This document shows positions 1 to 64,000 of a stretch of DNA of 64,000 bases, piece by piece (the stretch's first letter is position 1; every line of letters begins with the position of its first letter). The notes under the pieces were generated by a model. The model searched no databases. It had not been told where the DNA came from and saw only the letters and a list, made by a program, of their open reading frames with translations. The translations under genes and the position numbers were made by a program. Origin of the DNA: Polyangiales bacterium (GTDB lineage: Bacteria > Myxococcota_A > Polyangia > Polyangiales > Ga0077539); assembly GCA_044229975.1 (NCBI GenBank), contig JBGARZ010000024.1:64001-128000 (forward strand). The letters run 5' to 3'.

Positions 1-1
1 G

Positions 2-1222
2 CTCGACCGGCGGCGCGGACTGCTGCACCTCGCCTCCGCGGACGGCGCCCTGCGGTTGCGCGGGATCCTCTCCCTGGACGGCCCGCCGCTCGGGGTGACG
101 GCCCACGGCACCCGCGCGGCCGTCGCGCTGGGTTCGTCCGGGGTGATCCTCGTGGACCTCTCCGCCGACAGCCCGCGCATCGTCCGCCGGGTGAGCCCGC
201 CCTGCGTCGCGACCCGGGCGGACTTCACGGACACCTCCCTCGCCGTCGCGTGCTCGACCGGCGCGTGGCTCTATGACCTGCGCGGGACCGAGCCCAGGGT
301 CGCGGACTTCGACCCGGCCGAGTACGGCGTCCTCGACGTGGCCTTCAGCGACGAGGGCCGCACGCTGTGGGTCGCCGACTGGCGCACGCTGCTGGCGTTT
401 GGCGTCGACCCGACGGGCCACGCGTACCTCCCCGACGTCTCCGGCGGCGCGTACCTCCAGCCGGGAGGCACGGCGACGGTCGCGGCGCGCAACCCCGGCG
501 ACGTCTCCCTCACCTTCGCCTTCTCCCGGGTGGTCGAAGGCGACCAGGGGGTGGAGATCGAGGCCATCGGAGAGGCCGTCGCCCGGCCCGGCGAGGTGGT
601 GCGCTTCCGCGTGGCGGGCGCGCAGCTCGCGGCGTGGTCCGACCCGCGACAGCGGTCGACACGGTTCCTGGTGACGAGCCGCGAGTCGGTCGCATGGCAG
701 CGGCCCGCGCAGGGCATCGCCCGCTTCGTCGTGGCCGATCACGGACTGCCCGGCGATCGTCCGCCCGCGGAGGGAGAGACCTTCCCGCACTGGAACGCCC
801 GGCCCGGCGCCCCCGGCCCGGCGTCTCTCCCGCCCACCGGCCCGAGCGACCTCGTGCTGCTGCTCCCCGACTGCGCGCTCCAGTGGGGCGCCATCGAAGA
901 CCTGGCCTGGCAGCGGCGCAACGGCCGCCTGCTCCCCAACCGGCAGCTCGTCATGCTCAGTCTCTCGTTCGGGCGAGAGCTCGACGAACCCTCCCGCATC
1001 CAGGCGCTCCGGCGCCTCGACGCCGCCGAGCTCGGCGGCTACGCCCTCGGCGACTACCTGGGCGACCTCACCATGGGCCAATCGAGCGGCGCGTTCATCG
1101 ACCGCGCCTTCTCCTCCCGCTTCATCGGCGGCGGGGACTTCACCGAGGTGTTCAGCCTCGACGCCGCGGGCGTCCTCCAGCACACCGACCGCATCTACCG
1201 CGGCACCTGGCCCCTGCGCTGA
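2..1222 (+). CDS. Partial (5'-truncated) hypothetical protein; beta-propeller-like repeats plus possible degenerate thioredoxin-like C-terminal domain
   Basis: Frame is open from base 2 with no stop before the listed start at 56. LVIVD-like strands (GVILVDLS, GAWLYDLR). C-terminal GETFP...LLPDCALQW resembles a redoxin fold with one Cys. Confidence 0.5.
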   Translation, partial: LDRRRGLLHLASADGALRLRGILSLDGPPLGVTAHGTRAAVALGSSGVILVDLSADSPRIVRRVSPPCVATRADFTDTSLAVACSTGAWLYDLRGTEPRVADFDPAEYGVLDVAFSDEGRTLWVADWRTLLAFGVDPTGHAYLPDVSGGAYLQPGGTATVAARNPGDVSLTFAFSRVVEGDQGVEIEAIGEAVARPGEVVRFRVAGAQLAAWSDPRQRSTRFLVTSRESVAWQRPAQGIARFVVADHGLPGDRPPAEGETFPHWNARPGAPGPASLPPTGPSDLVLLLPDCALQWGAIEDLAWQRRNGRLLPNRQLVMLSLSFGRELDEPSRIQALRRLDAAELGGYALGDYLGDLTMGQSSGAFIDRAFSSRFIGGGDFTEVFSLDAAGVLQHTDRIYRGTWPLR

Positions 1223-1223
1223 C

Positions 1224-1255
1224 GCCTGAACGTCTCGACGTCATGACGTCTGGAC
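1224..1255. repeat. Tandem 8-bp GTCYRGAC-like array (4 units)
   Basis: GCCTGAAC-GTCTCGAC-GTCATGAC-GTCTGGAC in the intergenic gap. Confidence 0.75.
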
Positions 1256-1326
1256 GTTGGCGGCTCACCGCCTCGACCCGCGAAGGCCGCTTCCATTAGG
1301 CTCCGACCGCGGAGACATCCGCTGCC

Positions 1327-3204
1327 ATGAGCCTCCTGCGCACCACCTGGTTTCTGTGCCTCGCGCTGTGGCTCGTCGGCGGAGGCTGTAGTCGCCCCGG
1401 AGCGAGGCCCACGGACGACGTCGGCAGCGTCCTCCCCGAGGACGTTCCGCTCAACCCCACCTTCGACATCCCCTCGTTCGACGTCGCCACCGTCCGTGAC
1501 ATCGGCGACGTCGGCGACGTCGTGCTCACCTGCGCGCTCAACCGCGACTGTCCCCGCGGGCAGCGCTGCCTCCAGGGGCGCTGCGTCGAGGACGTCTGCC
1601 TCGCCGCCGAGACCGCCTGCGGCAACGACCGCTGCGACATGCGCTGCGTGCCCATCCGCGACCTCTGCGCGGGCATCACCTGCGGGCCTGGCCAGACCTG
1701 CGTCAACGGCCGGTGCGCGGCCGGGTGCTTCCCCGCGCCGTGCGCCGGGGTGGTCTGCCCGGCGGGGCAGTTCTGCAACGAGGGCACCGGCGCCTGCGCG
1801 CGCATCACCCCGTGCCCGGGCTACTGCGACGACGGGTACGCCTGTCACATCACGTGCACCCCGCGCACGCCCTGCGACGCCGTGACGTGCGCGACCAACG
1901 AGGTGTGCTCCGACGGCCGCTGCGTGCCCAACCGCTGCGCGGGCGTGTCGTGCTCCCCCGGGTCGCTCTGCATCGACGGGAGCTGCGTCGACACCTGCGC
2001 CTGCGCCACGCCCTGCAACCGTTCGCCGCGCGACCGCTGCGTGGTCGGCCGCTGCACCTGCGACCGCACCTGCACCGCGACGACCCGCTGCGGCGCCGAC
2101 GACGGCTGCGGCGGGCGCTGCGTGGGCCCCTGCGAGAACCCCTTCGCCACCTGCGACCCGGTGACCTTCGGCTGCGATTGTGTCCCGCGCTGCGGCACCG
2201 ACCGATCGTGCGGCCAGGACGACGGCTGCGGCTCGCGCTGCACCGAGGGCTGCGCCGCGGGCGAGCGCTGCGACCCCGCCCTGGGGCGCTGCATCTGCAT
2301 CCAGCGGTGCCTGGGCCCCGAGGTGCTCGCGAGCACCTTCTGCGGGGTGCCGGTGCCCAACGTCTGCCCCGACGGACCCGTCTGCGGAACCGGCACCATG
2401 TGCCCCGCCGGGCAGGTCTGCGACCGCAACCTCATGCGCTGCGTGTGCTCGGGGCCCGACTGCCCGCCGCCGAGCGACGCCATGACGCCGCCCACCGGCG
2501 GCGGCGACGGCACCGCCATCTGCCCGATGGGCCTCTCGGCCTGCATGGGCAGTTGTTACAACACCCAGACCGACCGCGATCACTGCGGCGACTGCCGCGG
2601 CGACTGCCCCGACGACACCACCTGCGTGGCCGGCCAGTGCCGGTGCGCGGCGGGGCTCACCCTGTGCGGCGTCCGCTGCGTCAACACGCAGACCGAGAAC
2701 GGCAACTGCGGCACGTGCGGCACCGTCTGCGCCGCCGGCCTCTCCTGCCAGGCCGGGCGCTGCCAGTGCTCCACGGCGTGCGTCGTCGACCTCAACGTCG
2801 TGGCGTGCGGGACGGAGGTTCCGAGCCCGTGCCCGGGCGGGCCCTCGTGCGGGTACGGCCGGCTGTGCCCCGCGGGGCGGTCGTGCGACGTGCGGACGCG
2901 CACCTGCGTGTGCGTCCCCAACTGCCCTCCCGGCGGTCGCTGCGGCAACGCCGACGGCTGCGGCGGAACCTGCGTGGGCAACTGCAGCACCGGCGAGACG
3001 TGCACCCAGGACTCCACCGACCCGCGGCGCTTCTTCTGCTCCGCCGCGGGCTGCGCCGCGGGCTGCCGCTGCGACGAGGTCTGCTCCATGAACCGCTGCG
3101 TGCAGGTCACCTGCGCGGGCGGCGACCGGCCGTGCCCCTGCGTGTGCTGCCCCTTCGGCGAGATGTGCGTCGGCGGGAGCACCTGCGTCCCGATTCCGCC
3201 GTAG
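1327..3204 (+). CDS. Cysteine-rich repeat lipoprotein (myxobacterial disulfide/EGF-like repeats)
   Basis: Lipoprotein-like signal ending LVGGGC; extremely Cys-rich; repeated CGxxDGCGxxC (x3) and CxNTQT[DE]xx[HN]CGxC (x2). Confidence 0.85.
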   Translation: MSLLRTTWFLCLALWLVGGGCSRPGARPTDDVGSVLPEDVPLNPTFDIPSFDVATVRDIGDVGDVVLTCALNRDCPRGQRCLQGRCVEDVCLAAETACGNDRCDMRCVPIRDLCAGITCGPGQTCVNGRCAAGCFPAPCAGVVCPAGQFCNEGTGACARITPCPGYCDDGYACHITCTPRTPCDAVTCATNEVCSDGRCVPNRCAGVSCSPGSLCIDGSCVDTCACATPCNRSPRDRCVVGRCTCDRTCTATTRCGADDGCGGRCVGPCENPFATCDPVTFGCDCVPRCGTDRSCGQDDGCGSRCTEGCAAGERCDPALGRCICIQRCLGPEVLASTFCGVPVPNVCPDGPVCGTGTMCPAGQVCDRNLMRCVCSGPDCPPPSDAMTPPTGGGDGTAICPMGLSACMGSCYNTQTDRDHCGDCRGDCPDDTTCVAGQCRCAAGLTLCGVRCVNTQTENGNCGTCGTVCAAGLSCQAGRCQCSTACVVDLNVVACGTEVPSPCPGGPSCGYGRLCPAGRSCDVRTRTCVCVPNCPPGGRCGNADGCGGTCVGNCSTGETCTQDSTDPRRFFCSAAGCAAGCRCDEVCSMNRCVQVTCAGGDRPCPCVCCPFGEMCVGGSTCVPIPP

Positions 3205-3209
3205 CGGCG

Positions 3210-3776
3210 CTACGTCGCGTCGGCTTCGAGCGCGCCCGCGAGGGCGTGCAGCGCGAGGGCGTGCACCTCCTGGATGCGCGCCACCACGGACGAGGGCACC
3301 GAGATCACCGCGTCGGCGTGGGCCGCGAGGGGGGTGTTCTCGGCGCGGCCCGTGAGCGCCACGACGGCGCAGCCGAGCGAGCGGGCGGCGGCGGCGGCGG
3401 CGACCGCGTTGGGCGAGCGGCCGCTGGTGGAGAGCGCGACGAGCACGTCGCCGGGGCGGGCGAGGGCCTCGACCTGGCGCGCGAAGACCCGCGAGAAGTC
3501 CGAGTCGTTGGCGACGGCGGTGAGGGTGACGGTGTCTGCGGTGAGGGCGACGGCGGCGATGGGCGCGCGGTCGACGCGGTAGCGCCCAACGAGCTCGGCG
3601 GCGAAGTGCTGGGCCGAGGCGGCGCTGCCTCCGTTGCCGCAGACGAGCACCTTGGCGCCGGGGCGGGCGAGCGCGGCGCGCAGGAGACCAGAGGCGCGGT
3701 CGACCTCCGCGGGCAGCGTCGCGCGGCAGTCGTCGAGGACGCGCCGCAGCTCGTCGAGTTCATCCAGCAGGGACAT
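3210..3776 (-). CDS. gmhA: Phosphoheptose (D-sedoheptulose-7-phosphate) isomerase, SIS domain
   Basis: CGNGGSAASAQHFAAELVGRY, TAVAND, LSTSGRSPN and IQEVH motifs. Confidence 0.92.
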   Translation of the reverse strand: MSLLDELDELRRVLDDCRATLPAEVDRASGLLRAALARPGAKVLVCGNGGSAASAQHFAAELVGRYRVDRAPIAAVALTADTVTLTAVANDSDFSRVFARQVEALARPGDVLVALSTSGRSPNAVAAAAAARSLGCAVVALTGRAENTPLAAHADAVISVPSSVVARIQEVHALALHALAGALEADAT

Positions 3777-3832
3777 GGCGGTGGGCGATCATCGGCCACA
3801 ACACCGCCGGGACGAAGGCGGTCAATTCGGGC

Positions 3833-3974
3833 ATCTAGACGTCCAGACCTCTGGACGCCTGAACTACCGGGCAACGAAAACACCTTCATCCATCGGTGTT
3901 TTCGAGTGGCGATGGCGCGCCGGGGTGATTGAACGTCTAGACGGCTTGGACCCTGGAGGACTAGACGTCTCGCC
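3833..3974. promoter_or_regulatory. Two tandem 8-bp arrays upstream of parA (putative centromere/operator)
   Basis: ATCTAGAC-GTCCAGAC-CTCTGGAC-GCCTGAAC (3833-3864) and GATTGAAC-GTCTAGAC...GACTAGAC-GTCTCGCC (3927-3974), ending 2 nt before the parA GTG. Confidence 0.7.
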
Positions 3975-3976
3975 CT

Positions 3977-4666
3977 GTGATCGTTGCACTGACTGGACAG
4001 AAGGGCGGCGTCGGCAAGAGCACCCTGGCGATCTGCATCGCCGCAGAGCTGCTCGAACGACGCCACAAGGTGCTGCTCGTCGACGCCGACCCGCAGGGGA
4101 CCATCCGCACCTGGGGCGAGGTCGCGGCCGAGGCCGGGCGCGCGATGCCGACCATCGTCTCCATGGGGTCGACGATGCACCGGCCCGAGCAGCTGCCGAC
4201 GGTTCGGCAGGGCTACGACGACGTCATCATCGACTGCCCGCCGCGCCACGGGGACATCCAGCGCTCGGCCCTCATGGCGGCCGACCTGGCGCTGTTGCCG
4301 TGCGGTCCGTCGTCGGCCGACGCGTGGGCGCTCGCCGCGAGCATCGACCTCGTCAACGAGGCCCGCTCGCTGCGAACCGACCTCGAAGCCCGCATCGTCA
4401 TCACCCGCAGGCAGGTGCGAACCGCCCTCGGACGCAGCGCCCGCGAGGAGCTGGAGAAGAGCGGCGTCGAGCTGCTCAAGGCCGAGCTCGGGTACCGCGT
4501 GGCCTACGCCGAGTCGCTCGGCGCGGGGCAGGGCGTGACCACGTACGCCCCGAAGGACGCGGCGGCGCTGGAGATCCGCGCGCTCGTGGGCGAGCTGCTC
4601 GCGTGGGAGAAGCAGCGGGTCGCGGTCGAAGAGACGCCGAAGGCGAAGGTCGCGCGCAAGCGTTAG
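3977..4666 (+). CDS. parA: ParA family partition ATPase (short type Ib, ParF-like)
   Basis: Deviant Walker A QKGGVGKST, LLVDADPQG, VIIDCPP; 229 aa with no N-terminal HTH. Confidence 0.92.
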   Translation: MIVALTGQKGGVGKSTLAICIAAELLERRHKVLLVDADPQGTIRTWGEVAAEAGRAMPTIVSMGSTMHRPEQLPTVRQGYDDVIIDCPPRHGDIQRSALMAADLALLPCGPSSADAWALAASIDLVNEARSLRTDLEARIVITRRQVRTALGRSAREELEKSGVELLKAELGYRVAYAESLGAGQGVTTYAPKDAAALEIRALVGELLAWEKQRVAVEETPKAKVARKR

Positions 4667-6471
4667 TCGGGCTGCACCGTACGCAGCTCGCGGTCGCCGT
4701 GGAGGTCGCGGTAGCTGCGGCGCAGGCCGTAGCAGCGCTGGGCGAGCGCGCAACCGTCGCACGCCGACGGGTGGACGAACTCGCCCTGGTCGTAGTCCTC
4801 GGGGATCTCGCCGAGGAGCGCGGGCCGGGCCTCGGCAGGAACAAGGCACAGCGGGATGCCGCACATGGAGTCGAAGCCCCGCACGTCGACCTTGAGGGCG
4901 GACGCCTCGGCGAGCGCGACGAAGAGCTGCGGGAGCACGTCGGCGTAGCGCGGGACGAGGGCGGTGGGCACCACGTCGCTCGACGCGAACACGAAGGACA
5001 CGTTGAGAATCGCCCGCGGCCAGCGCGCGGCCACGAGGCGCACCATCGGGAGCAGCGCGTCGCGGTTGGCGGCCATGAGCACGAAGTTGATGACCAGCGT
5101 GACGTCCTCGTGGCGGTGGAGCTGGTCGAGGCCGAGGAGGGTTTTGACGAAGGTTCCGGGGGACTCGGTGAGGGCGTCGGAGAGCTCGGCGGTGTCGGCG
5201 TGCAGCGAGACCATCACCCACCCAACCCCCGCGGCGACGAGCGCGTCGGTGAGCGCCGGGTCGGCGAGGCGCACGGCGTTGGTCTGGAGCGCCACCACGT
5301 GGGGGCCGTGGGCGCGGGCGAGGGCGACGTACTCGACGAGGCGCGGGTTGAGCGTGGGCTCGCCGCCGGTGAGGCTCACGCGGCGACCGGCGCGGGCGGC
5401 CGTGACGATGGCGTCGCGCACGGCGGCGTCGGTGGCGGGCGGCAGGTGCGTCGACACGAAGCAGAACGCGCACGACTGGTTGCAGTGGAAGTTCACGCGG
5501 ACGAGGGTCTCGTCGACGACCTCGCCGGTGACCTGGTCGGTGTAGCGGCTGGGCTGCGCGAGCTCGCGGCGCACCTGGTCTTCGACCGTGTCGATGAGCG
5601 AGAGCCGACGGCGCACGCGGTCTTCCGTGATGGGGCGCAGCGCGACGCCCGGGTGGCGCGCGAGGTAGGCCGTGGGGACGCCCGGGCAACGATCGCGCAG
5701 CGAGCACCGACTGCAGGGCGGAGGGTGCGCGCGGTCGGCGCGGGGCGCAGCGCCGGGCGTGAGCGCATAGAGGCTCGACACGGCCGCGGGCTGCGGGAAG
5801 AAGCAGGGCGGCGGGCCGCTGTCGGGCGACAGCTTGAACGACAGCCCCGCGCGGCGGGCCGAGGCGTGGGCGGCCGAGAGGGCGGCGCACGCCTCCTCGT
5901 AGGTCACGAGCTGCGAGGGGTCGGGTGACTCCGTGGGGACGCGCACGCGCAGACCGCGCAGCGACGGGCCCAGCGCGTCGACGAGCTGCTCGGGGAGCGC
6001 GCCGAGGGAGTTCAGGGTCGCGCGGATGACCACGGCGGAGACCTCCACCGCCACGCCCGCGGCGAGCAGCGCGCGGATGCCGGCGAGGGTGCGTGCGAAG
6101 CCGCCCGGGTCGCGGGTGATGGCGTCGAGGGCGTCGCCCCAGGCGGTGAGGTTGACCCGCGCGAGGGTGAGCCCGGCGACGTGGAGGGCGCGGGCGCGGT
6201 CGGCGTCGAGGAGGGTGGCGTTGGTCTCCAGCGTGACCTCGGTCGCACCACCTCGACGGGCCTCGGCGATGAGGCCGGGGAGGTCGTTGCGCATCCCGGG
6301 CTCGCCGCCGGAGATCACCACCTCGCGTACCGTCTGCGCGGCGGCGTCACGCAAGCGGGCGAGCACGGCGCCGGTGTGGATCTCCGCGCGCGATTCGGCC
6401 ACCACGCGAACGTTGCAGTAGGTGCAGTTCTGGTTGCAGGTGCGGTGCGTGGTGATGAGCTGTGAGCGCAC
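4663..6471 (-). CDS. Twin-domain radical SAM protein (two HxsC-like domains)
   Basis: CNQNCTYC and CNQSCAFC, two GGEP motifs, two Cx2Cx5C tails; GTG start at 6471 preceded by GGAGG. Confidence 0.9.
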   Translation of the reverse strand: MRSQLITTHRTCNQNCTYCNVRVVAESRAEIHTGAVLARLRDAAAQTVREVVISGGEPGMRNDLPGLIAEARRGGATEVTLETNATLLDADRARALHVAGLTLARVNLTAWGDALDAITRDPGGFARTLAGIRALLAAGVAVEVSAVVIRATLNSLGALPEQLVDALGPSLRGLRVRVPTESPDPSQLVTYEEACAALSAAHASARRAGLSFKLSPDSGPPPCFFPQPAAVSSLYALTPGAAPRADRAHPPPCSRCSLRDRCPGVPTAYLARHPGVALRPITEDRVRRRLSLIDTVEDQVRRELAQPSRYTDQVTGEVVDETLVRVNFHCNQSCAFCFVSTHLPPATDAAVRDAIVTAARAGRRVSLTGGEPTLNPRLVEYVALARAHGPHVVALQTNAVRLADPALTDALVAAGVGWVMVSLHADTAELSDALTESPGTFVKTLLGLDQLHRHEDVTLVINFVLMAANRDALLPMVRLVAARWPRAILNVSFVFASSDVVPTALVPRYADVLPQLFVALAEASALKVDVRGFDSMCGIPLCLVPAEARPALLGEIPEDYDQGEFVHPSACDGCALAQRCYGLRRSYRDLHGDRELRTVQPD

Positions 6472-6499
6472 CGGGCGTTCCTCCGGAAGGGGGGAGCGG

Positions 6500-7738
6500 T
6501 CAGTGTGGCACAGGGCGCTCCCAGGCGCGGAGGGCGTCGACGAGGCCGTCGGCGGAGCGCTCGTCGCGCAGCGCGCGGATGGGCAGGAAGACGCCCCGGC
6601 GCGGGAGGCTGGTGGAGATAGGGAAGCGCCGCGCGTCGCCCGTGGACGAGGTGAGGTAGTCGCTGCGCGCGTCGTAGCCACGGGCCAGCAGGTGGCGGCG
6701 GAAGCCCCACGGATCATCGACGCGGGCCACGAGGTTGAGGCCGGTGGCGTGACGGTCGTCCTCCCATGGGCCGAGCCCCACGCGCGGCCACGGACCGGCC
6801 GCGAGGATGCGCTGTGTGAGGGCGCGCTGGAGGGCGACGTCGCGGTCGACGTGGGCGAGGTGCTCGCTGGCGAGTCGCGCGCACGGGGCCGGGAGGCGGG
6901 CGAAGGTGGGCCAGGCGCGCGGGTTCGTCGGGGCGGGGAGCTCGGTCATGGCGCGGTCGAGGAGATCAACGCCACGGCCAACGAGGCGCGCGTGGGGCGG
7001 ACGAACGAGCGCGGGGTAGGAGCGGTCGCCGAAGAGCAAGGTTCCGCCGAGGGCGGAGAGCAGCGAGCGGACGAGCTCACCGCGCGGCACCTCACCGAGC
7101 GTCGGAGCAAGCGCTGCGATGGCGGCCGCGGTCTCGTCGTCGTCGGTGAGGACCACGCCGCCCATCACCCCGGTGAGCCCCTTGGTCAGGCTCAAACTGA
7201 ACGACCCACCCAGACTCCAGCGCCCCACGTGGCGGCCGTCGACGGAGGCGCCGAAGGCGTGGGCGCAGTCCTCGTAGAGGGCGATGCCGTGGTCGCGGGC
7301 GAAGGCGCTCCAGGCACGCAGGTCGTTGGGTCGGCCGAAGTAGTGACCGAGGAGGAGCGCGCGGGTGCGCGGGGTGAGCGCGCGCTCGACGGCCTCGGGC
7401 GTGGGCTCGCCGTGGGGAGACGTGACGTCGACGAAGACGGGCGTGAGACCCGCGCGGCGCACCATCTCGGGGACGGCGAAGAAGTTGTAGTCGGGCAGCA
7501 CCACCTCGGCGCCGGGGTGCGCGCGACCGAGCGGCGCGAGCAGGGCGTAGAGCCCGGTGCGGCCGTCGGGGAGCAGGAAGGCGTGGCGCGCCCCGGTGTA
7601 CGCGACGACGGCGGCGCGCAGGGCCTCGCGGTCGTCCGCGGCGCCGCGACCGGCAGCGCCCTCGGCGAGCGCGCGGGACAGCTCGCGCAGGAGCGACGCG
7701 GTTGCGAGCGGGACCACTTCGCGCGGGACGGCGACCAT
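6500..7738 (-). CDS. DegT/DnrJ/EryC1/StrS family PLP-dependent aminotransferase
   Basis: GLTPVFVDV, HYFG, EDCAHAFGA and SFSLSLTKG (PLP lysine); start re-placed at ATG 7738. Confidence 0.85.
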   Translation of the reverse strand: MVAVPREVVPLATASLLRELSRALAEGAAGRGAADDREALRAAVVAYTGARHAFLLPDGRTGLYALLAPLGRAHPGAEVVLPDYNFFAVPEMVRRAGLTPVFVDVTSPHGEPTPEAVERALTPRTRALLLGHYFGRPNDLRAWSAFARDHGIALYEDCAHAFGASVDGRHVGRWSLGGSFSLSLTKGLTGVMGGVVLTDDDETAAAIAALAPTLGEVPRGELVRSLLSALGGTLLFGDRSYPALVRPPHARLVGRGVDLLDRAMTELPAPTNPRAWPTFARLPAPCARLASEHLAHVDRDVALQRALTQRILAAGPWPRVGLGPWEDDRHATGLNLVARVDDPWGFRRHLLARGYDARSDYLTSSTGDARRFPISTSLPRRGVFLPIRALRDERSADGLVDALRAWERPVPH

Positions 7739-7764
7739 GGGGCGCACGGTACGATGACCCCGCC

Positions 7765-8592
7765 ATGAGCCGCGTGGACTACGACCGCTGGGAGCCACGG
7801 CTCGACGCGCTGCGCGCGGACTGGGCGGCGGCGCGGCCGTTTCCGCACGTGGTGCTCGACGACTTCCTCGACCCGGCGGTGTGCCGCGCGCTCGTCGCGG
7901 AGGAGTTTCGCGACGTGGGCTCGGCGGGGTGGATCGAGAACCGGCACTACAGCCAGCGGCTGCGCTCGCGCAACGGCCGCGACGGCTTCGGGGCGTCCGC
8001 CCGCGCGCTGCTCGACGAGCTGGACTCACCGCGCTTTCGTGGGTTCGTCGAGCGTCTCACGGGCGAGACGGGTCTCTTCCTCGACCGCGAGATGCTGGAC
8101 GGCGGCGTGAGCGCGATGGGTAGCGGGGACTTCTTCGACCTGCACACGGACATGCGCTCGCACGCCCGCCACCGCCGCTGGATGCGCCGCGTGAACCTCA
8201 TCGTCTACCTGACCGAGACGTGGCGCGACGACTGGAACGGCGCCCTCGAGCTCTGGAGCGCCGACGCCCGACGCTGCGAGCAGCGCATCGCACCGCGCTA
8301 CAACCGCGCGGTGTTCTTCGAGGTGGGCGACGGGGCCGTGCACGGCGTGCCGGAGCCGCTCGCGTGCCCGCCCGGGGTGATGCGGCTCAACCTCGTCCTC
8401 TACTACTTCCGCGACGCCGGCCGGGAGGTGGCGCTCACGCACTTCCGCTACCGGGCGCGCCCCGACGAAGCCCGGCGGCGGCCGCTGGTGTGGGCCAACA
8501 ACGCCGCGCTGCTGGTCTACCAGGCCGCGCGTCGAACCCTCGGGGTGAGCGACGAGCAGGTGAGCCGGGTGCTCCGGGCGCTGCGGCGCTGA
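7765..8592 (+). CDS. 2OG-Fe(II) oxygenase (prolyl-hydroxylase-like)
   Basis: PFPHVVLDDFL, LHTD, NLIVYL, GALELW, HGVP...R motifs. Confidence 0.88.
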   Translation: MSRVDYDRWEPRLDALRADWAAARPFPHVVLDDFLDPAVCRALVAEEFRDVGSAGWIENRHYSQRLRSRNGRDGFGASARALLDELDSPRFRGFVERLTGETGLFLDREMLDGGVSAMGSGDFFDLHTDMRSHARHRRWMRRVNLIVYLTETWRDDWNGALELWSADARRCEQRIAPRYNRAVFFEVGDGAVHGVPEPLACPPGVMRLNLVLYYFRDAGREVALTHFRYRARPDEARRRPLVWANNAALLVYQAARRTLGVSDEQVSRVLRALRR

Positions 8593-8607
8593 GATACGCT
8601 GCGGGTC

Positions 8608-10086
8608 GTGCGCGTCCTGCTCGTCAACCCGCCGCCCCGGATGTTGGTCGACCAGTTCGACACGCCGGACTTCAGCCGCGTGGGACTGGCGTACCTCGCG
8701 GCCATGCTGCGGCGCGACCCGGACTGCGAGGTCGCCATCGTCGACGCGCGGCTCGAACGCCTGCGCCACGCCGACGTGCTCGCACGCGCGCAGAGCTTCG
8801 CGCCGGACGTGGTGGGGGTGACGGCGTTCACCAACGAGGTGAAGGCCGCGGCGCGGGTGGCCCGCGGCATCAAGCGGGCGTCGCCCACGACGGTGACGGT
8901 GATCGGCGGGGCGCACGTCTCGGCGCTGCCCGAGGAGACGCTGGAGGAGTTCGCGGAGTTCGACGTCGGGGTGGTGGGCGAAGGGGAGCACACGCTCGAC
9001 GCGCTGGTGCACGCGCTCGGTCGGAGAGAGCCGCTGGAGGGCATCGCGGGGCTCGTCTACCGCCGCGGGGACTCGACCCACCGCACCGAGGAGCGCGCCA
9101 ACGAGAGCGACCTCGACCGCTTCCCGCGACCCGCGTGGGACCTGCTGCCTGCGGCGCGGCGCGCGTTGCTCGTCACCCAGCGCGGCTGCCCCTACGCCTG
9201 CACCTTCTGCCAGAACCCTGGCGGTCGTCGCGTGCGGCAACACTCGGCGGCGCGGGTGCTCTCCGACATCGACTGGCTCGTGACCCACCAGCGCGTCGAG
9301 GAGCTGCTGGTCTGCGACGAGATCTTCACCGTCGACGCGCCGCGCACCGAGGCGCTGCTCGACACGATGATCGCCGCGAGGGTGGGCGACCGCGTCCGGT
9401 GGTGGGCGCAGACGCACGTCAACACGGCGAGCCGACGGCTCTTCGAGAAGATGCGCGCGGCGGGGTGTTTTCGCGTGGGCCTCGGCATCGAGACGGGCGA
9501 CGCCGACGCGATGCGCGCGATGCACAAGGGCATCTCGCGCGCGAAGGTGCTGGCCGCGCGGCGCATGGCCGCCGAGGCGGGCCTCGCGGTGGAGGGGTTG
9601 TTCATCCTGGGGCACCCCGGCGAGACCTGGGCGAGCGCGATGCGAACGGTGGACTTCGCGGTGGAGCTCGACCCGGAGATCCCGGTGTTTTCGACGATGG
9701 TTCCGTACCCGGGGACGCGCGTGGCGGAGATGGCCGCGAAGGGGGAGGGCGGCTACCGGCTGCTCTCGCGCGACTGGGACGACTACATCAACCAGATCGG
9801 GCACTCGCTGGCCTTCGAGCACCTGTCGCGGCGGCAGATGGAGCTGCTCCAGCTCTACGCGTACCTCAAGGTCTTCGCGGGCAACCGCCGCTGGAGTGAC
9901 CTCGCGCGCTTCGGGTGGACCTACCGCTCCGAGGGGATCGCGGTGGTGCGAAAGCTCTTCTCGGGCGCGATGCCGACGCCCGCGGAGCCCGACGCGGACG
10001 ACACCGCGCGCTTCGAGCGGGCGCCGATGTACTTCGAAGAAGCGACGAAGCGAGCGAGCCGCGTGTCGCTACCGCTGGTGGGCTGA
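8608..10086 (+). CDS. B12-binding radical SAM protein
   Basis: VLLVNPP, GLAYLAA, IGGAHVS cobalamin-binding domain; RGCPYACTFC; GIETG; PYPGT. Confidence 0.93.
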   Translation: MRVLLVNPPPRMLVDQFDTPDFSRVGLAYLAAMLRRDPDCEVAIVDARLERLRHADVLARAQSFAPDVVGVTAFTNEVKAAARVARGIKRASPTTVTVIGGAHVSALPEETLEEFAEFDVGVVGEGEHTLDALVHALGRREPLEGIAGLVYRRGDSTHRTEERANESDLDRFPRPAWDLLPAARRALLVTQRGCPYACTFCQNPGGRRVRQHSAARVLSDIDWLVTHQRVEELLVCDEIFTVDAPRTEALLDTMIAARVGDRVRWWAQTHVNTASRRLFEKMRAAGCFRVGLGIETGDADAMRAMHKGISRAKVLAARRMAAEAGLAVEGLFILGHPGETWASAMRTVDFAVELDPEIPVFSTMVPYPGTRVAEMAAKGEGGYRLLSRDWDDYINQIGHSLAFEHLSRRQMELLQLYAYLKVFAGNRRWSDLARFGWTYRSEGIAVVRKLFSGAMPTPAEPDADDTARFERAPMYFEEATKRASRVSLPLVG

Positions 10087-10107
10087 CGGGCTCAGGACAT
10101 GCGCGCG

Positions 10108-10216
10108 GCGGAGAGAGCCGCCAGGGCGCAAGGGGCGCAAGGACCGGAGGGATGAGGTTCTGCGCGGAGAAATCTTTCTCTCCTTGCGCCCCTTGCGCCC
10201 TGGCGGCTCTCTCCGC
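10108..10216. repeat. Perfect 36-bp inverted repeat with 37-nt spacer (REP-like; possible bidirectional terminator)
   Basis: GCGGAGAGAGCCGCCAGGGCGCAAGGGGCGCAAGGA (10108-10143) and its exact reverse complement (10181-10216), between convergent genes. Confidence 0.9.
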
Positions 10217-10218
10217 GG

Positions 10219-10902
10219 CTACCGACGCCCCGCGTCCCACCGCACCGACAACATGCACCGCAGGATGCGCGCCCCGTCGCGCAGGCTGCTGAGGCCGCTC
10301 GCGCCGTGCGAGCGCGCCGAGCGCGTCACCGGAACCTCCACCACCTTGCCGCCCGCCAGGTGCACCCGCAGCAGCAGCTCGGTCTCGATGTCGTAGCGCC
10401 GCGCCCGCAGCGGCAGCCCTTCGAGCGCTCGCTTCCGCACGGCGCGGAAGCCCGCCTGCGTATCGCTGACGTGCATCCCGAAGAGCGCGTTGGAGACGGC
10501 CGTGAGGCCCACGTTGCCCATGCGGTTGAAGCCCGTGATGGCGCCGTCGCGAAACGTCCCCAGGAAGCGCGACCCGATCACCAGCGCGACGTCGTCCGCG
10601 AGCGCGCCCAGCAGCAGCGGTATCTCCGCCGGGTCGTCCTGCCCGTCCGCGTCGAGGAACACCAGCACCTCCCCGCGCGCCTCCGCGATGCCCCGCCGCA
10701 GCGCCGCCCCCTTGCCCTGGTTCACGGGCAGCCGCACCACCCGCGCGCCTGCCTCTTCGGCCAGCGCCGCGGTCGCGTCGCGCGAGCCGTCGTCCACCAC
10801 CAGCACCTCGCCGAGGTCCGGCGTGTGCGCACGGCAGCCCCGCACCACCCCCGCGATGCTCGGCGCCTCGTCGTGCGCCGCGATCACCACCGACACGCTC
10901 AC
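10219..10902 (-). CDS. Glycosyltransferase family 2 (polyprenol-phosphate glycosyltransferase-like)
   Basis: VSVVIAAHDE, VVDDGSRD, NQGKGAA, FLDADGQDDP, DTQAGFR; GTG overlaps the upstream TGA. Confidence 0.92.
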   Translation of the reverse strand: MSVSVVIAAHDEAPSIAGVVRGCRAHTPDLGEVLVVDDGSRDATAALAEEAGARVVRLPVNQGKGAALRRGIAEARGEVLVFLDADGQDDPAEIPLLLGALADDVALVIGSRFLGTFRDGAITGFNRMGNVGLTAVSNALFGMHVSDTQAGFRAVRKRALEGLPLRARRYDIETELLLRVHLAGGKVVEVPVTRSARSHGASGLSSLRDGARILRCMLSVRWDAGRR

Positions 10903-11870
10903 AGCACCCACCGGGCGTCGCCCGCCCGCTCCTCCCAGCGCAGCGCCTGCACCGCAAACGCCGTCGCCCAGGTGTTCACGTCGCGACTCCCCGCCTCGTA
11001 GACCAGGCCGCCCGACTCGTCCTGCGCCGCGCTCAGACAAGCCTTCGCGCGCGCCACGTTCGGCGCCCAGCGGGCCCGGTCGTGCCAGCACCACAGCCGC
11101 ATCGCCTGCGCCGTCGCGTCACTCCGCCGCCCGCCCCACGCCCGCGCTCCGTCGTGCCACGCCCGCAGCGCGCCCACCTCGTCCTGCGCCGTCGCGAGCC
11201 ACTGCGCTCCGGCCTCCAGCGTGTCGTCGAAGCCCTCCCAGCCGCGCGCTCGCAGGCAGGCCAGTCCCTCCAGCGCGTAGAGCGTCGCGTGCAGATAACT
11301 CTCCGTCGCCAGCGCGTGCGTCGGGAAGCGCCCGCCGCGACCCAGCGGCGCCAGCGCCTCCACCAACGAGCGCACCGTCCCGCGGTGGCGGTCTTCCCCG
11401 AGGCGTTCATCGAGGGCCGTGAGGGCCACACAGCACTTCAGCAGGTGGCTCCCGTAGCTCACGCTCCAGTGCCCCGCGGGCGCGTCGACCTCGCCCTCCA
11501 CGCACACGCCGCGGTCGAGCATCGCGCAGGCCGCGCGCCCCATCCGCTCGGGCAACCCGACATCATCGAGAACCCCGCCCGCCCGCTCGTGGGCGAGCAA
11601 CCCCGCGAGGCACACGCTGGTGTCGAAGGCGTAGCGCGCACCACCGCGCCCGACGAAACCATCGGCGTCGACGTCCCGCGCGAGGCGCGATGCGAGGCGC
11701 GTGCGCAGTGCTGCGGTGCCGGGCTCGGCGGCCAGCGCGCTGAGCACGAGGCCCGCGGCTTCGGGGTAGGAGTAACCCGGATGCGCAGGGTTGCTCCACG
11801 AACGAACGGCCCCGTCGGAGTCGACCACGGCGGGGCTTTGCAGCCACGCGAGGAGGGCGTCGGGGGTCAC
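10899..11870 (-). CDS. Hypothetical alpha/alpha-toroid protein (prenyltransferase/epimerase-like repeats)
   Basis: GYSYPEAAG, HATLYALEGL, WLATAQDEVG and AQDESGG repeats; coupled by GTGA overlaps on both sides. Confidence 0.6.
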   Translation of the reverse strand: MTPDALLAWLQSPAVVDSDGAVRSWSNPAHPGYSYPEAAGLVLSALAAEPGTAALRTRLASRLARDVDADGFVGRGGARYAFDTSVCLAGLLAHERAGGVLDDVGLPERMGRAACAMLDRGVCVEGEVDAPAGHWSVSYGSHLLKCCVALTALDERLGEDRHRGTVRSLVEALAPLGRGGRFPTHALATESYLHATLYALEGLACLRARGWEGFDDTLEAGAQWLATAQDEVGALRAWHDGARAWGGRRSDATAQAMRLWCWHDRARWAPNVARAKACLSAAQDESGGLVYEAGSRDVNTWATAFAVQALRWEERAGDARWVL

Positions 11871-12976
11871 GGCGTTCCGAAGCGGGCGAGGACGTCGCGG
11901 ACGATGCGCTGCGCGGCCATGCCGTCGCCCAGGACGTCCACCGGATGGCTCATGCGCTCGTAGGCGGCGGGGCTGTCGAGCAGCGTCACCATCGCGTCGA
12001 CGAGCTCGTCGGGGCGCGTCCCGACGAGGCGGGCCGTCCCGTCGTGGACGGCCTCGGTGCGCTCGGTCGAACGGCGCGTCACCAGCAGCGGGCGGCCGAG
12101 CGCGGCAGCCTCTTCCTGCACACCACCCGAGTCGGTCACCACCAGCCACGCGCCCGCCAGCAGCCCGATGAATTCCCGGTGACCCATCGGGTCGAGCAGG
12201 CGCACCCCGGGGACACCCGCCAGCAGCTCGCGCACCGGCTCGTACGCCCCCGGGTGCGGGTGCAGCACGTAGTCGACCTCCACGTCGGGCCGCGCCCGCG
12301 TCACCCGCCGCAGCGCCTCGCAGAGCCCACGAACGCCGTCACCGAAGTTCTCCCGACGATGGCAGGTGACCAGCACGCGCCGCCGCGAACCCGGCGCCGG
12401 AGCGTGCGGCGCGATGTCGACCGCGCGCAACGCATCGATGACCGTGTTGCCCACCACCACGATGGACGCCTCGGCGCAGCCCTCGGCGAGCAGGTTGGCG
12501 CGGGCCTGCGCCGTCGGCGCGTAGTGCACGGCCGCGAGGCGCGCGGTGAGCACCCGGTGGGCCTCTTCGGGGAAGGGCTGGGCCGGGTCGAAGGTGCGCA
12601 GCCCCGCCTCGACGTGCCCCACCGGAATCTGCGCATAGAACGCCGCCAGCGACGCGCCCAGCGTGGTGGTCGTGTCGCCCTGCACCAGCACCAGGTCGGG
12701 CCGGCGGTCGGCGACGTGGCCCTCCACCGCCGTGAGGATGGCGCTCAGCGTGGCCCCGAGCCGCCGCTCGAAGGACGGCAGGTCGACGCGCACGGTGGGA
12801 CGCAGGCCCCACTCGTCGAGCGCCTGTTCGAGCACGGCGCCCTGCTGACCGACGGCGCACAGCTCGACGGCGAAGCGATCGGGCGACTGCGACAGCGCGC
12901 GCACCACCGGGGCCATCTTGATGACCTCGGGGCGCGTCCCGACGGCGACCAGCACGGACAGCGGGCGCGGGCTCAC
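11867..12976 (-). CDS. wecB: UDP-N-acetylglucosamine 2-epimerase (non-hydrolysing)
   Basis: GTRPEVIKMAP, VQGDTTT, HVEAGLRT, PFPEE, HRREN, TDSGGVQEEA. Confidence 0.95.
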   Translation of the reverse strand: MSPRPLSVLVAVGTRPEVIKMAPVVRALSQSPDRFAVELCAVGQQGAVLEQALDEWGLRPTVRVDLPSFERRLGATLSAILTAVEGHVADRRPDLVLVQGDTTTTLGASLAAFYAQIPVGHVEAGLRTFDPAQPFPEEAHRVLTARLAAVHYAPTAQARANLLAEGCAEASIVVVGNTVIDALRAVDIAPHAPAPGSRRRVLVTCHRRENFGDGVRGLCEALRRVTRARPDVEVDYVLHPHPGAYEPVRELLAGVPGVRLLDPMGHREFIGLLAGAWLVVTDSGGVQEEAAALGRPLLVTRRSTERTEAVHDGTARLVGTRPDELVDAMVTLLDSPAAYERMSHPVDVLGDGMAAQRIVRDVLARFGTP

Positions 12977-14064
12977 GTCACACCGCTGCGATCGGTGAGG
13001 AGACGGAGGCCACGGCGGAGGGTCTGCACTGCGGTCTGCACCGGGGCGCCCGCGAGGGCGGGGTAGGCCTCGCACGGGGTGAAACAACCGCCGCACGCGA
13101 GGCGCTCGATGTCGGCGCGGGCGGCGAGGGTGGCGGGGTCGTTCCAGAGGTCGCGCACGGGGCGGGTGCGGAGGTTGCCGAGCGGCCGGTCGTAGACGTG
13201 GCAGGGGTAGAGGTCGCCTTCGGGCGAGATGAAGCAGGTGCTGCGCAGCGACTGGCACGTCACGCCCGTGGGCTCGCCCTTCAGGTACGACTCCAGGTTC
13301 ACCAGGAAGACGAGCTCCATCAGGTCGACGAGCGAGCGCGGCGCGCCGCGGCGCTGGAGGTGCGTGACCACCAGCCGGTCGCTCTTCACCGATGGAAGCG
13401 AAGCCATCGAAGCGTTGTCGAAGAAGTGCTGTGAGATCTGGAGCCAGTTCCAGTGCCACTCGGCGGCGGTGAAGCCGGGGATGGCTTCGCGCAGAGCATC
13501 ACCGAGGGCCGCGACGTGGTCGGCATTGCTGGGCGTGACGGTGGTGCCGACGTAGACGCCCACACCCTCGATGGCGCGCAGCGCGCGGAGCGTCTCCAGC
13601 GCGCGGTCGTAGGAGCCGGCGCGCCCGCGGATGCGGTCGTGCAGGTCGCGCGGACCATCGAGGCTCACGGTGACGATGAGCGACAGCTCGGGGCGGCGCG
13701 CGCGGATGCGCTGCACGGCCTCGACGGTGCGCGCGGTGAACCACCCGTTGGTGGGGAAGTGCAGCATCCGCAGCGCGGGCGCGGCGTCGAGCACGGCGTC
13801 GAGCAGCTCGCTGGCGTCGCGGCGCAGGAAGATCTCGCCGCCCGTCACGTCGAGCCAGCAGAGCTTCGGCATCTGCCCGAGGATGGCGCGCACCTCGTCG
13901 GGGGTGAGCTCGTGGCCCGGCGTGACCTGCCACGTGTGGCACATCTCGCAGCGGAGGTTGCAGCGGCGCGTGAGGTCCATCACCACGCGCGTCGGCGTCG
14001 ACGGGCGGTGGAACCACGTCTCCGTGAGGCGGGCGATCAGCGACGGCGTGGCGAGGGCGCGCAC
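12973..14064 (-). CDS. Radical SAM protein with SPASM/twitch domain
   Basis: CNLRCEMC, TGGE, SLDG, then C...ISPEGDLYPC...GNL...CGGCFTPC. Confidence 0.92.
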   Translation of the reverse strand: MRALATPSLIARLTETWFHRPSTPTRVVMDLTRRCNLRCEMCHTWQVTPGHELTPDEVRAILGQMPKLCWLDVTGGEIFLRRDASELLDAVLDAAPALRMLHFPTNGWFTARTVEAVQRIRARRPELSLIVTVSLDGPRDLHDRIRGRAGSYDRALETLRALRAIEGVGVYVGTTVTPSNADHVAALGDALREAIPGFTAAEWHWNWLQISQHFFDNASMASLPSVKSDRLVVTHLQRRGAPRSLVDLMELVFLVNLESYLKGEPTGVTCQSLRSTCFISPEGDLYPCHVYDRPLGNLRTRPVRDLWNDPATLAARADIERLACGGCFTPCEAYPALAGAPVQTAVQTLRRGLRLLTDRSGVT

Positions 14065-14073
14065 CGGCGGAGA

Positions 14074-15573
14074 CTACACCTGCGGCAGTCGTCGCCGCTC
14101 GGGCGCCGCGGGGGCAGGCGGGCGGGGCGCTTCGACGGGGTGCTCGGCCTCGGGTCCGTGGTCGAAGGAGTGGGCATCAGCCCCCGGCGCGGGCCCCTTC
14201 CCTGCGACCAGCTTCACGAACACCGGGACCAGCTTGAGCAGCTCGCGCTTGCGCGGCACGAGCCGGGCGAAGCGCGCGATGCGCCGGGGGTCGAGGTAGA
14301 AGCGGAGGTAGGCGTTGCGCTGGATGACCTTGAGCTCATCAGCGGGCACTTCCGACAGGCTGTGGGGGTTGTCGTAGTAGTTGAACTGTCCGCCGTGCAG
14401 GTCCTTCGCGGGGTCGACGTAGGCGTCGGCGAGGGGCGAGCCCTCGAAGGGCGTGACGAGGAAGAAGCCCGCCGAGTGGAGCCTGGAGTCGAGGGCGAAG
14501 CGCACGGTGCTGTCGACCTCGGCGCGGGTCTCGCCGGGGAAGCCCAGCATGAAGAAGCCGTGGGCCAGGATGCCCATGCGGTCGGTGTCCTCGATGAGCT
14601 GGCGCACCTTGTCGATCTTCAGGTGCTTCTTCACCTGCTTCTGGATGCGCGGTGAGGCGCTCTCGATGGCGTAGCTCACGCGCCAGGTGCCGGCGGCCTT
14701 CATCGCCGCGAGCATCTCCAGGTCCATCATGTCGGCGCGCACGCCGTTGGGAAACTGGAGGTCGATCTTCCAGCCCTTCGCCACGATGAGCGCACAGATC
14801 TCCAGCACGCGCTTCTTGTTGAAGTTGAAGATGTCGTCATAGACCTGAAACGACGTCACCCCGTAGCGGGTGATGAGCAGCTCCATCTCCTCGATGACCT
14901 TGGCGGGCGAGCGCGCGCGAAACTTCTTCCCGAAGACGTCGTGGCAGTAGGTGCACTTGAAGGGACACCCGCGCGACGTGGCGATCACCGCCCAGCGCCC
15001 GCGGGTGAGTCGCTCCATGGAGTCGAAGCGCTCGTAGGCGTCCATGTCGATGCGGTCCCAGCTCGGGATGGGCATCGCGTCGAGCTCCTTCACGAGCACC
15101 CGCGGCGGGTTCTGCACCACCAAACCCTCGCGGCGGAAGATGAGCCCGTCGACGCGCGCGGGGTCGCCCTTCACCGCGAGCGCGGTGAGCAGCTCGTGGA
15201 GGGTCTCCTCGCCTTCACCCACCACCGCGTAGTCGACGCTCGGGTCGGCCATCACCGAGCGCGTCGAGCTCGTCGGGTACGGGCCGCCGAGCACCGTCAC
15301 CACGTGCGGCGCGGCCTGCTTGATGAGCTTCGCGAGGGCATGGATGGCGTCGCGCTCGATGGTGAGACCGGAGAGGCCCACCACGTCGGGGCGGTCGGCC
15401 AGGATGCGGCGGCACGCCTGCGCGGGCGTCTCCTTCGCGAGCCGCATGTCGTAGAGGCGGATGTCGTCGTGCCCTTTGGTGCGGAGGTACGCGTCGAGGG
15501 ACATGATCCCCAGCGGGTGGGCGAGGTCATCGACCAGCATCGGCTGGTAGGTCCGGACGAGCGCGAGGCGCAT
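14074..15573 (-). CDS. B12-binding radical SAM protein (paralog of 16614-18185)
   Basis: HPLGIMSL, LGGPY, TSRGCPFKCTYC, FFMLGFPGET. Confidence 0.93.
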   Translation of the reverse strand: MRLALVRTYQPMLVDDLAHPLGIMSLDAYLRTKGHDDIRLYDMRLAKETPAQACRRILADRPDVVGLSGLTIERDAIHALAKLIKQAAPHVVTVLGGPYPTSSTRSVMADPSVDYAVVGEGEETLHELLTALAVKGDPARVDGLIFRREGLVVQNPPRVLVKELDAMPIPSWDRIDMDAYERFDSMERLTRGRWAVIATSRGCPFKCTYCHDVFGKKFRARSPAKVIEEMELLITRYGVTSFQVYDDIFNFNKKRVLEICALIVAKGWKIDLQFPNGVRADMMDLEMLAAMKAAGTWRVSYAIESASPRIQKQVKKHLKIDKVRQLIEDTDRMGILAHGFFMLGFPGETRAEVDSTVRFALDSRLHSAGFFLVTPFEGSPLADAYVDPAKDLHGGQFNYYDNPHSLSEVPADELKVIQRNAYLRFYLDPRRIARFARLVPRKRELLKLVPVFVKLVAGKGPAPGADAHSFDHGPEAEHPVEAPRPPAPAAPERRRLPQV

Positions 15574-15670
15574 GGGCTGACTCCGTAGGTACTCCCGCGC
15601 GCGGGGGAGCGTCCATCACCGGGGCCGCCGCGGCTTGACCGTGCGCCGACGCGGGCGCGAGCATCGCCGC

Positions 15671-16531
15671 ATGGAGCCTCCGGCGATCCTCGACTGGGCG
15701 CGGCTGGAGCGGCGCCTCGCCGACGACCGCGCGGACTACCGGGCGCGCGGGGAGGCGCCGCACGTCGTCATCGACGGCTTCCTCGACGGGTCGTGGATGA
15801 CGTCGACCGCGCTCGTGGAGACGGTGCGCGCGCTCGGCCGCAGCCGCGCGGTCACCGAGTACAGCTATTACAACACCCGGAGCGCGGCGACGGAGGGCCA
15901 CGCCGCGCTGCCGCCCGCGGTGCGCGCGCTCATCGACGAGCTGCACTCCGCCCGCTTCATCGCCCACCTCGAAGCGCTCACCGGCATCGACGGTCTGGTC
16001 GCCGACGAGGCGCTCACCAACGGCGGCGTGCACTTCATGAAGCCGGGCGGCTACCTGCGGCTGCACCGCGACGAGTTCATCCACCCCGACCGCCCGACGC
16101 TGCGCCGTCGGCTCAACCTGCTGCTCTACCTCAACGATGCCTGGGAGGAGGCCTACGGCGGGCACCTGGAGCTGTGGTCCCGCGACGGCAGCGCGCAGCT
16201 CCACCGCATCCTGCCGATCGCCAACCGCTGCGTGGTGACGGCCATCGAGGAGAACGTCCACGGCGTGCCCGGCGGCGTGCGCTGCCCGGAGGGCGACATG
16301 CGGAAGACGGTGATCCTCTGGTACTACACGGACGAGGGGCGCGCGGTGGACTTCGAGCCGGCGGTGTTCGTGAGCCGGCCCGATGACGGGCTCGCGCAGA
16401 AGCTCCTCGTCGATGCGGAGAGCCGCCTCTTCGGGCTCTACCACCGGGTCCGCCAGCGCTACCGCGGGGCGCACCGCGCGGCGCTCGCGGTGATGCAGGC
16501 CGTCGGCTACGGGCGCGTCGACCGGCGGTAG
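15671..16531 (+). CDS. 2OG-Fe(II) oxygenase
   Basis: PHVVIDGFL, LHRD, LNLLLYLN, GHLELW, HGVP. Confidence 0.88.
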   Translation: MEPPAILDWARLERRLADDRADYRARGEAPHVVIDGFLDGSWMTSTALVETVRALGRSRAVTEYSYYNTRSAATEGHAALPPAVRALIDELHSARFIAHLEALTGIDGLVADEALTNGGVHFMKPGGYLRLHRDEFIHPDRPTLRRRLNLLLYLNDAWEEAYGGHLELWSRDGSAQLHRILPIANRCVVTAIEENVHGVPGGVRCPEGDMRKTVILWYYTDEGRAVDFEPAVFVSRPDDGLAQKLLVDAESRLFGLYHRVRQRYRGAHRAALAVMQAVGYGRVDRR

Positions 16532-16613
16532 TGCGGGCGCGCGCGGGGCGCGCTTGACCCTCTCTGTTGCGGGGGAGGATGCTGCGGGCGCTCAAGGCAG
16601 GAGAGGCCCATCC

Positions 16614-18185
16614 GTGCGAATCGCCCTGATCCGAACCTATCAGCCGCAGATGGTCGACGACGTGGCGCACCCGCTGGGGATCATGGCGCTGGACGCCTTC
16701 CTGCGGACCAAGGGCTACGACGACGTCCACCTGTTCGACATGCGCCTCAAGCGGGAGACGCCGTCGCAGGTGCTCGACCGGGTGCTCGCGCTCAAGCCCG
16801 ACGTGATCGGCCTCTCCGCGCTCACCATCGAGAAGGACACGGTCCACAAGCTGGCGGGGCTCATCAAGCAGCGCGCGCCGCGCGTGCGGGTCGTCCTCGG
16901 CGGGCCCTACGGCACCAGCTCGACGCACACGGCCATGCGCGACCCGGCCATCGATTTCATCGTCGTCGGCGAAGGGGAGTTCACCTTCCACGAGCTGCTG
17001 GAGTCGTTCGAGTCCGGGGCCGACCCCTCCTCCGTGCAGGGCATCCTCTACCGCGAGGCGGGGGAGGTGCGGCAGACGCCCGAGCGGCCCTTCGTGCAGG
17101 ACCTCGACGTGCTGCCCATCCCGAGCTGGGACCGCATCGACATGGCCGAGTACCAGCGCATCGGCTGCGTCGACCACATCACGCGCCGCCCCTGGGTCGT
17201 CTTCTACACGTCGCGCGGGTGCCCCTTCAAATGCACCTACTGCCACGACGTGTTCGGGAAGAAGTTCCGCGCGCGCTCGCCCGCCAGGGTCATCGAGGAG
17301 ATGGAGCTGCTCTACACGCGCTACGGCGTGCGGGAGTTTCATTTCTATGACGACATCTTCAACTTCAACAAGAAGCGCGTCCTGGAGATCTGCCGGCTCA
17401 TCCAGGAGAAGCGCTGGAAGATCGACCTGCAATTCCCCAACGGCGTGCGCGCCGACATGATGGACCTGGAGACGCTCACGGCGCTGAAGGCCGCGGGCAC
17501 GGTGCGGGTCAACTACGCCATCGAGACGGCCTCGCCCCGCATCCAGAAGCAGGTGAAGAAGCACCTGAAGATCGAGAAGGTGAAGCAGCTCATCGAGGAC
17601 ACCGACCGGATGGGCATCCTCTCGCACGGGTTCTTCATGCTGGGCTTCCCCACCGAGACCCGCGAGGAGGTGATGGCCACCATCGAGTGGGCCTGCGCCT
17701 CGAAGCTCCACACCGCGGCCTTCTACCTGGTGTGCCCCTTCGAGGGGACGCCCCTCTCGGACGCCTACGTGGGCCCGGCCAAGGGCGAGAAGGGCAACGA
17801 CTGGCAGTACTACGACAACCCGCACAGCATGTCGGAGGTGCCCGCGGCGGAGCTGAAGAAGATCCAGCGCGACGCCTACCTGCGCTTCTTCACCAACCCG
17901 TGGCGGATGTACCGCTTCCTGTGGTTGCTGCCCGACAAGCTGGCGATGAAGAAGTTCGTCCCGATCTTCCTCAAGATCATCGCGAGCGGGTTCAAGGTCC
18001 ACGGCGCCGACGAGAAGTCGTGGGACCACACGCCGGAGGCCATCGACACCATCCTCGCGTCGCGCCGCCCGATGGACACCGAGGAGCCCGAGGGCGTGCC
18101 CGCGCCCGCCCCTGCGGCGGACGTCATCAAGCTGCGGCCCCGGAAGCAGCCCGCAGGCGACGCGCCGACCAAGCCCACCGCCTGA
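16614..18185 (+). CDS. B12-binding radical SAM protein (paralog of 14074-15573)
   Basis: HPLGIMAL, TSRGCPFKCTYCHDVFGKKFRARSP identical to the paralog; GTG start after AGGAGAGG. Confidence 0.93.
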   Translation: MRIALIRTYQPQMVDDVAHPLGIMALDAFLRTKGYDDVHLFDMRLKRETPSQVLDRVLALKPDVIGLSALTIEKDTVHKLAGLIKQRAPRVRVVLGGPYGTSSTHTAMRDPAIDFIVVGEGEFTFHELLESFESGADPSSVQGILYREAGEVRQTPERPFVQDLDVLPIPSWDRIDMAEYQRIGCVDHITRRPWVVFYTSRGCPFKCTYCHDVFGKKFRARSPARVIEEMELLYTRYGVREFHFYDDIFNFNKKRVLEICRLIQEKRWKIDLQFPNGVRADMMDLETLTALKAAGTVRVNYAIETASPRIQKQVKKHLKIEKVKQLIEDTDRMGILSHGFFMLGFPTETREEVMATIEWACASKLHTAAFYLVCPFEGTPLSDAYVGPAKGEKGNDWQYYDNPHSMSEVPAAELKKIQRDAYLRFFTNPWRMYRFLWLLPDKLAMKKFVPIFLKIIASGFKVHGADEKSWDHTPEAIDTILASRRPMDTEEPEGVPAPAPAADVIKLRPRKQPAGDAPTKPTA

Positions 18186-18195
18186 CCTCGTCGAC

Positions 18196-19089
18196 CTACG
18201 TCCGCGCGCGCACCCACTCGGCCAGCCGCGTGTAGCCCGTGCGGCGCATCAGATCGAGCGGCACCCGGCTGGCTTCGCCCTCGGCCTCGGCGATGCCCAG
18301 GCGCCACTTGACCGCGTGGTAGAGCCAGTAGGCCTTGTCCTCGGCGAAGACCGCGGCCTTGCGGGCGAGCGAGTCCGTCGCCCGCGCCTTCCACGACACC
18401 GGGTGGAACGTCACGGGCCCCGCCTCGCGCGTGTAGTACCAGACCGAGATGGACTTGCGCGCCTCGCCCTCCGGGCAGCGCACCGGCTCGGGCATCCCGT
18501 GGGTGTTGAGGTCGATGGTCGAGAGGAAGCAGCGGTTGAAGACCGGAAGCACCCGGCGCACGAGCTCGCGGCCGTCGCGCGACCGCAGCTCGAGGTGACC
18601 CTCGTACTCCTCGCGCCAGCCCTTGTTGAGGTAGAGCACGAGGTTGACGCGCCGCCGCCAGTCGCGGCGGTACGGGTGGATCGTGTCGTCGTGGTGGAGG
18701 TTCATGAACCCGCCGGGGCGCAGCAGGAACACGCCGCCGTTGGCGAGCTCGGGGTCGGGCAGGAGGCCGCGGATCCCGGTGATCTCCTCGACGTAGGCGA
18801 CCCACCGGTCGGAGTGCAGGTCGTCGATGATGGCGCGCACGGAGGCGGGCAGGTCGGCCGCGCCGACGGTCGACTCGGTCGACTGGTTGACGTAGCTGTA
18901 CCGCCCGGTGCGACCGCCGCGGACGATCTCGCCGAGGTCGGCGTCGAGGCCGAGCGCGTCGACGGACGAGGCGTCGAGCAGCCCGTCGATGACCACGTGC
19001 GGCGCGGACGCGGACCCGTAGCTCGCGCGCAGCGCGGGGCCGAGCTGACGCAGGCGCTCCCAGTCGAGGGTCACTCCGTTCGCGGGCAT
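18196..19089 (-). CDS. 2OG-Fe(II) oxygenase (paralog of 15671-16531)
   Basis: PHVVIDGLL, LHHD, VNLVLYLN, HGMP...CPEG..RKS. Confidence 0.88.
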   Translation of the reverse strand: MPANGVTLDWERLRQLGPALRASYGSASAPHVVIDGLLDASSVDALGLDADLGEIVRGGRTGRYSYVNQSTESTVGAADLPASVRAIIDDLHSDRWVAYVEEITGIRGLLPDPELANGGVFLLRPGGFMNLHHDDTIHPYRRDWRRRVNLVLYLNKGWREEYEGHLELRSRDGRELVRRVLPVFNRCFLSTIDLNTHGMPEPVRCPEGEARKSISVWYYTREAGPVTFHPVSWKARATDSLARKAAVFAEDKAYWLYHAVKWRLGIAEAEGEASRVPLDLMRRTGYTRLAEWVRART

Positions 19090-19205
19090 CGGAGGCGCAG
19101 CGTAGCCAACGCCGGGCGCCGCGAACACCCCGCAACCATCCCACGGGAGGCCGCGGTTGCTTCGCTTGACGCCCTCCGGTGGGCGCCCCTAGCGTCGGCG
19201 CCCCC

Positions 19206-20255
19206 ATGCAGATGCCCTCCGCGATGAGAACGATTCCGTGGGCGGAGCGCGCCCGCTTCAACGCCTCGTTCGTGCTGGAGCACTACCTCAAGAGCCGGGC
19301 GGTGGTGGAGTACAAGGAGCGCACCCACCAGCGCATCGTCGAGCACGTGCGCGCCATGGGCCCCGGGCGCTGCATCCCCGTCGACCGCGTCCGCAACATC
19401 ACCCCGGAGCAGTTCCGCGACCGCTACCTGCGCAAGGGCATCCCGGTGATCATCGAGGGCGCCGCGGCCGACTGGCGCTGCACGCGCGAGTGGTCGTTCG
19501 AGTCGTGGAAGGCACGCTTCGGCCACGAGACCATCCGCCTCGTGGACCGGCCGGGCCTGACCGACGACGACTTCGTGGACGAGGCCGAGCTCACCGAGGA
19601 GATCAACTTCGGCGAGTTCCTCGACGAGGTGGTGCGGGGCGGCCGACGGTACATGCGCTTCGCGCCGCTCTTCGAGAAGTTCCCCGAGCTCGGCGACGAC
19701 GTCGACTGGGATTGGTTGCGCTCCATGCCCGACCAGAGCTTCGGCCTCAACGCGCAGCTCTTCGTGGGCGGCGGCGGGCGGCAGACGCCGCTCCACAACG
19801 CCATGACGGTGTTCCTCTTCGCGAACATCGTGGGCGTGAAGCGCTGGACCTTCGTCCCCAACCACTACCTGTCGCTGCTCGACCCCCCGGCCGACTCGCG
19901 CGGCTACAACCACTCCGAGGCCGTCGTGCGCGAGGCCGACGGGCGGCGGTTCCCGGGCCTGGAGAGCGTCGACTACATGGAAGCCGTGATGAACCCCGGC
20001 GACGTGCTCTTCAACCCGTCGTGGAACTGGCACAGCGTCGTCAACGACTCCGCCACCATCGGCATCCGCTTCGGGATGATCCGGCCGGCGACGATGTTCA
20101 CCGAATCCCTGACGCTGGCGTTCATCCGGTTCTTCGGCGGGCGCCACGCGGGCGTGCCCCTCGCGACCACGATCGAGTCCGCGCGCGACGCGGCCGTCGC
20201 GGTGGCGCGCCAGCTGCGGGGCACCGCTCCGGGGACGGGGCGAGGGCGGCGGTAG
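19206..20255 (+). CDS. JmjC/cupin-like protein with H-x-A in place of H-x-D
   Basis: PVIIEGAAADW, TPLHNA, GVKRW, PGDVLFNPSWNWH; exact start uncertain (ATG 19206, 19212 or 19224). Confidence 0.85.
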   Translation: MQMPSAMRTIPWAERARFNASFVLEHYLKSRAVVEYKERTHQRIVEHVRAMGPGRCIPVDRVRNITPEQFRDRYLRKGIPVIIEGAAADWRCTREWSFESWKARFGHETIRLVDRPGLTDDDFVDEAELTEEINFGEFLDEVVRGGRRYMRFAPLFEKFPELGDDVDWDWLRSMPDQSFGLNAQLFVGGGGRQTPLHNAMTVFLFANIVGVKRWTFVPNHYLSLLDPPADSRGYNHSEAVVREADGRRFPGLESVDYMEAVMNPGDVLFNPSWNWHSVVNDSATIGIRFGMIRPATMFTESLTLAFIRFFGGRHAGVPLATTIESARDAAVAVARQLRGTAPGTGRGRR

Positions 20256-21032
20256 TTGACCGGGACACCCACCGTCCCGTGCATCGCTCCTCCCTCGATG
20301 GAGGAGTTCCAGCGACGCTTCGTCCGCGCCCGCCAGCCCGTCGTGATCCGGGGCGCGATCGACCACTGGCCCGCGCTGCAACGCTGGAGCGCCGTGTACT
20401 TCCGGGAGCGCTACGGCGCCAGCGTGGTGCCGTGCTTCACGACCCGCGACCGCGACCTGATCGTCGACGCCCGCGCGGGCGTGCGGATGGAGGACGCGGC
20501 GGTCGACGACGTGCTCGCGGGGTCCGCGGCGGACGCGCTGCGCGTGCGGGCGGAGATCTCCAAGAGCTTCCCCGGGCTCATGGCCGACCTCGACGTGCCC
20601 GCGTACTGCCGCGGCGGCCTCGACCTCGAGGCCTTCCTCTGGATCACGCCCGGGGGCACCCGGACCGCGCTCCACTGGGACTCACCCGAGAACCTCTTCG
20701 CCCACGTCGCCGGCGAGAAGACCTTCCTCCTCGTCGACCCCGCACACACGGCGCGGCTCTACCCCTTCCCCCTTCTCTCGGCCACGCCGCAGTTCAGCCG
20801 CGTCGACCTCGGCGCCCCCGACTACGCGCGCTTCCCGCGCCTGCACGGCGTGCCCCTGGTCGAAGCCCGGCTGCGCCCCGGCGACGTGCTCTTCCTGCCG
20901 AGCGGGTGGTGGCACTACGCCGAGTCCGCGACGCTGACCTTCTCGGTGAACTTCTGGTGGCTCCGGCCGTCGCGCGTCCCCGCCGCCGCGGTCGTCGCGC
21001 TCAGCAAGCGTCTCTTCCGCCGCCCGGCGTGA
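20256..21032 (+). CDS. JmjC/cupin-like 2OG oxygenase
   Basis: TALHWD, GEKTF, LRPGDVLFLPSGWWH. Confidence 0.9.
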   Translation: MTGTPTVPCIAPPSMEEFQRRFVRARQPVVIRGAIDHWPALQRWSAVYFRERYGASVVPCFTTRDRDLIVDARAGVRMEDAAVDDVLAGSAADALRVRAEISKSFPGLMADLDVPAYCRGGLDLEAFLWITPGGTRTALHWDSPENLFAHVAGEKTFLLVDPAHTARLYPFPLLSATPQFSRVDLGAPDYARFPRLHGVPLVEARLRPGDVLFLPSGWWHYAESATLTFSVNFWWLRPSRVPAAAVVALSKRLFRRPA

Positions 21033-21951
21033 GGGCGGCCCTGCCGCCGAGGGAGGGGAGCACGAGCAGCCCCGCCAGCGTGACCGGCAGCAGGTCGAAC
21101 GCCCGGTAGACCAGGGCGAAGGCGAGCGCCCGCTCGGCGCTGACGCCGACCATGCCGAGGACCGCCACCGCCACCAGTTCGAGGGTGCCGAGCTGCGCGG
21201 GCGTGGTGGGCACGAGGCTCGCCGCCGCGAACGCCAGCTCCAGTAGGATCGGCGTGACCGGGTGGACCTGGATGCCCACCGCGCGCAGCACGAGCCAGAG
21301 CGTGAAGGCGTCCATGATCCACTGGACCAGCGTCAGCGCGCCCACCGCGACGAGCACCCGCGGCCGCCCCATGATCCGCGCCTTCTCCGGGAGCCTCGGG
21401 ACGAAGCGCCACCGGACGTCGTCGGGGCGCGAGGCGGCCCAGCCGAGCACGATGAGCCCGAGGCCCACGGCGCCCTGCGCGAACACGCCCCGCGCGACCC
21501 ACGCGGGGAGCCCCGGGAAGACCAGCGGGAGCGGCGCGGCGAGCAGGAGCAGCGTGACCGCCTCGACGCATTTCTCCAGCAGCGTGGCGGCCAGGGCCGT
21601 GACGGTCGGGATGTTCGCGTGGGTGCGGAGCAGGGAGATCGGCACCAGGTCGCCGAGCCGCCAGGGCAGCAGGTTGGACGCCGCCTGCCCGGCCAGCGCA
21701 ATGCGAAACAGCAGCCCCACCGGCGCGGAAGGTGGGCGCTGGAGGAGGTAGGAGAAGGCCAGCGCGCGCAGCCAGATCTCGCCCAGGTTGATCAGGGCGC
21801 AGGCGGCGACGGTGCCCGCGGAGGCGCCGACCATGGCGCGCCCGACCGCCCGGAGGTCGACCTGGCGGGCGAGGTAGACGCACCCGACGATCACCAGCGC
21901 CACGAGCGCCGCGCGCAGTGCGACGCGGACGCGTCCGTCGGGCGGGCTCAT
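21001..21951 (-). CDS. Flippase-like membrane protein (lysylphosphatidylglycerol synthase TM / UPF0104)
   Basis: Multiple TM segments; NLLPWRLGD, LLEK, PTTPAQLGTLE, ALVYR. Confidence 0.8.
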   Translation of the reverse strand: MSPPDGRVRVALRAALVALVIVGCVYLARQVDLRAVGRAMVGASAGTVAACALINLGEIWLRALAFSYLLQRPPSAPVGLLFRIALAGQAASNLLPWRLGDLVPISLLRTHANIPTVTALAATLLEKCVEAVTLLLLAAPLPLVFPGLPAWVARGVFAQGAVGLGLIVLGWAASRPDDVRWRFVPRLPEKARIMGRPRVLVAVGALTLVQWIMDAFTLWLVLRAVGIQVHPVTPILLELAFAAASLVPTTPAQLGTLELVAVAVLGMVGVSAERALAFALVYRAFDLLPVTLAGLLVLPSLGGRAALTPGGGRDAC

Positions 21952-22757
21952 GATCGGTCGCGGCGGATCCAGCGGTGGGCGCCCGTGAGCACGGCCTTCG
22001 GCAGGAGCGCCGGGGCGAGCCACCAGAAGTTCACCGCGATGGTCAGGGTCGCGGACTCGGCGTAGTGCCACCACCCGCTCGGCAGGAAGAGCAGGTCGCC
22101 GGGGCGCAGCGTGCACCCGACCGGCCGGGCGCGTGCGAGCTCGGGGTAGCGCGCGAGGTCCGGCGCCGTGGGGTCGACCGGGCTGCACTGGGGCGTCGCC
22201 GACCAGAGCGGGTAGCGGTAGAGGAAGCGGGTCTGCTCGGGGGGGAAGAGCACGAAGGTCTTCTCGCCGGCGACGTGCGCGTAGAGGTTGTGGGGGGTGT
22301 CCCAGTGCAGGAGGGTGCGGGCGCCCGCCGGGGTGATCCAGAGGTGCGTCTCCAGGGCCAGCGACCCTCGGCAGTAGGCCGGGGTGCGGACGTCCCCGCG
22401 GAGCTCGGGCAGGCGGTCGAGGTCCTCCCGCAGACGGCGGCCGTCGAGCGTGTCGCCCGCGAGCCCGTCGATGAAGTCGCCGACCGCGGCGTCCTCCATC
22501 TGGAGGCCGTTGGTGGGGTGCCGCACGATCGCTCCCTGGTGCATCCGATAGAAGCGCGCCGTCCGGGCGCCGCAGCGGGCGCGGATGTGATCGGCGGTCC
22601 AGCGTCCCAGCGCGGGCCAGTCGTCGAGGGCGCCCTCGATGATGACCGGTCGGGCCAGCCGTATGTAGTCACGCTGGAACCGATCCACCGTAGGCGGCAC
22701 GATGCGCGGGATCGGGGCTGCGCTGTCACGCACGCGGGGCACAGTACCGAGGCTCAC
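21948..22757 (-). CDS. JmjC/cupin-like 2OG oxygenase (paralog of 20256-21032)
   Basis: TLLHWD, GEKTF, LRPGDLLFLPSGWWH. Confidence 0.9.
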   Translation of the reverse strand: MSLGTVPRVRDSAAPIPRIVPPTVDRFQRDYIRLARPVIIEGALDDWPALGRWTADHIRARCGARTARFYRMHQGAIVRHPTNGLQMEDAAVGDFIDGLAGDTLDGRRLREDLDRLPELRGDVRTPAYCRGSLALETHLWITPAGARTLLHWDTPHNLYAHVAGEKTFVLFPPEQTRFLYRYPLWSATPQCSPVDPTAPDLARYPELARARPVGCTLRPGDLLFLPSGWWHYAESATLTIAVNFWWLAPALLPKAVLTGAHRWIRRDRS

Positions 22758-22781
22758 CCCCCGCGCAAATCACGGATCAGT

Positions 22782-24461
22782 TCACCGGCGCCAGGCCAGG
22801 GCGCGGCAGGGAGCCTCGACGATCCGCGGGTCAAGCCACGCCGGCGGCGTGGGGAGGCGGAGCCGGACGGGCCCCGTCGTGAAGCGGCGGATGGTGACGT
22901 CGCCGAACGCCTCCACGACCTCGGTGTGCGGCGACCAGATCGTATCAGGCACGAGGAGCGTGGGGCGCGCGTCGGTTCCCAGGACGATCAGGTCGCCAAC
23001 GTGGAACTCGTGCCGAGAGAACTCGCAGGGCCAGAACATTCCCCCCGTTTCGTAGTGCGAGCTGGCCCCCCGGATGACGCTCTCGTACTGGCCGTTGCGG
23101 TGATTGGAGAGCAGGTGCAGCCCGAGCATGATGTCGAACGCGGGGATGTACCGCGCGGGCCCCGCCCCCGAGGCGACAAGGGCCGGGGTGAGCAACTGGA
23201 CATTGGTCAGGATGAGCGTGGGCCGCTGTTGCGCGGAGGCCCGGAGGACGGCGGCGAGCGCGCGCGAGGGCGGGGCGACGGACTCGAAGTCGCGGAGGCA
23301 CATCAGGTCGATCGCGACGGCGGCCGTGGACAGGAAGGCCAGCGTCGCCAGCGCGGCGGAGCGGGACGCGCCGCGCAACCAGGTCACCACGGCGGGCGCG
23401 AGCAGCGCGACCGTGGCCAGGGCGAAGAGGGGTGACATCGGCCGGAAGCGCGCGGTGGCGATGGCCCAAGCGGCGGCAGCGATGAGCGGGACGACGGCGA
23501 GCGCGCGATGGAAGATGGCCTCGCGGGCGAAGGCCACCGCGACCGCGATCCCCAGGAGGGCGATGGAGAGGTAGCGGGGCGCCACCTCGGGGCCGTCGAT
23601 GCCGAAGAAGGGGCTCACCGTGAACGCGAGCAGCAGGACAGCGCTCACGACAACAGTCGCGCGGGCGGAGCCGCCCCGCGCGAACGCGGCGGGCGTGAAG
23701 AGCAACGCCCAGGCCCCGGCGACCAGGGCGTAGGCGGAGAAGATCCGCCGGACCGTCTCCGCGTTCAGAGTCAGGCGGAACACCTCCCCGAGGCCGGGCG
23801 GCGGGGTTGCTTCCATCGGCGGGTTTTGCAGGAACCACAGCGGCGCGCGGTGGTAGACCGCGCCCGCGGACAGGTACAGCAACGGGAACACCAGCGCGCC
23901 GAGCACCGTATCGCGCCGCCCAGGGCGCGCGAGGGCGACCAGCACGAGCACGCCAACGAAGGCCGCGAACTCGTAGCGCGCCCAGACCGTGAGCCCGAGC
24001 ACCACGCCCGCGGCGAAGCGCTGGCGCCGACCGTCCCCCTCGTAGAGCCAGAGGCCAACCGCCAGCAGCGCAAGGCCGTCAGAGTTCGACTGCCCCGTGG
24101 CCGCGCTGAACCAGTACGCCGGCGAGGCCGCGACCGTCAGCGCCGCGAGCCAGCCTTCGCCGCCAAGGCGCCCGGCCCACCTGCCCACGGCCAGCACCCC
24201 GAGCGCGGTGAGCAGGACGTGCGCGACAACGAACCCCTTCCAACCGAGCGCTGCGGTGGGGAGGTAGAGCAGCGAAAGCGCCGGGTGCAGCTTCTGGAGG
24301 AAGAGCCCGGCGGCGAAGTCGTCCGCTGCGATCTGCGCGCCCAGGTAGGTGAGCCGACCCTCGTCAGAATCGACGCGACCGGAGAGGGCGAGCGCCAGGA
24401 CACTCACGCCGAAGACGACCGCGATGAGGGCCACCAAGTCGCGCCGCACGAGGGTTGTCAT
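22782..24461 (-). CDS. Polytopic membrane protein, GT-C-fold glycosyltransferase-like
   Basis: Many TM segments; acidic DSDE after TM1, RYE and PRYL motifs; soluble C-terminal domain. Confidence 0.6.
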   Translation of the reverse strand: MTTLVRRDLVALIAVVFGVSVLALALSGRVDSDEGRLTYLGAQIAADDFAAGLFLQKLHPALSLLYLPTAALGWKGFVVAHVLLTALGVLAVGRWAGRLGGEGWLAALTVAASPAYWFSAATGQSNSDGLALLAVGLWLYEGDGRRQRFAAGVVLGLTVWARYEFAAFVGVLVLVALARPGRRDTVLGALVFPLLYLSAGAVYHRAPLWFLQNPPMEATPPPGLGEVFRLTLNAETVRRIFSAYALVAGAWALLFTPAAFARGGSARATVVVSAVLLLAFTVSPFFGIDGPEVAPRYLSIALLGIAVAVAFAREAIFHRALAVVPLIAAAAWAIATARFRPMSPLFALATVALLAPAVVTWLRGASRSAALATLAFLSTAAVAIDLMCLRDFESVAPPSRALAAVLRASAQQRPTLILTNVQLLTPALVASGAGPARYIPAFDIMLGLHLLSNHRNGQYESVIRGASSHYETGGMFWPCEFSRHEFHVGDLIVLGTDARPTLLVPDTIWSPHTEVVEAFGDVTIRRFTTGPVRLRLPTPPAWLDPRIVEAPCRALAWRR

Positions 24462-24634
24462 TGCAGTGGGAGGGCCTCTGACGGCGGGGCGAAGAGTCAG
24501 ACATTGGTTGTGCGGTAACTTGTCCGCTCAAACCGAATACCCGGCACTCTAGGGCTCTGCATGCGTCCGCAGCAAGCAACCACGGAATCCGCTCCACACC
24601 CACAACATTCCAGCGGGGCGTCGACGCGCAGGGC

Positions 24635-25741
24635 TCAGATCGTCCCGAGATAAGCCAGGAGCAGCGCCCGGTCCTCAGGGCTCGCGTTGATGTAGCCCTG
24701 CGTTGCCGCCGCCGCCTCGCCGCCGTGCGCGCGAATCGCCTCGTCGACGCTAGTCGTTCGGCCATCGTGCAGCAACCGCGGGCGGAAGCGGAGTCCCCAC
24801 AGCGGCGCGGTGCGGAACTCGTCGCCGTCGAACACGACGGTCTGAGGGACGGCGTCATGCGCGTGGCTGATGATCCCGTCGGCCAGCACGGACCCCATGC
24901 TGTGTACGCACAGGTCCGTGAAGGCGGACACACCCGGGCCAGTCTCCGGGCGATGGCAGGATCCGCAGGCAAGGCGCTCGAAGACCTGCGCGCCGCGCGG
25001 ATCAGCGGGGAGCGTTGGCGGCGGGGCGAGGCCCTGCACGAAACTCGTGAGGTCGCGCACGGTGGGGTCGTCTGCCTCGGGATCGGCCACGCCGTCGTCG
25101 TCCATCGCCGCGAGCGTGCTGTCCTCCTGGACGAGGTTGGTGATCCCCATCTCGTCGTTGAGCGCAGAGCTCACCACGCCGCGCACGGTCTGGGCGAAGG
25201 GCTTGGTCCCGAAGCGGGCAACGCGGCCATCGATCACGATGAACGCTCCGTCGCGGCAGCCCGCGGTGCGCAGCACCTCCTCCGGGATCGACTCGATCAG
25301 TCCGATGCCGAAGAGCGGCGGCGGCATGCGACGCGTCACGTTCGTCGGCCGTGGCCGCGGCATGAACCCGGGGATCGCGCTGTGCTGGAAGTTCTCGACG
25401 TCTGGCCGTGGGTCCTCGCTCAGCCCAACGTAGATGCGATCCTCGAAGTCGCCCTGACCTCCCATCACCGGGTTGTCGTGGCAGTTCTGGCATGAGCTGT
25501 CGTTGTAGTAAGGGCCGAGCCCGGAGCCGACGTCATAGACCCGCGAGAACAGCGCGCGCCCGCGATCGAAGGCCGCGCGTTGAGCTGGGGAAAGGTCCGT
25601 GCGAGGAGCGCCGGGGAGCGCCACGTCCTGGGTTGCGTTCGCGTCGGAGGGGCCCGCGTCCCGGGATGCTGGTGGGGTGATCTCGCTCTCACAGCCGAGG
25701 GTTGCGAGCAGCAGGCCGAGACAGCTAGTTCGCCAAATCAT
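24635..25741 (-). CDS. Di-heme oxidoreductase family lipoprotein (putative peroxidase)
   Basis: Lipobox LATLGC; heme motifs CQNCH and CGSCH; GLGP, RFGTK, FRTAPLWG, LLHDGR, AIRAHGGEA. Confidence 0.88.
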   Translation of the reverse strand: MIWRTSCLGLLLATLGCESEITPPASRDAGPSDANATQDVALPGAPRTDLSPAQRAAFDRGRALFSRVYDVGSGLGPYYNDSSCQNCHDNPVMGGQGDFEDRIYVGLSEDPRPDVENFQHSAIPGFMPRPRPTNVTRRMPPPLFGIGLIESIPEEVLRTAGCRDGAFIVIDGRVARFGTKPFAQTVRGVVSSALNDEMGITNLVQEDSTLAAMDDDGVADPEADDPTVRDLTSFVQGLAPPPTLPADPRGAQVFERLACGSCHRPETGPGVSAFTDLCVHSMGSVLADGIISHAHDAVPQTVVFDGDEFRTAPLWGLRFRPRLLHDGRTTSVDEAIRAHGGEAAAATQGYINASPEDRALLLAYLGTI

Positions 25742-25832
25742 CCTTGGATGTGACCATACCATCCCATAGAGTGAGTGCGCGTCCCCGCGGCGAACCACCC
25801 ATGAGCGGCCGTGGAGGATCGCGGAGGACTCG

Positions 25833-27878
25833 TTGACCGTCACGCCGACCCTGGTCCGATTGCGCGCAAACCGCCGCACGGTCGCGCTCCCGATCCTCGC
25901 GCTCATCCTCACGAACTGCAGCGACGCTACGCCCGGGCCGACCGACGCCGCGACGCGCGACGCGACCGCGATCCGCCCGCGGGACGGTTGGTCCGCCCTG
26001 TTCACCTTCCGCGATCCAGCGGTGCGCACCCAGCGCGCGGCGGCGCCGGACGGGGGGTGGTTCCTGATGCCGCTGCACGGGCACCTCCTGCCGACCGGGC
26101 GGGTGATGCTGCACGGCTTCGCCCGCAACAGCCGCGGCGACGGCCCCGACAAGCCGGTCACGCTCCAGAGCGACGCGACCTGGATCATCGACCCCGCCGA
26201 CCCGCGCCTCGCCGCGCGCGCCGACGGCGACCTCCCCGTGGAGGTGTCCTACCCCCCGACGGCCACCGCGGCGGAACCCGACGGCCTCATCCGGCGCGAC
26301 GACCAGAGCGACTGGGAGGCCGGCGAGGCCATGCTCTGCGGCGGCCACACCTTCCTCTCCGACGGGCTCCTCTTCTACGCCGGCGGCACCGCCTTCGAGA
26401 GCGATCGCGACCCGGGCACCCCCCCGAACGCCCGCAACCACGGCGACCTGATCGCCGTCGGGACGCAGCGTTCGGCCCGCTTCAACCCGTGGGGAGAGGC
26501 GGTCGCCGGGGCGCGCCCGGGCTGGAGCGTCGGCCCCTCGTCGCAGCTCGGCGGCCGGTACTACCCCACCAACACCCGGCTCCCCGACGGGCGCGTGGTG
26601 GTCGCGTCGGGCTACTTCGACACCGAGGAGCTGCCGAACCCCAGCGTCGAGGTCTTCGACCCGGCGCAGAACACCTGGACGCCCCTCGTCCCGGCGATCC
26701 GCCCGGGCGACGACATCGCCGACGACGACCCGCGCCGGTACCTCTACCCGAGCGCGCAGGACTACGTGCACGCGTTCCTGCTGCCGCGGCCGTGGCCCGC
26801 GGGGACCCCGGCCGGCAACGCCCTGGAGCGCCGGGTCGCCCTCATGGGCATCACCGGGCGGGTGGTCCTGCTGAGCGTCGACGGGCCCGCGGGGCTCGAC
26901 CGGGTCTTCGTCCCGCCGGGCGGGCGCCGCCCGGGGGAGGGCACCAACGACCGCGAGTGGCGGGGCGAGGGCGCCACGACGGTGCTCCTGCCCGACGGCC
27001 GCATCCTCACGATGGGCGGCGCCGACGTCGGGGGCTACGGGGGGCGCGCGGACCTCTACGACCCGCGGCCCGGCGCGCCGACCTTCGACGCGTGGGAGTC
27101 GTTCCCGCTGTGCGACGCCGCGGGGGCCTGCGCGTCGCGCTACCAGGGCGCGGCGCTCTACCTGCCCGACGGGCGGGTCGCGTTCGTGGGCGGTCGGCGC
27201 CAGGGGCGCACGGACGGCTCGGGCCACGAGGGCGAGGAGGAGAGCCACGTGGTCAACGCGCGCGCGACCGTGGACGAGCGCAGCCCGGCGCTCATCGACT
27301 GGCAGACGCGACGGGTGACCTTCGGCTCCCCGTGGCCCGACGACCTCGTGCGCACGCAGCATTCGGTCACCCTCCTGCTGCCCGACGGCCGGCTGCTCGT
27401 CGCGGGCGGCCGGCGGATCTACTGCGAGCCCTCCTGCGCCGACGAGCAACCCACCCTGCGGCTCTACTCCCCCGCCTACCTCGACCCGGCCTTGGCGCCA
27501 TGGCGCCCGCGGTTGGGAACGCTCGTCGATGCCTCCTCCGGCCGCCCCCTCGCGCTCGCCAACCGCAACCCCGTCGTGTCGCTCGGGTCGACGGTGCGCG
27601 TACCCGTGTCGACCGACGCCGCGCCCGCGCCCGCCGCGTCGATGCGCTTCGCGCTCGTGGCCAACGGCTCCATCACCCACCGCTTCGACCAGAACCTCCG
27701 CTACGTCACGGTCCCCCACGCGGAGGCGAACGGCGGCTACGTGCTATCGATCCCCGCGAGCGGCGACGCGCTCCCGCCGGGCCCATACATGCTCTTTGCC
27801 ATCGAGACGGTGACTACCGGGTCGGGACAGATCGACGTCCCTTCGATCGCGAGCCTCGTCATGGTGCGGGGGCGGTAG
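25833..27878 (+). CDS. Galactose/glyoxal-oxidase-like Kelch copper-radical oxidase with Ig-like C-terminal domain
   Basis: MLCGGH, RYYP, repeated LPDGR, HSVTLLLPDG, SITHRFD, PPGPYMLF. Confidence 0.85.
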   Translation: MTVTPTLVRLRANRRTVALPILALILTNCSDATPGPTDAATRDATAIRPRDGWSALFTFRDPAVRTQRAAAPDGGWFLMPLHGHLLPTGRVMLHGFARNSRGDGPDKPVTLQSDATWIIDPADPRLAARADGDLPVEVSYPPTATAAEPDGLIRRDDQSDWEAGEAMLCGGHTFLSDGLLFYAGGTAFESDRDPGTPPNARNHGDLIAVGTQRSARFNPWGEAVAGARPGWSVGPSSQLGGRYYPTNTRLPDGRVVVASGYFDTEELPNPSVEVFDPAQNTWTPLVPAIRPGDDIADDDPRRYLYPSAQDYVHAFLLPRPWPAGTPAGNALERRVALMGITGRVVLLSVDGPAGLDRVFVPPGGRRPGEGTNDREWRGEGATTVLLPDGRILTMGGADVGGYGGRADLYDPRPGAPTFDAWESFPLCDAAGACASRYQGAALYLPDGRVAFVGGRRQGRTDGSGHEGEEESHVVNARATVDERSPALIDWQTRRVTFGSPWPDDLVRTQHSVTLLLPDGRLLVAGGRRIYCEPSCADEQPTLRLYSPAYLDPALAPWRPRLGTLVDASSGRPLALANRNPVVSLGSTVRVPVSTDAAPAPAASMRFALVANGSITHRFDQNLRYVTVPHAEANGGYVLSIPASGDALPPGPYMLFAIETVTTGSGQIDVPSIASLVMVRGR

Positions 27879-27969
27879 ACCGCAATCGCTCGACGATGAT
27901 CAACCCGCATGGTGCGGGGGCCATGTCTTGACAGTCCGTGGCCTTCGGGAGGACTGTCAACATCAAACC

Positions 27970-30474
27970 ATGAGGCCAAAGATGCGTGCATTCCGATCGG
28001 ATGGGCTGCTGGTGGTGTTGAGCGTCCTCGGTGTCGGATGCACGCGATCGCGGGGGCCGTCCCCGGCCTCGCGCCCGGCCTCGCCGTCGCCCACGGCTCC
28101 GGCCGCGACTGCTCCTCAGGCCAACGGCGCCGACCTCGCCCGCGAGCGGGTCGCACACATGGCTGACCAGGTGGCGCACGACCCCTCGCTGGCCCGAGTC
28201 AACGCGGAAGAGGCGACGCTGGGCGAGGTGCGCCGCACGCTGCTCGACCCGTGGGTCGCGCAGTGGCGCGCGAGAGAGGGCGCCGGCTTCTCGGCGCGCG
28301 CCGACGTGGGCCTGAGCTGGTCGTCTGCCGCCCGCACGCTGCACCGTGAGGTCGAGGGCTTGCGCGAGTTCGCGTGGGCGCTCCAGCCGACCGCCGCGCC
28401 CGGCGACGAGGCCCAACGCTACCTCGCGGGCTTCAGCCGCGTGGACGACGTGCGCCTCGACGTGTGGCGCATGGTGCCCTCCGGCGAGCATGTGACCCTC
28501 GACGTCCGCTACGAGTTGCGCGGCCTCACGACGGCGGGCGCGCGTCGCCACGACCGGGGCGCGCTCACGCTCGAGGCGACCAGGCGCGACGGCGCCTGGC
28601 GCGTCACGCGCGCGTCGACCGGGCCGATGGAGAGCGTCGAAGGCCTGCGCCGCCCGGCCTTCGAGGTCGCGACGGCGTCGATGGGCCTCGACCAGCTCCC
28701 GGTCACGTCGCGCACCGAGGCCATCCGCCGCGGCGGCTACGCCGTGGCTGTGGCCGACTACGACGACGACCGCCGCCCCGACATGTTGGTGGGCAACGTC
28801 GGCCCGGTGCGGCTGCTCCACAACACAGGCCACGGTTTCGAGGACGTGACCCGCGCCGCGGGCCTGCAAGGCGAGACGCTGGTGAAGTCCGCGGTGTTCG
28901 CCGACCTCGACAGCGACGGCCACCGCGACCTCGTGCTGCTGCGCTTCGTCGACACCGCCGACCGGCAGAGCGACGACCTGTCGGTCTACCGCAACCTGGG
29001 CAACGGGCGCTTCGAGCGCCACGACAATCTGCTCCCGCGCGGCCGCCGCTACGACCGCGGCATGCCCCTCGCGGTGGCCGACTTCGACGGCAACGGACAC
29101 CTCGACCTGTACCTGGGCTTCCCTGGCGCGCGCGACTTCACCAACAACCTCCAGAACACCCAGCGGACGGCCGGGCTCTCGTCGCAGGGCATCTGGTTCA
29201 ACCAGGGCAACTGGCGCTTCACCGAGTCGCCCGCCGACAGCGTGCTGGTGCAGGCGCGCGAGGTCTATCCCCACGCCACGCTGGTCTCGGACCTCGACAA
29301 CGACGGCCGCGTCGATCTGGTGGTGGTCGACGACAGCGGGCGCGTAAGCCCCGTCTATCACAACGACGGCGCGGGCCGGTTTCACGACGTGACGGCGCAG
29401 AGCCGCCTCGACGCGCCGGGCTGGAGCATGGGCGCCGCCGCGGGTGATTTCGATGGCGACGGTGCGATGGACCTCGTGACCACGAACGTCGAGCTGCTCG
29501 ACGCCACCCGCATGGCGGCTTCTGCCGAGGGCCGCGAGACCGACCCCGAGCTGGCGCAGCGCTTCGCGGAGGTGCGCCGCTCGCAGAGTGGGGTGCGGAT
29601 CTACCACAACCGTGGCGACGGCACCTTCGAGCCCGCCCAGCGTTCGGGCATCGACTGGGTGGGTGAGGGCGCCGCGGGCGCCGAGTGGGTCGACTACAAC
29701 AACGACGGCCGCCTCGACCTCTACGTCGCCAACGGCCTGTGGAGCGGCGGCGGCGAGGACTTCTCGAGCCTCTTCACCCGTGGGGCCCTGCTCGGCCGCG
29801 CCAGCGAGGAGTGGGAGCACAGCGACGAGGTCACCGGCATCCCGGTGTTCGCCGCGCGCGGCCGCGAGCCCAACCCCATCCTCACGATCCTGCGGGAGTT
29901 TCGCGGCGAGCTCGCCAACCCGCGGGCGCCCTGGACGGCCACCGCACCGACGCTCTCGATGGCTGGCGGGCAGCGCAACCGGCTCTACCGCAACAACGGC
30001 GACAGCACCTTCACCGAGGTGGGCTACCTGGAGGGCGCCGACTCGCAGGAGGACGGCTATGTGATCGCCCCGTCCGACCTCGACGGCGACGGCCGCCAGG
30101 ACCTCGTGCTGCGCAACTGCGACCCTGCCCCGGGCCGTCGCTTCGAGACGGTCACCGTCCTGCGCAACACGGGCACGGCAGGCGCCAACGGCAACTCGCT
30201 GCGCATCGCCACGCGCGGTGAGCACAACTCCGACGGCTTCGGCGCCGTGGTCACCGTCTGGGTGGGCGACCGTCGCATCGTGCGTGAGGTCCGCGCCGTG
30301 AGCGGCGCCGCCCAGGGCGACCCGGAGGCCTTCGTTGGCATCGGCTCCGCCCAGCACGCCGACCGCGTCGAGATCCGCTGGCCCAACGGCAACGTGCAAC
30401 GCATGGGCAGCGTGCAAGCCGGCGAGATCGTGATGCAGGAGCGGCCGGCCGCCACCCGCGTCGCCGCTCGCTGA
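27970..30474 (+). CDS. CRTAC1/ASPIC-UnbV family FG-GAP repeat lipoprotein
   Basis: Repeated D[YLF]DxDGxxD and YxNxGxGxF motifs, NRLYRNNGD, C-terminal UnbV-like GIG...VEIRWPNG; lipobox LGVGC. Confidence 0.88.
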   Translation: MRPKMRAFRSDGLLVVLSVLGVGCTRSRGPSPASRPASPSPTAPAATAPQANGADLARERVAHMADQVAHDPSLARVNAEEATLGEVRRTLLDPWVAQWRAREGAGFSARADVGLSWSSAARTLHREVEGLREFAWALQPTAAPGDEAQRYLAGFSRVDDVRLDVWRMVPSGEHVTLDVRYELRGLTTAGARRHDRGALTLEATRRDGAWRVTRASTGPMESVEGLRRPAFEVATASMGLDQLPVTSRTEAIRRGGYAVAVADYDDDRRPDMLVGNVGPVRLLHNTGHGFEDVTRAAGLQGETLVKSAVFADLDSDGHRDLVLLRFVDTADRQSDDLSVYRNLGNGRFERHDNLLPRGRRYDRGMPLAVADFDGNGHLDLYLGFPGARDFTNNLQNTQRTAGLSSQGIWFNQGNWRFTESPADSVLVQAREVYPHATLVSDLDNDGRVDLVVVDDSGRVSPVYHNDGAGRFHDVTAQSRLDAPGWSMGAAAGDFDGDGAMDLVTTNVELLDATRMAASAEGRETDPELAQRFAEVRRSQSGVRIYHNRGDGTFEPAQRSGIDWVGEGAAGAEWVDYNNDGRLDLYVANGLWSGGGEDFSSLFTRGALLGRASEEWEHSDEVTGIPVFAARGREPNPILTILREFRGELANPRAPWTATAPTLSMAGGQRNRLYRNNGDSTFTEVGYLEGADSQEDGYVIAPSDLDGDGRQDLVLRNCDPAPGRRFETVTVLRNTGTAGANGNSLRIATRGEHNSDGFGAVVTVWVGDRRIVREVRAVSGAAQGDPEAFVGIGSAQHADRVEIRWPNGNVQRMGSVQAGEIVMQERPAATRVAAR

Positions 30475-30497
30475 CAGACTCCCTCCACCATTAGCCT

Positions 30498-30538
30498 GCC
30501 TAGACGTTCAGACGCCTGAACGTCCTGGACGTCCGAGG
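30498..30538. repeat. Tandem 8-bp GTCYRGAC-like array (about 5 units)
   Basis: GCCTAGAC-GTTCAGAC-GCCTGAAC-GTCCTGGAC-GTCCGAGG between convergent genes. Confidence 0.75.
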
Positions 30539-30575
30539 CCACCGGAGATCGGATCGGTCCACGTACCTCGCACGA

Positions 30576-33500
30576 TCACCCGATCGGCCGCAGCTCGTCG
30601 CTCCCGAAGAGCTCGAAGTACATCGCCCACGTCTTCGGGCACCGCTCCCTCACGCTGCATCCGCGGCACGGCGGCGGCTCGGGTCTCTGCGTCGCCCGCA
30701 CGGCATCGAGCGCGTCGTGCGTCAGGTGCAGGTCGTCCACCCGGTGCCGCGCCCAGTCCTCGGTCGCGTCGGGACTCCCGTGCAGCTCCGTCGGCAGCGC
30801 GCACAGCGGAAACGCCTCCGTGCTCACCGTCACGCCCTGCTGCGCCGCGACCTTCGCCGCCTGCCGCACCGCCAACGCCGCATGCGCCAGCCGCGGGACC
30901 GCGTCGGTCACCGCCCGCCCCGGCAGCTCCACCGGCCGCGGGAAGTTGAACTGCACCCGCGTCGCCCCGAGGTGCTTCGCGAAGGCCACCGTCGTCGCGA
31001 GCCCCCGTAGATTCCCCCGCAGCACCGGAACCGTCACCAGCAACTGCCGCCCCGACGCGGCCAGCGCCTTGATGGCCGTCGCCGTCGCGCGAAACGCCCC
31101 CGCCACCCCCGACAGCCGATCGTGCGTCGCCTCGTCGGCCGCCAGGAGCTGCACCTCGAAGGCGTCGACCCCCGCGCGCAGCAGCTCGTCCCGCAGCCCC
31201 ACCGCCGCGAGCGCTTTGCCGTCGGTCTGGAGCTGCACGAAGCGGTAGCCCATGCGCCGCGCGCGACCCACGAGCGCCGCCAGGTCGCGCCGCAGCGTCG
31301 CCTCGCCCCGCAGGATCACCAGCTCGTCGCACCCCGCCTCGCGCCCCTCGGCGAGCGAGCGCAGCGCCTCATCCGACGACCGATCGGGCTGCTCGCGTTG
31401 ATCGCGCAGGGTGCAGTGCCCGCAGTCGAGGTCGCAGCGCGTGGTCAGCCGCAACGACAGCCGACGCCCACCGGGCAACGCCGCGAGTACGGCATCGCTC
31501 GCGATCGGCGCGAGCGCGGGGCCGGGCGGTCGCTCGACGAGGAAGTCACCGATGGCGAGGAAGTCGGCGCCCAGGCCCACGAAGCAGTCGAGCGCGTCAG
31601 CAGGCGTGCAGACGATGGGCTCCCCCCGACGATTGAACGACGTGTCGAGCACCATCGGAACGCCCGTGAGCCGCTCGAAGGCCGCGATCATCGCGTGGTA
31701 GCGCGGCTGCTCGGTGGGGTGGACGACCTGCGGGCGGGTGGTTCCGTCGACGTGGACGACGGCGGGGACGCGCGCGCGTTGCGACTCGATGACGGGCAGC
31801 GTGAAGAGCATGAAGCGCGAGTCGAAGGCCCGCTCCAGCCACTCGCCCTCGCGACCCGCCAGCACCGACGGACCAAACGGCCGCCACGGCTCGCGCTGCT
31901 TCATCGCGTTGACCCGCGCGTGCATCGCCGCGTTGCGCGGATCAGCCACGATGGACCGCGCCCCGAGCGCCCGCGGGCCGAACTCCATCGGCCCCTGAAA
32001 CCAGCACGCCACCTGTCCGTCTGCGAGCCGCCGCGCCGTCTCTGTGGCCACGTCGTCGACGCGCTTCCACCGCAGCCGCGAGCGCTTGAGCACCCGCTCG
32101 ATGGACCCGTCGTCGAAGTCGGGACCCAGCCCCGCGTGGGTGAGCGCCGGGCTGCGATCGGTCTCTCCCAGGTGCATCGCCCACGCTTCGAGCGCCGCGC
32201 CGAAGGCCGTCCCCGCGTCGTTGGCCCCCGGCTGCACGAACATCGCCCCCGGCGCGAACTCCCGGCGCAGGCGTTCGTTCATGGTGCAGTTGAGCGCGAC
32301 GCCGCCCGCGAGGCAGAGCGCGTCGAGCGGGCCGTCTCCCACCGCGCGTCGCAGCAGCGCGACCACGGTGTCTTCGAGCGCCTTCTGCACGCTCGCCGCG
32401 AGGTCCTGGTGGCGCCGCTCGATGGGTCCATCGGGAGCGCGCGCGTAGGCCGCGAAGGTGTCGTTGAAGCCCTCCTCGTGCGCGACGAGCGTGCCGTCGT
32501 CCCGCATCGCGAGGTGCCGCGAGATGTCGACGTTGGGCGTCCCGAAGGAGGCCAGGGCCATCACGCTGCCCTGCCCGTGGGAGCCGAAGCCCAGCAGCGA
32601 GGTGACCCCCGAGTACACGCCGCCGATGGAGCGGTCGGTGAGCGCCAGCACGCTGTCGACCAGTGCGAGAACACCGTCCGTCGCCCGCCACACCGCCGCG
32701 CACTCGCGGTCGCCGCGGCCGTCGACGGTGAGCACCCAGGCGTCCAGACGTCCAGACGCTCTGAGGGCTGAAGCCGCGTGGGCCCGGTGATGCGGGAGGT
32801 AGAGCACCCTGCCCGCGCGCACCGCCGGGATGTCCGCCTTCGCATCGAGGAAGGGGATCTTCCCCACGTAGCGCCCGTGCAGTCCGTTGACGGCGATGCA
32901 CTCGACGTCGTCGAGGGTGATGCCTTCGCGCTCCAGCAGCGCGCGGATGGGCCCGCGGCAGAGGGTCTCTTCGAGGCAGAGGGTCGGGTCGACGGCCGCC
33001 GTCACGCCGGGCCGACCGGGCGGGTGCCAGCCCGCGTGACGGACGCGGTTGATGCGTTCGAGCTCGACGGCGCCGACCACCGCGCCGTCCTTCAGCAACG
33101 CGGCGGCGTGCTCCTGCTGGGTCATCACGGCGAGGCCCAGCACATACCTTGACCCCACCACCGGCCCCCGCTTCGGCAGCAGATAGCTCGGCGGAAACGG
33201 CGCCGGAACGCTCGGCCCCGGCAACCCCGCGAGCCGCGACAACCACCCTGGTCGATGCGCGAGTGCGTCGCTGCGGGTGTTGCCATCGGGCGCGTGCGTC
33301 GGCCGGATGGCGTCGCTCGGACACGCCTCCACGCAGTCCAGGCAGCGGGTGCAGTCGTCCTCCGCGCCCTCTCTCAGCCCGACGATCACGCCCTCGGTCC
33401 CCGCCTTCAACACCCCCTCCGGGCAGACCTCCGAGCACGCCCCGCAGCCCGTGCACCGCGACGCGTCCACCACCATCGGCAACCGCGGCCGATGCGCGGG

Positions 33501-34262
33501 CGGCTGCGCCGTCACCGTCGGTCGTCGTGACGCCTTCCACGCGAGCCCGTCGAGCAGCACCTCCGCCTCGCCTCGCCCTGGCGCCGCGCCCTCCTCGCGC
33601 AGCATCCCCTCCAGCGCGCGCAGCGCCCCGATGGACCAGCTCGCCGCGACGATGGCCGCCTGCCGCACACCCGTCGCCCCGCCCGGTCGCACCCACACCA
33701 TCACGTGCAGCCCCGCCGCGTCGCCCGTCCCGGCCACTGCGCCCACCACCTGCCGCGCCCCCGTCCGCAGCGGAACCACCACGCTCACCGTCGCCGCGCG
33801 CCCGTGCATCACCGCCGTCACCGCCGACGCCACGCCCGCCACGAGCCCCGCGTGCAGCGGGTCGTCCACCGTCGCCGCCGACACCACACCTTCCACCGCG
33901 CTCCCGTCCCCGAGGCGCTGTCGCAGGTCGGCGAGCGCCGTCGCGAAGCCCGCCTCCGGGTCGGTCACCTCGGCGAGCGCCACCACCTCGCGCGGTCGCC
34001 GGCGAGCGTCGACGTAGCGCTCCCCCTCGCGCCGCCCGCTCACCCTCACGGGCACCAACGGCGAGAACCTCGCCCGCAGCCACGTCACGGCCCGCGCGAC
34101 GTCATCGCGCCGCGTGTCGGGCTCGTCGCACTCCAGCGTGAGCCCCTCGTCGCCGACCACCAGCCGCGCGCCCGCGACACCCTGGGCATCGATGCCGTCG
34201 AGGAGATCGTCCGGGTCGAGTCTGGTTCCGAAGCCGCAGGTGAGGGGTGCGGGGAGCCGCAT
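30576..34262 (-). CDS. Fusion: unknown N-domain, 2x[4Fe-4S] ferredoxin, O-carbamoyltransferase (NodU/CmcH/TobZ), radical SAM
   Basis: CTGCGACSEVCP and CTRCLDCVEACP; HHRAH, DGRGD, GGVALNC, EFGPRALG, REPWRPF, HVDGT, TSFN..GEP; CDLDCGHC and a Cx2Cx5C tail, all in one 1228-aa frame. Confidence 0.9.
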   Translation of the reverse strand: MRLPAPLTCGFGTRLDPDDLLDGIDAQGVAGARLVVGDEGLTLECDEPDTRRDDVARAVTWLRARFSPLVPVRVSGRREGERYVDARRRPREVVALAEVTDPEAGFATALADLRQRLGDGSAVEGVVSAATVDDPLHAGLVAGVASAVTAVMHGRAATVSVVVPLRTGARQVVGAVAGTGDAAGLHVMVWVRPGGATGVRQAAIVAASWSIGALRALEGMLREEGAAPGRGEAEVLLDGLAWKASRRPTVTAQPPAHRPRLPMVVDASRCTGCGACSEVCPEGVLKAGTEGVIVGLREGAEDDCTRCLDCVEACPSDAIRPTHAPDGNTRSDALAHRPGWLSRLAGLPGPSVPAPFPPSYLLPKRGPVVGSRYVLGLAVMTQQEHAAALLKDGAVVGAVELERINRVRHAGWHPPGRPGVTAAVDPTLCLEETLCRGPIRALLEREGITLDDVECIAVNGLHGRYVGKIPFLDAKADIPAVRAGRVLYLPHHRAHAASALRASGRLDAWVLTVDGRGDRECAAVWRATDGVLALVDSVLALTDRSIGGVYSGVTSLLGFGSHGQGSVMALASFGTPNVDISRHLAMRDDGTLVAHEEGFNDTFAAYARAPDGPIERRHQDLAASVQKALEDTVVALLRRAVGDGPLDALCLAGGVALNCTMNERLRREFAPGAMFVQPGANDAGTAFGAALEAWAMHLGETDRSPALTHAGLGPDFDDGSIERVLKRSRLRWKRVDDVATETARRLADGQVACWFQGPMEFGPRALGARSIVADPRNAAMHARVNAMKQREPWRPFGPSVLAGREGEWLERAFDSRFMLFTLPVIESQRARVPAVVHVDGTTRPQVVHPTEQPRYHAMIAAFERLTGVPMVLDTSFNRRGEPIVCTPADALDCFVGLGADFLAIGDFLVERPPGPALAPIASDAVLAALPGGRRLSLRLTTRCDLDCGHCTLRDQREQPDRSSDEALRSLAEGREAGCDELVILRGEATLRRDLAALVGRARRMGYRFVQLQTDGKALAAVGLRDELLRAGVDAFEVQLLAADEATHDRLSGVAGAFRATATAIKALAASGRQLLVTVPVLRGNLRGLATTVAFAKHLGATRVQFNFPRPVELPGRAVTDAVPRLAHAALAVRQAAKVAAQQGVTVSTEAFPLCALPTELHGSPDATEDWARHRVDDLHLTHDALDAVRATQRPEPPPCRGCSVRERCPKTWAMYFELFGSDELRPIG

Positions 34263-34274
34263 GCCCTCGGGAGG

Positions 34275-35585
34275 CTACGCGATTGGCACCGTTCGCGCGC
34301 GCTGTGCGAGCGCCTCGACGACGCGCGCCACGACCGGGCGAGCCAGATCGACCGTCGCCCCGTCGGCCAGCCGGAAGTCCACCGCCGCACCCGTCTTCCC
34401 TCCCGCGCCCGGCGGCAAGAACACCACGTCCAACCGCTCGCCCCCGCTCGCCCGCAGCGGCAGCACGGTCTCGTCCGCGCCGTCCTGCACCGGCTCGGTC
34501 GACCACCCCGCGAAGCCGCCCACTCCGTGCAGCGCCCGCGCGAGCTTCACCGCCCGCCGACGCGCCCGCTGCGCCTTCAGCGCGTCTTCGGTCACGGCGC
34601 GAAACTCGTCCTCGCCGTGCAGCGCCAGGTACTCGCCGTAGACCCCGCTGCACTTCTCGCGGAACACACAACCCACGCAGCCCGCGGGGTGCCTTCGCAT
34701 CGAGTAGTGCCACTCGTACTTGTCGACGGCGACCTCCAGCCCTTCGGTGTCGCAGGCCTGCGTGACGGTCTCCTCGCCGCCATGGTGCACGCGGTCGGCC
34801 CACTCGGGGATCACGCAGTACGGCAGGTTGCCCACGTTGACGTCGAAGCCCGGCTGCTCGGCCTCGAAGGCTTCGAGCATCGCGCGGAAATACGGCGCCA
34901 TGTCCGTGTAGCGCGGCATGATCTCGCGGAGGTACGCGTCGTCGCGCTCGCCCGTGGAGCTCGGCCGCACGATGTCGAGGTGGAGCTGCGCGAGCCCGTG
35001 CTCGGCCACGAGCGCGGGGAAGTCCGGCAGCGAGCGGTAGCTGTTCTCGTTGACGCAGAGGTTGGCCGTCACGCGTTGTTTGAGCGCCGCGAGCGCGCGC
35101 AGCCCGAACTCGATGCGCTTGAACGAGTCTGGCCGCTTGGTGACCGCGACGTGGGCGGCCTCGTTGCCGCCTTGGATGGACACGCGCCACTCGACGCGCG
35201 GCCCCAGCGCCACCACCCGCTCGATGAACCCGGGATGCGGGAACATCACCCCGTTGGTGAAGATGATGACCTCCTCGAAGCCGAGGTCGACGGCGTGGGC
35301 GACGGCCTCGTGGAAGCCCTTGTGGAGCGTGGGTTCGCCGCCGAGGAAGGTGATGCGCCGGGCGCCCGAGGCGCGCGCCTTGTCGAGGGCCTCGATGATG
35401 GGCGCGAGGGCGATGGGCCGGGCGACCTTCCACTCCGAGAGCTGCCCGCTCGAACAGAACACGCATCGGTTGTTGCAGAGGTGCCCGAGCTGGAGCTCGA
35501 ACTGGTGCCCCGTCCCGGTCGCGGTGACCGTGGTGGCCTCGTCGCGCAGGCGATCGAGCACGGGCAGCACACGTCGGGTCGCCAT
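34275..35585 (-). CDS. HxsC-like radical SAM protein with C-terminal extension
   Basis: CNNRCVFC, LGGEPT, NLPYC, CVGCVFREKC. Confidence 0.92.
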   Translation of the reverse strand: MATRRVLPVLDRLRDEATTVTATGTGHQFELQLGHLCNNRCVFCSSGQLSEWKVARPIALAPIIEALDKARASGARRITFLGGEPTLHKGFHEAVAHAVDLGFEEVIIFTNGVMFPHPGFIERVVALGPRVEWRVSIQGGNEAAHVAVTKRPDSFKRIEFGLRALAALKQRVTANLCVNENSYRSLPDFPALVAEHGLAQLHLDIVRPSSTGERDDAYLREIMPRYTDMAPYFRAMLEAFEAEQPGFDVNVGNLPYCVIPEWADRVHHGGEETVTQACDTEGLEVAVDKYEWHYSMRRHPAGCVGCVFREKCSGVYGEYLALHGEDEFRAVTEDALKAQRARRRAVKLARALHGVGGFAGWSTEPVQDGADETVLPLRASGGERLDVVFLPPGAGGKTGAAVDFRLADGATVDLARPVVARVVEALAQRARTVPIA

Positions 35586-35671
35586 GACCCGTCCAGCGTA
35601 GGCTTGGGCCGACGACGAGGGCAAGCGAGCGCCTTGACCCGCCCGCGGGTCGTCCGGGACGATCGCGCGCG

Positions 35672-36120
35672 GTGAACGAGCCCCCATCCCCGCCGCGCCG
35701 ATCGACCGCGACCCTGGTCTCAGCACTGGCCTTCGTCGGCTACCTCGCCATCAGCCGCGTGACGGTGGACCTGTTCCCGTTCTCGACCCTCAACATGTAC
35801 TCGCACTCCCGCACGCAGGGCGCGAGCCGCCTCTTCGCCCGCGACGCCACGGGCCGCGTCCGCGAGCTCGACCGCTTCGACCGCTGGGACTGCCCCACCT
35901 CTCTCGACCCTGCCGCGCAGGCGTGCCCAAACCTCGGCAACGTCTCGACCATCGACTACGTCGACCGCGACATGGCCGTCTTTCTCCGCGCCCACCGGGC
36001 GCGCGCCCCCGAGAGCCCGCCCGTGGACGTCGTGCGCCGGGTGTGGCGCCTCACCGACCACGCAGGCCCTCCCCCCTTCGAGGACTGCCTCCTGCTGCGC
36101 TGCCGCGCGTCGTGGCGCCC

Positions 36121-36124
<4 letters not shown>
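35672..36124 (+). CDS. Hypothetical membrane-anchored protein
   Basis: N-terminal TM followed by LFPFSTLNMYS; GTGA overlap with the next gene. Confidence 0.65.
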
Positions 36125-37056
<932 letters not shown>

Positions 37057-37067
37057 TCGGACGTGGC

Positions 37068-37107
37068 CCGTAGACGCCAGAGCGTCCTGGAGTCTAGACG
37101 TCTGGAC
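37068..37107. promoter_or_regulatory. Tandem 8-bp array abutting the start codon of the RHH gene
   Basis: CCGTAGAC-GCCAGAGC-GTCCTGGA-GTCTAGAC-GTCTGGAC directly followed by ATG. Confidence 0.7.
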
Positions 37108-37452
37108 ATGGCCACCAAGAAGCCCCCGCTCAGCCTGCGCCGACCGAGCGAGGCCATCGATCCCCTCCAGGCCGAGCGCTTCGTCCGCGGCTCGGCCGTC
37201 GAGGCGCCCGCTCCGACGCCAAAGCGTCCAGACGTCCAGACGCCCGCTCCGACGCCGCGCGTGGTGGAGGCCGTCTCGAAGTCGCTGGTCTACCGCAAGC
37301 GCACCGACGACCACCGCCGGCGAATGACCATCTACCTGTCCGAAGACCTCTCGCGCCGCCTGCGCCTCTACGCCGCCGAGCACGACCAGGACTACAGCGT
37401 GATCCTCGCCGAGTCGCTCGAAGCCCTGCTCGACCGCAAGAACGTCCGCTAG
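37108..37452 (+). CDS. Ribbon-helix-helix DNA-binding protein (ParG-like centromere-binding candidate)
   Basis: Flexible N-terminus with AERFV, then RRMTIYLSEDLSRRLRLYAAEHDQDYSVILAESL, a strand-helix-helix pattern. Confidence 0.75.
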   Translation: MATKKPPLSLRRPSEAIDPLQAERFVRGSAVEAPAPTPKRPDVQTPAPTPRVVEAVSKSLVYRKRTDDHRRRMTIYLSEDLSRRLRLYAAEHDQDYSVILAESLEALLDRKNVR

Positions 37453-37455
37453 ACC

Positions 37456-40407
37456 TCAGCGCGACCGCATCGCGGGACTCGCCACGTGCTTGGGCCCTTC
37501 GGGTCGCGTGAGCCGCTCGCCCAGCGCGGTCACCACGGCCTGCGCGATGCGCATCGCCCGCAGCCCATCGAGGGCGCTGGTCGGCGGCGCCGCCTTGCGC
37601 GCGACCATGTCGCGGAACGCATCGAGCATCCCCTCGCTGTCGTTGCCGCGCTCGACCGAGGTGGTGCGATCGCCCTGTGGGGTGTCGTGCACGATGCTCT
37701 CGGAGCCACCCTCGCGGCGCCACGAGAAGCGCCGGTTGAGCGCGGTGATGAGCGCCACCTCGTCGAGGTTGCTCGTCCCCTCACTGTCCAGAACGATCTC
37801 CCCCACCGCCCCGTCCGCGAACAAGAACTCCGCGCGCAGCCACTGCGGACGGTCCTGCCCGCGGGTCTCGGTGCGGGTGAGGGTGGGCTCTCCCTGCCCG
37901 AACGCCGCCATGAGGTACGCCGAGTGGTAGAGCGGTTGGTAGAGCGCGTCGCGGCTCCACGCCTTCGGTGCGTCGGGCGCCGCCGCGGGCCAGCGCCGCA
38001 GACACGTCACGCGCCGCGGGGCGGTGATGGTCCCGTCGGCCAGCATCGCCCGCAGCCGCCGGACGCCCGGCGTGTAGAGCATCACGTGCGCGGCCATCAT
38101 CGGGCTCTGCTCGGCGCGGGCGACCAGGGCCGCGGCCTCGTCCGCCGTGCGCGCGAGCGGCTTCTCGACGAGCGCGGGGATGCCTCGATCGGCGGCGAGC
38201 ATGGCGAGCGGATGGTGCGCGATGGTGGCCGCGGCGACGACCACCGCGTCGGGCTTCACCGCGTCGAGCAGGACCGCGGCATCGCTCTCCAGGCGCAGCC
38301 CCTCGAAGGGACCAGGGTCGCGCTCCAGCAGATGCGGCGAAGCGACGCCCACGACCTCCAGGCCGCGCACCTGCTTGGCTGCTCTCAACAGCCGCTGCGC
38401 GTGCGGCCCCGAGCCCAAAAACACCACCCGCACCGGCTTCGACTCGTCGGCCCGCAGCATCGGGAGGCGGCGCGGTTCGGGCGGCAGCGCGGGGATGGGC
38501 AGCTCGCCCTCGTCGGCCAAGACGGGCGCGATGCGCAGCGCGGGGTGCACCTGCTCGAAGCGCACCGGCGGGCGGTGGACGGCGATGTACCGGACCTCCT
38601 CGGGGGTGAGGGGTTCGCCCTTCTGCGCGACGAGCTCGCCGAATCCGTAGCGCACGGCGTAGGGCTTCCAGAGGCCGACGCAGAGCGACGAGAAGCGGCA
38701 CTCGGCGCACTGCGGCCCGCGGGTCTTCTGGGGCTCGTCGTCCGAGAGGGCCTGCGGGGACATCTGGACGAAGTCGCTCCAGCCGACGAACTCCCCGAGG
38801 AAGCACGGCGGGATGCCCTGGCGCGAGCCCACCACGAAGGCGTTGCCGCGCGACTCCAGCAGCTTCATGGCGCGCCGCAGGTACGGGGTCACCTCGGAGA
38901 TGCGCGGCATGAGCGCGGCGTTTTCCAGCGCCTTGAACTGCGGCGTCACGAACGCGAACGAGATGCCCACGCGCCCGCCCCAGGTCGAGCTCACGAAGTC
39001 CGCGAAGCGCGGCAGGTACGGGAAGTTGATGGCCGTGATGACGTGGTTGACGTCGACCAGCACGCCCGCGTCGAGCATCGCGTGGATCGAGCGCACCGAG
39101 CGCTCCCAGTCGCCGATCTTCGAGGTGGCGCGGCGGGAGAGCTGCTCGTCGTGGGCGTGCAGCGAGACGAAGGCCTTGGTGAGCCCGGCCTCGCGCAGCG
39201 GGCGAACCTTCTCGGGCGTATCGATGAGCGCGCCGTTGGTGACCAGCTCGACGTCGGCGATGCCCAGCCGCGACGCCGCGCGGATGTAGTGCACGAGGTC
39301 TTTGGAGAGCGTGGGCTCACCGCCGCTGAAGGAGAGGTGCTTCACCCCCGAGCGGGCCATGCGGGCGATGCGCCGGAGCATGTCCTGGGAGTCCTTGAAG
39401 ACGTTCTCGGTGGTCTCGTTGGCGCTGCAAAAAGGGCAGTCCTGGTTGCAGTGGATCGTCGGACGCAGCACCCGGTTGATGACCCGCGAGGCGGCCTCGC
39501 GGTGCGAGGCGTTCCAGTCGCGGCGGGGCGTGGTGCGCTGCTCGAAGAGGCGCTTCGGTTTGGCGGCGAAGGGCAGGAGGTCACGCTCACCATGCACGGC
39601 GCGGTAGGCGTCGCTCGGGCCGAGGCAGTAGTCGCGCACCGCGCACTTCGCGCACGCCTCACCCTGCGTAAACCCAGAGCGCTTCTGCGCCGGGCGCTTC
39701 GGGTTGAACTGGTGTGCGCGCTGGTGCTCCTCGTCGTGCCCGAGCACGCACAGCGGGATCGCGTCGTACTCGAAGATCTGCACCTTGATGCCGAGCGCCG
39801 ACGCCTTCGGGATGAGCTTCCGCAGCGACGCGCGAACCTCCTCCCACGGCGGCTGCGCGAGCACCGCGGGCGTCGGCGCGATCGACGCGTACACCCGGAA
39901 GCCCGCGAGCGATGGCACCGCCCGATGGGCGAGGTCGAGCAGCTCGGAGAGGTCCTGCAAGCGCGCCGGGAGCAGCGCGACCTCGACGGACACCGAGAGC
40001 CCCGCGGCGTCCATCGCGCGCATCGCCCGCAGCGTCGCCACCAGCGCGCCGTTGCGACCCGCGACGCGATCGTGCACGGCCGGGACGTGCGAGAAGAGCG
40101 GGACGACCACGCCCCGAACGCCCTGGTCGGCGAGGGTCATGGCCTGGGCGACGGTGGCGAAGCGCCCGCCGTGGGTACGCACCCGCACGTCGGCCCAGCC
40201 CGCCTGGTGGGCGGCTTCGAGCACCTTCGCGAAGTTGGGCGCGTTGACCGACGACCCGCGGAAGACGAGCCGCTCGCCGCCCGTCCGTACTCCGACGGGG
40301 ACGCCGTGCTCGTCGGTGGGGGAGGGGCGCTCGGAGCAGTCGCAGAGGGCGGAGCAGCGCTGCTCGCAGGCGCCTGCGAGGTGGATGTGGAGGGTCGAGC
40401 GTGACAC
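37456..40407 (-). CDS. Fusion: degenerate radical SAM, radical SAM, Gfo/Idh/MocA oxidoreductase
   Basis: CEQRCSALCDC (altered spacing, no GGEP), CNQDCPFC with SGGEPT, two Cx2Cx5C tails, then GSGPHA Rossmann motif and VEKPLA. Confidence 0.88.
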   Translation of the reverse strand: MSRSTLHIHLAGACEQRCSALCDCSERPSPTDEHGVPVGVRTGGERLVFRGSSVNAPNFAKVLEAAHQAGWADVRVRTHGGRFATVAQAMTLADQGVRGVVVPLFSHVPAVHDRVAGRNGALVATLRAMRAMDAAGLSVSVEVALLPARLQDLSELLDLAHRAVPSLAGFRVYASIAPTPAVLAQPPWEEVRASLRKLIPKASALGIKVQIFEYDAIPLCVLGHDEEHQRAHQFNPKRPAQKRSGFTQGEACAKCAVRDYCLGPSDAYRAVHGERDLLPFAAKPKRLFEQRTTPRRDWNASHREAASRVINRVLRPTIHCNQDCPFCSANETTENVFKDSQDMLRRIARMARSGVKHLSFSGGEPTLSKDLVHYIRAASRLGIADVELVTNGALIDTPEKVRPLREAGLTKAFVSLHAHDEQLSRRATSKIGDWERSVRSIHAMLDAGVLVDVNHVITAINFPYLPRFADFVSSTWGGRVGISFAFVTPQFKALENAALMPRISEVTPYLRRAMKLLESRGNAFVVGSRQGIPPCFLGEFVGWSDFVQMSPQALSDDEPQKTRGPQCAECRFSSLCVGLWKPYAVRYGFGELVAQKGEPLTPEEVRYIAVHRPPVRFEQVHPALRIAPVLADEGELPIPALPPEPRRLPMLRADESKPVRVVFLGSGPHAQRLLRAAKQVRGLEVVGVASPHLLERDPGPFEGLRLESDAAVLLDAVKPDAVVVAAATIAHHPLAMLAADRGIPALVEKPLARTADEAAALVARAEQSPMMAAHVMLYTPGVRRLRAMLADGTITAPRRVTCLRRWPAAAPDAPKAWSRDALYQPLYHSAYLMAAFGQGEPTLTRTETRGQDRPQWLRAEFLFADGAVGEIVLDSEGTSNLDEVALITALNRRFSWRREGGSESIVHDTPQGDRTTSVERGNDSEGMLDAFRDMVARKAAPPTSALDGLRAMRIAQAVVTALGERLTRPEGPKHVASPAMRSR

Positions 40408-40434
40408 CGAGGGTCTCGCCCGCAGTCTACACGC

Positions 40435-42180
40435 TCAGGGAAGCTCGATGCGCGGCCCGTCGACGACCCGCAGCCCCTCGGCGCTCCCGCGTAGCAGGAA
40501 CCACTGCGTCGGCAGCAGCCCCAGCACGAGGTCGTCGTAGCCATCGCGGTCGACGTCGCCCGTCCACGCGAAGGAGAGCGCCGTGTCGCGCGACCCGACG
40601 TCCGAGGGATAGATCGACCGCGACGGCGCAACGGGCATCCCCGCCGGGCTCCCATAGAACAGGTACATCGACGGCCCGCGCCCCTCGTTGTGCATCCGCA
40701 CCACGACGTCGCCGTAGCCGTCGCCGTTGAAGTCGCCGCCCGCCCGCACCCCGATGCCCTCGGTCTGCGGTCCCGTGAACGCCACCGTCCGCGCCGGCGC
40801 CGTCTCCACGCCGGGCGCCGCGCCCTGGAAGAGCACCACGTGGCTCCGCCCATCGACCGCAGGCCCGTAGGGTTCGGCCACCAGCGGGTCGGCGTGACCG
40901 TCGCCGTTGAGGTCGCCCACGACGCTCACATCCTGCCCGAAGAGGCTCACGGCCATCGCGTCGCCGTGAAGCCGTGTGACCTCGGAGTGCAGACAGACGC
41001 CCGCGCGGTTGAGCCACACGAGCGCGCTCCCCGGCGCCGTCGTCGAGGTGACGCCCACCAGCAGGTCGGGCCGACCGTCGCCGTTGACGTCGCCGCCGCC
41101 CGAGAGCGACGCGCCGAGTCCGTCGCCGGGCTCCCCCTGCAACAGCACCTCGGGCGCCGCCTGGAGTCCCTGCGGCGATCCGAAGAACACCCGCACCCGC
41201 CCCGCGACCCCATCACGCTCGTGGTCGACGCCCGCGAGGTCGGCGTAGCCGTCGGCGTTGAGGTCGCCCGCGTCGCGGAAGGAGTCCGGCCAGCGCTCCA
41301 CCCCAGCGGGCCGGGCGAGCTGCACCGGCATCGTGGGCAACCCGTTGGGACCGCCGCGGTAGAGGTACACCGCGCGCTGGGCGGGGTCGCCGTCGCGGGT
41401 CGCCACGGTGATGCCATCGAGGAAGCCGTCGCCGTCGAGGTCGCCGACCGCGGAGAGGTGACCCACGACGCCCTCACCCTCGGGGGCCGCGATGCGGACG
41501 GCGGGCGTGAGCGTGAGCCCCGTCGATGAGCCGAGGTAGAGCCCCGTGGGGCTGTCGGGACCGAAGCGCATCAGGAGGTCGGCGTGGCCATCGCCGTTGA
41601 GGTCGGGGATGCGTCCCTGCACCGTGTCGACGCCCGACTCGCGCGCCCCCACGACGAACTCCCAGACCGGCGTGGGCTTGGTGGACAGGTGGTTGCCGCG
41701 GCGGGCGCGCAGCCGCCAGAAGTAGACCCCCGGCGCGAGCGGAGTCTCCGGGCGCAGCGATGACCCGACCAGGTCGACCTCGCGCAGCACCGTGGTGCAG
41801 GCCCGGTCGCGACAGAGCTGCCACCGACCGCCCTGCACGTTGGCGGGCAGCACCCAGCGGAAGGTCGGTCGCTGCGAGGTCACCCGCCCGAAGGACTCCG
41901 GCGCGAGGAGCCGCGCGACGTTGTCGCTGCCCGGGGTGCAGACCTCGCCCGCGCAGCGCAGCCCCGGACCGCAGCGCAGCCCGCAGAGCCCGCACGGGAC
42001 GGCCTGCACCACCGGGTCGACCGGCTCGTCGGGCAGCGGCTCGCTGACGACGCTCTCCGGCAGGTCGACCATGAAGCGCGGGCCGACCGGCGCCCTCGTG
42101 TCGCTGTCGGTGCTCGCACAGCCCGCGACGACCACGCAGGCAGCGAAGCGGACCCATGAATCGGCACGGCGCACGGACAT
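40435..42180 (-). CDS. FG-GAP/integrin-like repeat lipoprotein
   Basis: Lipobox VVAGC; repeated GD[LVF][ND]GDGxxD motifs. Confidence 0.88.
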   Translation of the reverse strand: MSVRRADSWVRFAACVVVAGCASTDSDTRAPVGPRFMVDLPESVVSEPLPDEPVDPVVQAVPCGLCGLRCGPGLRCAGEVCTPGSDNVARLLAPESFGRVTSQRPTFRWVLPANVQGGRWQLCRDRACTTVLREVDLVGSSLRPETPLAPGVYFWRLRARRGNHLSTKPTPVWEFVVGARESGVDTVQGRIPDLNGDGHADLLMRFGPDSPTGLYLGSSTGLTLTPAVRIAAPEGEGVVGHLSAVGDLDGDGFLDGITVATRDGDPAQRAVYLYRGGPNGLPTMPVQLARPAGVERWPDSFRDAGDLNADGYADLAGVDHERDGVAGRVRVFFGSPQGLQAAPEVLLQGEPGDGLGASLSGGGDVNGDGRPDLLVGVTSTTAPGSALVWLNRAGVCLHSEVTRLHGDAMAVSLFGQDVSVVGDLNGDGHADPLVAEPYGPAVDGRSHVVLFQGAAPGVETAPARTVAFTGPQTEGIGVRAGGDFNGDGYGDVVVRMHNEGRGPSMYLFYGSPAGMPVAPSRSIYPSDVGSRDTALSFAWTGDVDRDGYDDLVLGLLPTQWFLLRGSAEGLRVVDGPRIELP

Positions 42181-42292
42181 GACGGGTCAACCTCCTCCGC
42201 GTCGCGCCGGACGCTACCAGAGGCTTGCAGACAGGTGGGGTGGGAGCCGTCCGTGCCTTTTGCGGGCGAACCGTTCCATACTGGCGGCCGCG

Positions 42293-44236
42293 ATGGCTTC
42301 TTCCGAGGTGCGGATCAACCTCTTCCACGGCGACCGGCTGGAGTACCGCTTCTGCACGCCCACCTGGCGCCAGACCCGGCGCGCGGTGCCGCTCGCCGAG
42401 GTGCTCGAACAGGTCGAGGCCGTCGACGCCCGCCGCTGCCAGCGGCTGCTGCTGGGCGAGTCGGCCCTCGCGCACCCGGACTTCGACCGCATCCTCGCCC
42501 GCTGCAAGGAGCGCGAGCTCAAGGGCATCGCCGTCGAGACCGACGGCCGCCCGCTCACCGCCCCGCTGCTCGCCTCGCTCAAGGAGCGCGGCGTCGAGAA
42601 GCTCTTCGTGGTGTGCGGCGGCGCGCGGCGCAGCGTCCACGAGCAGACCATGCAGGACCCCGGGTGCTTCATGGAGGCCATGGACGGCCTGAAGCGCGCG
42701 GCCGCGAGCGGCATGGCGCTGTACGTCATCGTTCCGGTGCTGCGCTGGACGGTGCGCGACCTCGACCCGCTGCTCGAATGGGCCCGCGCGCTCGACGGCT
42801 CGCTCAAGGGTTTCCTGCTGGCGCTGCCCGAGACGGGGCAGGTGCCCGCGCCGATGCACAAGGTGCTGCTCTCCTACGCCGAGCAGGCCGAGGCCGCGCG
42901 GCGCGTCTTCGATGAGTGCCGCCGGTGGAAGATCGAGTGGGGCTTCACCACGCGGCGCGGCGTGCTCCCGTGCGCGGCGGGCGGGGCGCTCGACCGCTTC
43001 GGGACGGTGTTCTTCGACCGCATCACGTACCTGCGGCACGCGCCGGCGGAGGAGTTCGCGCGCGTCGCGGCCTGCGAGACCTGCTCGATGAACCAGTCGT
43101 GCCCGGGCATCGAGCCCGCGTACGTCGAGGCGTTTGGTGCGGAGGGCCTCGCGCCCATCCCGCTCGATGTCTCCATGGACTGGAACCTCAAGCGCGCCAA
43201 CACGCTGGAGAAGCGCGACTTCAAGAACGTCTCGGACTTCGACAACGACACCGAGGGCAACGGCCGCGCGCTGCTGCGCATCAACGGCCACTGCAACATG
43301 TCGTGCGCGTTCTGCTTCGTGGACCGCACGGTGCCCGACTTCGACGCGGAGGACATCCTCGGGCAGATCGAGCGCATGGCGAAGCGCGACCCGTCGCACC
43401 TGGTGCTGTCGGGCGGCGAGCCCACGCTGCACCCGGCGCTCCCGCGCTTCATCGCCCGCGGCAAGGAGCTCGGCTTCCGCACCATCGAGATCCAGACCAA
43501 CGGGGTGAAGGCCGCGGTGCCCGAGTACGCCAAGGTGCTCGCCGACGCCGGGCTCTCGAAGATCACGGTCTCGCTGCACTCGGTCGACCCCGAGCAGTCC
43601 GACAAGATCACGCGTCTGCCGCAGGCCTTCGGCAAGACCATCACCTCGATGCACAACTTCCGTCAGCTCGGGGTGCTGACGCAGATCGCGCACGTCATCA
43701 CCAAGGCCAACTTCGAGGAGCTGCCCAACACGGTGCGCTTCCTGCGCGAGGAGTTTCCCGAGGACGAGGGGCACCTCAGCATCTGCTTCGGCGTGGCGCA
43801 GCCCATCAGCGACCTCGTCTACACGTGGGTCATGCCGCGCTTCGACGAGATCAAACCGTTCATGAAGGCGGCGCTCGACTACTGCCTGGAGACCCGCGTG
43901 GGCTTCGGCGGAATGATCGGCCAGGGCGGATACCCGCCGTGCATGCTCGACGGCGACCTCCGCTACTACGAAGGCAACATCCGCAACATCTACCGATCGG
44001 CCGACTGGCAGGACCAGTTCTACAAGGCCGACCGCTGCAAGGAGTGCAGCTTCGACCCGTACTGCGTGGGCGTCCGCCGCCTCTACGTGGAGACCTACGG
44101 CGACGCGGAGATCGTTCCCTTCAAGGCCGACATCGAAGAGCCCACCAACGCCACCATCGTCGAGGCCCCGGTGGTCACCGACGGCGCCCTGGTCACCCTC
44201 CGCCGCCGCAAGAACGACGCGGCCCCGCAGCCGTGA
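42293..44236 (+). CDS. Twin radical SAM protein (N-terminal domain lacks CxxxCxxC)
   Basis: C-terminal domain CNMSCAFC, SGGEPT, QTNG; both halves end in Cx2Cx5C. Confidence 0.9.
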   Translation: MASSEVRINLFHGDRLEYRFCTPTWRQTRRAVPLAEVLEQVEAVDARRCQRLLLGESALAHPDFDRILARCKERELKGIAVETDGRPLTAPLLASLKERGVEKLFVVCGGARRSVHEQTMQDPGCFMEAMDGLKRAAASGMALYVIVPVLRWTVRDLDPLLEWARALDGSLKGFLLALPETGQVPAPMHKVLLSYAEQAEAARRVFDECRRWKIEWGFTTRRGVLPCAAGGALDRFGTVFFDRITYLRHAPAEEFARVAACETCSMNQSCPGIEPAYVEAFGAEGLAPIPLDVSMDWNLKRANTLEKRDFKNVSDFDNDTEGNGRALLRINGHCNMSCAFCFVDRTVPDFDAEDILGQIERMAKRDPSHLVLSGGEPTLHPALPRFIARGKELGFRTIEIQTNGVKAAVPEYAKVLADAGLSKITVSLHSVDPEQSDKITRLPQAFGKTITSMHNFRQLGVLTQIAHVITKANFEELPNTVRFLREEFPEDEGHLSICFGVAQPISDLVYTWVMPRFDEIKPFMKAALDYCLETRVGFGGMIGQGGYPPCMLDGDLRYYEGNIRNIYRSADWQDQFYKADRCKECSFDPYCVGVRRLYVETYGDAEIVPFKADIEEPTNATIVEAPVVTDGALVTLRRRKNDAAPQP

Positions 44237-45588
44237 GCGAGGTCGGCAGCAGCACGCAAGGAGACGGCGTCGCCTTCCGCGACCCGGCGCCCTTCGACGA
44301 CGAGGCCCGCGACCTGCGCCTCAAGATCGCCCACGCCCTCGTGCGCGCTCCGCGGCTCCCCATCGACCTCCCGGCCTTCGGCCTGCGCCTGCTCGACGTC
44401 ACCGCCGACGGCCGCGCCATCTCGCTACAGCTCGGGCCCGAACACCCCGTCGCCGCGCTCCGCATCACGCGCCCGAAGGCCACCGCCGACTCGCTGCTCC
44501 AGCTCCGTCGCCCCAACGAGGCGGGCGTCGAGGTCACCATCGAGACCATCCATCAGGCCGCGCAGCGCCACGAGCGCGAGCTCGGCGTGATGGCCGACCG
44601 CCTGAAGCGCGCCATCACCGTCCCGCAGTGGGAGGAGGCACAGACCCACGCGCGCACCCTGCGAACGCTCCCCGTGGGCGTGCCGATGTACTTCTTCCGG
44701 CAGCTCGTGCCGGGGCTGCACCACCCGTCGGGGCTCATCCGCACGGGCTTCAAGTGCAACCAGGACTGCGGCCTCTGCTGGCAGTCGCGCGACTGGGCCG
44801 GCTTCGACGGCGACCACATCCTGCGCTGGATCGAAGACCTCGCCGGGGCGGGTGTTCGCTCGCTCATCCTGTCGGGCGGCGAGCCCACGCTCGACCCGCG
44901 CCTCCCGGAGTACCTGCGTCACGCCCGCGACCGCGGCATCTCGTCGATCACGCTGGAGACCAACGCCATCCAGTGCGCGCGCAACGACCTCGCGGTGAAG
45001 CTGCGCGACGCCGGTCTCACCGACGCGTTCGTGTCGCTGCACAGCGCCGACGCGGCCGTGTCCGACGCCATCACCCGCGCGCCCGGAACGCACGTTCGCA
45101 CCATCAAGGGCATGCACGCGCTGCTCGACGCGGGCGTCACGGTGAAGATCAACGCCGTGATGACCCAGGAGGGACTCGCTCACCTCAGCGGGCTACCCGA
45201 CTTCATCCACAGCGAGTTCGGTCGGCACGGCAACCTGCTGCGCAAGCTGATGCTCTCGTACCCGACCGACCCCTACGACCAGGCGCTCATTCCGAGCATC
45301 GTCCCGGAGCCCGTCGCGCTGCGGAAGGCGCTCGGCGAGACCCTGGAGCGGGCCTTCGCGCTGGGGCTCATCCCCGAGGGGCTCGACGGTCCGTGCGGCC
45401 CGCCGCTGTGCGCGTTTGGCGCCGACCCGCGCGTCACCGAGCTCAAGCCCATCCCCGAAGAACTCCCCTTCCGCCAGTACCTGAAGGGCTGCGAGGGGTG
45501 CAGCGTTCGCGGGTCGTGCTTCGGGTGCCGCACCGCCGACGTCGCGCTCTACGGCGACGCCTGCGCCGCACCCATTGCCGCGCCGTAG
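44233..45588 (+). CDS. HxsC-like radical SAM protein with N-terminal extension
   Basis: CNQDCGLC, SGGEPT, ETNA, PPLC, CEGCSVRGSC; GTGA overlap with the previous gene. Confidence 0.9.
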   Translation: MSEVGSSTQGDGVAFRDPAPFDDEARDLRLKIAHALVRAPRLPIDLPAFGLRLLDVTADGRAISLQLGPEHPVAALRITRPKATADSLLQLRRPNEAGVEVTIETIHQAAQRHERELGVMADRLKRAITVPQWEEAQTHARTLRTLPVGVPMYFFRQLVPGLHHPSGLIRTGFKCNQDCGLCWQSRDWAGFDGDHILRWIEDLAGAGVRSLILSGGEPTLDPRLPEYLRHARDRGISSITLETNAIQCARNDLAVKLRDAGLTDAFVSLHSADAAVSDAITRAPGTHVRTIKGMHALLDAGVTVKINAVMTQEGLAHLSGLPDFIHSEFGRHGNLLRKLMLSYPTDPYDQALIPSIVPEPVALRKALGETLERAFALGLIPEGLDGPCGPPLCAFGADPRVTELKPIPEELPFRQYLKGCEGCSVRGSCFGCRTADVALYGDACAAPIAAP

Positions 45589-45613
45589 CCTCCAAACCTA
45601 CTGAAGGGCTCCG

Positions 45614-47707
45614 ATGTCGACCCAACCCGACTACGACGTGCTGGTGCTGGGCGGCGGCCCGGCCGGATCCACCGCCGCCGCGCTCCTCGCCCGCGAGGGC
45701 CGCCGCGTGGCCCTCATCGAGCGCGAGCGCATGCCCCGCTACCACGTGGGCGAGTCGCTGCTGCCGAGCGTTCTGCCCTTCCTCGAAGAGCTCGGGGTCG
45801 CCGACGTGGTGGCCAGGCACGGCTTCCAGAAGAAGGTCGGGCAGACCTTCGTGTGGGGTCGGCATCGCGGCCCGTGGGTGCTCGATTTCCGCGAGCTCGA
45901 CGTCTACCCCTACGCGTACTTCGTCGAGCGCGCGCAGTTCGATGAGCTGCTGCTCCGCAACGCCGCGCGCCTCGGCGCCGAGGTGCACGAGGGCGTCTCC
46001 GTCGAGGACGTGATCACCGAAGGCGATCGCGTGGTGGGCGTTCGCGCGAAGCGCACCGACACCGGCGAGACGTGGTCACCGACGGCGAAGTACGTGGTCG
46101 ACGCCACCGGGCAAAACGCGCTGCTCGCGAAGCGCGCGGGCGACCGGCAGTACGTCGAGGGCCTGCGCAGCCTGGCGCTGTGGTCGTACTGGGAGGGCGC
46201 TGGCCGACTCCCGGCGCCGGCCGACGAACACATCGTCACCATCTCCACCGACACCGGCTGGATCTGGTTCATCCCGATGCAGAACGGCCGCACGAGCGTG
46301 GGGGTGGTGACCTCCGACGTCGACGAGCTACGCGGCGACTCCGGGTCGCGCGCCGACGACATCGCGGCCTTCTACCTGCGCACCATCCAGCGGGCCGAGC
46401 TGGTGGGCGAGCTGCTCGCGGGCGCGCGGCAGGTCGAGCGCGTGCACACCCAGCGCGACTGGTCGTACTGCGCGCGGCGCTTCACGGGCCCCGGCTTCCT
46501 GCTGGCGGGCGACGCGGCGTGCTTCATCGACCCGATCCTCTCGACGGGCGTGCACCTCGCGATGACCGGCGGGTACAACGCCGCGCTTACCCTCAACAGC
46601 GCGCTCGCCGAGCCCGCGCACGAGCCCGCGTTCATGCGCTACTACCAGCGCAGCTACGCGACCACCTACCGCGAGCTGCTCACCCAGGTGCGGCACTTCT
46701 ATCAAATGGAGGTGCACCGCGAGGCGGTGTTCTGGAAGTCGCGGCGCATCCTGCGGGTCGACCCCCGGCTCGACAACTCGCTGGCCTTCGTCTTCCTCAC
46801 GTCGGGGCTCGCGCGTCACGTCACCGCCGTCGCGCCGCACGACCTCACCGGGCAGTCGCGCGCGGCGTTCTCCTCGCGGCTCGATCAGGACGGCCGCGTG
46901 GACTACCGCCCCAACGCCCGCGACCGCGACCTCGCGCACGCCTCGCGCCTCGTGGTCACCGGCGCCGACGGCGCGCTCATCGCCTTCGAGCAGGAGGGCA
47001 TGCGGCTGCGGCTGCGACCCACCGCCGAGGCCCCGTTCTCCGCGCGGCCCGCACGCACGGCCTTCCTCCTCGAGATCGCCCGCGGCACCGACGGCCTCCC
47101 CATCGGAACGCTGCTCGTCGAGGCCGTGCGCCCCAACCTCCCGGCGGGCGCCCGCACCATGCGCGGCTTCGCGGTGCACGCGCGTCCCTACCGCGGCCGC
47201 GACGCCGACAGCGCGCTGCTCCGTGATGCAGCGGGCGCGGCGGTGCAGGCCATCCACGAGAGCGCCGAGACCTCGCTCGTGTCGCTGGAGGACGACGTCC
47301 GCGCGGCGCTCTCCTCCTCCGACGGGACCGCCTGGGACCTCACCGAGCCCGCCGACCTGGGCGACGCCGCGGCCGCCGCGATGCCGGTGACGGCGGAGTA
47401 CGTGCGCGCCTCCGATGGTGAAGGCATCTGGGTGGTGGTCGACGCGCGACGCGCGCCCGAGGCGCTGGAGAACCCGTTCTGGCGCGGGCGCCTGGTCGAC
47501 GCGAGCTACACGAGCGAGGTCGAGCGCGACCCGCCGCCCGCTGACGTGCTCGCGCTGATGGCGAGGGTGACCGACGCGCTCACCGCCATCGAATCCGACT
47601 GCCGCACCGTCTCCGAAGCGCTCGCCCGCGCGCCCGAAGCGCTCGCCCGCATCACCACCGACGCCTGGACGCTCCGCGGCGTCCGCCGCATCGAGATGGG
47701 CGGCTAG
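45614..47707 (+). CDS. Flavin-dependent halogenase with long C-terminal extension
   Basis: GGGPAG, HVGESLLP, GFQKK, WIWFIP (WxWxIP), GDAACFIDPILSTGVHLA. Confidence 0.85.
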   Translation: MSTQPDYDVLVLGGGPAGSTAAALLAREGRRVALIERERMPRYHVGESLLPSVLPFLEELGVADVVARHGFQKKVGQTFVWGRHRGPWVLDFRELDVYPYAYFVERAQFDELLLRNAARLGAEVHEGVSVEDVITEGDRVVGVRAKRTDTGETWSPTAKYVVDATGQNALLAKRAGDRQYVEGLRSLALWSYWEGAGRLPAPADEHIVTISTDTGWIWFIPMQNGRTSVGVVTSDVDELRGDSGSRADDIAAFYLRTIQRAELVGELLAGARQVERVHTQRDWSYCARRFTGPGFLLAGDAACFIDPILSTGVHLAMTGGYNAALTLNSALAEPAHEPAFMRYYQRSYATTYRELLTQVRHFYQMEVHREAVFWKSRRILRVDPRLDNSLAFVFLTSGLARHVTAVAPHDLTGQSRAAFSSRLDQDGRVDYRPNARDRDLAHASRLVVTGADGALIAFEQEGMRLRLRPTAEAPFSARPARTAFLLEIARGTDGLPIGTLLVEAVRPNLPAGARTMRGFAVHARPYRGRDADSALLRDAAGAAVQAIHESAETSLVSLEDDVRAALSSSDGTAWDLTEPADLGDAAAAAMPVTAEYVRASDGEGIWVVVDARRAPEALENPFWRGRLVDASYTSEVERDPPPADVLALMARVTDALTAIESDCRTVSEALARAPEALARITTDAWTLRGVRRIEMGG

Positions 47708-47715
47708 GCCCAGAG

Positions 47716-48855
47716 TCACAACAGCGCGTGCAGATCCTCGCGCGTCGTCACCGGAATCCCCCGCTTCCCGAACCCCTCCTTCAGCCGCTCGAAGGTCGCC
47801 AGCTCCCACTCCTCCGTCGCCGCTTCGGGCCGCCCGACGCTCTCGTACAGCGTCGTCGAACGCCCCTTCTCGTACATCGGCGCGACGCGCACCGCGTGCA
47901 CCCACGGCGCGACCTTCTCCACCAGCTTGTCCGGGTCCATCGGCAGCATCGGCTGCACCACCACGAAGGTCCGCAGCCCCGCTTCGTGCATCGCCTTGAG
48001 CGCCTCCAGCCGCGCCTCGATGCCCTCCGTCCTCGGCTCGAACACCGCCCGCACCCCATCGTCGTCCGTCGGAACGCTCATCCCCACCAGCGCCCGCGGA
48101 AACTCCCGCAGCCGCTCCAGGTCATCGAGCACCGACGTCGACCTCGTCAAAATCATCGGAACAAACCCCGTCCCCTTCATCGCGTCGAGGCACCCGCGCG
48201 TCACGCGGTAGCGCCGCTCGATGGGCTGGTACGGGTCCGTCACGATGGGGCTCATCCGCACCACGCCCGGCGGCCGCTTCGCCACTTCCTTCGCGAGCAC
48301 CGTCGGCAGGTCGGTCTTCACGTCGACCCAGCGCCCCCACGGCAGCACCGGCTCGCCCTCCAGCGCGCGGCTCGCATCGGCCCGATGCATCGCGTAGCAG
48401 TACGGGCACGCCAGGAGGCACCCGACATACGGGTTCAGGTAATAGACACCCGGCACCTCCGGCACCAGCGCGTGGTCGGCCGTCAGCTCGCGCACCCGCA
48501 CCCGCTGCGCCTCTTCCGCCGTCACCGCCACCGGCGCGGGCAGCTCGTGCTCGTGCGCCTTCACCACGCGCACCACCTCGTCGATCACCGCGCGCTCGTC
48601 GGCGTCGAGGTCGCGCCGCAGCCGATCGACCACCGAGTAGTAGACGTTGAGCCGCGCCGTGCGGGCGTAACAACCCCGCGATGCATCGAGCGTGTCGAGC
48701 TCCACCACGAGCCGCCCCTTCGGCCCGCGGAAGCCCAGCGCGAGCCCTTGCTCCACTTCCCTCGAAGTGAGCCGCCACCCCGCTGGCAGCACGAGCTCGG
48801 TCAGCCAGCGAGCGACCGTCGCGGAGAGCGTCGAGTGCCCCGCGCGAACGATCAT
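47716..48855 (-). CDS. Radical SAM protein, spore-photoproduct-lyase-like fold, with N-terminal accessory domain
   Basis: LNPYVGCLLACPYCYA, TDPYQPIE, ILTRS; ATG overlaps the upstream TGA. Confidence 0.88.
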   Translation of the reverse strand: MIVRAGHSTLSATVARWLTELVLPAGWRLTSREVEQGLALGFRGPKGRLVVELDTLDASRGCYARTARLNVYYSVVDRLRRDLDADERAVIDEVVRVVKAHEHELPAPVAVTAEEAQRVRVRELTADHALVPEVPGVYYLNPYVGCLLACPYCYAMHRADASRALEGEPVLPWGRWVDVKTDLPTVLAKEVAKRPPGVVRMSPIVTDPYQPIERRYRVTRGCLDAMKGTGFVPMILTRSTSVLDDLERLREFPRALVGMSVPTDDDGVRAVFEPRTEGIEARLEALKAMHEAGLRTFVVVQPMLPMDPDKLVEKVAPWVHAVRVAPMYEKGRSTTLYESVGRPEAATEEWELATFERLKEGFGKRGIPVTTREDLHALL

Positions 48856-51206
48856 CAGCCGAGCACGTTGAGCCGACGACGCGAGTCGACCTCCACCAGG
48901 GGCCGGTCGAGGTCTTCCGGGTGCACGAGCCACGGCGGCTCGGGCACATCATCGAGCTCGTAGAACCCACCGCAGAACACCGCGTGCGGACACGTCGCGC
49001 AGACGGGCTTCTTCACGCGGCGCGCGGCGAGGTAGTCGCCGAGGTTCACGTCCTCGTTGTTCACGAAGATCATGTGCCGCGAGAGCTTCAGCAGGTCGCC
49101 CATCATGAAGCGCTCGTACCCGGGCATGAAGCAGAACGGCAGGTTGATCACCTGGAACTTCATCCGATCGCCCCAGCGATCCATCACCGCCATCGCCGCG
49201 TTGGCGGCCGTCTGGGTGTCGGGCGAGATCCACTTCGTCGCGCGCCCGAAGGGCGTCAGGAACTGGATGTTGAGCCACCGCAGCCCAAGGTCCCACGCGA
49301 GCTGGGTGACCGCTTCGAGGTGCGCGGTGTTGCTCTTGGTGAGGGTGATGTTCATGCCGAGCTCGACGCCCGGCGGCGCGTGCTTCACGCAGTAGCGGAT
49401 CCCCTGCACGGTCTGCTCGAAGGCTTCGGCGACACCGACCTGCTGGGCGTGCGACTGGGCGTCGTGGCCGTGCACGCTGAAGAGCAGCGTGGTGAGCCCC
49501 GAGCGCACGAGCGAGCGCGCGAACTTCTCGTAGACGCAGAGGCGCCCGTTGGTGGTGACGTTGACGCGCTCGTAGCCGATGCTGCGCGAGTACTGCACCA
49601 GCGGGATGAGCTCGGGGTTGAGCGTCGGCTCGCCGCCGTCGAAGTCGACCATGGTGACGCCCTGCGCGCGGTACCGGTCGAGGTGCTCGCGCTGCCGCGT
49701 CGGGTGCCCATCGACCTGCGTGCGCGTGCCCACCGCGCAGAACGTGCAGCGGTTGTTGCACACGTAGGTGACGTTCATGATGACCTTCTGCGGGCCTTCC
49801 ACGGCGCGCATGCGCTCCTCGAAGGTCCAGCGGAAGCGGGCGAGCTCCTCGGGCGTGACGCTCATCCCCGGCTGGCTCGGCGTCATCTGGAAGCGCGGCC
49901 CCCAGTCGTCCACCACGGGCAGCGATCGCCCGCGCGCGAGGTCGGTGCCCGGCAGCGGCGTCGCGTACTGCACCGCGGGCCAGGCGCCGTGGTCTTCGTA
50001 GAGTTCCATCGCGAAGCGCAGGGTCTCGTTGATCTCCTCGGCGCTCTCCCCGGGCAGCCCGATGATGTAGTGGACCATCAACGGCACGCCCGCGGCCTTG
50101 GCGCTCTGCGCGGCGCGCACGATGGCCTTGAGGTCGAGCCGCTTCTTCACCACCTCGGTGACGACGCGCTGCGAGCCGCTCTCGGCGCTCACGCTCACGG
50201 TGTTCACGAGGCCGCGCATGCGCGCGAAGTGCTCGGGTTCGAGGTAGTCGGCGCGCATCCCGTTGGGAACGTCGAAGCGCACCCCGAGCGCCGTCACGCC
50301 ATCGAGAAAGCCATCCCAGTGCCGCTCGTTGACGTTGATGAGCTCGTCGAGCACCTCCAGCCGCGACGCCCGGTGGGTCTTCACCATCGTGTCGAGGTAG
50401 GCCCGCAACCGCGCCGCCGAGTAGCGCCGCTGGGTCTTCGGCTCACCCAGCTCGCGCCCCGGGTTGGAGCTGCAATGAACGCACGTAAACGGGCACCCGC
50501 GCGAGGTCACCATCGGCAGCGTTCGGCCGTCGATGGGGAAGGCCCACGCGCCGCGCCCGAGGTCGCCCACCATGCTGGCGCAGAAGCGGTCGTGCGCGTT
50601 GAGGTCGACGAGATCCCACGCGGGGAAGGGGAGGGCGTCGAGCGACGACGGGCTCTCTCCGCGGTGCGCTCCGCGGATGGACTCACCGCGACCGAGCGCC
50701 GCGAGCAGCGCGGGCACGGTGACCTCAGCCTCGTACTTCACCCACGCGTCGGCCTCGGGGTAGCTCGCGAGCACGGCCGCGCCGTCGGCTTCGACGTAGT
50801 GCTGGCCCGACTGGTAGGCGTCCGCGAGCACCAGCGCCGCCGTCGGCAGCATCGCGCGCAGCCCCGTGAGCAGGGCACCGAGCACCTCGTCGCGACCCGG
50901 TGGCCGATGAAACGGCGTGTACGCCACGACCACCGCCGCGGGCTTCTCTCCCGCGGCGATGGCGGCCCGCACCGTCGCGAGCAGCGTCTCCACGGGGACG
51001 CCCAGCAGGGCCCGGTCGTCCGCGCGCCAGCGCAGCGCGGCGCCCGGCGTGGCGAAGGCGTCGACGAGGGTGACGGGGTGCCCGAGCTCGCGCAGCACGG
51101 CCGCAAGCTGCACGGCGCCGAGGTCGCTGAAGTACGGGTAGTCGATGAAGTCCCGCGCCACGCTCACGGGCGGATGCAGCACCAGCGTGGCGACCGGGTG
51201 GCTCAT
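48855..51206 (-). CDS. Fusion: B12-binding radical SAM plus HxsC-like radical SAM
   Basis: VLHPP...LGAVQLAA, TSRGCPFTCVHC, IGLPGE, PLPGT; then CNNRCTFC, GGEPT, NLPFC, CATCPHAVFC. Confidence 0.9.
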   Translation of the reverse strand: MSHPVATLVLHPPVSVARDFIDYPYFSDLGAVQLAAVLRELGHPVTLVDAFATPGAALRWRADDRALLGVPVETLLATVRAAIAAGEKPAAVVVAYTPFHRPPGRDEVLGALLTGLRAMLPTAALVLADAYQSGQHYVEADGAAVLASYPEADAWVKYEAEVTVPALLAALGRGESIRGAHRGESPSSLDALPFPAWDLVDLNAHDRFCASMVGDLGRGAWAFPIDGRTLPMVTSRGCPFTCVHCSSNPGRELGEPKTQRRYSAARLRAYLDTMVKTHRASRLEVLDELINVNERHWDGFLDGVTALGVRFDVPNGMRADYLEPEHFARMRGLVNTVSVSAESGSQRVVTEVVKKRLDLKAIVRAAQSAKAAGVPLMVHYIIGLPGESAEEINETLRFAMELYEDHGAWPAVQYATPLPGTDLARGRSLPVVDDWGPRFQMTPSQPGMSVTPEELARFRWTFEERMRAVEGPQKVIMNVTYVCNNRCTFCAVGTRTQVDGHPTRQREHLDRYRAQGVTMVDFDGGEPTLNPELIPLVQYSRSIGYERVNVTTNGRLCVYEKFARSLVRSGLTTLLFSVHGHDAQSHAQQVGVAEAFEQTVQGIRYCVKHAPPGVELGMNITLTKSNTAHLEAVTQLAWDLGLRWLNIQFLTPFGRATKWISPDTQTAANAAMAVMDRWGDRMKFQVINLPFCFMPGYERFMMGDLLKLSRHMIFVNNEDVNLGDYLAARRVKKPVCATCPHAVFCGGFYELDDVPEPPWLVHPEDLDRPLVEVDSRRRLNVLG

Positions 51207-51336
51207 GGGCAGTGCCGCGAGTCTAGAACGTTTCCTCTACGGATGTGCCGCCGCGGCGCCGCGGCGTTGCTGCGCGCGCGTCAATGGTGCTAACAACCGG
51301 CGAGGCGCTGTTCCTGCGACGCCGGAGAGGATCGCG

Positions 51337-51597
51337 ATGTTCGGCATGGGCGCATCGGAACTGATGATCATCCTGGTGATCATCCTGCTGTTGTTCGGGG
51401 CCTCGAAGCTCCCTGAGCTCGGACGCAGCCTCGGCTCGGGGCTCAGCAACTTCAAGAAGGGGCTGAAGGACGGCGACGAGGGCCCGACCCTGCCCGCACC
51501 GCCCGCCCGTGTCGCGCGCGTCGAAGAGCCGCCCAAGGCAGCAGTGCCGGCCGAGACCCCGCCGGCGACGCCGACCTCCAACACCAGTGATTCCTGA
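51337..51597 (+). CDS. tatA: Twin-arginine translocase TatA/TatE subunit
   Basis: MFGMGASELMIILVIILLLFGASKLPELGRSLGSGLSNFKKG. Confidence 0.95.
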   Translation: MFGMGASELMIILVIILLLFGASKLPELGRSLGSGLSNFKKGLKDGDEGPTLPAPPARVARVEEPPKAAVPAETPPATPTSNTSDS

Positions 51598-51612
51598 GGA
51601 GCGCTGACTTCG

Positions 51613-52161
51613 ATGGCTGACACCGACCCGACGCCCGACCCCGCCACCGAGACCCCCGCGGCACCAGCCGAGCCCGTCCAGCACGGGATGGTGCTGCACC
51701 GCTTCGACAGCGGCCTCGTCTGCTGTGAGATGCCGTACGTGCACGGCGTCCTGCAGGGCGAGGGGAAGATGTACTACACGACCGGCGGGCTCTACGCGCG
51801 GGAGACCTACGCGGGCGGCGTGCTCAACGGCCCGACGACGCTCTACTACCCGGACGGCGTGCTCCAGGCCGAGCTCCACTACGTCGACGGCCTCCTCGAA
51901 GGGACCATCAAGGAGTACTTCGCCACCGGCCGCATCGAGTCCGTCTCCGAGTACCGCAAGGGCAAGAAGAACGGCCTCACCATCGTCCACAACGAGACCG
52001 GCGCCGTCGAGTCGAAGCTGTACTACCTCGACGACTCCATCACGACGCCCGAGGCCGCTGCTGCCGCCGCCGCTGCGCCTGCCACCGAGACGCCCGCCGA
52101 GACCCCTGCGGCCGAAGCCGCTGCGCCTGCCGTCGAGACACCCGCCACCGAGACCCCGTAG
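51613..52161 (+). CDS. MORN-like repeat protein (YwqK-like)
   Basis: Repeated YxxGxLxG...YYxxG units; Ala/Pro/Glu/Thr-rich tails. Confidence 0.8.
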   Translation: MADTDPTPDPATETPAAPAEPVQHGMVLHRFDSGLVCCEMPYVHGVLQGEGKMYYTTGGLYARETYAGGVLNGPTTLYYPDGVLQAELHYVDGLLEGTIKEYFATGRIESVSEYRKGKKNGLTIVHNETGAVESKLYYLDDSITTPEAAAAAAAAPATETPAETPAAEAAAPAVETPATETP

Positions 52162-52182
52162 GTCTCTCTCCCCGACACGCCG

Positions 52183-54231
52183 TTACGGGGCGTTGGGGTT
52201 GCGACCGTCCACTCGATAGAGCGCGACCCGCACCCTGGGCGCGTCGTACGAGAGGTACGTCATGCTCGGCGTCGCGGGCAGCACCACCTCGTGCAGCCGC
52301 GTCATCTGGTAGCGCTGCTCGACCCGCTGGCAGGTCGCGCGCCCCTCCCGCGTCGAGCAGAGCGACGTGTGCACGTAGAAGCGCGCGCCACTCTGTCGGG
52401 AGAAGTCCTCGGTGAACTCCCCCGCCCGCAGCAGCACCGGCGACAGCCCCACGCCCACCACGCCCCGGTAGAACGGCAGCATCTGCACGTGCTGCCCCAC
52501 GCGCTCCAGGTACATGATCTGCCCGGCCGGCAGCTCGCTCCGCCACCGCAGCAGGGCCTGCTGCTCCAGGGCGTCGGTCGGCGCCCTGGTCGCTGAGGAC
52601 CACGTGCGCCACGACACCAGCAGCGCGAGCAGCGCCACCGCGGCCGCCATCGCCCGGACCTGCTGCCGGTTGCGGGGCAGGCCCGTGAGCATCGCCGCCG
52701 CCACCACCACCATGATCGGCGCGTAGAGCCGGAAGTACGCCAGGTGAACCCAGCGGGGCGGGCTCGCTGCGCCCACGGCATCGGCTCCGACCAGCGCGAC
52801 CAGCGCGACCACCATGACCGAGACGTTGAGGACGCTGCGGAGCTTCGAGCGGGTACCCCCCACCGCGACCACGCCGATGATCGCCGCGTAGGGCAGCACC
52901 GCGTCGACCTGGCGGAAGCCCCCGACCGCTTGCGAGCCCCCGGTCCACTGCGCCCCGAAGGCCGAGCGCAGCACCGCGAGCATCGACGGAACCGCCGCGA
53001 CGGCGAGCACCGCGCCGATGATGAGCGTCCCGACGACCGTGCGGAGCACGCGGCGACGCCAGTGGCCGGGGCCCAACAACAGCACGGCCGGACAGAGCGC
53101 CGAGGCGACCCAGCCGATGGGGTGCACGAGCTCGTGCTGCGCGAGGATGAGGGCCGCGCCCAGCACCGGGAGCAGGAAGCCCGCGCTGCGAACGCGCAAG
53201 GCGGTCAGCGACGAGGCGAGCAGAGCGATGGCGAGGAAGAGCAGCGAGGCGCCGACGCCGTAGTACGACTCGCTGCGCGAGAGGCGACCGAGCATCGGAT
53301 CGATCGCCACCGCGAAGGCGAGCGCGAAGGCTAAGCCACGGGACGCCCCCAGCCGGCGCGCGACGAACGCCGCGCAAGGCACCGACAGACTCGCGAGCAC
53401 GCCCTGCACGAAGAACAGCGCCTGGTCGGGGTTGTGGGAGCACCAGCGCAGCCACCCGAAGACGGCGCGGAAGCCGGGCCCATAGGGGTGATGCTGCGGC
53501 GACAGCAGCACCGACACCCAGAGCGGACCCTGGCCGTTCTGGTGGAAGAACAGCCCCGGAAACAACAGGTACCGCAGCGCCAGGGTGGCCAGCGCCAGCG
53601 CCCCACCGAGCAGTACGCGACGACGCGCCCGCGACGAGCGACGCACGGGCCAGAGCGACGCGAGCGCGCACGCCAGGGCGCCCAGCAGCAGCCACGGAAC
53701 GCTGTCGCCCGTCGTCGGGGTGTTGGGCTGTTGGAGGCGACGCTGCGGCGCCCGCATCGCCCCGCCGCCGCCGAAGTCACCGCTGGCGCGAACGCACGCG
53801 GTGATCTTGTCGAAGCCCTCGCGCATCCGCGGGTCGACCTGCTCCCAGTCCGCGAAGTTGCCCACCGGCGAGAGCGCCCACTGCCCGACCTGGCGGAAGC
53901 CCTGCGACGCCCCGTACCGCATCTCCACGCGCAGCTCGGGCTCGCCGCGCAGGTCGACGAGGGCGACGCGCTCCTCGGGGCACTGCAACGACGCGATGGT
54001 GATGCCCTGCTGGGCCGAGCAGCGGGCCGCCCACTCCACCACCGGAGCCCGGCACGTCGGGTCGCTCCGTGGGGTCGTGGGCGCCCCTCCGTCCCCCGCG
54101 GGAGCCCGGTTGTTGGCCTGGGCCGAAGACCCGTTGCCGTCCTGTGAAGGCGCCGGTGCGCGCTGGCCCGAGCCGCAGCTCGCGAGCAGCCACAGCGCCG
54201 CGAACCCGAACCACCGCCACGTCATCGTCAT
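52183..54231 (-). CDS. Lipoprotein-signal and polytopic membrane protein (possibly GT-C-like)
   Basis: Lipobox LLASC; small soluble domain then many TM segments, FHQNGQG and SRSES motifs. Confidence 0.6.
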   Translation of the reverse strand: MTMTWRWFGFAALWLLASCGSGQRAPAPSQDGNGSSAQANNRAPAGDGGAPTTPRSDPTCRAPVVEWAARCSAQQGITIASLQCPEERVALVDLRGEPELRVEMRYGASQGFRQVGQWALSPVGNFADWEQVDPRMREGFDKITACVRASGDFGGGGAMRAPQRRLQQPNTPTTGDSVPWLLLGALACALASLWPVRRSSRARRRVLLGGALALATLALRYLLFPGLFFHQNGQGPLWVSVLLSPQHHPYGPGFRAVFGWLRWCSHNPDQALFFVQGVLASLSVPCAAFVARRLGASRGLAFALAFAVAIDPMLGRLSRSESYYGVGASLLFLAIALLASSLTALRVRSAGFLLPVLGAALILAQHELVHPIGWVASALCPAVLLLGPGHWRRRVLRTVVGTLIIGAVLAVAAVPSMLAVLRSAFGAQWTGGSQAVGGFRQVDAVLPYAAIIGVVAVGGTRSKLRSVLNVSVMVVALVALVGADAVGAASPPRWVHLAYFRLYAPIMVVVAAAMLTGLPRNRQQVRAMAAAVALLALLVSWRTWSSATRAPTDALEQQALLRWRSELPAGQIMYLERVGQHVQMLPFYRGVVGVGLSPVLLRAGEFTEDFSRQSGARFYVHTSLCSTREGRATCQRVEQRYQMTRLHEVVLPATPSMTYLSYDAPRVRVALYRVDGRNPNAP

Positions 54232-54302
54232 CTCGTCGGCTCCCGGGGCGCACGCTACGCACCGCGGTTCCGCAGGGTCAAGCTACGCGTAGTCACGGTA
54301 CG

Positions 54303-55307
54303 ATGCGGCCGACGACCCCGACGATGCTCCCACCCCGCGCCACGCTCTCCCTGCTCACCGACTGCGACAACCGCTGCGTGTTCTGCGCGCCCGACGGGCT
54401 CCCCGCGGCCGCCCCGCGCGAGCTCGACGCCGTCGTCGCCGACCTCGACGCCCTCCGTGCACGGCACACCGCGATCACCTTCACGGGCGGCGAACCCACG
54501 CTCCACCCCGCGCTGCCCGCCATCGTCGCCGCGGCGCGCGCTCGCGGCTTCACCCACGTCGGGCTCCAGTCCAACGGCCGTCGCCTGCGCGAGCACCACT
54601 ACGCCAACGCCTTGCGCGACGCGGGCCTCACCGACGTCCACCTCTCGCTGCACGGCCTCGGATCAACCATCCACGACCACCACACGGGCGTCGAAGGCAG
54701 CTTCGCCGAAGCCTTCGACGGGCTCGCCGCCGCCCGCCACGCGGGCCTCACCATCGTCGTGACCACGGTGCTCACGCGCTCCAACGCGCGCTCCCTCACC
54801 GCGCTCGCCCCGTGGCTCGCCGCGCAGTCCGTCGCCGCGTGGTCCGTCGCCGTGCCCCGCACCGCGGGCCGACTCTTCGCCAGCTTCGACCGGGTGTTTC
54901 CGCGGCTGGCGATGGCGATGCCGCACGCGCTGCACGCGCTCTCGGCGGCGCAGCAGAAGGGCGTCGTCCCCTTCCTGCGCGGAGCGCCGCTGTGCCTGCT
55001 CGGCCCCTTCGCGGCGCGCAGCCTCCCTGTCGCGACTGGAGCCTTCGCCCCGCAACCCTGCGGCACCTGCCCGGCCCGCGCGTGGTGCCCCGGCGTCGAC
55101 GCCCGCTACCTCAAGCGCTTCGGCGGCGACGAGCTCTCCGCAGCGCGCGCCCCCACCTCTCCCGCAAAGCCCTTCACGGCTCGCGAAGAGTCGCTCGCGG
55201 TGATGTTCGTGGGGGAGGGGCCCGGCGGTCCGGAGCCGGCCGGGGTAGAGTCGGCGCCGACGGGCGCTACGCGGGTGGCGTTGCCGATCGTGCGCGAGGG
55301 CGCGTAG
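54303..55307 (+). CDS. HxsC-like radical SAM protein
   Basis: CDNRCVFC, TGGEPT, QSNG, APLC, CGTCPARAWC. Confidence 0.92.
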   Translation: MRPTTPTMLPPRATLSLLTDCDNRCVFCAPDGLPAAAPRELDAVVADLDALRARHTAITFTGGEPTLHPALPAIVAAARARGFTHVGLQSNGRRLREHHYANALRDAGLTDVHLSLHGLGSTIHDHHTGVEGSFAEAFDGLAAARHAGLTIVVTTVLTRSNARSLTALAPWLAAQSVAAWSVAVPRTAGRLFASFDRVFPRLAMAMPHALHALSAAQQKGVVPFLRGAPLCLLGPFAARSLPVATGAFAPQPCGTCPARAWCPGVDARYLKRFGGDELSAARAPTSPAKPFTAREESLAVMFVGEGPGGPEPAGVESAPTGATRVALPIVREGA

Positions 55308-55318
55308 ACCGAGGACGC

Positions 55319-56551
55319 ATGGCGAACATCGGGTACATCCAGGTCGTCCGGCACTGCAATCACTTCTGCGGGTTCTGCTCCAACCCGACGACGCCGTACG
55401 TGCACACCTTCGAGACGATGAAGGTGCTCGTCGACGACCTCGTCGACCGCAACTACTTCGGGGTGATCCTGACGGGCGGCGAGCCGTCGCTTCATCCCGA
55501 GCTGCCGCGCATCGCGCGCTACGCCTCCGACCGCGGGCTGCACGTGCGCATGATCACCAACGGGTGGCGCATGGCCGACCCGGCCTTCGCGAAGGAGATG
55601 GCCGAGGCGGGGCTGAAGCTCGTGCACGTGTCGGTCTACTCGGTGCGGCCCGACGTCGAGGAGAAGCTGCGCGGCACGCCCGGCACCGTGGAGCGGGCCT
55701 TCGCGGCGATCGAAAACGCCAACCGCTACGGCATCGACGTCAACATCAACTGCGTCATCAACAAGCTCAACGCCGACCACCTCGACGAAAACATCCGCCA
55801 CTGGATCACGCACCACCCGTACATCCGGCACTTCGTCTGGAACAACCTCGACCCCTCCATGGGTCGCGCCGAGGTCAACCAGGCCGAGTACACCCCGCGG
55901 CTCGCCGACTTCGAGGTGTCGCTCCACCGCGCGCTGAAGCTCCTCCACCAGAGCGGCCGCACCTTCCGCGTGGAGAAGGTCCCGCTCTGCTACATGGCGG
56001 AGTTTGCGTGGGCGAGCACCGAGACCCGCAAGATCGTGAAGGGCGAGGAGCGCATCGTTCACTTCCTCGACGCCAAGCAGACGGTCCGGCAGACCGACTG
56101 GGAGCACATCTACTCGGACGGCTGCTCGGTCTGCTCGCTACGCACCATCTGCGGGGGTCTCTTCGACCGCGGCAACGCCTACGACCCCGGCGAGCTGTAC
56201 CCGGTGTTCATCGACCGCGACGCCGTCGTCGAGAAGATCATCCACGACCCGCGCGACCCCAGCTACGAGTTCCGCTCCATGGACGCGTGGCGGGCGGACT
56301 TCGAGCGCCGCGTCGCCGAGGCCCGCGCCGCTGGCAATCGCCGCCCATTGCCGATGCACGGCGACCAGCCGCCCGAGCACATGACCCCGCCCAACGCCCC
56401 CGCCGTGGGGCAGATCACCGAACAGGGGCTCCGACTCTTCGAATCCAAACGCAATTCCGAAGGAAAGAAGGCCGCTCAGATCGGTATCTCCCTCGAACGG
56501 ATGGAAGTGCAGATCCCGGTCAATCCCCCATTGACCAAGACCGACCCATGA
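55319..56551 (+). CDS. HxsC-like radical SAM protein
   Basis: CNHFCGFC, TGGEPS, ITNG, VPLC, CSVCSLRTICGG; GAGGA RBS. Confidence 0.93.
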   Translation: MANIGYIQVVRHCNHFCGFCSNPTTPYVHTFETMKVLVDDLVDRNYFGVILTGGEPSLHPELPRIARYASDRGLHVRMITNGWRMADPAFAKEMAEAGLKLVHVSVYSVRPDVEEKLRGTPGTVERAFAAIENANRYGIDVNINCVINKLNADHLDENIRHWITHHPYIRHFVWNNLDPSMGRAEVNQAEYTPRLADFEVSLHRALKLLHQSGRTFRVEKVPLCYMAEFAWASTETRKIVKGEERIVHFLDAKQTVRQTDWEHIYSDGCSVCSLRTICGGLFDRGNAYDPGELYPVFIDRDAVVEKIIHDPRDPSYEFRSMDAWRADFERRVAEARAAGNRRPLPMHGDQPPEHMTPPNAPAVGQITEQGLRLFESKRNSEGKKAAQIGISLERMEVQIPVNPPLTKTDP

Positions 56552-56874
56552 AAGCACTGTTGTGGCTCGCTCCTTGCTGAATTCCACAGACAGCACCGCA
56601 ATGCACGCCGGAACAACATCACCTGAAAACCCCTTCTGTCTGCGGTTTCGCGCCGACAGAGGCTTCATCGTGGGTGCTCCGGCCTCGTCCGATCTCAGGC
56701 TCGTCCCACCCGGCGATGCCTGGAAAACTTTGCGTACCATTGCCGTGGCTGCGGGGTTCACTGCTTCAGGTGGGTGGTCGGAGCGTGAAAACTTTGCGAG
56801 GATTCCTCGGTCCTCGAACGGTTCATCTGGCGTGAGCCGCGCGGAATGAGGCACCTTCCCCAGCGGAGCGTCGA

Positions 56875-57609
56875 ATGTTGAAGTGGAACCGGCGCCAGTT
56901 CCTGAGTGGAGTGTTGACCGCTGCCAGCGCGGGTGCGGCGACGTCTGCCCAGGCTCTGCCCGTCTCCTCGTCGCTGCTCTCCGGAGCACCCGGCACCTCC
57001 CCACTCCCTGCACCCGTCTCGCCCACGGGTCACGAAGCTCCTGCCACCGCAACAAGCTGTGCGAGCAACCACGTCGCGCACGACCTCCAGCAGATGCTCC
57101 CCGAGGGGCAGCGCTTCGGTCGCTGGCGCGTGGTGTCGGTGCTCCCGGTCAAGCTCGGCGCCGTGCCCGTGGTGCTGGAGTCTCGCCGCGGCGAGCGCTT
57201 CCAGGTCGACGTCCTGCGACGCGACCGCAGCACGCGCGCCCGTCGCGGCCTCGCTGAGACGCGCGAGTACTCGCTGTTCCTGCTCAACCGCGGCTTGGGT
57301 GATACCCCGACCCAGGAAGACCACGGCCTGGCGGTGCTCTGGCTCGCGGCCCTGCTCCGCCCGCGCGAGCGCACCGCGGGCACCGTCGCGCTGCTCACCC
57401 AGCGCGAGCGCACCCAGCGCTTCCCGCGCGGCAAGTTCAACGCCCTCACCTCCGCCGTCGCCGAAGAGCAGACGCGCTTCGAGGCGCCCGCCTCCGAGGC
57501 GAGCTGGCAGTTCGCCGAAGGGGCCGCGACGCCTCCGCGCATCGAGGCCGAAGAGCCCGCTCCCGCGCTCCCCGGCTCGCCCGAGTACGACGCCCTCCTC
57601 CTCGGCTGA
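56875..57609 (+). CDS. Tat-signal hypothetical protein
   Basis: N-terminal NRRQFL twin-arginine motif, hydrophobic stretch, AQA cleavage site. Confidence 0.8.
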   Translation: MLKWNRRQFLSGVLTAASAGAATSAQALPVSSSLLSGAPGTSPLPAPVSPTGHEAPATATSCASNHVAHDLQQMLPEGQRFGRWRVVSVLPVKLGAVPVVLESRRGERFQVDVLRRDRSTRARRGLAETREYSLFLLNRGLGDTPTQEDHGLAVLWLAALLRPRERTAGTVALLTQRERTQRFPRGKFNALTSAVAEEQTRFEAPASEASWQFAEGAATPPRIEAEEPAPALPGSPEYDALLLG

Positions 57610-57760
57610 CCGGCGCTCCGCCGCAGCCCCACTCCCGTACGCAACCGAGCCCACGCCGAGGCGTCAGCCCGACGCGCATCCGCGGTCGATCAGTCACCTC
57701 TACGGCGCGCTGTCGACGTGGTCGGACGCGCGCCACGCTAACGCGTCGGCGTGGTCGCCT

Positions 57761-59638
57761 TCACTCGGCGTCGGCGAGCACCGGCTGCATCAGCTCGTAG
57801 CCGTGCGCGCGGATGTAGTTGATGTGCATGCCGTCGCAGCGCGACGCGTGGACGCACGGCTTGCAGCGGAGCGACTTCGCCTTGTAGCGGTCGACGATGT
57901 ACCGCTGGATGTAGCGGAAGATCTCGAGCTGCCCGTCGGGGGTCATCATCGACGCGTCGAGGGTCTTCACCGGCTCGCGCGGCGTACGCCCGATCACGCA
58001 CGCCGGAACCCCCTCCACCGGGACATCACCCGCAAAGCGCTCGAAGAACGCCCGCAGGTCGACGTCGTACGCCTGGGCCTCGCTCATGCGCTCGTAGGTC
58101 GGCTGGAAGAGCGCCAGCCGTGACGGCACCGGCCCCGCTGCGGCGAGCGAGAGCAGCCACGGCTCGTTGGCCTTCGTGAGCGCGACGGCCACCTCGAAGT
58201 CACCCGGCATCGCCAGCAGCGCCTCGGCCTGCGCAGCCTTCGACGCGATCGCCCGCGTCACCCGCCACGGGACGTCCGAGCGTCCAGACGTCCAGACGTC
58301 TAGACCACTGAAGTCCGCGAGCTCGAGCTCCACCTCGGTGAGCGTCGGGTGCAGCGCGATCTCGGCGAGCGCGGCCGTCACGTCCGGCGCCACCACCCAG
58401 AGCTTGCGCGCCTGCGCCTCGACGGCGAGCGCCCCGGGCGCCACCGTCGCGATCGCGGTCGACGCCTTGGCGCTCTGCCCCAGCACCGGCAGCCGGAGCT
58501 TGGCCCGCGACGAGTCCACGGTGACGTCCTGGCCCTGCGCCTCGACCACCGCGTCGCCCTCCGGAAGCGCCGTGAGGCCGCCTTCCGCGAGCTGCGCCTC
58601 GATGGCCCGCGCCCGCTTGCTGCTGGCCGGATCGCCACCCCAGATGGGCCCCTGCTTCTTCTCCCAGGCGACGTCGACGCGGAGCCGCGCGAAGTCGCGC
58701 TGGATCACGTTGTCGCGCACGCCGTAGAGGGTGTCGCAGACGTTCTGGAGGTAGCAGAGCTTGCAGCGCGAGGGCTCGCGGCAGTCGAGGTCGACGCCCT
58801 CGGTGAGCAGCCGGTGGAACTCCTCCTTCCGCCCCTTGGCCTCGTCGTTGAGCTTGTACGGGTCCTGGATGAGCGACTCGTAGCCTTCGAGGTGCTGCAC
58901 CGGGAAGCGGTTGAGCCAGATGTGCACGTCGGGCCGCTTGGAGAACGCGAAGGCTTCGAGCAGGTACGGGCGCATCTCCTCGAGGTCGTAGAAGAGGATG
59001 TCCTTCCCTTCCTTGAACGCGTTGCCGAAGGGGATCACGTGCAGCAGGTCGTACTCGCGCACGCCCATCGCGATGAACTTCTCAAGGATGGTCTTGAGGT
59101 GCTTCACGTTGCCACGGTTGATCACCACGTCGATGTTCACGATGGGACGGCCGTCTTCGAGCGCGTACTGGAGCCCCTGCACCTCCTGCTCGAACGCGCC
59201 CTTCGCGCCCACGAGCGCGTCGTGGATGCGCGCGTTGGGGCCGTGGATGGAGAACGTGATCTCGTCGAGACCCGCGTCGAGGCAGCGCTGCAAGAAGGCC
59301 TTGTAGGAGAACGCGCGGCCGTTGGTGACGGTCTGGATCTTCCGGTACTTCGCGGCCTTCCCGAGGCGGATGAAGTCCACGTAGTTGGGGTGCATCGTGG
59401 GCTCGCCGCCGGAGAGGATGAGCCGCTGCGCGCCCTTCTTCGCCCCGTCGAGGATCTGCTGCTTCACCTCGTCGCGGTCACGCATCTGCCCGTCGTGCGT
59501 GAGCGTGTCGAGGCAGAAGACGCAGTGGTTGTTGCAGTCGAAGGTGAGGCGCACCCAGTTGCGCTTCTCGTGCGCGGCGTCTTCGTGTTCGAGCAGCTTC
59601 TCGTCGAGGCCCGCGTCTGGGTTCTGCACCGTCAACAT
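57761..59638 (-). CDS. HxsC-like radical SAM protein with degenerate second domain
   Basis: CNNHCVFC, SGGEPT, VTNG, CKLCYLQNVC; C-terminal VPAC and CKPCVHASRC. Confidence 0.92.
   Translation of the reverse strand: MLTVQNPDAGLDEKLLEHEDAAHEKRNWVRLTFDCNNHCVFCLDTLTHDGQMRDRDEVKQQILDGAKKGAQRLILSGGEPTMHPNYVDFIRLGKAAKYRKIQTVTNGRAFSYKAFLQRCLDAGLDEITFSIHGPNARIHDALVGAKGAFEQEVQGLQYALEDGRPIVNIDVVINRGNVKHLKTILEKFIAMGVREYDLLHVIPFGNAFKEGKDILFYDLEEMRPYLLEAFAFSKRPDVHIWLNRFPVQHLEGYESLIQDPYKLNDEAKGRKEEFHRLLTEGVDLDCREPSRCKLCYLQNVCDTLYGVRDNVIQRDFARLRVDVAWEKKQGPIWGGDPASSKRARAIEAQLAEGGLTALPEGDAVVEAQGQDVTVDSSRAKLRLPVLGQSAKASTAIATVAPGALAVEAQARKLWVVAPDVTAALAEIALHPTLTEVELELADFSGLDVWTSGRSDVPWRVTRAIASKAAQAEALLAMPGDFEVAVALTKANEPWLLSLAAAGPVPSRLALFQPTYERMSEAQAYDVDLRAFFERFAGDVPVEGVPACVIGRTPREPVKTLDASMMTPDGQLEIFRYIQRYIVDRYKAKSLRCKPCVHASRCDGMHINYIRAHGYELMQPVLADAE
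58274..58305. repeat. Intragenic tandem 8-bp array
   Basis: GTCCGAGC-GTCCAGAC-GTCCAGAC-GTCTAGAC. Confidence 0.8.
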
Positions 59639-59721
59639 ACCGTTCCGTAGCTCCTGCGGGCGTTAGAGAGGGGATTGCAACACAAGCCGCGATCAGAGGC
59701 CATGCACGTTCCGGTGCGCGC

Positions 59722-60645
59722 TCAGGCCACGGGCCTGAACTCGTCCTCGCCGTGCACCGCGAGGTAGTCGCGCCGCAATCCGTTGCAGCGTGATCGATGA
59801 CGGCATGGCGCGCAGCCCGGTAAAAAGTACCCACCCTCGATGGGCGAGTCGGCCAGGTCGAAGGCGTGCCCGCCAGGGTTCACCACGCGCATGCCGAAGC
59901 CCGCCGCGTCGAAGAGCGCGCCGTGCAGCGCCTCCGGCAGCACGCACGCCGGCGTGTGCAGCGACACCAGCTCTGCATCGGCGTTGGCCGCGACGGCCGC
60001 CACCAGCGCCGGGACGACGTCGCTCATCCGCGGAACCTCCGCCCGCACCGCAAGGTCATCGCGCGCCTGATCGATCGCCGAGAGCAGCCACACGCGGAAG
60101 TGCCGCGCGCCCCAGCTCAGGCCCAGCGACACCATCGCGGGCAGCTCGGCGGCGTTGCTCGCGGTGATGAGCAGGTCGCCCTCCAGGGTGATGCCCGCCT
60201 CGCGAACGGCCTCAGCGCCGCGCGCCATCAGGTCGAAGCAGCCGTCGGTGCGAGCGATGCGGTCGTGCGTGGCGGCCGAGGCGCCCTTCATCGAGAGCGC
60301 GACCTCGGTGATGCCGGCGTCGGCGCAGCGCCGCGCATAGCCGGGATAGGCGAGCATCATCCCGTTGGTCTGCAGCTTCACCCGCGCGTAGCCGAGGCGA
60401 CGGCCCATCGCGGCGATGCGGAAGATGTCCTTGCGAAGCGTGGGTTCACCGCCGCCCAACCAGAGACAGTCGGCGCCGTCGGCGCGCCCTTGTTGGAGCG
60501 CGCGAACGACCTCCGCATCGGTCATCGCAGGACCATCGTCCTGGACGGCGAAGCAGCCGATACAGCGGTTGTTGCAGCGATAGTCGGGGGTGAGTTCGAC
60601 CCAGTGGAGTCGACGCAGACGGTGGCCTTCAGGCCGCGCGATCAC
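59722..60645 (-). CDS. HxsC-like radical SAM protein, translationally coupled to the precursor
   Basis: [35 protein letters not shown] overlaps the precursor TGA. Confidence 0.92.
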
Positions 60646-61418
60646 CAGCTCCCGTGCGAGCCGTGCGACCCGTGCGACCCGTGCGAGCCGTGGCTGCCGT
60701 GCGAGCCGTGCGAGCCGTGCGACCCGTGCGAGCCGTGGCTGCCGTGCGAACCGTGCGAGCCGTGTGAACCGTGCGAACCGTGCGAGCCGTGCGAACCGTG
60801 CGAGCCGTGGCTGCCGTGCGAACCGTGCGAGCCGTGCGAGCCGTGCGACCCGTGGCTGCCGTGCGAACCGTGCGAGCCGTGCGAACCGTGCGAGCCGTGC
60901 GAACCGTGCGAGCCGTGCGAACCGTGCGAGCCGTGGCTGCCGTGCGAACCGTGGCTGCCGTGCGAGCCGTGCGAGCCGTGGCTGCCGTGCGAACCGTGCG
61001 AGCCGTGCGACCCGTGCGAACCGTGCGAGCCGTGCGAGCCGTGCGAGCCGTGTGACCCGTGCGAGCCGTGCGAGCCGTGTGACCCGTGCGAGCCGTGTGA
61101 CCCGTGGCTGCCGTGCGAGCCGTGCGAGCCGTGTGACCCGTGCGAGCCGTGCGAGCCGTGCGAGCCGTGGCTGCCGTGCGAGCCGTGCGACCCGTGCGAG
61201 CCGTGCGACCCGTGCGAACAGTGCTGGGCGCCGCGCTGGTCATCATCCGGCTCGCCCATCGGGAGCTTCGGACGGTTGGCCGCCTCTTCGCCAGCACGAT
61301 CGGCCAGCTCACGCTCCTGGGTGGAGAGTGTGTCCGCAGCCGAGCGCTTGAACGACGGGAGCTCGTCGTCGCTACCGCTGTCGTCTGCGTCGTCCAGATG
61401 GTCGTCGGCGCCTGTCAT
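60642..61418 (-). CDS. His-Xaa-Ser repeat precursor peptide (HxsA-like): 65-aa acidic leader, HCS, (HGS)x63, W
   Basis: Single 258-aa ORF with GAGG RBS between hxsB and an HxsC-like gene; variation among HGS units is synonymous only. Confidence 0.92.
60648..61223 (-). repeat. Coding tandem repeat, 64 x 9 bp
   Basis: 576 nt of CAC-GGN-(TCG/AGC/TCA) units; first unit CAC-TGT-TCG. Confidence 0.95.
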
Positions 61419-61508
61419 GATGGCCTCAGCGGTTCGCTAGGGACGGGGGGTACGGCCGGCACAACCCGGACGTACCGTTTCGAGACTAAGTGAAATCCCA
61501 ACAAAACT

Positions 61509-63002
61509 CTACACCGGGTCTTGCACGAAATGGTCCCGGGAACGGTTGATGGTCCAGCGACGGAACACCTGCATGGTCTCAGGGTCCCCCTCGCGGATCT
61601 TCTCGAACAGGTAATCCATGATGCCCTTGTGCACCGCGCTCACGGTGCTCTCGCGCATGCGCCCGGAGATGGACCCCTGGGTCTTGTACGTGTGCACCCC
61701 GTCGACCCCGCAGTACGGGTTGTAGGCGCAGTTCACGCAGTCGGGCCGCCCGTTGAGGTTGGACCCCAGCACCAACGCGCGGATGGTCGGGTGGGCCATC
61801 ATCGTGTCGTAGGTGAGCTCGCCCACCTTCCCGAGCAGGAAGGTGTCGTCGCCGGTCTCGTGCATCATCCGGGCTTCGTCGCCCGCGAAAACAAGCCCGT
61901 CGTAGTTGTACGCGATGGCGCTGATGCCCGCGCCGCTGGGGCTGCGGATGTCGAGGAAGTTGGGGTCTTCGCCGTTGAGGATCTTCGACATGAAGATCGC
62001 CGCGTACCGTTCCAACACCTGCTTGCCCTGCTTGTTGAGCTCGATGATGTAGTCGGTCGTGTCGCGGTAGAACTGCAGGTACTCCTCGCGGGGGTACTCC
62101 ACCCGGTGGGCCGTCTTCTCGACGAACCCGAACGGGTCGATGGGCCGCAGGAACATCGCCTTGCACCCGAGCGCCTCGTAGGTGTCGACGATCTCGCGGC
62201 CGCGGGAGAGCGCCTCGCGCGTCGTCGTGAGCAGCGCCTCGACGTGGTAGAGCGACGGGTCGAGACCGCGCTCGATGTAGGCCTGGTTGATGCGCTTGAT
62301 CCAGTGCACCGCGGCCTTGAAGGCGCTCGACCCGATGAGCTTGCGCTGCTTGTCGTGCAGGTGCTCCGGGCCGTCGATGCTGGTGCAGATCTGCACCTTG
62401 TGGTCGAGCAGGAAGGCCAGCTTCTCCTCGTCCATCAGGGCGAGGTTGGAGACCATCGTGAACTCGATGCTCTTGCCGATCTCCTTGGCGCGCCGCTGAC
62501 CGTACTCGATGGCGTGCTTGACGACCTTGAAGTTCACGAGCGGCTCGCCGCCCTGGAATTCCACGGTGATGAAGGGCGACGAGCTCCCCAGCGCGAGCTC
62601 GACGGACTTCTCCGCGGTCTCGGCGGACATGTCCGTCTCCACGGCCGTCATGTCGGCGCGCGAGGCGTGGCAGTACACGCAGGTCTCGTTGCACCGCAGG
62701 GTCACCACCAGCATGTGCAGGTTGGGCCCGTTATCCAGGAACTTCATCCGCTTCTTGAGCCGCGCCACCGCCGCCGGGACGTCGAACTCCGCGCGGATGA
62801 GATTGGCGGCCTTCAAGCGGTCCCACAGCCCGGTGCCGCGCTCGACGGTTCCCTCACCAAACGCCTTGAATTCAGGCGCCGTGAGGATGACCCAGTCGCC
62901 CTGGGCGTTGGTCACCACGAACGACCCGCTCGCGATCTCCCGCACCCGGAAGAACGCCGGGAACGTCACGCTCGGCTTCTCGATGCCCGCGAGCATGTTC
63001 AC
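61509..63002 (-). CDS. hxsB: His-Xaa-Ser system radical SAM/SPASM maturase HxsB
   Basis: LHMLVVTLRCNETCVYCHASR, EFQGGEPL, SIDGP, DIRSP, DEARM, CVNCAYNPYCG; adjacent to hxsD-like genes and an HxS-repeat ORF. Confidence 0.9.
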   Translation of the reverse strand: MNMLAGIEKPSVTFPAFFRVREIASGSFVVTNAQGDWVILTAPEFKAFGEGTVERGTGLWDRLKAANLIRAEFDVPAAVARLKKRMKFLDNGPNLHMLVVTLRCNETCVYCHASRADMTAVETDMSAETAEKSVELALGSSSPFITVEFQGGEPLVNFKVVKHAIEYGQRRAKEIGKSIEFTMVSNLALMDEEKLAFLLDHKVQICTSIDGPEHLHDKQRKLIGSSAFKAAVHWIKRINQAYIERGLDPSLYHVEALLTTTREALSRGREIVDTYEALGCKAMFLRPIDPFGFVEKTAHRVEYPREEYLQFYRDTTDYIIELNKQGKQVLERYAAIFMSKILNGEDPNFLDIRSPSGAGISAIAYNYDGLVFAGDEARMMHETGDDTFLLGKVGELTYDTMMAHPTIRALVLGSNLNGRPDCVNCAYNPYCGVDGVHTYKTQGSISGRMRESTVSAVHKGIMDYLFEKIREGDPETMQVFRRWTINRSRDHFVQDPV

Positions 63003-63214
63003 GAGATGCCGCCCTTCCGCGTGAGGCCCAGCGCGTAATTCCCAAGCTCCAGCGCCACCTTGCGCTCACGCTCGGGGCGCTTGGCGCTAATGCGCACCAC
63101 CCGGTAATCCCCGTCGTCCACCAGTTCGAAGCGCGCGAAACCCTCGAACACCTTCACCGCGCCGTCGACCGACGCGGAGGAGTACAGGTCGCGATGAAAT
63201 CGCCGCTCGATCAC
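62999..63214 (-). CDS. Small HxsD-like protein
   Basis: 71 aa; FHRDLYSSASV...ELGNYAL echoes the HxsD pattern; GTGA overlaps on both sides. Confidence 0.75.
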   Translation of the reverse strand: MIERRFHRDLYSSASVDGAVKVFEGFARFELVDDGDYRVVRISAKRPERERKVALELGNYALGLTRKGGIS

Positions 63215-63744
63215 GGCTTTGCCTCGGCGCCGCCGCCCTCGACCTTGGCCTCGCTCGCGGCCTCCGTCGGGGTCTTCTTCTTGTACTTCTCCTCCCACGA
63301 CATCGCGATGCCGAGCGGATCGTCGAAGGCCTCTTCCGTGAAGTCGAAGCTCGCCAGCTCGTCGAGCGAAGGCTCTGCCGCGCCCGCCGCCCGCGCCGTC
63401 GCGCCGGCCAGCGCCTGCGTGGTCACCGTCTCCAGCAACACACGGTTTTCTTCGATGATCTTCTGCCGCCACGCCTGCGTGAGCAGCTCGTTGGCGAACT
63501 CACCCGCCAGGCTCCGCAGCGCATCTGCGTCCGTCGCTGCCTTCTTGCTCGTCAGCGTCACCGCGACGGAGCCGGCCTTCGGGCGATCGAGCAGCACGAA
63601 ACAACGGTCGATGAAGATGTACGCCGCACCGTAGACCGCCTCCAGGGGGTAGACCGCCGCGTCCACAGTCAGCGTCACGCTCCCCTCGGCCAGGTCGCCC
63701 ACCGCGAGATCCTTCGGAAACCCGTCCAACGTCTGTGTGCTCAT
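63211..63744 (-). CDS. hxsD: His-Xaa-Ser system protein HxsD with acidic C-terminal extension
   Basis: VDAAVYPLEAVYGAAYIFIDR...GEFANELLTQAWRQKI; first gene of the operon. Confidence 0.85.
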   Translation of the reverse strand: MSTQTLDGFPKDLAVGDLAEGSVTLTVDAAVYPLEAVYGAAYIFIDRCFVLLDRPKAGSVAVTLTSKKAATDADALRSLAGEFANELLTQAWRQKIIEENRVLLETVTTQALAGATARAAGAAEPSLDELASFDFTEEAFDDPLGIAMSWEEKYKKKTPTEAASEAKVEGGGAEAKP

Positions 63745-64000
63745 TTGCCTGTGAAAGCCTCTGGTACGGACCTGCGGGCCCGTCGGGCCCCTGCAATGAT
63801 GGTTCCGAGTTTGCACCCGCGGCGCACCCGCTCGCAAGGAAGCCATTGGGGGACCGATGGCGCTTTCCGACCCTCGGAGCCGTCGGTCACTCCGCAATCT
63901 TAGGCATGCCTCGCAACCGATTGCGGAGTGAGCTCACTCCTTGCGCCATCGGACCCACCACTGGTTGCTCGTCCCGGGCCCGACGTCCCAACGGTCGACC

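Follow-up and report, generated by a model that had tools for sequence, protein, structure and literature searches.

Short tandem arrays of a palindromic octamer are scattered over the 64,000-nt stretch of DNA analysed here (the window), some of them next to a parA gene and a gene encoding a small RHH protein. The question raised by this locus is whether the arrays are the binding sites of that protein, and whether they act as a centromere, as operators or as something else. The window lies on C30, a 150-kb contig of the myxobacterial genome G000 (93% complete).

Octamer arrays and the contig that carries them

All eight array stretches listed in the sequence-only reading are present where it had placed them (Table 1). 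Exact GTCYRGAC arrays are found at four positions (32742-32757, 37092-37107, 37226-37241 and 58282-58305), which are all the exact arrays in the genome; the arrays at 1224, 3833, 3927 and 30498 are degenerate and 8-bp-periodic, with one or zero exact units. Under a 5th-order Markov model 1.31 exact single octamers are expected in the window, where 13 were observed, and exact dimers are expected 5e-5 times in the window and 0.008 times genome-wide. The arrays are therefore far above background frequency. A scan using a matrix trained on 84 units, taken from relatives only, revealed ten arrays on C30 at 26-47 bits, eight of them in the window and two outside it (C30:54353-54432 and 55955-56010), and none of at least 20 bits in the remaining 9,874,795 bases of the genome. 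The Markov expectation and this confinement to C30 rule out an origin by chance or as microsatellites.

Table 1. Positions in the window of the par genes and octamer arrays (scores from the matrix scan)
Feature	Position	Strand	Remarks
Octamer array, 35 bits	1216..1255		Overlaps stop of upstream gene; 71 bp before Cys-rich protein gene; position kept before G004 orthologue
Octamer array, 39 bits	3825..3864		Divergent region; 48 bp upstream of gmhA-like SIS gene, 112 bp upstream of parA
Octamer array, 26 bits	3927..3974		Ends 2 bp before parA start; likely parA operator
parA, type Ib partition ATPase	3977..4666	+	Short Walker-type, 229 aa; basic C-terminal tail like pMF1 ParA
Degenerate octamer array, 29 bits	30498..30529		Between two convergent genes; gene-order break vs metagenome locus L045
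Octamer array, 26 bits	32734..32773		Inside carbamoyltransferase/radical SAM fusion gene (30576-34262, minus); in L045 too
Octamer array, 28 bits	37076..37107		Abuts parB start codon; likely parB operator
parB-like RHH protein gene	37108..37452	+	114 aa; conserved basic motif at N-terminus, then variable linker and RHH at C-terminus with ribbon R-R-M-T-I-Y-L-S
Octamer array, 28 bits	37210..37241		Inside parB; encodes part of linker
Octamer array, 42 bits	58274..58305		Inside HxsC-like radical SAM gene (57761-59638, minus); rare codons retained

Seven of the C30 arrays are intergenic and three are inside genes; the latter were all among the eight already listed. The earlier placement of arrays directly upstream of both parA, which has two, and the RHH gene holds. 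The octamer and its 8-bp period were likewise borne out, but the unit is better read as RGACGTCY than as GTCYRGAC, because the best-matching segments begin with the RGAC half in 44 and end with the GTCY half in 41 of 59 distinct arrays, which are related and not independent. A correlation of half-site quality did not resolve the phase (p 0.72 and 0.23). Across 185,579 genomes the exact triple pattern occurs at 31 loci, five of them MetJ operators and two inside genes of C30's replicon family. Only one has an RHH gene of the family within 3 kb and none has a ParA gene, so that the octamer motif alone is not diagnostic of a par system.

Careful inspection of C30 revealed candidates for all modules typical of plasmids: a rep-like gene with iterons, a DnaB helicase, ParA, the RHH ParB, and a Cre-like resolvase with a lox-like site. 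The rep gene was assigned by its position and iterons, and its product has no Pfam Rep match; neither Rep nor the RHH protein gave a tblastn match in the plasmid collection. Both ends of C30, alone among 78 termini, match a giant Cys-repeat gene on the same strand. A tRNA-Tyr is predicted at C30:29208-29290. The repeats had been thought to be spread over a large replicon or an island, and C30 is very unlikely to be a chromosomal island or a segment of a chromid, with arrays that are relics or still of use after excision. Its GC content of 72% is that of the genome, the contig is not closed, homologues of the HxsC-like gene are found in other members of the order on contigs of chromosome size, and in G432:C649 an RHH/ParA pair with arrays sits among flagellar genes with an integrase adjacent. 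Against this, no 25-mer of the terminal 150 bp of C30 recurs on any other contig, and the giant gene holding both ends is continuous in the sister contig G021:C34, which itself starts and ends inside one single-copy gene, as a permuted circle does. The contig G004:C13 is also broken at both ends in the same giant gene. C30 thus looks like a plasmid whose assembly is not closed, and like one of a so far undescribed family of large plasmids from myxobacteria. A literature search that covered few subscription papers returned nothing on plasmids of this family, on arrays inside genes or on the likeness to Met boxes. The sequence-only reading had overlooked pMF1 as a precedent, the phase shared with Met boxes, and the backbone genes of the plasmid that lie beyond the window.

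The par genes and related partition systems

ParA matches NF041546 at 202 bits (cut-off 180), has its Walker A motif at residues 7-15 and lacks an N-terminal HTH; its best matches among 72,556 plasmid records are the ParAs of pMF1 (53.4%) and pSa001 (51.2%). The RHH protein matches Pfam RHH families weakly, below cut-off. Its monomer model (67.7 pLDDT) has helices at 79-92 and 96-110, a low-confidence N-terminal half and no called beta-strand, and the best Foldseek rows are RHH proteins, all at E>0.1. Distant homology to pMF1 ParB is seen in the alignment (33% over 80 columns) and with the profile of the RHH family (probability 97.7%, E 1.4e-12); judged by these comparisons, the protein is a homologue of pMF1 ParB. 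The C30 system has the traits of type Ib ParABS, namely a short Walker-type ParA, a small RHH protein and tandem repeats abutting both start codons.

The RHH family comprises at least 385 clusters, and an array-type linker peptide occurs in 69 of 152 representatives, compared with 2.45 in shuffles. Arrays of at least 22 bits were found at all 14 metagenome loci of close homologues, and arrays at only one of eight distant ParA-linked loci from a phylum search. No array of at least 22 bits is present at L059, L060, L063 and L064, four loci whose ribbon is R-x-T-x-Y-like, and the ribbon is therefore no predictor of arrays. Among viral contigs a single distant RHH locus was found, which carries no more than a 20-bit dimer.

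On C30 parA and parB are 33 kb apart and do not form one operon. They are split in G002 as well and adjacent in G004, G006 and G007, and in all four an array is present upstream of parA. A misassembly behind the split is unlikely, since contigs from public runs bridge the flanks of parA, one (X3, 3410-4042) spanning the SIS gene, the arrays and parA and another (X2, 4514-4713), which is of low depth and may be the source sample, running from parA to the next gene. The metagenome loci L044 and L045 are comparable, with parB preceded by an array and no parA before it. A promoter scan at the parA arrays gave no sigma-70-like promoter.

An RHH protein on dispersed tandem repeats is of a known kind, described for pMF1 in 2011 and, with split genes, for pSM19035. 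ParB of pMF1, from Myxococcus fulvus 124B02, is reported to bind six dispersed iterons of 8-bp period, as judged by EMSA and footprinting, and to repress its own operon (PMC3235114). The type Ib parCAB locus of that plasmid (PMC3235114, PMC7843461) resembles C30 in its homologous ParA and ParB, and in imperfect palindromic iterons of 8-bp period and nearly the same sequence that are dispersed and partly inside genes. The array matrix recovers all six pMF1 iterons (ItA-F, AGAYGTCT type) at 29-72 bits, so that one matrix finds both sets. The unit centre is AGATGTCT in pMF1, whereas the C30 unit is centred on CG (AGACGTCY). Directly upstream of parA stands parC in pMF1 and an array on C30, and no ParC homologue was found in G000 by tblastn at E<=1. 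Furthermore, parA and parB share an operon in pMF1, which is small and, unlike C30, has no arrays inside parB, and the C30 Rep is not homologous to pMF1.14.

The type Ib delta/omega system of pSM19035 (PMC5016525) is an accepted member with split genes, in which each par gene is transcribed on its own and, as on C30, has an array to itself, and the arrays of RHH sites are reported to be both operator and centromere. It differs in its heptad repeats, Gram-positive host and promoter-tied arrays, whereas C30 has octamers, several of them in coding sequence. The 209.7-kb plasmid pSa001 of Sandaracinus MSr10575 (PMC8048970) also has 8-bp-period repeats upstream of parA, and the gene after parA belongs to the same RHH family as C30 ParB (probability 97.6%). 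Its repeat sequence is another one, its ribbon is R-S-T-T-V-F and its par genes are adjacent. No C30-type array was found in the 40.6 kb examined of this plasmid, and the available text of PMC8048970 holds no description of its par system.

What the arrays follow, and other readings of them

Natural exchanges among relatives show which genes the arrays accompany. G021:C34 shares Rep (75%), DnaB and many cargo orthologues with C30, but its par pair is unrelated (ParA 35%, a ParB-like protein that is not homologous). Its 87,612 bp contain no C30-type array; a different repeat precedes parA, follows parB and recurs in the same linker of the HxsC-like gene. Conversely, G002:C25 has kept the backbone and eight arrays without the radical SAM cargo. 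These two contigs rule out that the arrays are tied to that cargo. C29, another contig of G000, encodes a Rep homologue and another par pair and has no arrays. The arrays follow the RHH gene or par pair, not Rep or cargo. The array in the HxsC-like gene is present in all six same-genus orthologues and absent from all 20 more distant homologues. In G008 (93% complete) Rep and the in-gene array are present, and parA or an RHH gene was not found.

We consider it very probable that the arrays are binding sites of the plasmid RHH ParB and jointly make up a dispersed centromere and the operators of parA and parB. The earlier suggestion of candidate RHH-protein sites in a type Ib system is supported by the ParA family, the homology to pMF1 ParB and the tracking of the par pair. 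A reading of the arrays as Met boxes, through which a SAM-responsive MetJ-type repressor governs the SAM-consuming radical SAM cargo, is hardly tenable. It is suggested by the repeat in its other phase, AGACGTCT, which is reported as the MetJ consensus (PMC4239095), an identical 8-bp palindrome in tandem; by the E. coli metJ-metB operator, which scores 29.8 bits with the array matrix; by the five exact-triple loci upstream of methionine genes, all in genomes with MetJ; and by 28 radical SAM-type cysteine motifs on C30. The aligned ribbons, by a position rule from PMC3413123, are also alike, both having a basic residue at position 2 and Thr at position 4. However, MetJ (PF01340) was found neither in G000 (93% complete) nor in any of five related hosts, the RHH family has no detectable homology to MetJ (probability 0.4%), and the cargo and the arrays are separated in both directions by G002:C25 and G021:C34. 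There are no arrays at host methionine genes, as none lies off C30. A MetJ regulon is accordingly rejected, and what is predicted on C30 is a centromere and not a metabolic operator.

It is less probable, though a serious possibility, that the arrays are operators only, the RHH protein being a plasmid-wide repressor of the par genes, the resolvase and some cargo, with one, two or none of the arrays centromeric. Four of the seven intergenic C30 arrays are just upstream of a gene start, G004 has kept the array positions ahead of the SIS and Cys-rich genes, and the parS sites of pSM19035 reportedly each overlap a promoter, one being the main centromere (PMC5016525). An operator role is not obvious for the three arrays inside genes or for three at 3' ends or convergent junctions, and a pMF1 fragment with only two of the six sites is reported to have given incomplete stabilisation (PMC3235114). 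The intergenic arrays also coincide with gene-order breaks. Comparing G000 with G004, breaks occur at 5/5 array junctions and 24/62 array-free ones, and in the reverse comparison at 8/8 and 23/61, with one C30 array junction omitted as uninformative (both neighbours private); leaving out par-linked arrays gives 6/6 (p 0.005) and 3/3 (p 0.07). Besides, the recombinase gene has an array next to it in 6/6 close orthologues (3' in five) and, at 22 bits or more, in 0/9 distant ones. That the arrays, besides binding ParB, serve as recombination junctions for cargo swapping, with or without the Cre-like recombinase, is nevertheless unlikely. The majority of breaks (24 and 23) have no array, the array junctions are clustered in one region and not independent of each other, a separate lox-like site is available to the recombinase, and the same pattern would result if arrays were attached to mobile backbone genes.

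Proposed mechanism and significance

With the arrays as centromere and operators, and by analogy with pMF1, MetJ, omega and ParG, one RGACGTCY unit would be recognised by the beta-ribbon of one ParB dimer, with dimers polymerising along runs of 3-10 units in tandem. Nucleoid-bound ParA would be stimulated by the flexible N-terminal tail of ParB and would move plasmid copies apart, and ParB bound to the arrays just ahead of parA and parB would keep both genes repressed. Because both of these arrays would be occupied by ParB, the two genes could stay co-regulated despite the 33 kb of cargo between them.

A wider reading, which is tentative and on the whole doubtful, joins these observations. The arrays would mark set positions in an undescribed family of myxobacterial plasmids of 88-150 kb, in which one and the same spot within a radical SAM gene takes on the code of the resident ParB, and half of the 385-cluster RHH family would embed its own centromere in coding sequence. 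Coated arrays would be exchange hot spots for giant His-Xaa-Ser/radical SAM cargo, and ParB would have converged on the operator code of MetJ. If this convergence is true, MetJ and ParB should cross-bind.

Only two or three myxobacterial plasmids are reported as described (PMC11705834), and vectors for myxobacteria are scarce. The partition module and the replicon family, with Rep, iterons, helicase and resolvase, are a candidate for a large-capacity vector. ParB of pMF1, reported without database homologues, now belongs to a large RHH family. The in-gene arrays and the swap of the repeat together with the par pair provide a natural series on the site specificity of RHH ribbons, which also bears on whether a single centromere can be made up of many weak sites.

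The octamer arrays and their unit

All eight octamer stretches claimed in a sequence-only reading were found in the window as described; as (GTCYRGAC)n arrays, four are exact and the other four degenerate. The window covers C30:64001-128000, on one contig of the source genome (G000; 10.03 Mb, 39 contigs, 93% complete). This genome has only four exact arrays, all within the window, against 0.008 exact dimers expected genome-wide from a Markov background. A symmetrised matrix was trained on three related genomes (13 arrays, 84 units), with the source genome left out to avoid circularity. The scan revealed ten arrays of 26–47 bits on C30, namely the previous eight plus C30:54353-54432 and C30:55955-56010, and none of at least 20 bits in the remaining 9,874,795 bases of the genome. 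The arrays are a real, highly non-random feature. Seven of the ten are intergenic and three lie within genes.

In 59 distinct arrays of the replicon family, an RGAC half opens the best-scoring segment 44 times and a GTCY half closes it 41 times (nominal p 2e-6, overstated because the arrays are related). Furthermore, the central CG of RGAC/GTCY is retained in 276 of 348 units, and the centre of GTCY/RGAC is variable. Since the array ends are biased to these halves and the CG centre is kept, the unit is better read as RGACGTCY than in the proposed phase, GTCYRGAC.

Partition genes and the role of the arrays

The best matches of ParA among 72,556 plasmid records are pMF1 (53.4%) and pSa001 (51.2%; PMC8048970), which are the two myxobacterial plasmids described so far, and by the names of its relatives and its best matches the host is a myxobacterium. 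The model of the RHH (ribbon-helix-helix) protein (pLDDT 67.7) shows two helices at the C-terminus, and its confidence is low in the middle. Its best Foldseek rows are RHH proteins (CopG, SvtR, CdbA, omega), but none at E<=0.001. Close relatives number 68, and the family extends to 385 clusters at E<=0.001. Its profile matched pMF1 ParB with a probability of 97.7% (E 1.4e-12) and the gene that follows parA on pSa001 with 97.6%, but did not match MetJ (0.4%).

In the related genomes G004, G006 and G007 the two par genes lie side by side. They are separated in G000, in two cases in G002, and in loci L044 and L045, each gene then having its own upstream array; in G000, arrays indeed lie directly upstream of both, as first proposed. 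A similar arrangement is described for pSM19035, where separately transcribed par genes each have an array (available text of PMC5016525).

In pMF1, ParB was shown to bind six iterons, ItA–ItF (motif AGATGTCT), which are scattered along the plasmid, some of them within genes, and to repress the par operon (available text of Sun et al. 2011, PMC3235114). Our matrix, without pMF1 training, found exactly six arrays on pMF1 (29–72 bits), at the ItA–ItF positions. The arrays of C30 are very probably a dispersed type Ib centromere of the pMF1 kind that includes the operators, which is the best explanation and predicts binding by the RHH protein. One difference is that ParC is required by pMF1 (available text of PMC7843461), whereas no ParC homologue was found in G000.

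RGACGTCY is also the Met box, which is bound in tandem by MetJ (available text of PMC4239095), and in a rival reading, now very unlikely, the arrays would be Met boxes of a MetJ-type repressor. Neither G000 nor five related hosts yielded a MetJ, no array lies outside C30, and the arrays do not track the radical SAM cargo, although the E. coli metJ-metB operator scores 29.8 bits with the array matrix and five exact triple arrays elsewhere precede methionine genes, all in genomes with MetJ. The resemblance probably reflects convergence of two RHH ribbons that each have a basic residue at position 2 and Thr at position 4 (position rule from the available text of PMC3413123). Five gammaproteobacterial assemblies (L100, L103, L106, L107, L121) have MetJ and tandem Met boxes ahead of methionine genes, four of them labelled Lysobacterales/Xanthomonadales-type, a group listed without MetJ, for four genomes, in the available text of PMC4239095.

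The arrays go with the RHH gene, though not as a strict rule. They are found at the par genes in 14/14 metagenome loci of close RHH homologues, and exact RGACGTCY dimers occur in 6 of 31 family genomes, namely the five that have a close RHH homologue and one further genome of 64% completeness. Contig C25 of G002 has the backbone and 8 arrays, and no radical SAM motif (108 of 111 kb covered). C34 of G021 shares Rep, helicase and much cargo with C30, yet its par pair differs (ParA 35%, no homology of the partner), and it has no array of the C30 octamer kind. Instead it has four clusters of another repeat (chance expectation about 0.6, at the rate of 69 pairs in G000), located before parA, after the partner, in one intergenic region and in an HxsC-like gene. 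In G432 this second par module has its repeat inside the partner gene as well, and in G021 and G015 the repeat occupies the HxsC-like linker in which C30 has its array at 58274. In pSa001, the repeat before parA is yet another 8-bp sequence. A search of 401 genomes of the phylum gave 8 distant homologue loci linked to ParA, of which only 1 has arrays; no array reaches 22 bits at four loci whose ribbon is similar, and G008 has an array with no par gene found. In L183 (G432:C649:26000-30000), parA, RHH, an integrase and a Rep homologue with five arrays lie amid flagellar genes; this may be a member of the plasmid family that has integrated.

Arrays within genes and at gene-order breaks

In parB the array codes for the linker, and a matching peptide is present in 69 of 152 family representatives versus 2.45 in shuffles (66/136 with a basic-Thr-Tyr ribbon, 3/16 others). 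The array at 58274, inside an HxsC-like radical SAM gene, is found in 6/6 same-genus orthologues and 0/20 more distant homologues (one, L157, from an unpublished genome). Its Leu codon CTA (0.5% of C30 Leu codons) is kept in all six orthologues, and A/T-ending codons at invariant residues are common to five orthologues at 2/4 positions inside the array versus 0/10 outside, small numbers though these are. This codon retention points to selection at the DNA level.

Array junctions coincide with gene-order breaks in 5/5 informative cases between G000 and G004, versus 24/62 without an array (8/8 versus 23/61 in reverse); with par-linked arrays excluded, 3/3 (p 0.07) and 6/6 (p 0.005). Junctions between two private genes, one of them array-bearing, were dropped. 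The association would fit arrays being sites of recombination, but the plasmids compared are few and related, and arrays carried along with mobile backbone genes explain the pattern equally well.

The replicon and its cargo

Six copies of a ~23-bp repeat (C30:134014-134274) and an AT-rich stretch lie next to a gene of 564 aa whose C-terminus holds an HTH (C30:134301-135995) and which neighbours a DnaB-like helicase. By position, these are a candidate initiator and iteron origin. The putative Rep matched neither a Pfam Rep family nor anything in the plasmid collection and showed no homology to pMF1.14; homologues of the module occur in many same-family genomes. Rep is 79–89% identical in G002, G004 and G006, on one contig with parA and the RHH gene. 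The tyrosine recombinase, which by its motifs we take to be Cre-like, has an upstream 13-bp inverted repeat with a 6-bp spacer, kept in six orthologues.

Both C30 ends fall, on the same strand, in a giant Cys-repeat gene, the sole two matches among 78 contig termini, and share no 25-mer with any other contig. The gene (>5,700 codons; C30:137863-150355 and 1-4746) runs across the assembly break and encodes a secreted protein with MopE-type metal-binding and disintegrin-like repeats. C13 of G004 (137 kb) is syntenic with C30 along its length and broken in the same gene. In C34 of G021 (87,612 bp) the giant-gene region has no break. This contig is a permuted circle, since a single-copy gene holds both its start (residues 254-429) and its end (7-249). 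The Rep and iterons, the recombinase site, the giant-gene ends, the permuted-circle sister and the Rep-par linkage suggest that C30, though not closed, is most likely a plasmid. The ten arrays span 68 kb of its 150 kb, in keeping with the proposed spread over a large replicon or island.

Features of C30 and of a second par module (unprefixed coordinates, window positions)
Feature	Position	Strand	Remarks
parA	3977-4666	+	229-aa type Ib ParA, NF041546 above cut-off
RHH gene (parB)	37108-37452	+	114 aa, weak RHH Pfam matches
tatA copy	51337-51597		on plasmid
HxsA-like precursor candidate	60642-61418	minus	64 His-x-Ser repeats
HxsB	61509-63002		above cut-off
HxsD-like	62999-63214		
HxsD	63211-63744		
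Tyrosine recombinase	C30:53239-54366		outside window
Recombinase, lox-like 13+6+13 bp site, octamer array at recombinase 3' end	C30:53164-54366 (L003:17164-18366)		
Candidate replicon module, uncharacterised type	C30:134014-137314 (L005:8014-11314)		564-aa HTH-tailed gene, DnaB-like helicase, six iterons, 26-bp palindrome; outside window
Second, unclassified par module	L179 (G021:C34:72126-72166, 78268-78299, 79485-79579); L184 (G432:C339:3701-5431)		ParA and partner without Pfam match, own repeat

The plasmid carries a giant His-Xaa-Ser/radical SAM cluster (54324-63744 and the rest of C30), with many HxsC-like and B12 radical SAM genes under cut-off and 28 cysteine motifs. HXS is a recently described antiphage system (available text of PMC13128918). 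Described HxsA has five His-x-Ser repeats, in contrast to the 64 of the candidate precursor, which account for the 9/27-bp tandem repeat at 60652-61224. ADP-heptose synthesis genes are also present (gmhA-like, hldE-like, hldD, heptosyltransferase-like; 3210-3776 and C30:34110-37866). C29 of G000 (152,187 bp; about 39700-50200) is a probable second large replicon. It encodes a homologue of Rep (64%) and a ParA with a small partner of its own, its cargo looks by eye like heavy-metal efflux, and it has no octamer arrays.

The literature searched, which includes few subscription papers, contained no description of such a variant or its plasmid family. The mechanism itself is already known; what is new is a variant with separated par genes, no ParC, arrays within genes and a Met box as its unit, together with the large plasmid family that the arrays mark.

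Follow-up and report, generated by a model that had tools for sequence, protein, structure and literature searches.

The analyzed window, a stretch of 64,000 nucleotides from a Polyangiales genome, is a His-Xaa-Ser cluster that encodes HxsA4 (NF038313), HxsB (TIGR03978), HxsD (TIGR03976), and an HxsD-like protein (NF038315). Its genes were called with a purpose-built codon model; therefore, some starts may be wrong. A short motif recurs in the encoded proteins in two forms: an [RK]-rich stretch followed by L-x-hydrophobic-hydrophobic, and a second form, L-V-x-L-R-R-R. All 12 peptides quoted in an earlier note on this DNA matched the translation, at or beside the positions given there, and each was read in frame within a called gene. 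The note had ascribed the motif to a precursor leader and to many enzymes; the 11 enzyme sites proved real, but all of them were located in radical SAM proteins rather than in enzymes generally (Table 1). Two sites of the second form, both in C-terminal tails, were absent from the list in the note.

Table 1. Motif sites in the window (coordinates are those of the window; an asterisk denotes the end of the protein).
Site	Position	Strand	Location
RRRLSLI	5593..5613	-	Linker between two radical SAM domains, gene 4663-6717
RVSLPLV(G*)	10060..10080	+	C-terminus of B12-binding radical SAM enzyme 8608-10086
RRRLPQV*	14077..14097	-	C-terminus of B12-binding radical SAM enzyme 14074-15573
VIKLRPRK	18123..18146	+	Second form (basic part following the hydrophobic one); within the C-terminal tail of B12 radical SAM enzyme 16614-18185
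RPRLPMV	33471..33491	-	Directly before the ferredoxin domain of ferredoxin/carbamoyltransferase/radical SAM fusion 30576-34262
RRVLPVL	35556..35576	-	N-terminus of HxsC-like radical SAM enzyme 34275-35585
PRRLPML	38455..38475	-	Linker between radical SAM and Gfo/Idh/MocA domains, gene 37456-40407
LVTLRRRK	44189..44212	+	Second form; C-terminal tail of double radical SAM enzyme 42293-44236
RRRLNVL(G*)	48861..48881	-	C-terminus of double radical SAM enzyme 48855-51206
GRSLPVV	49911..49931	-	Directly after the PGT motif, end of the radical SAM barrel, gene 48855-51206
RVALPIV	55272..55292	+	C-terminus of HxsC-like radical SAM enzyme 54303-55307
RRPLPMH	56339..56359	+	After the core of radical SAM enzyme 55319-56551
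KLRLPVL(G)	58481..58501	-	Disordered linker of HxsC-like protein 57761-59638; best-supported tag
RPKLPM	61257..61274	-	Leader of HxsA4 precursor 60642-61418 (NF038313 above cut-off)

The literal pattern R-x-x-L-P-hydrophobic, in which the motif had been worded, was present in the window, but not convincingly above chance. Six matches were counted against 2.3 expected, as estimated from the rest of the proteome, and 21 of 200 shuffles equaled this number (47 proteins, precursor left out). It was dropped as a working pattern, being too weak in the window. The looser pattern [RK]xxL[PNS]hh gave 10 matches in the same 47 proteins against 1.7 expected, with none of 200 shuffles as high; it was picked after the sites had been seen, and the independent test, which lies outside the window, was strongly positive. 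The motif was carried by 10 of the 17 radical SAM proteins and matched in three of the 30 other proteins, in two of them within the core of 2OG oxygenases. The motif is dense in the Hxs cluster because the cluster encodes 17 radical SAM proteins.

Conservation among homologs was found at 58481 and failed at 56339, 48861, and 61257. The linker motif KLRLPVL(G) scored at least 6 in 28 of 30 homologs, and its L (29/30) and P (27/30) columns were conserved within a gappy, otherwise variable linker, of which residues 355–391 had pLDDT values <50 (AlphaFold). A conserved short motif in a disordered region was found at this site and in the tail of Mrp. Near the C-terminus of the homologs of enzyme 54303-55307, RRLPVL or LRLPVL occurred in three of five ORFs, the other two being short ORFs, and the single homolog found for gene 4663-6717 carried RRRLTVV at the same place. 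Two distant homologs (41%) had no clear match to PRRLPML, and the related clusters fetched contained no homolog of enzyme 8608-10086 at ≥38% identity. RRPLPMH was found in one of 30 homologs, namely in this genome's own copy. None of nine homologs of the double radical SAM enzyme 48855-51206 had a C-terminal match at a score of at least 8.5, while the barrel-end GRSLPVV, kept in seven of the nine, is probably structural rather than a tag. Finally, none of the 14 related precursor leaders found in 30 hxsB loci carried the motif. The leader copy is probably incidental.

A scoring matrix trained solely on the 12 quoted sites was applied to the termini of proteins encoded in the whole genome, contig C30 left out. 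Matches were found in 12 of 50 Fe-S proteins and in 31 of 4695 other proteins (p = 5.5e-15). The Fe-S set comprised PF04055 matches and proteins with the ferredoxin Cys pattern, so that other Fe-S families were counted among the other proteins and the enrichment is understated; N-terminal matches in lipoprotein- or signal-peptide-like proteins were removed before counting by a hydrophobicity heuristic. In the middle 60 residues, taken as a control, only one Fe-S protein and 25 other proteins matched, and shuffled Fe-S termini gave a mean of 0.6 matches, with a maximum of 3 in 300 shuffles. The tagged proteins elsewhere in the genome included the housekeeping radical SAM proteins LipA, MiaB, RlmN, RimO, and MoaA, of which the last three were named by sequence motifs and the first two confirmed separately. 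ThiC, a CCG/Fer4_8 protein, a PAPS-reductase-family protein, and Mrp (families by Pfam) were also tagged, and Mrp, an Fe-S carrier, ends in the same tag. Outside contig C30, 38 of the 50 Fe-S proteins were untagged; aconitase, an SdhB-like protein, most Rieske proteins, and HxsB are examples of untagged proteins. A count at any position in related clusters (22/63 against 6/138) was not relied on, since it is inflated by the structural strand before the CxxxCxxC motif.

The distribution of the tag was then compared with that of Fe-S carriers in related genomes. An ErpA ortholog was present in 36 of 61 genomes. Among 58 of them, LipA reached a matrix score of at least 7 in 18 of 36 genomes with ErpA and in none of 22 without it; by a two-form regular expression, composed after tagged examples had been seen, LipA or MiaB was tagged in 35 of 36 genomes with ErpA and in two of 24 without. 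The background per protein was ~4% for the matrix score and ~10% for the regular expression. The LipA tag switched between the N- and C-terminus by lineage (N-terminal windows were the 45 residues upstream of the core, starts not called), and the MiaB tag moved between termini as well. In the 58 genomes, the LipA tag followed the ErpA ortholog more closely than it did HscA, IscA, or the DUF59 domain of Mrp. An ErpA-type carrier was the sole one in the tagged genome G048, whereas genomes with only an IscA-type carrier (G003, G016, and G027) were untagged; G037 (86% complete) had a tag-like Mrp tail and no carrier match. The MiaB tree (55 rows) showed just five switches of the ErpA label, one of them at a genome of 74% completeness, which leaves about four independent contrasts, so that the pattern could equally stem from any co-inherited factor or from lifestyle. 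LipA of the phylum's other classes scored at least 7 in two of 18 carrier-positive and none of seven carrier-negative genomes, and by the regular expression it was tagged in six of the 18, three of these being doubtful.

The ErpA candidate of the studied genome (G000 C32:323935-324258) has 107 residues and scored 127.6 bits with NF010147 (cut-off 117). Its best PDB match was HI1723. The three cysteines that bind the cluster, C35, C99, and C101, were invariant in 30 sequences, and ErpA was acidic, with a net charge of -4 to -9. The earlier note's suggestion that these sites form a short docking tag common to many proteins is supported. The motif marks roughly one in four of the genome's scored Fe-S proteins, at their termini or in linkers, and we consider it rather probable that it acts as a client tag read by ErpA. 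The A-type carrier would bind the tag before cluster handover; the basic, hydrophobic peptide could dock as an extended strand on the acidic ErpA and thereby tether the apo-protein. Mrp, with the same tag at its end, might dock at the same ErpA site as a relay partner. A complex prediction for the ErpA dimer with the 40-residue linker 58433-58552 scored 0.08 and 0.12, short of the 0.32 mark; with controls not folded, it was counted neither for nor against binding. E. coli ErpA was able to load IspG proteins of foreign origin in vitro (PMC8896826, in part), indicating that a matched tag is not strictly required.

Fe-S enrichment alone does not name the reader, and the same maturation or repair tag could be read by the Mrp DUF59 domain, HscA/DnaK, IscA, a Grx4 fusion with a degenerate A-type domain, or another protein co-inherited with ErpA, which we regard as unlikely. 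IscA, HscA, and long-form Mrp are present in most of the tagged genomes, and the basic-flanked hydrophobic core of the motif resembles Hsp70 sites. HscA is described as reading LPPVK in IscU (passages of PMC13066941). However, four tagged genomes that are 97–100% complete (G029, G040, G048, and G057) had no HscA match over the cut-off. DnaK-like matches occurred in all 61 genomes, tagged and untagged alike; the untagged genomes with an IscA-type carrier only speak against IscA; and the full Grx4 fusion was found in only 16 of 61 genomes. As to the DUF59 domain, Mrp of the tagged genomes G006 and G018 has 25–29 residues before the P-loop, which is too short for it, and the Mrp tail (pLDDT 42–50) was not docked on its own DUF59 domain in the AlphaFold monomer, a weak test.

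It is improbable that the motif is instead a degron or adaptor site by which Lon or Clp clears apo or oxidized Fe-S proteins in oxygen-exposed lineages. Terminal, disordered, basic-hydrophobic peptides do suit protease signals. That Lon degrades the A-type carriers of E. coli (PMC12974527, in part) also counts for this explanation. However, the motif also occurs in internal linkers and at either end of proteins, it follows the presence of ErpA, and a general degron would be expected on proteins other than Fe-S proteins as well, whereas matches at non-Fe-S termini were near chance (31 against 25 in the middle region).

The earlier note had suggested, among other readings, a tag that brings the enzymes and their precursor substrate together on a common scaffold, with HxsD-like proteins as candidates. 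The high density in the window is in favor of such docking, as is the binding of HxsC by HxsD in a pull-down with an enterobacterial system (PMC13128918, in part). However, recruitment to an Hxs scaffold such as HxsD does not agree with the motif on housekeeping Fe-S proteins encoded on other contigs, nor with tagged LipA or MiaB in relatives without an HxsB match (e.g., G006, G018, G029, G048, and G057). HxsB, the HxsC-like protein at 59722, HxsD, the HxsD-like protein, and most non-Fe-S tailoring enzymes did not score, and the precursor copy was not kept in relatives. The window belongs to the Hxs system, but the motif is not part of it; the scaffold model is largely refuted, and we regard it as very improbable. 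Equally improbable is an artefact of composition, by which protein tails rich in Arg/Leu/Pro/Val would produce the motif in a genome of 72% GC. The insignificance of the literal pattern in the window, the 26 unrelated proteins among the 31 top-scoring non-Fe-S termini, and the lack of conservation at several single sites speak for it. However, the shuffled-termini and middle-region controls, the neighbor tails in relatives (3 of 226 non-Fe-S tails scoring at least 7), and the island of conservation in the linker refute it for the class, while single sites such as 61257 and 56339 may be of this kind.

For the proposed ErpA-read client tag, a parallel may exist in E. coli. The peptide cyclo-SMDIKG binds ErpA with a KD of 4.3 uM (PMC13450390, in part), and the tails of E. 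coli LipA (MEVK*), RlmN (IDIK), IscR (IDVK), IspG (IDVQ), and IspH (VDIR) resemble its MDIK. Ends matching [IVLM][DENS][IVF][KRQV] were found in seven of 14 E. coli Fe-S proteins and one of 85 neighbors, a comparison biased because both genes and regular expression were chosen from tails already known. The ligand demonstrates that short peptides of the form hydrophobic-x-hydrophobic-K are bound by ErpA; however, it is synthetic and cyclic and has an acidic second residue, and the E. coli tails are likewise acidic, unlike the basic motif here. The main text of PMC13450390 contains no occurrence of IspG, RlmN, or mimicry. We tentatively propose, at somewhat less than even confidence, a general, position-independent bacterial Fe-S client code read by ErpA-type carriers in lineage dialects (RRLPVL and LVQLRRR here; I-D-I/V-K in E. 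coli), in which the E. coli tails would be the natural ErpA ligands mimicked by the antibacterial peptide cyclo-SMDIKG, and a host tag added to a foreign Fe-S enzyme would improve its maturation.

Among the closest known systems is the eukaryotic CIA targeting complex recognition (TCR) motif, [LIM]-[DES]-[WF]-COO-, likewise a short peptide, which recruits the delivery machinery and is found on roughly one in four Fe-S clients; it is a tripeptide confined to the C-terminus and recognized by Cia1/Cia2/Met18 (PMC10623007, in part). In contrast, the motif described here is basic, has no aromatic end, and occurs at either terminus or in linkers, and its proposed reader is an A-type carrier; the different sequence and free position rule out membership in the TCR motif. 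IscU LPPVK is also a short L-P-containing peptide of Fe-S biogenesis, but it is located on the scaffold rather than on clients (PMC13066941, in part), and tagged genomes can be without HscA. ErpA, of which this genome has a true representative, is regarded as acting at the final stage of delivery (PMC11327457; PMC8593673), and NfuA binds client proteins through its degenerate A-type domain (PMC11327457); the passages of these two papers considered describe no client sequence motif. According to the 2021 review, transfer assays revealed no substrate specificity, and it is still an open matter how a small number of bacterial carriers locate their numerous Fe-S clients (PMC8593673, in part). In the eukaryotic cytosol, Fe-S clients are known to carry a targeting peptide, and none was found described for bacteria: the openly available main texts searched contained no description of a bacterial Fe-S client motif and no pairing of "RRLPV" with "radical SAM."

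If the proposed tag is real, it predicts Fe-S proteins that have so far gone unrecognized, explains the recently found ErpA inhibitor, and offers a means to rescue radical SAM enzymes that mature poorly in foreign hosts. A tag read by ErpA would help explain how bacteria choose the proteins that receive Fe-S clusters.

The window carries a large His-Xaa-Ser cluster with 17 radical SAM proteins. All 12 peptides of the R-x-x-L-P-hydrophobic type quoted in the earlier note were recovered in translation, in frame within called genes; radical SAM proteins hold 11 of them and the precursor the twelfth. Taken literally, the motif was weak in the window, with 6 matches against 2.3 expected (21/200 shuffles as high), and a looser pattern picked post hoc, [RK]xxL[PNS]hh, gave 10 against 1.7.

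Coordinates of features in the window and in the source genome (C, contig; L, locus)
Feature	Sequence	Positions	Strand	Remark
HxsA4 precursor	window	60642-61418	-	above NCBIfam cut-off; 63 H-x-S triplets after first cysteine (8-19 in 14 relatives)
HxsB	window	61509-63002		above NCBIfam cut-off
HxsD-like and HxsD	window	62999-63744		above NCBIfam cut-offs
ParA-family ATPase	window	3977-4666		above cut-off; within Hxs cluster
Three-domain protein	window	30576-34262	-	1228 residues; ferredoxin, carbamoyltransferase and radical SAM domains joined
Small protein without family match	window	37108-37452		within Hxs cluster
TatA	window	51337-51597		within Hxs cluster
RRPLPMH protein	window	55319-56551	+	from about residue 362, homologues retain [LV]-x-[PA]-V-G-[RQK]-[VIL]-T after a variable linker, at the place of RRPLPMH in this genome
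Linker-motif protein	window	57761-59638		motif inside residues 355-391, pLDDT <50 (AlphaFold)
Second HxsB-type locus	C20	550667-553769		different contig
Unannotated protein L005	C2	280511-281581		strong terminal tag
Unannotated protein L013	C20	345632-346159		strong terminal tag; no cysteine; membrane-bound in appearance
Unannotated protein L022	C32	595461-597398		strong terminal tag
L395	C11	569511-570443		Grx4 (CGFS), cysteine-less A-type domain and rhodanese in one protein; full length in 16/61 genomes; adjoins BolA-like gene
isc operon	C38	981264-986712		upstream MerR-like regulator, Cys-rich C-terminus, tag-like N-terminal MAIRLPIAIP

The motif of the linker-motif protein scored at least 6 in 28 of 30 homologues (itself counted), with L retained in 29 and P in 27 of the 30 and flanking columns mainly gaps. 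Site 5593 matched in the sole homologue found, and site 55272 in three of five. Site 49920, kept in 7/9 homologues directly after the PGT barrel-end motif, is probably structural. Among 30 homologues, site 56339 was present in this genome only; the segment shared by homologues of the RRPLPMH protein may serve in docking or have a structural role. The C-terminal site 48855 had no match in nine homologues, site 38455 gave no clear match either way in two, and four window sites had no homologue among the 20 related stretches compared.

A position matrix trained on the 12 window sites alone was applied to the 30 residues at each end of proteins elsewhere, signal-peptide-like proteins being excluded; Fe-S proteins were defined by a PF04055 match or a ferredoxin Cys pattern. 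Outside contig C30, a score of at least 10 was reached by 12/50 Fe-S proteins and 31/4695 others (p=5.5e-15). The same matrix on the middle 60 residues gave 1 Fe-S protein and 25 others, and shuffled Fe-S termini averaged 0.6 hits, never exceeding 3, over 300 rounds. Tagged proteins included LipA (ending HRSLPVVP), MiaB (ending RRVALPVVQA) and, as named from sequence motifs, putative RlmN (KRKLPVF) and MoaA (MTVSLPMLR); a probable RimO (ending KKRVALRVTAG) fell below threshold. Pfam searches of all 31 others recognised a CCG/Fer4_8 protein, Mrp (ending KRLPIIR) and ferrochelatase, and some ferrochelatases of bacteria, that of Myxococcus xanthus among them, are reported to hold a [2Fe-2S] cluster (PMC8529089). 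Two more had Cys motifs and no family match; the remaining 26 were unrelated proteins, near chance level. Nine extra proteins, hand-picked from lower scores or other lists, included by Pfam match ThiC, a PAPS-reductase-family protein and a Rieske protein. The second form, whose basic residues follow the core (LVTLRRRK, VIKLRPRK), occurred at 4/77 Fe-S and 12/4735 other termini, window included, by a regex composed after examples had been seen. Cys motifs are present in two of the three unannotated proteins in the table, both of them candidates for Fe-S proteins that annotation has missed.

The earlier note had suggested a docking tag bringing enzymes and substrate to a shared scaffold, with HxsD-like proteins as candidates, or else a localisation or proteolysis signal. 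The feature is real; the assignment to an Hxs scaffold is very probably mistaken, because the motif occurs on Fe-S proteins outside C30 and RPKLPM was found in 0/14 related precursors (recovered at 14/30 hxsB loci). The motif lies outside the Hxs system, in which HxsD is reported to partner HxsC (PMC13128918). What the leaders of these relatives have in common is [ED]LP-x-[FY] and QREIS, which are likely the sites that the maturase actually recognises.

In relatives, the tag of LipA stands at the N-terminus in one set of families (RHLPVLG, RVHLPVV, RKLRVL) and at the very end of the protein in another (RKRLSVVT, HRSLPVVP). MiaB carries either the second form N-terminally (LVQLRR, LVTLGKR) or the first form C-terminally (RVSLPIM, RRVSLPV), and Mrp ends in K/R-R...L-x-x-I-R/K in most relatives. 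Switching from one terminus to the other inside a single family is how a portable tag would be expected to behave.

Besides an isc operon, the source genome encodes Mrp, a small NifU-like protein, a separate ErpA (an A-type Fe-S carrier; NF010147 above cut-off) and a fusion of Grx4 to a degenerate A-type domain; sufB had no match in this 93% complete genome. The MerR-like regulator before the operon differs from the reported Rrf2-type RisR (PMC9973013). An ErpA orthologue (at least 59% identity) was present in 36/61 genomes of the class. With the window-trained matrix, scores of at least 7 were obtained for LipA in 18/36 genomes with ErpA vs 0/22 without, and for MiaB in 7/32 vs 1/23. A two-form regex on LipA or MiaB matched in 35/36 vs 2/24 (background about 4% and 10% per protein), the co-occurrence signal being limited by only five changes of the ErpA label on a FastTree of 55 MiaB proteins. 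In other classes (25 LipA proteins), 2/18 carrier-positive and 0/7 carrier-negative genomes scored at least 7; the regex matched 6/18 (three doubtful) and 0/7. G048, where ErpA is the sole carrier type, is tagged.

The tag could instead be read by HscA, the Mrp DUF59 domain, the Grx4 fusion or IscA, all of which agree less well with the data. HscA was absent over cut-off in four tagged genomes; its N-terminus, MALLQI in the source genome and E. coli, resembles the second form. Mrp is too short for DUF59 in two tagged genomes, and its tail is not docked in a predicted monomer model. The Grx4 fusion is present in 16/61 genomes, and the IscA-type-only genomes G003, G016 and G027 are untagged. ErpA is the reader we moderately favour.

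In E. coli K-12, C-termini are MEVK (LipA), IDIK (RlmN), IDVQ (IspG), VDIR (IspH), IDVK (IscR), LNVV (TtcA) and ISFR (Mrp). Tails of this type occur in 7/14 Fe-S proteins vs 1/85 neighbours, a lead and no test because the genes were chosen with their tails already known. A 2026 screen reported cyclo-SMDIKG binding to ErpA at 4.3 uM, with MDIK as active core; its main text mentions neither IspG, RlmN nor mimicry (PMC13450390). The seven tails (L344, L345, L366, L367, L368) resemble MDIK. The degenerate A-type domain of NfuA reportedly binds clients (PMC11327457). A contrary point is the reported in vitro loading of foreign IspG proteins by E. coli ErpA (PMC8896826).

Beyond what is established for the tag, namely enrichment, disorder in two models, portability and co-occurrence, the peptide exposed on the apo-protein would bind ErpA, an acidic protein (net charge -4 to -9), probably by strand addition, and holo-ErpA would in this way reach the site that lacks a cluster. 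As a relay partner, Mrp would use the same ErpA site. Clients without the tag would be reached via other surfaces, as with most eukaryotic CIA clients, which reportedly lack the targeting complex recognition (TCR) motif (PMC10623007). The tag would work in the same way as the TCR motif, but differs from it in sequence, position and reader, and a membership test placed it outside. Searches of the open literature returned no bacterial client motif. The tag probably has a role in Fe-S maturation, and the motif makes a good candidate for a signal that marks Fe-S clients in bacteria.
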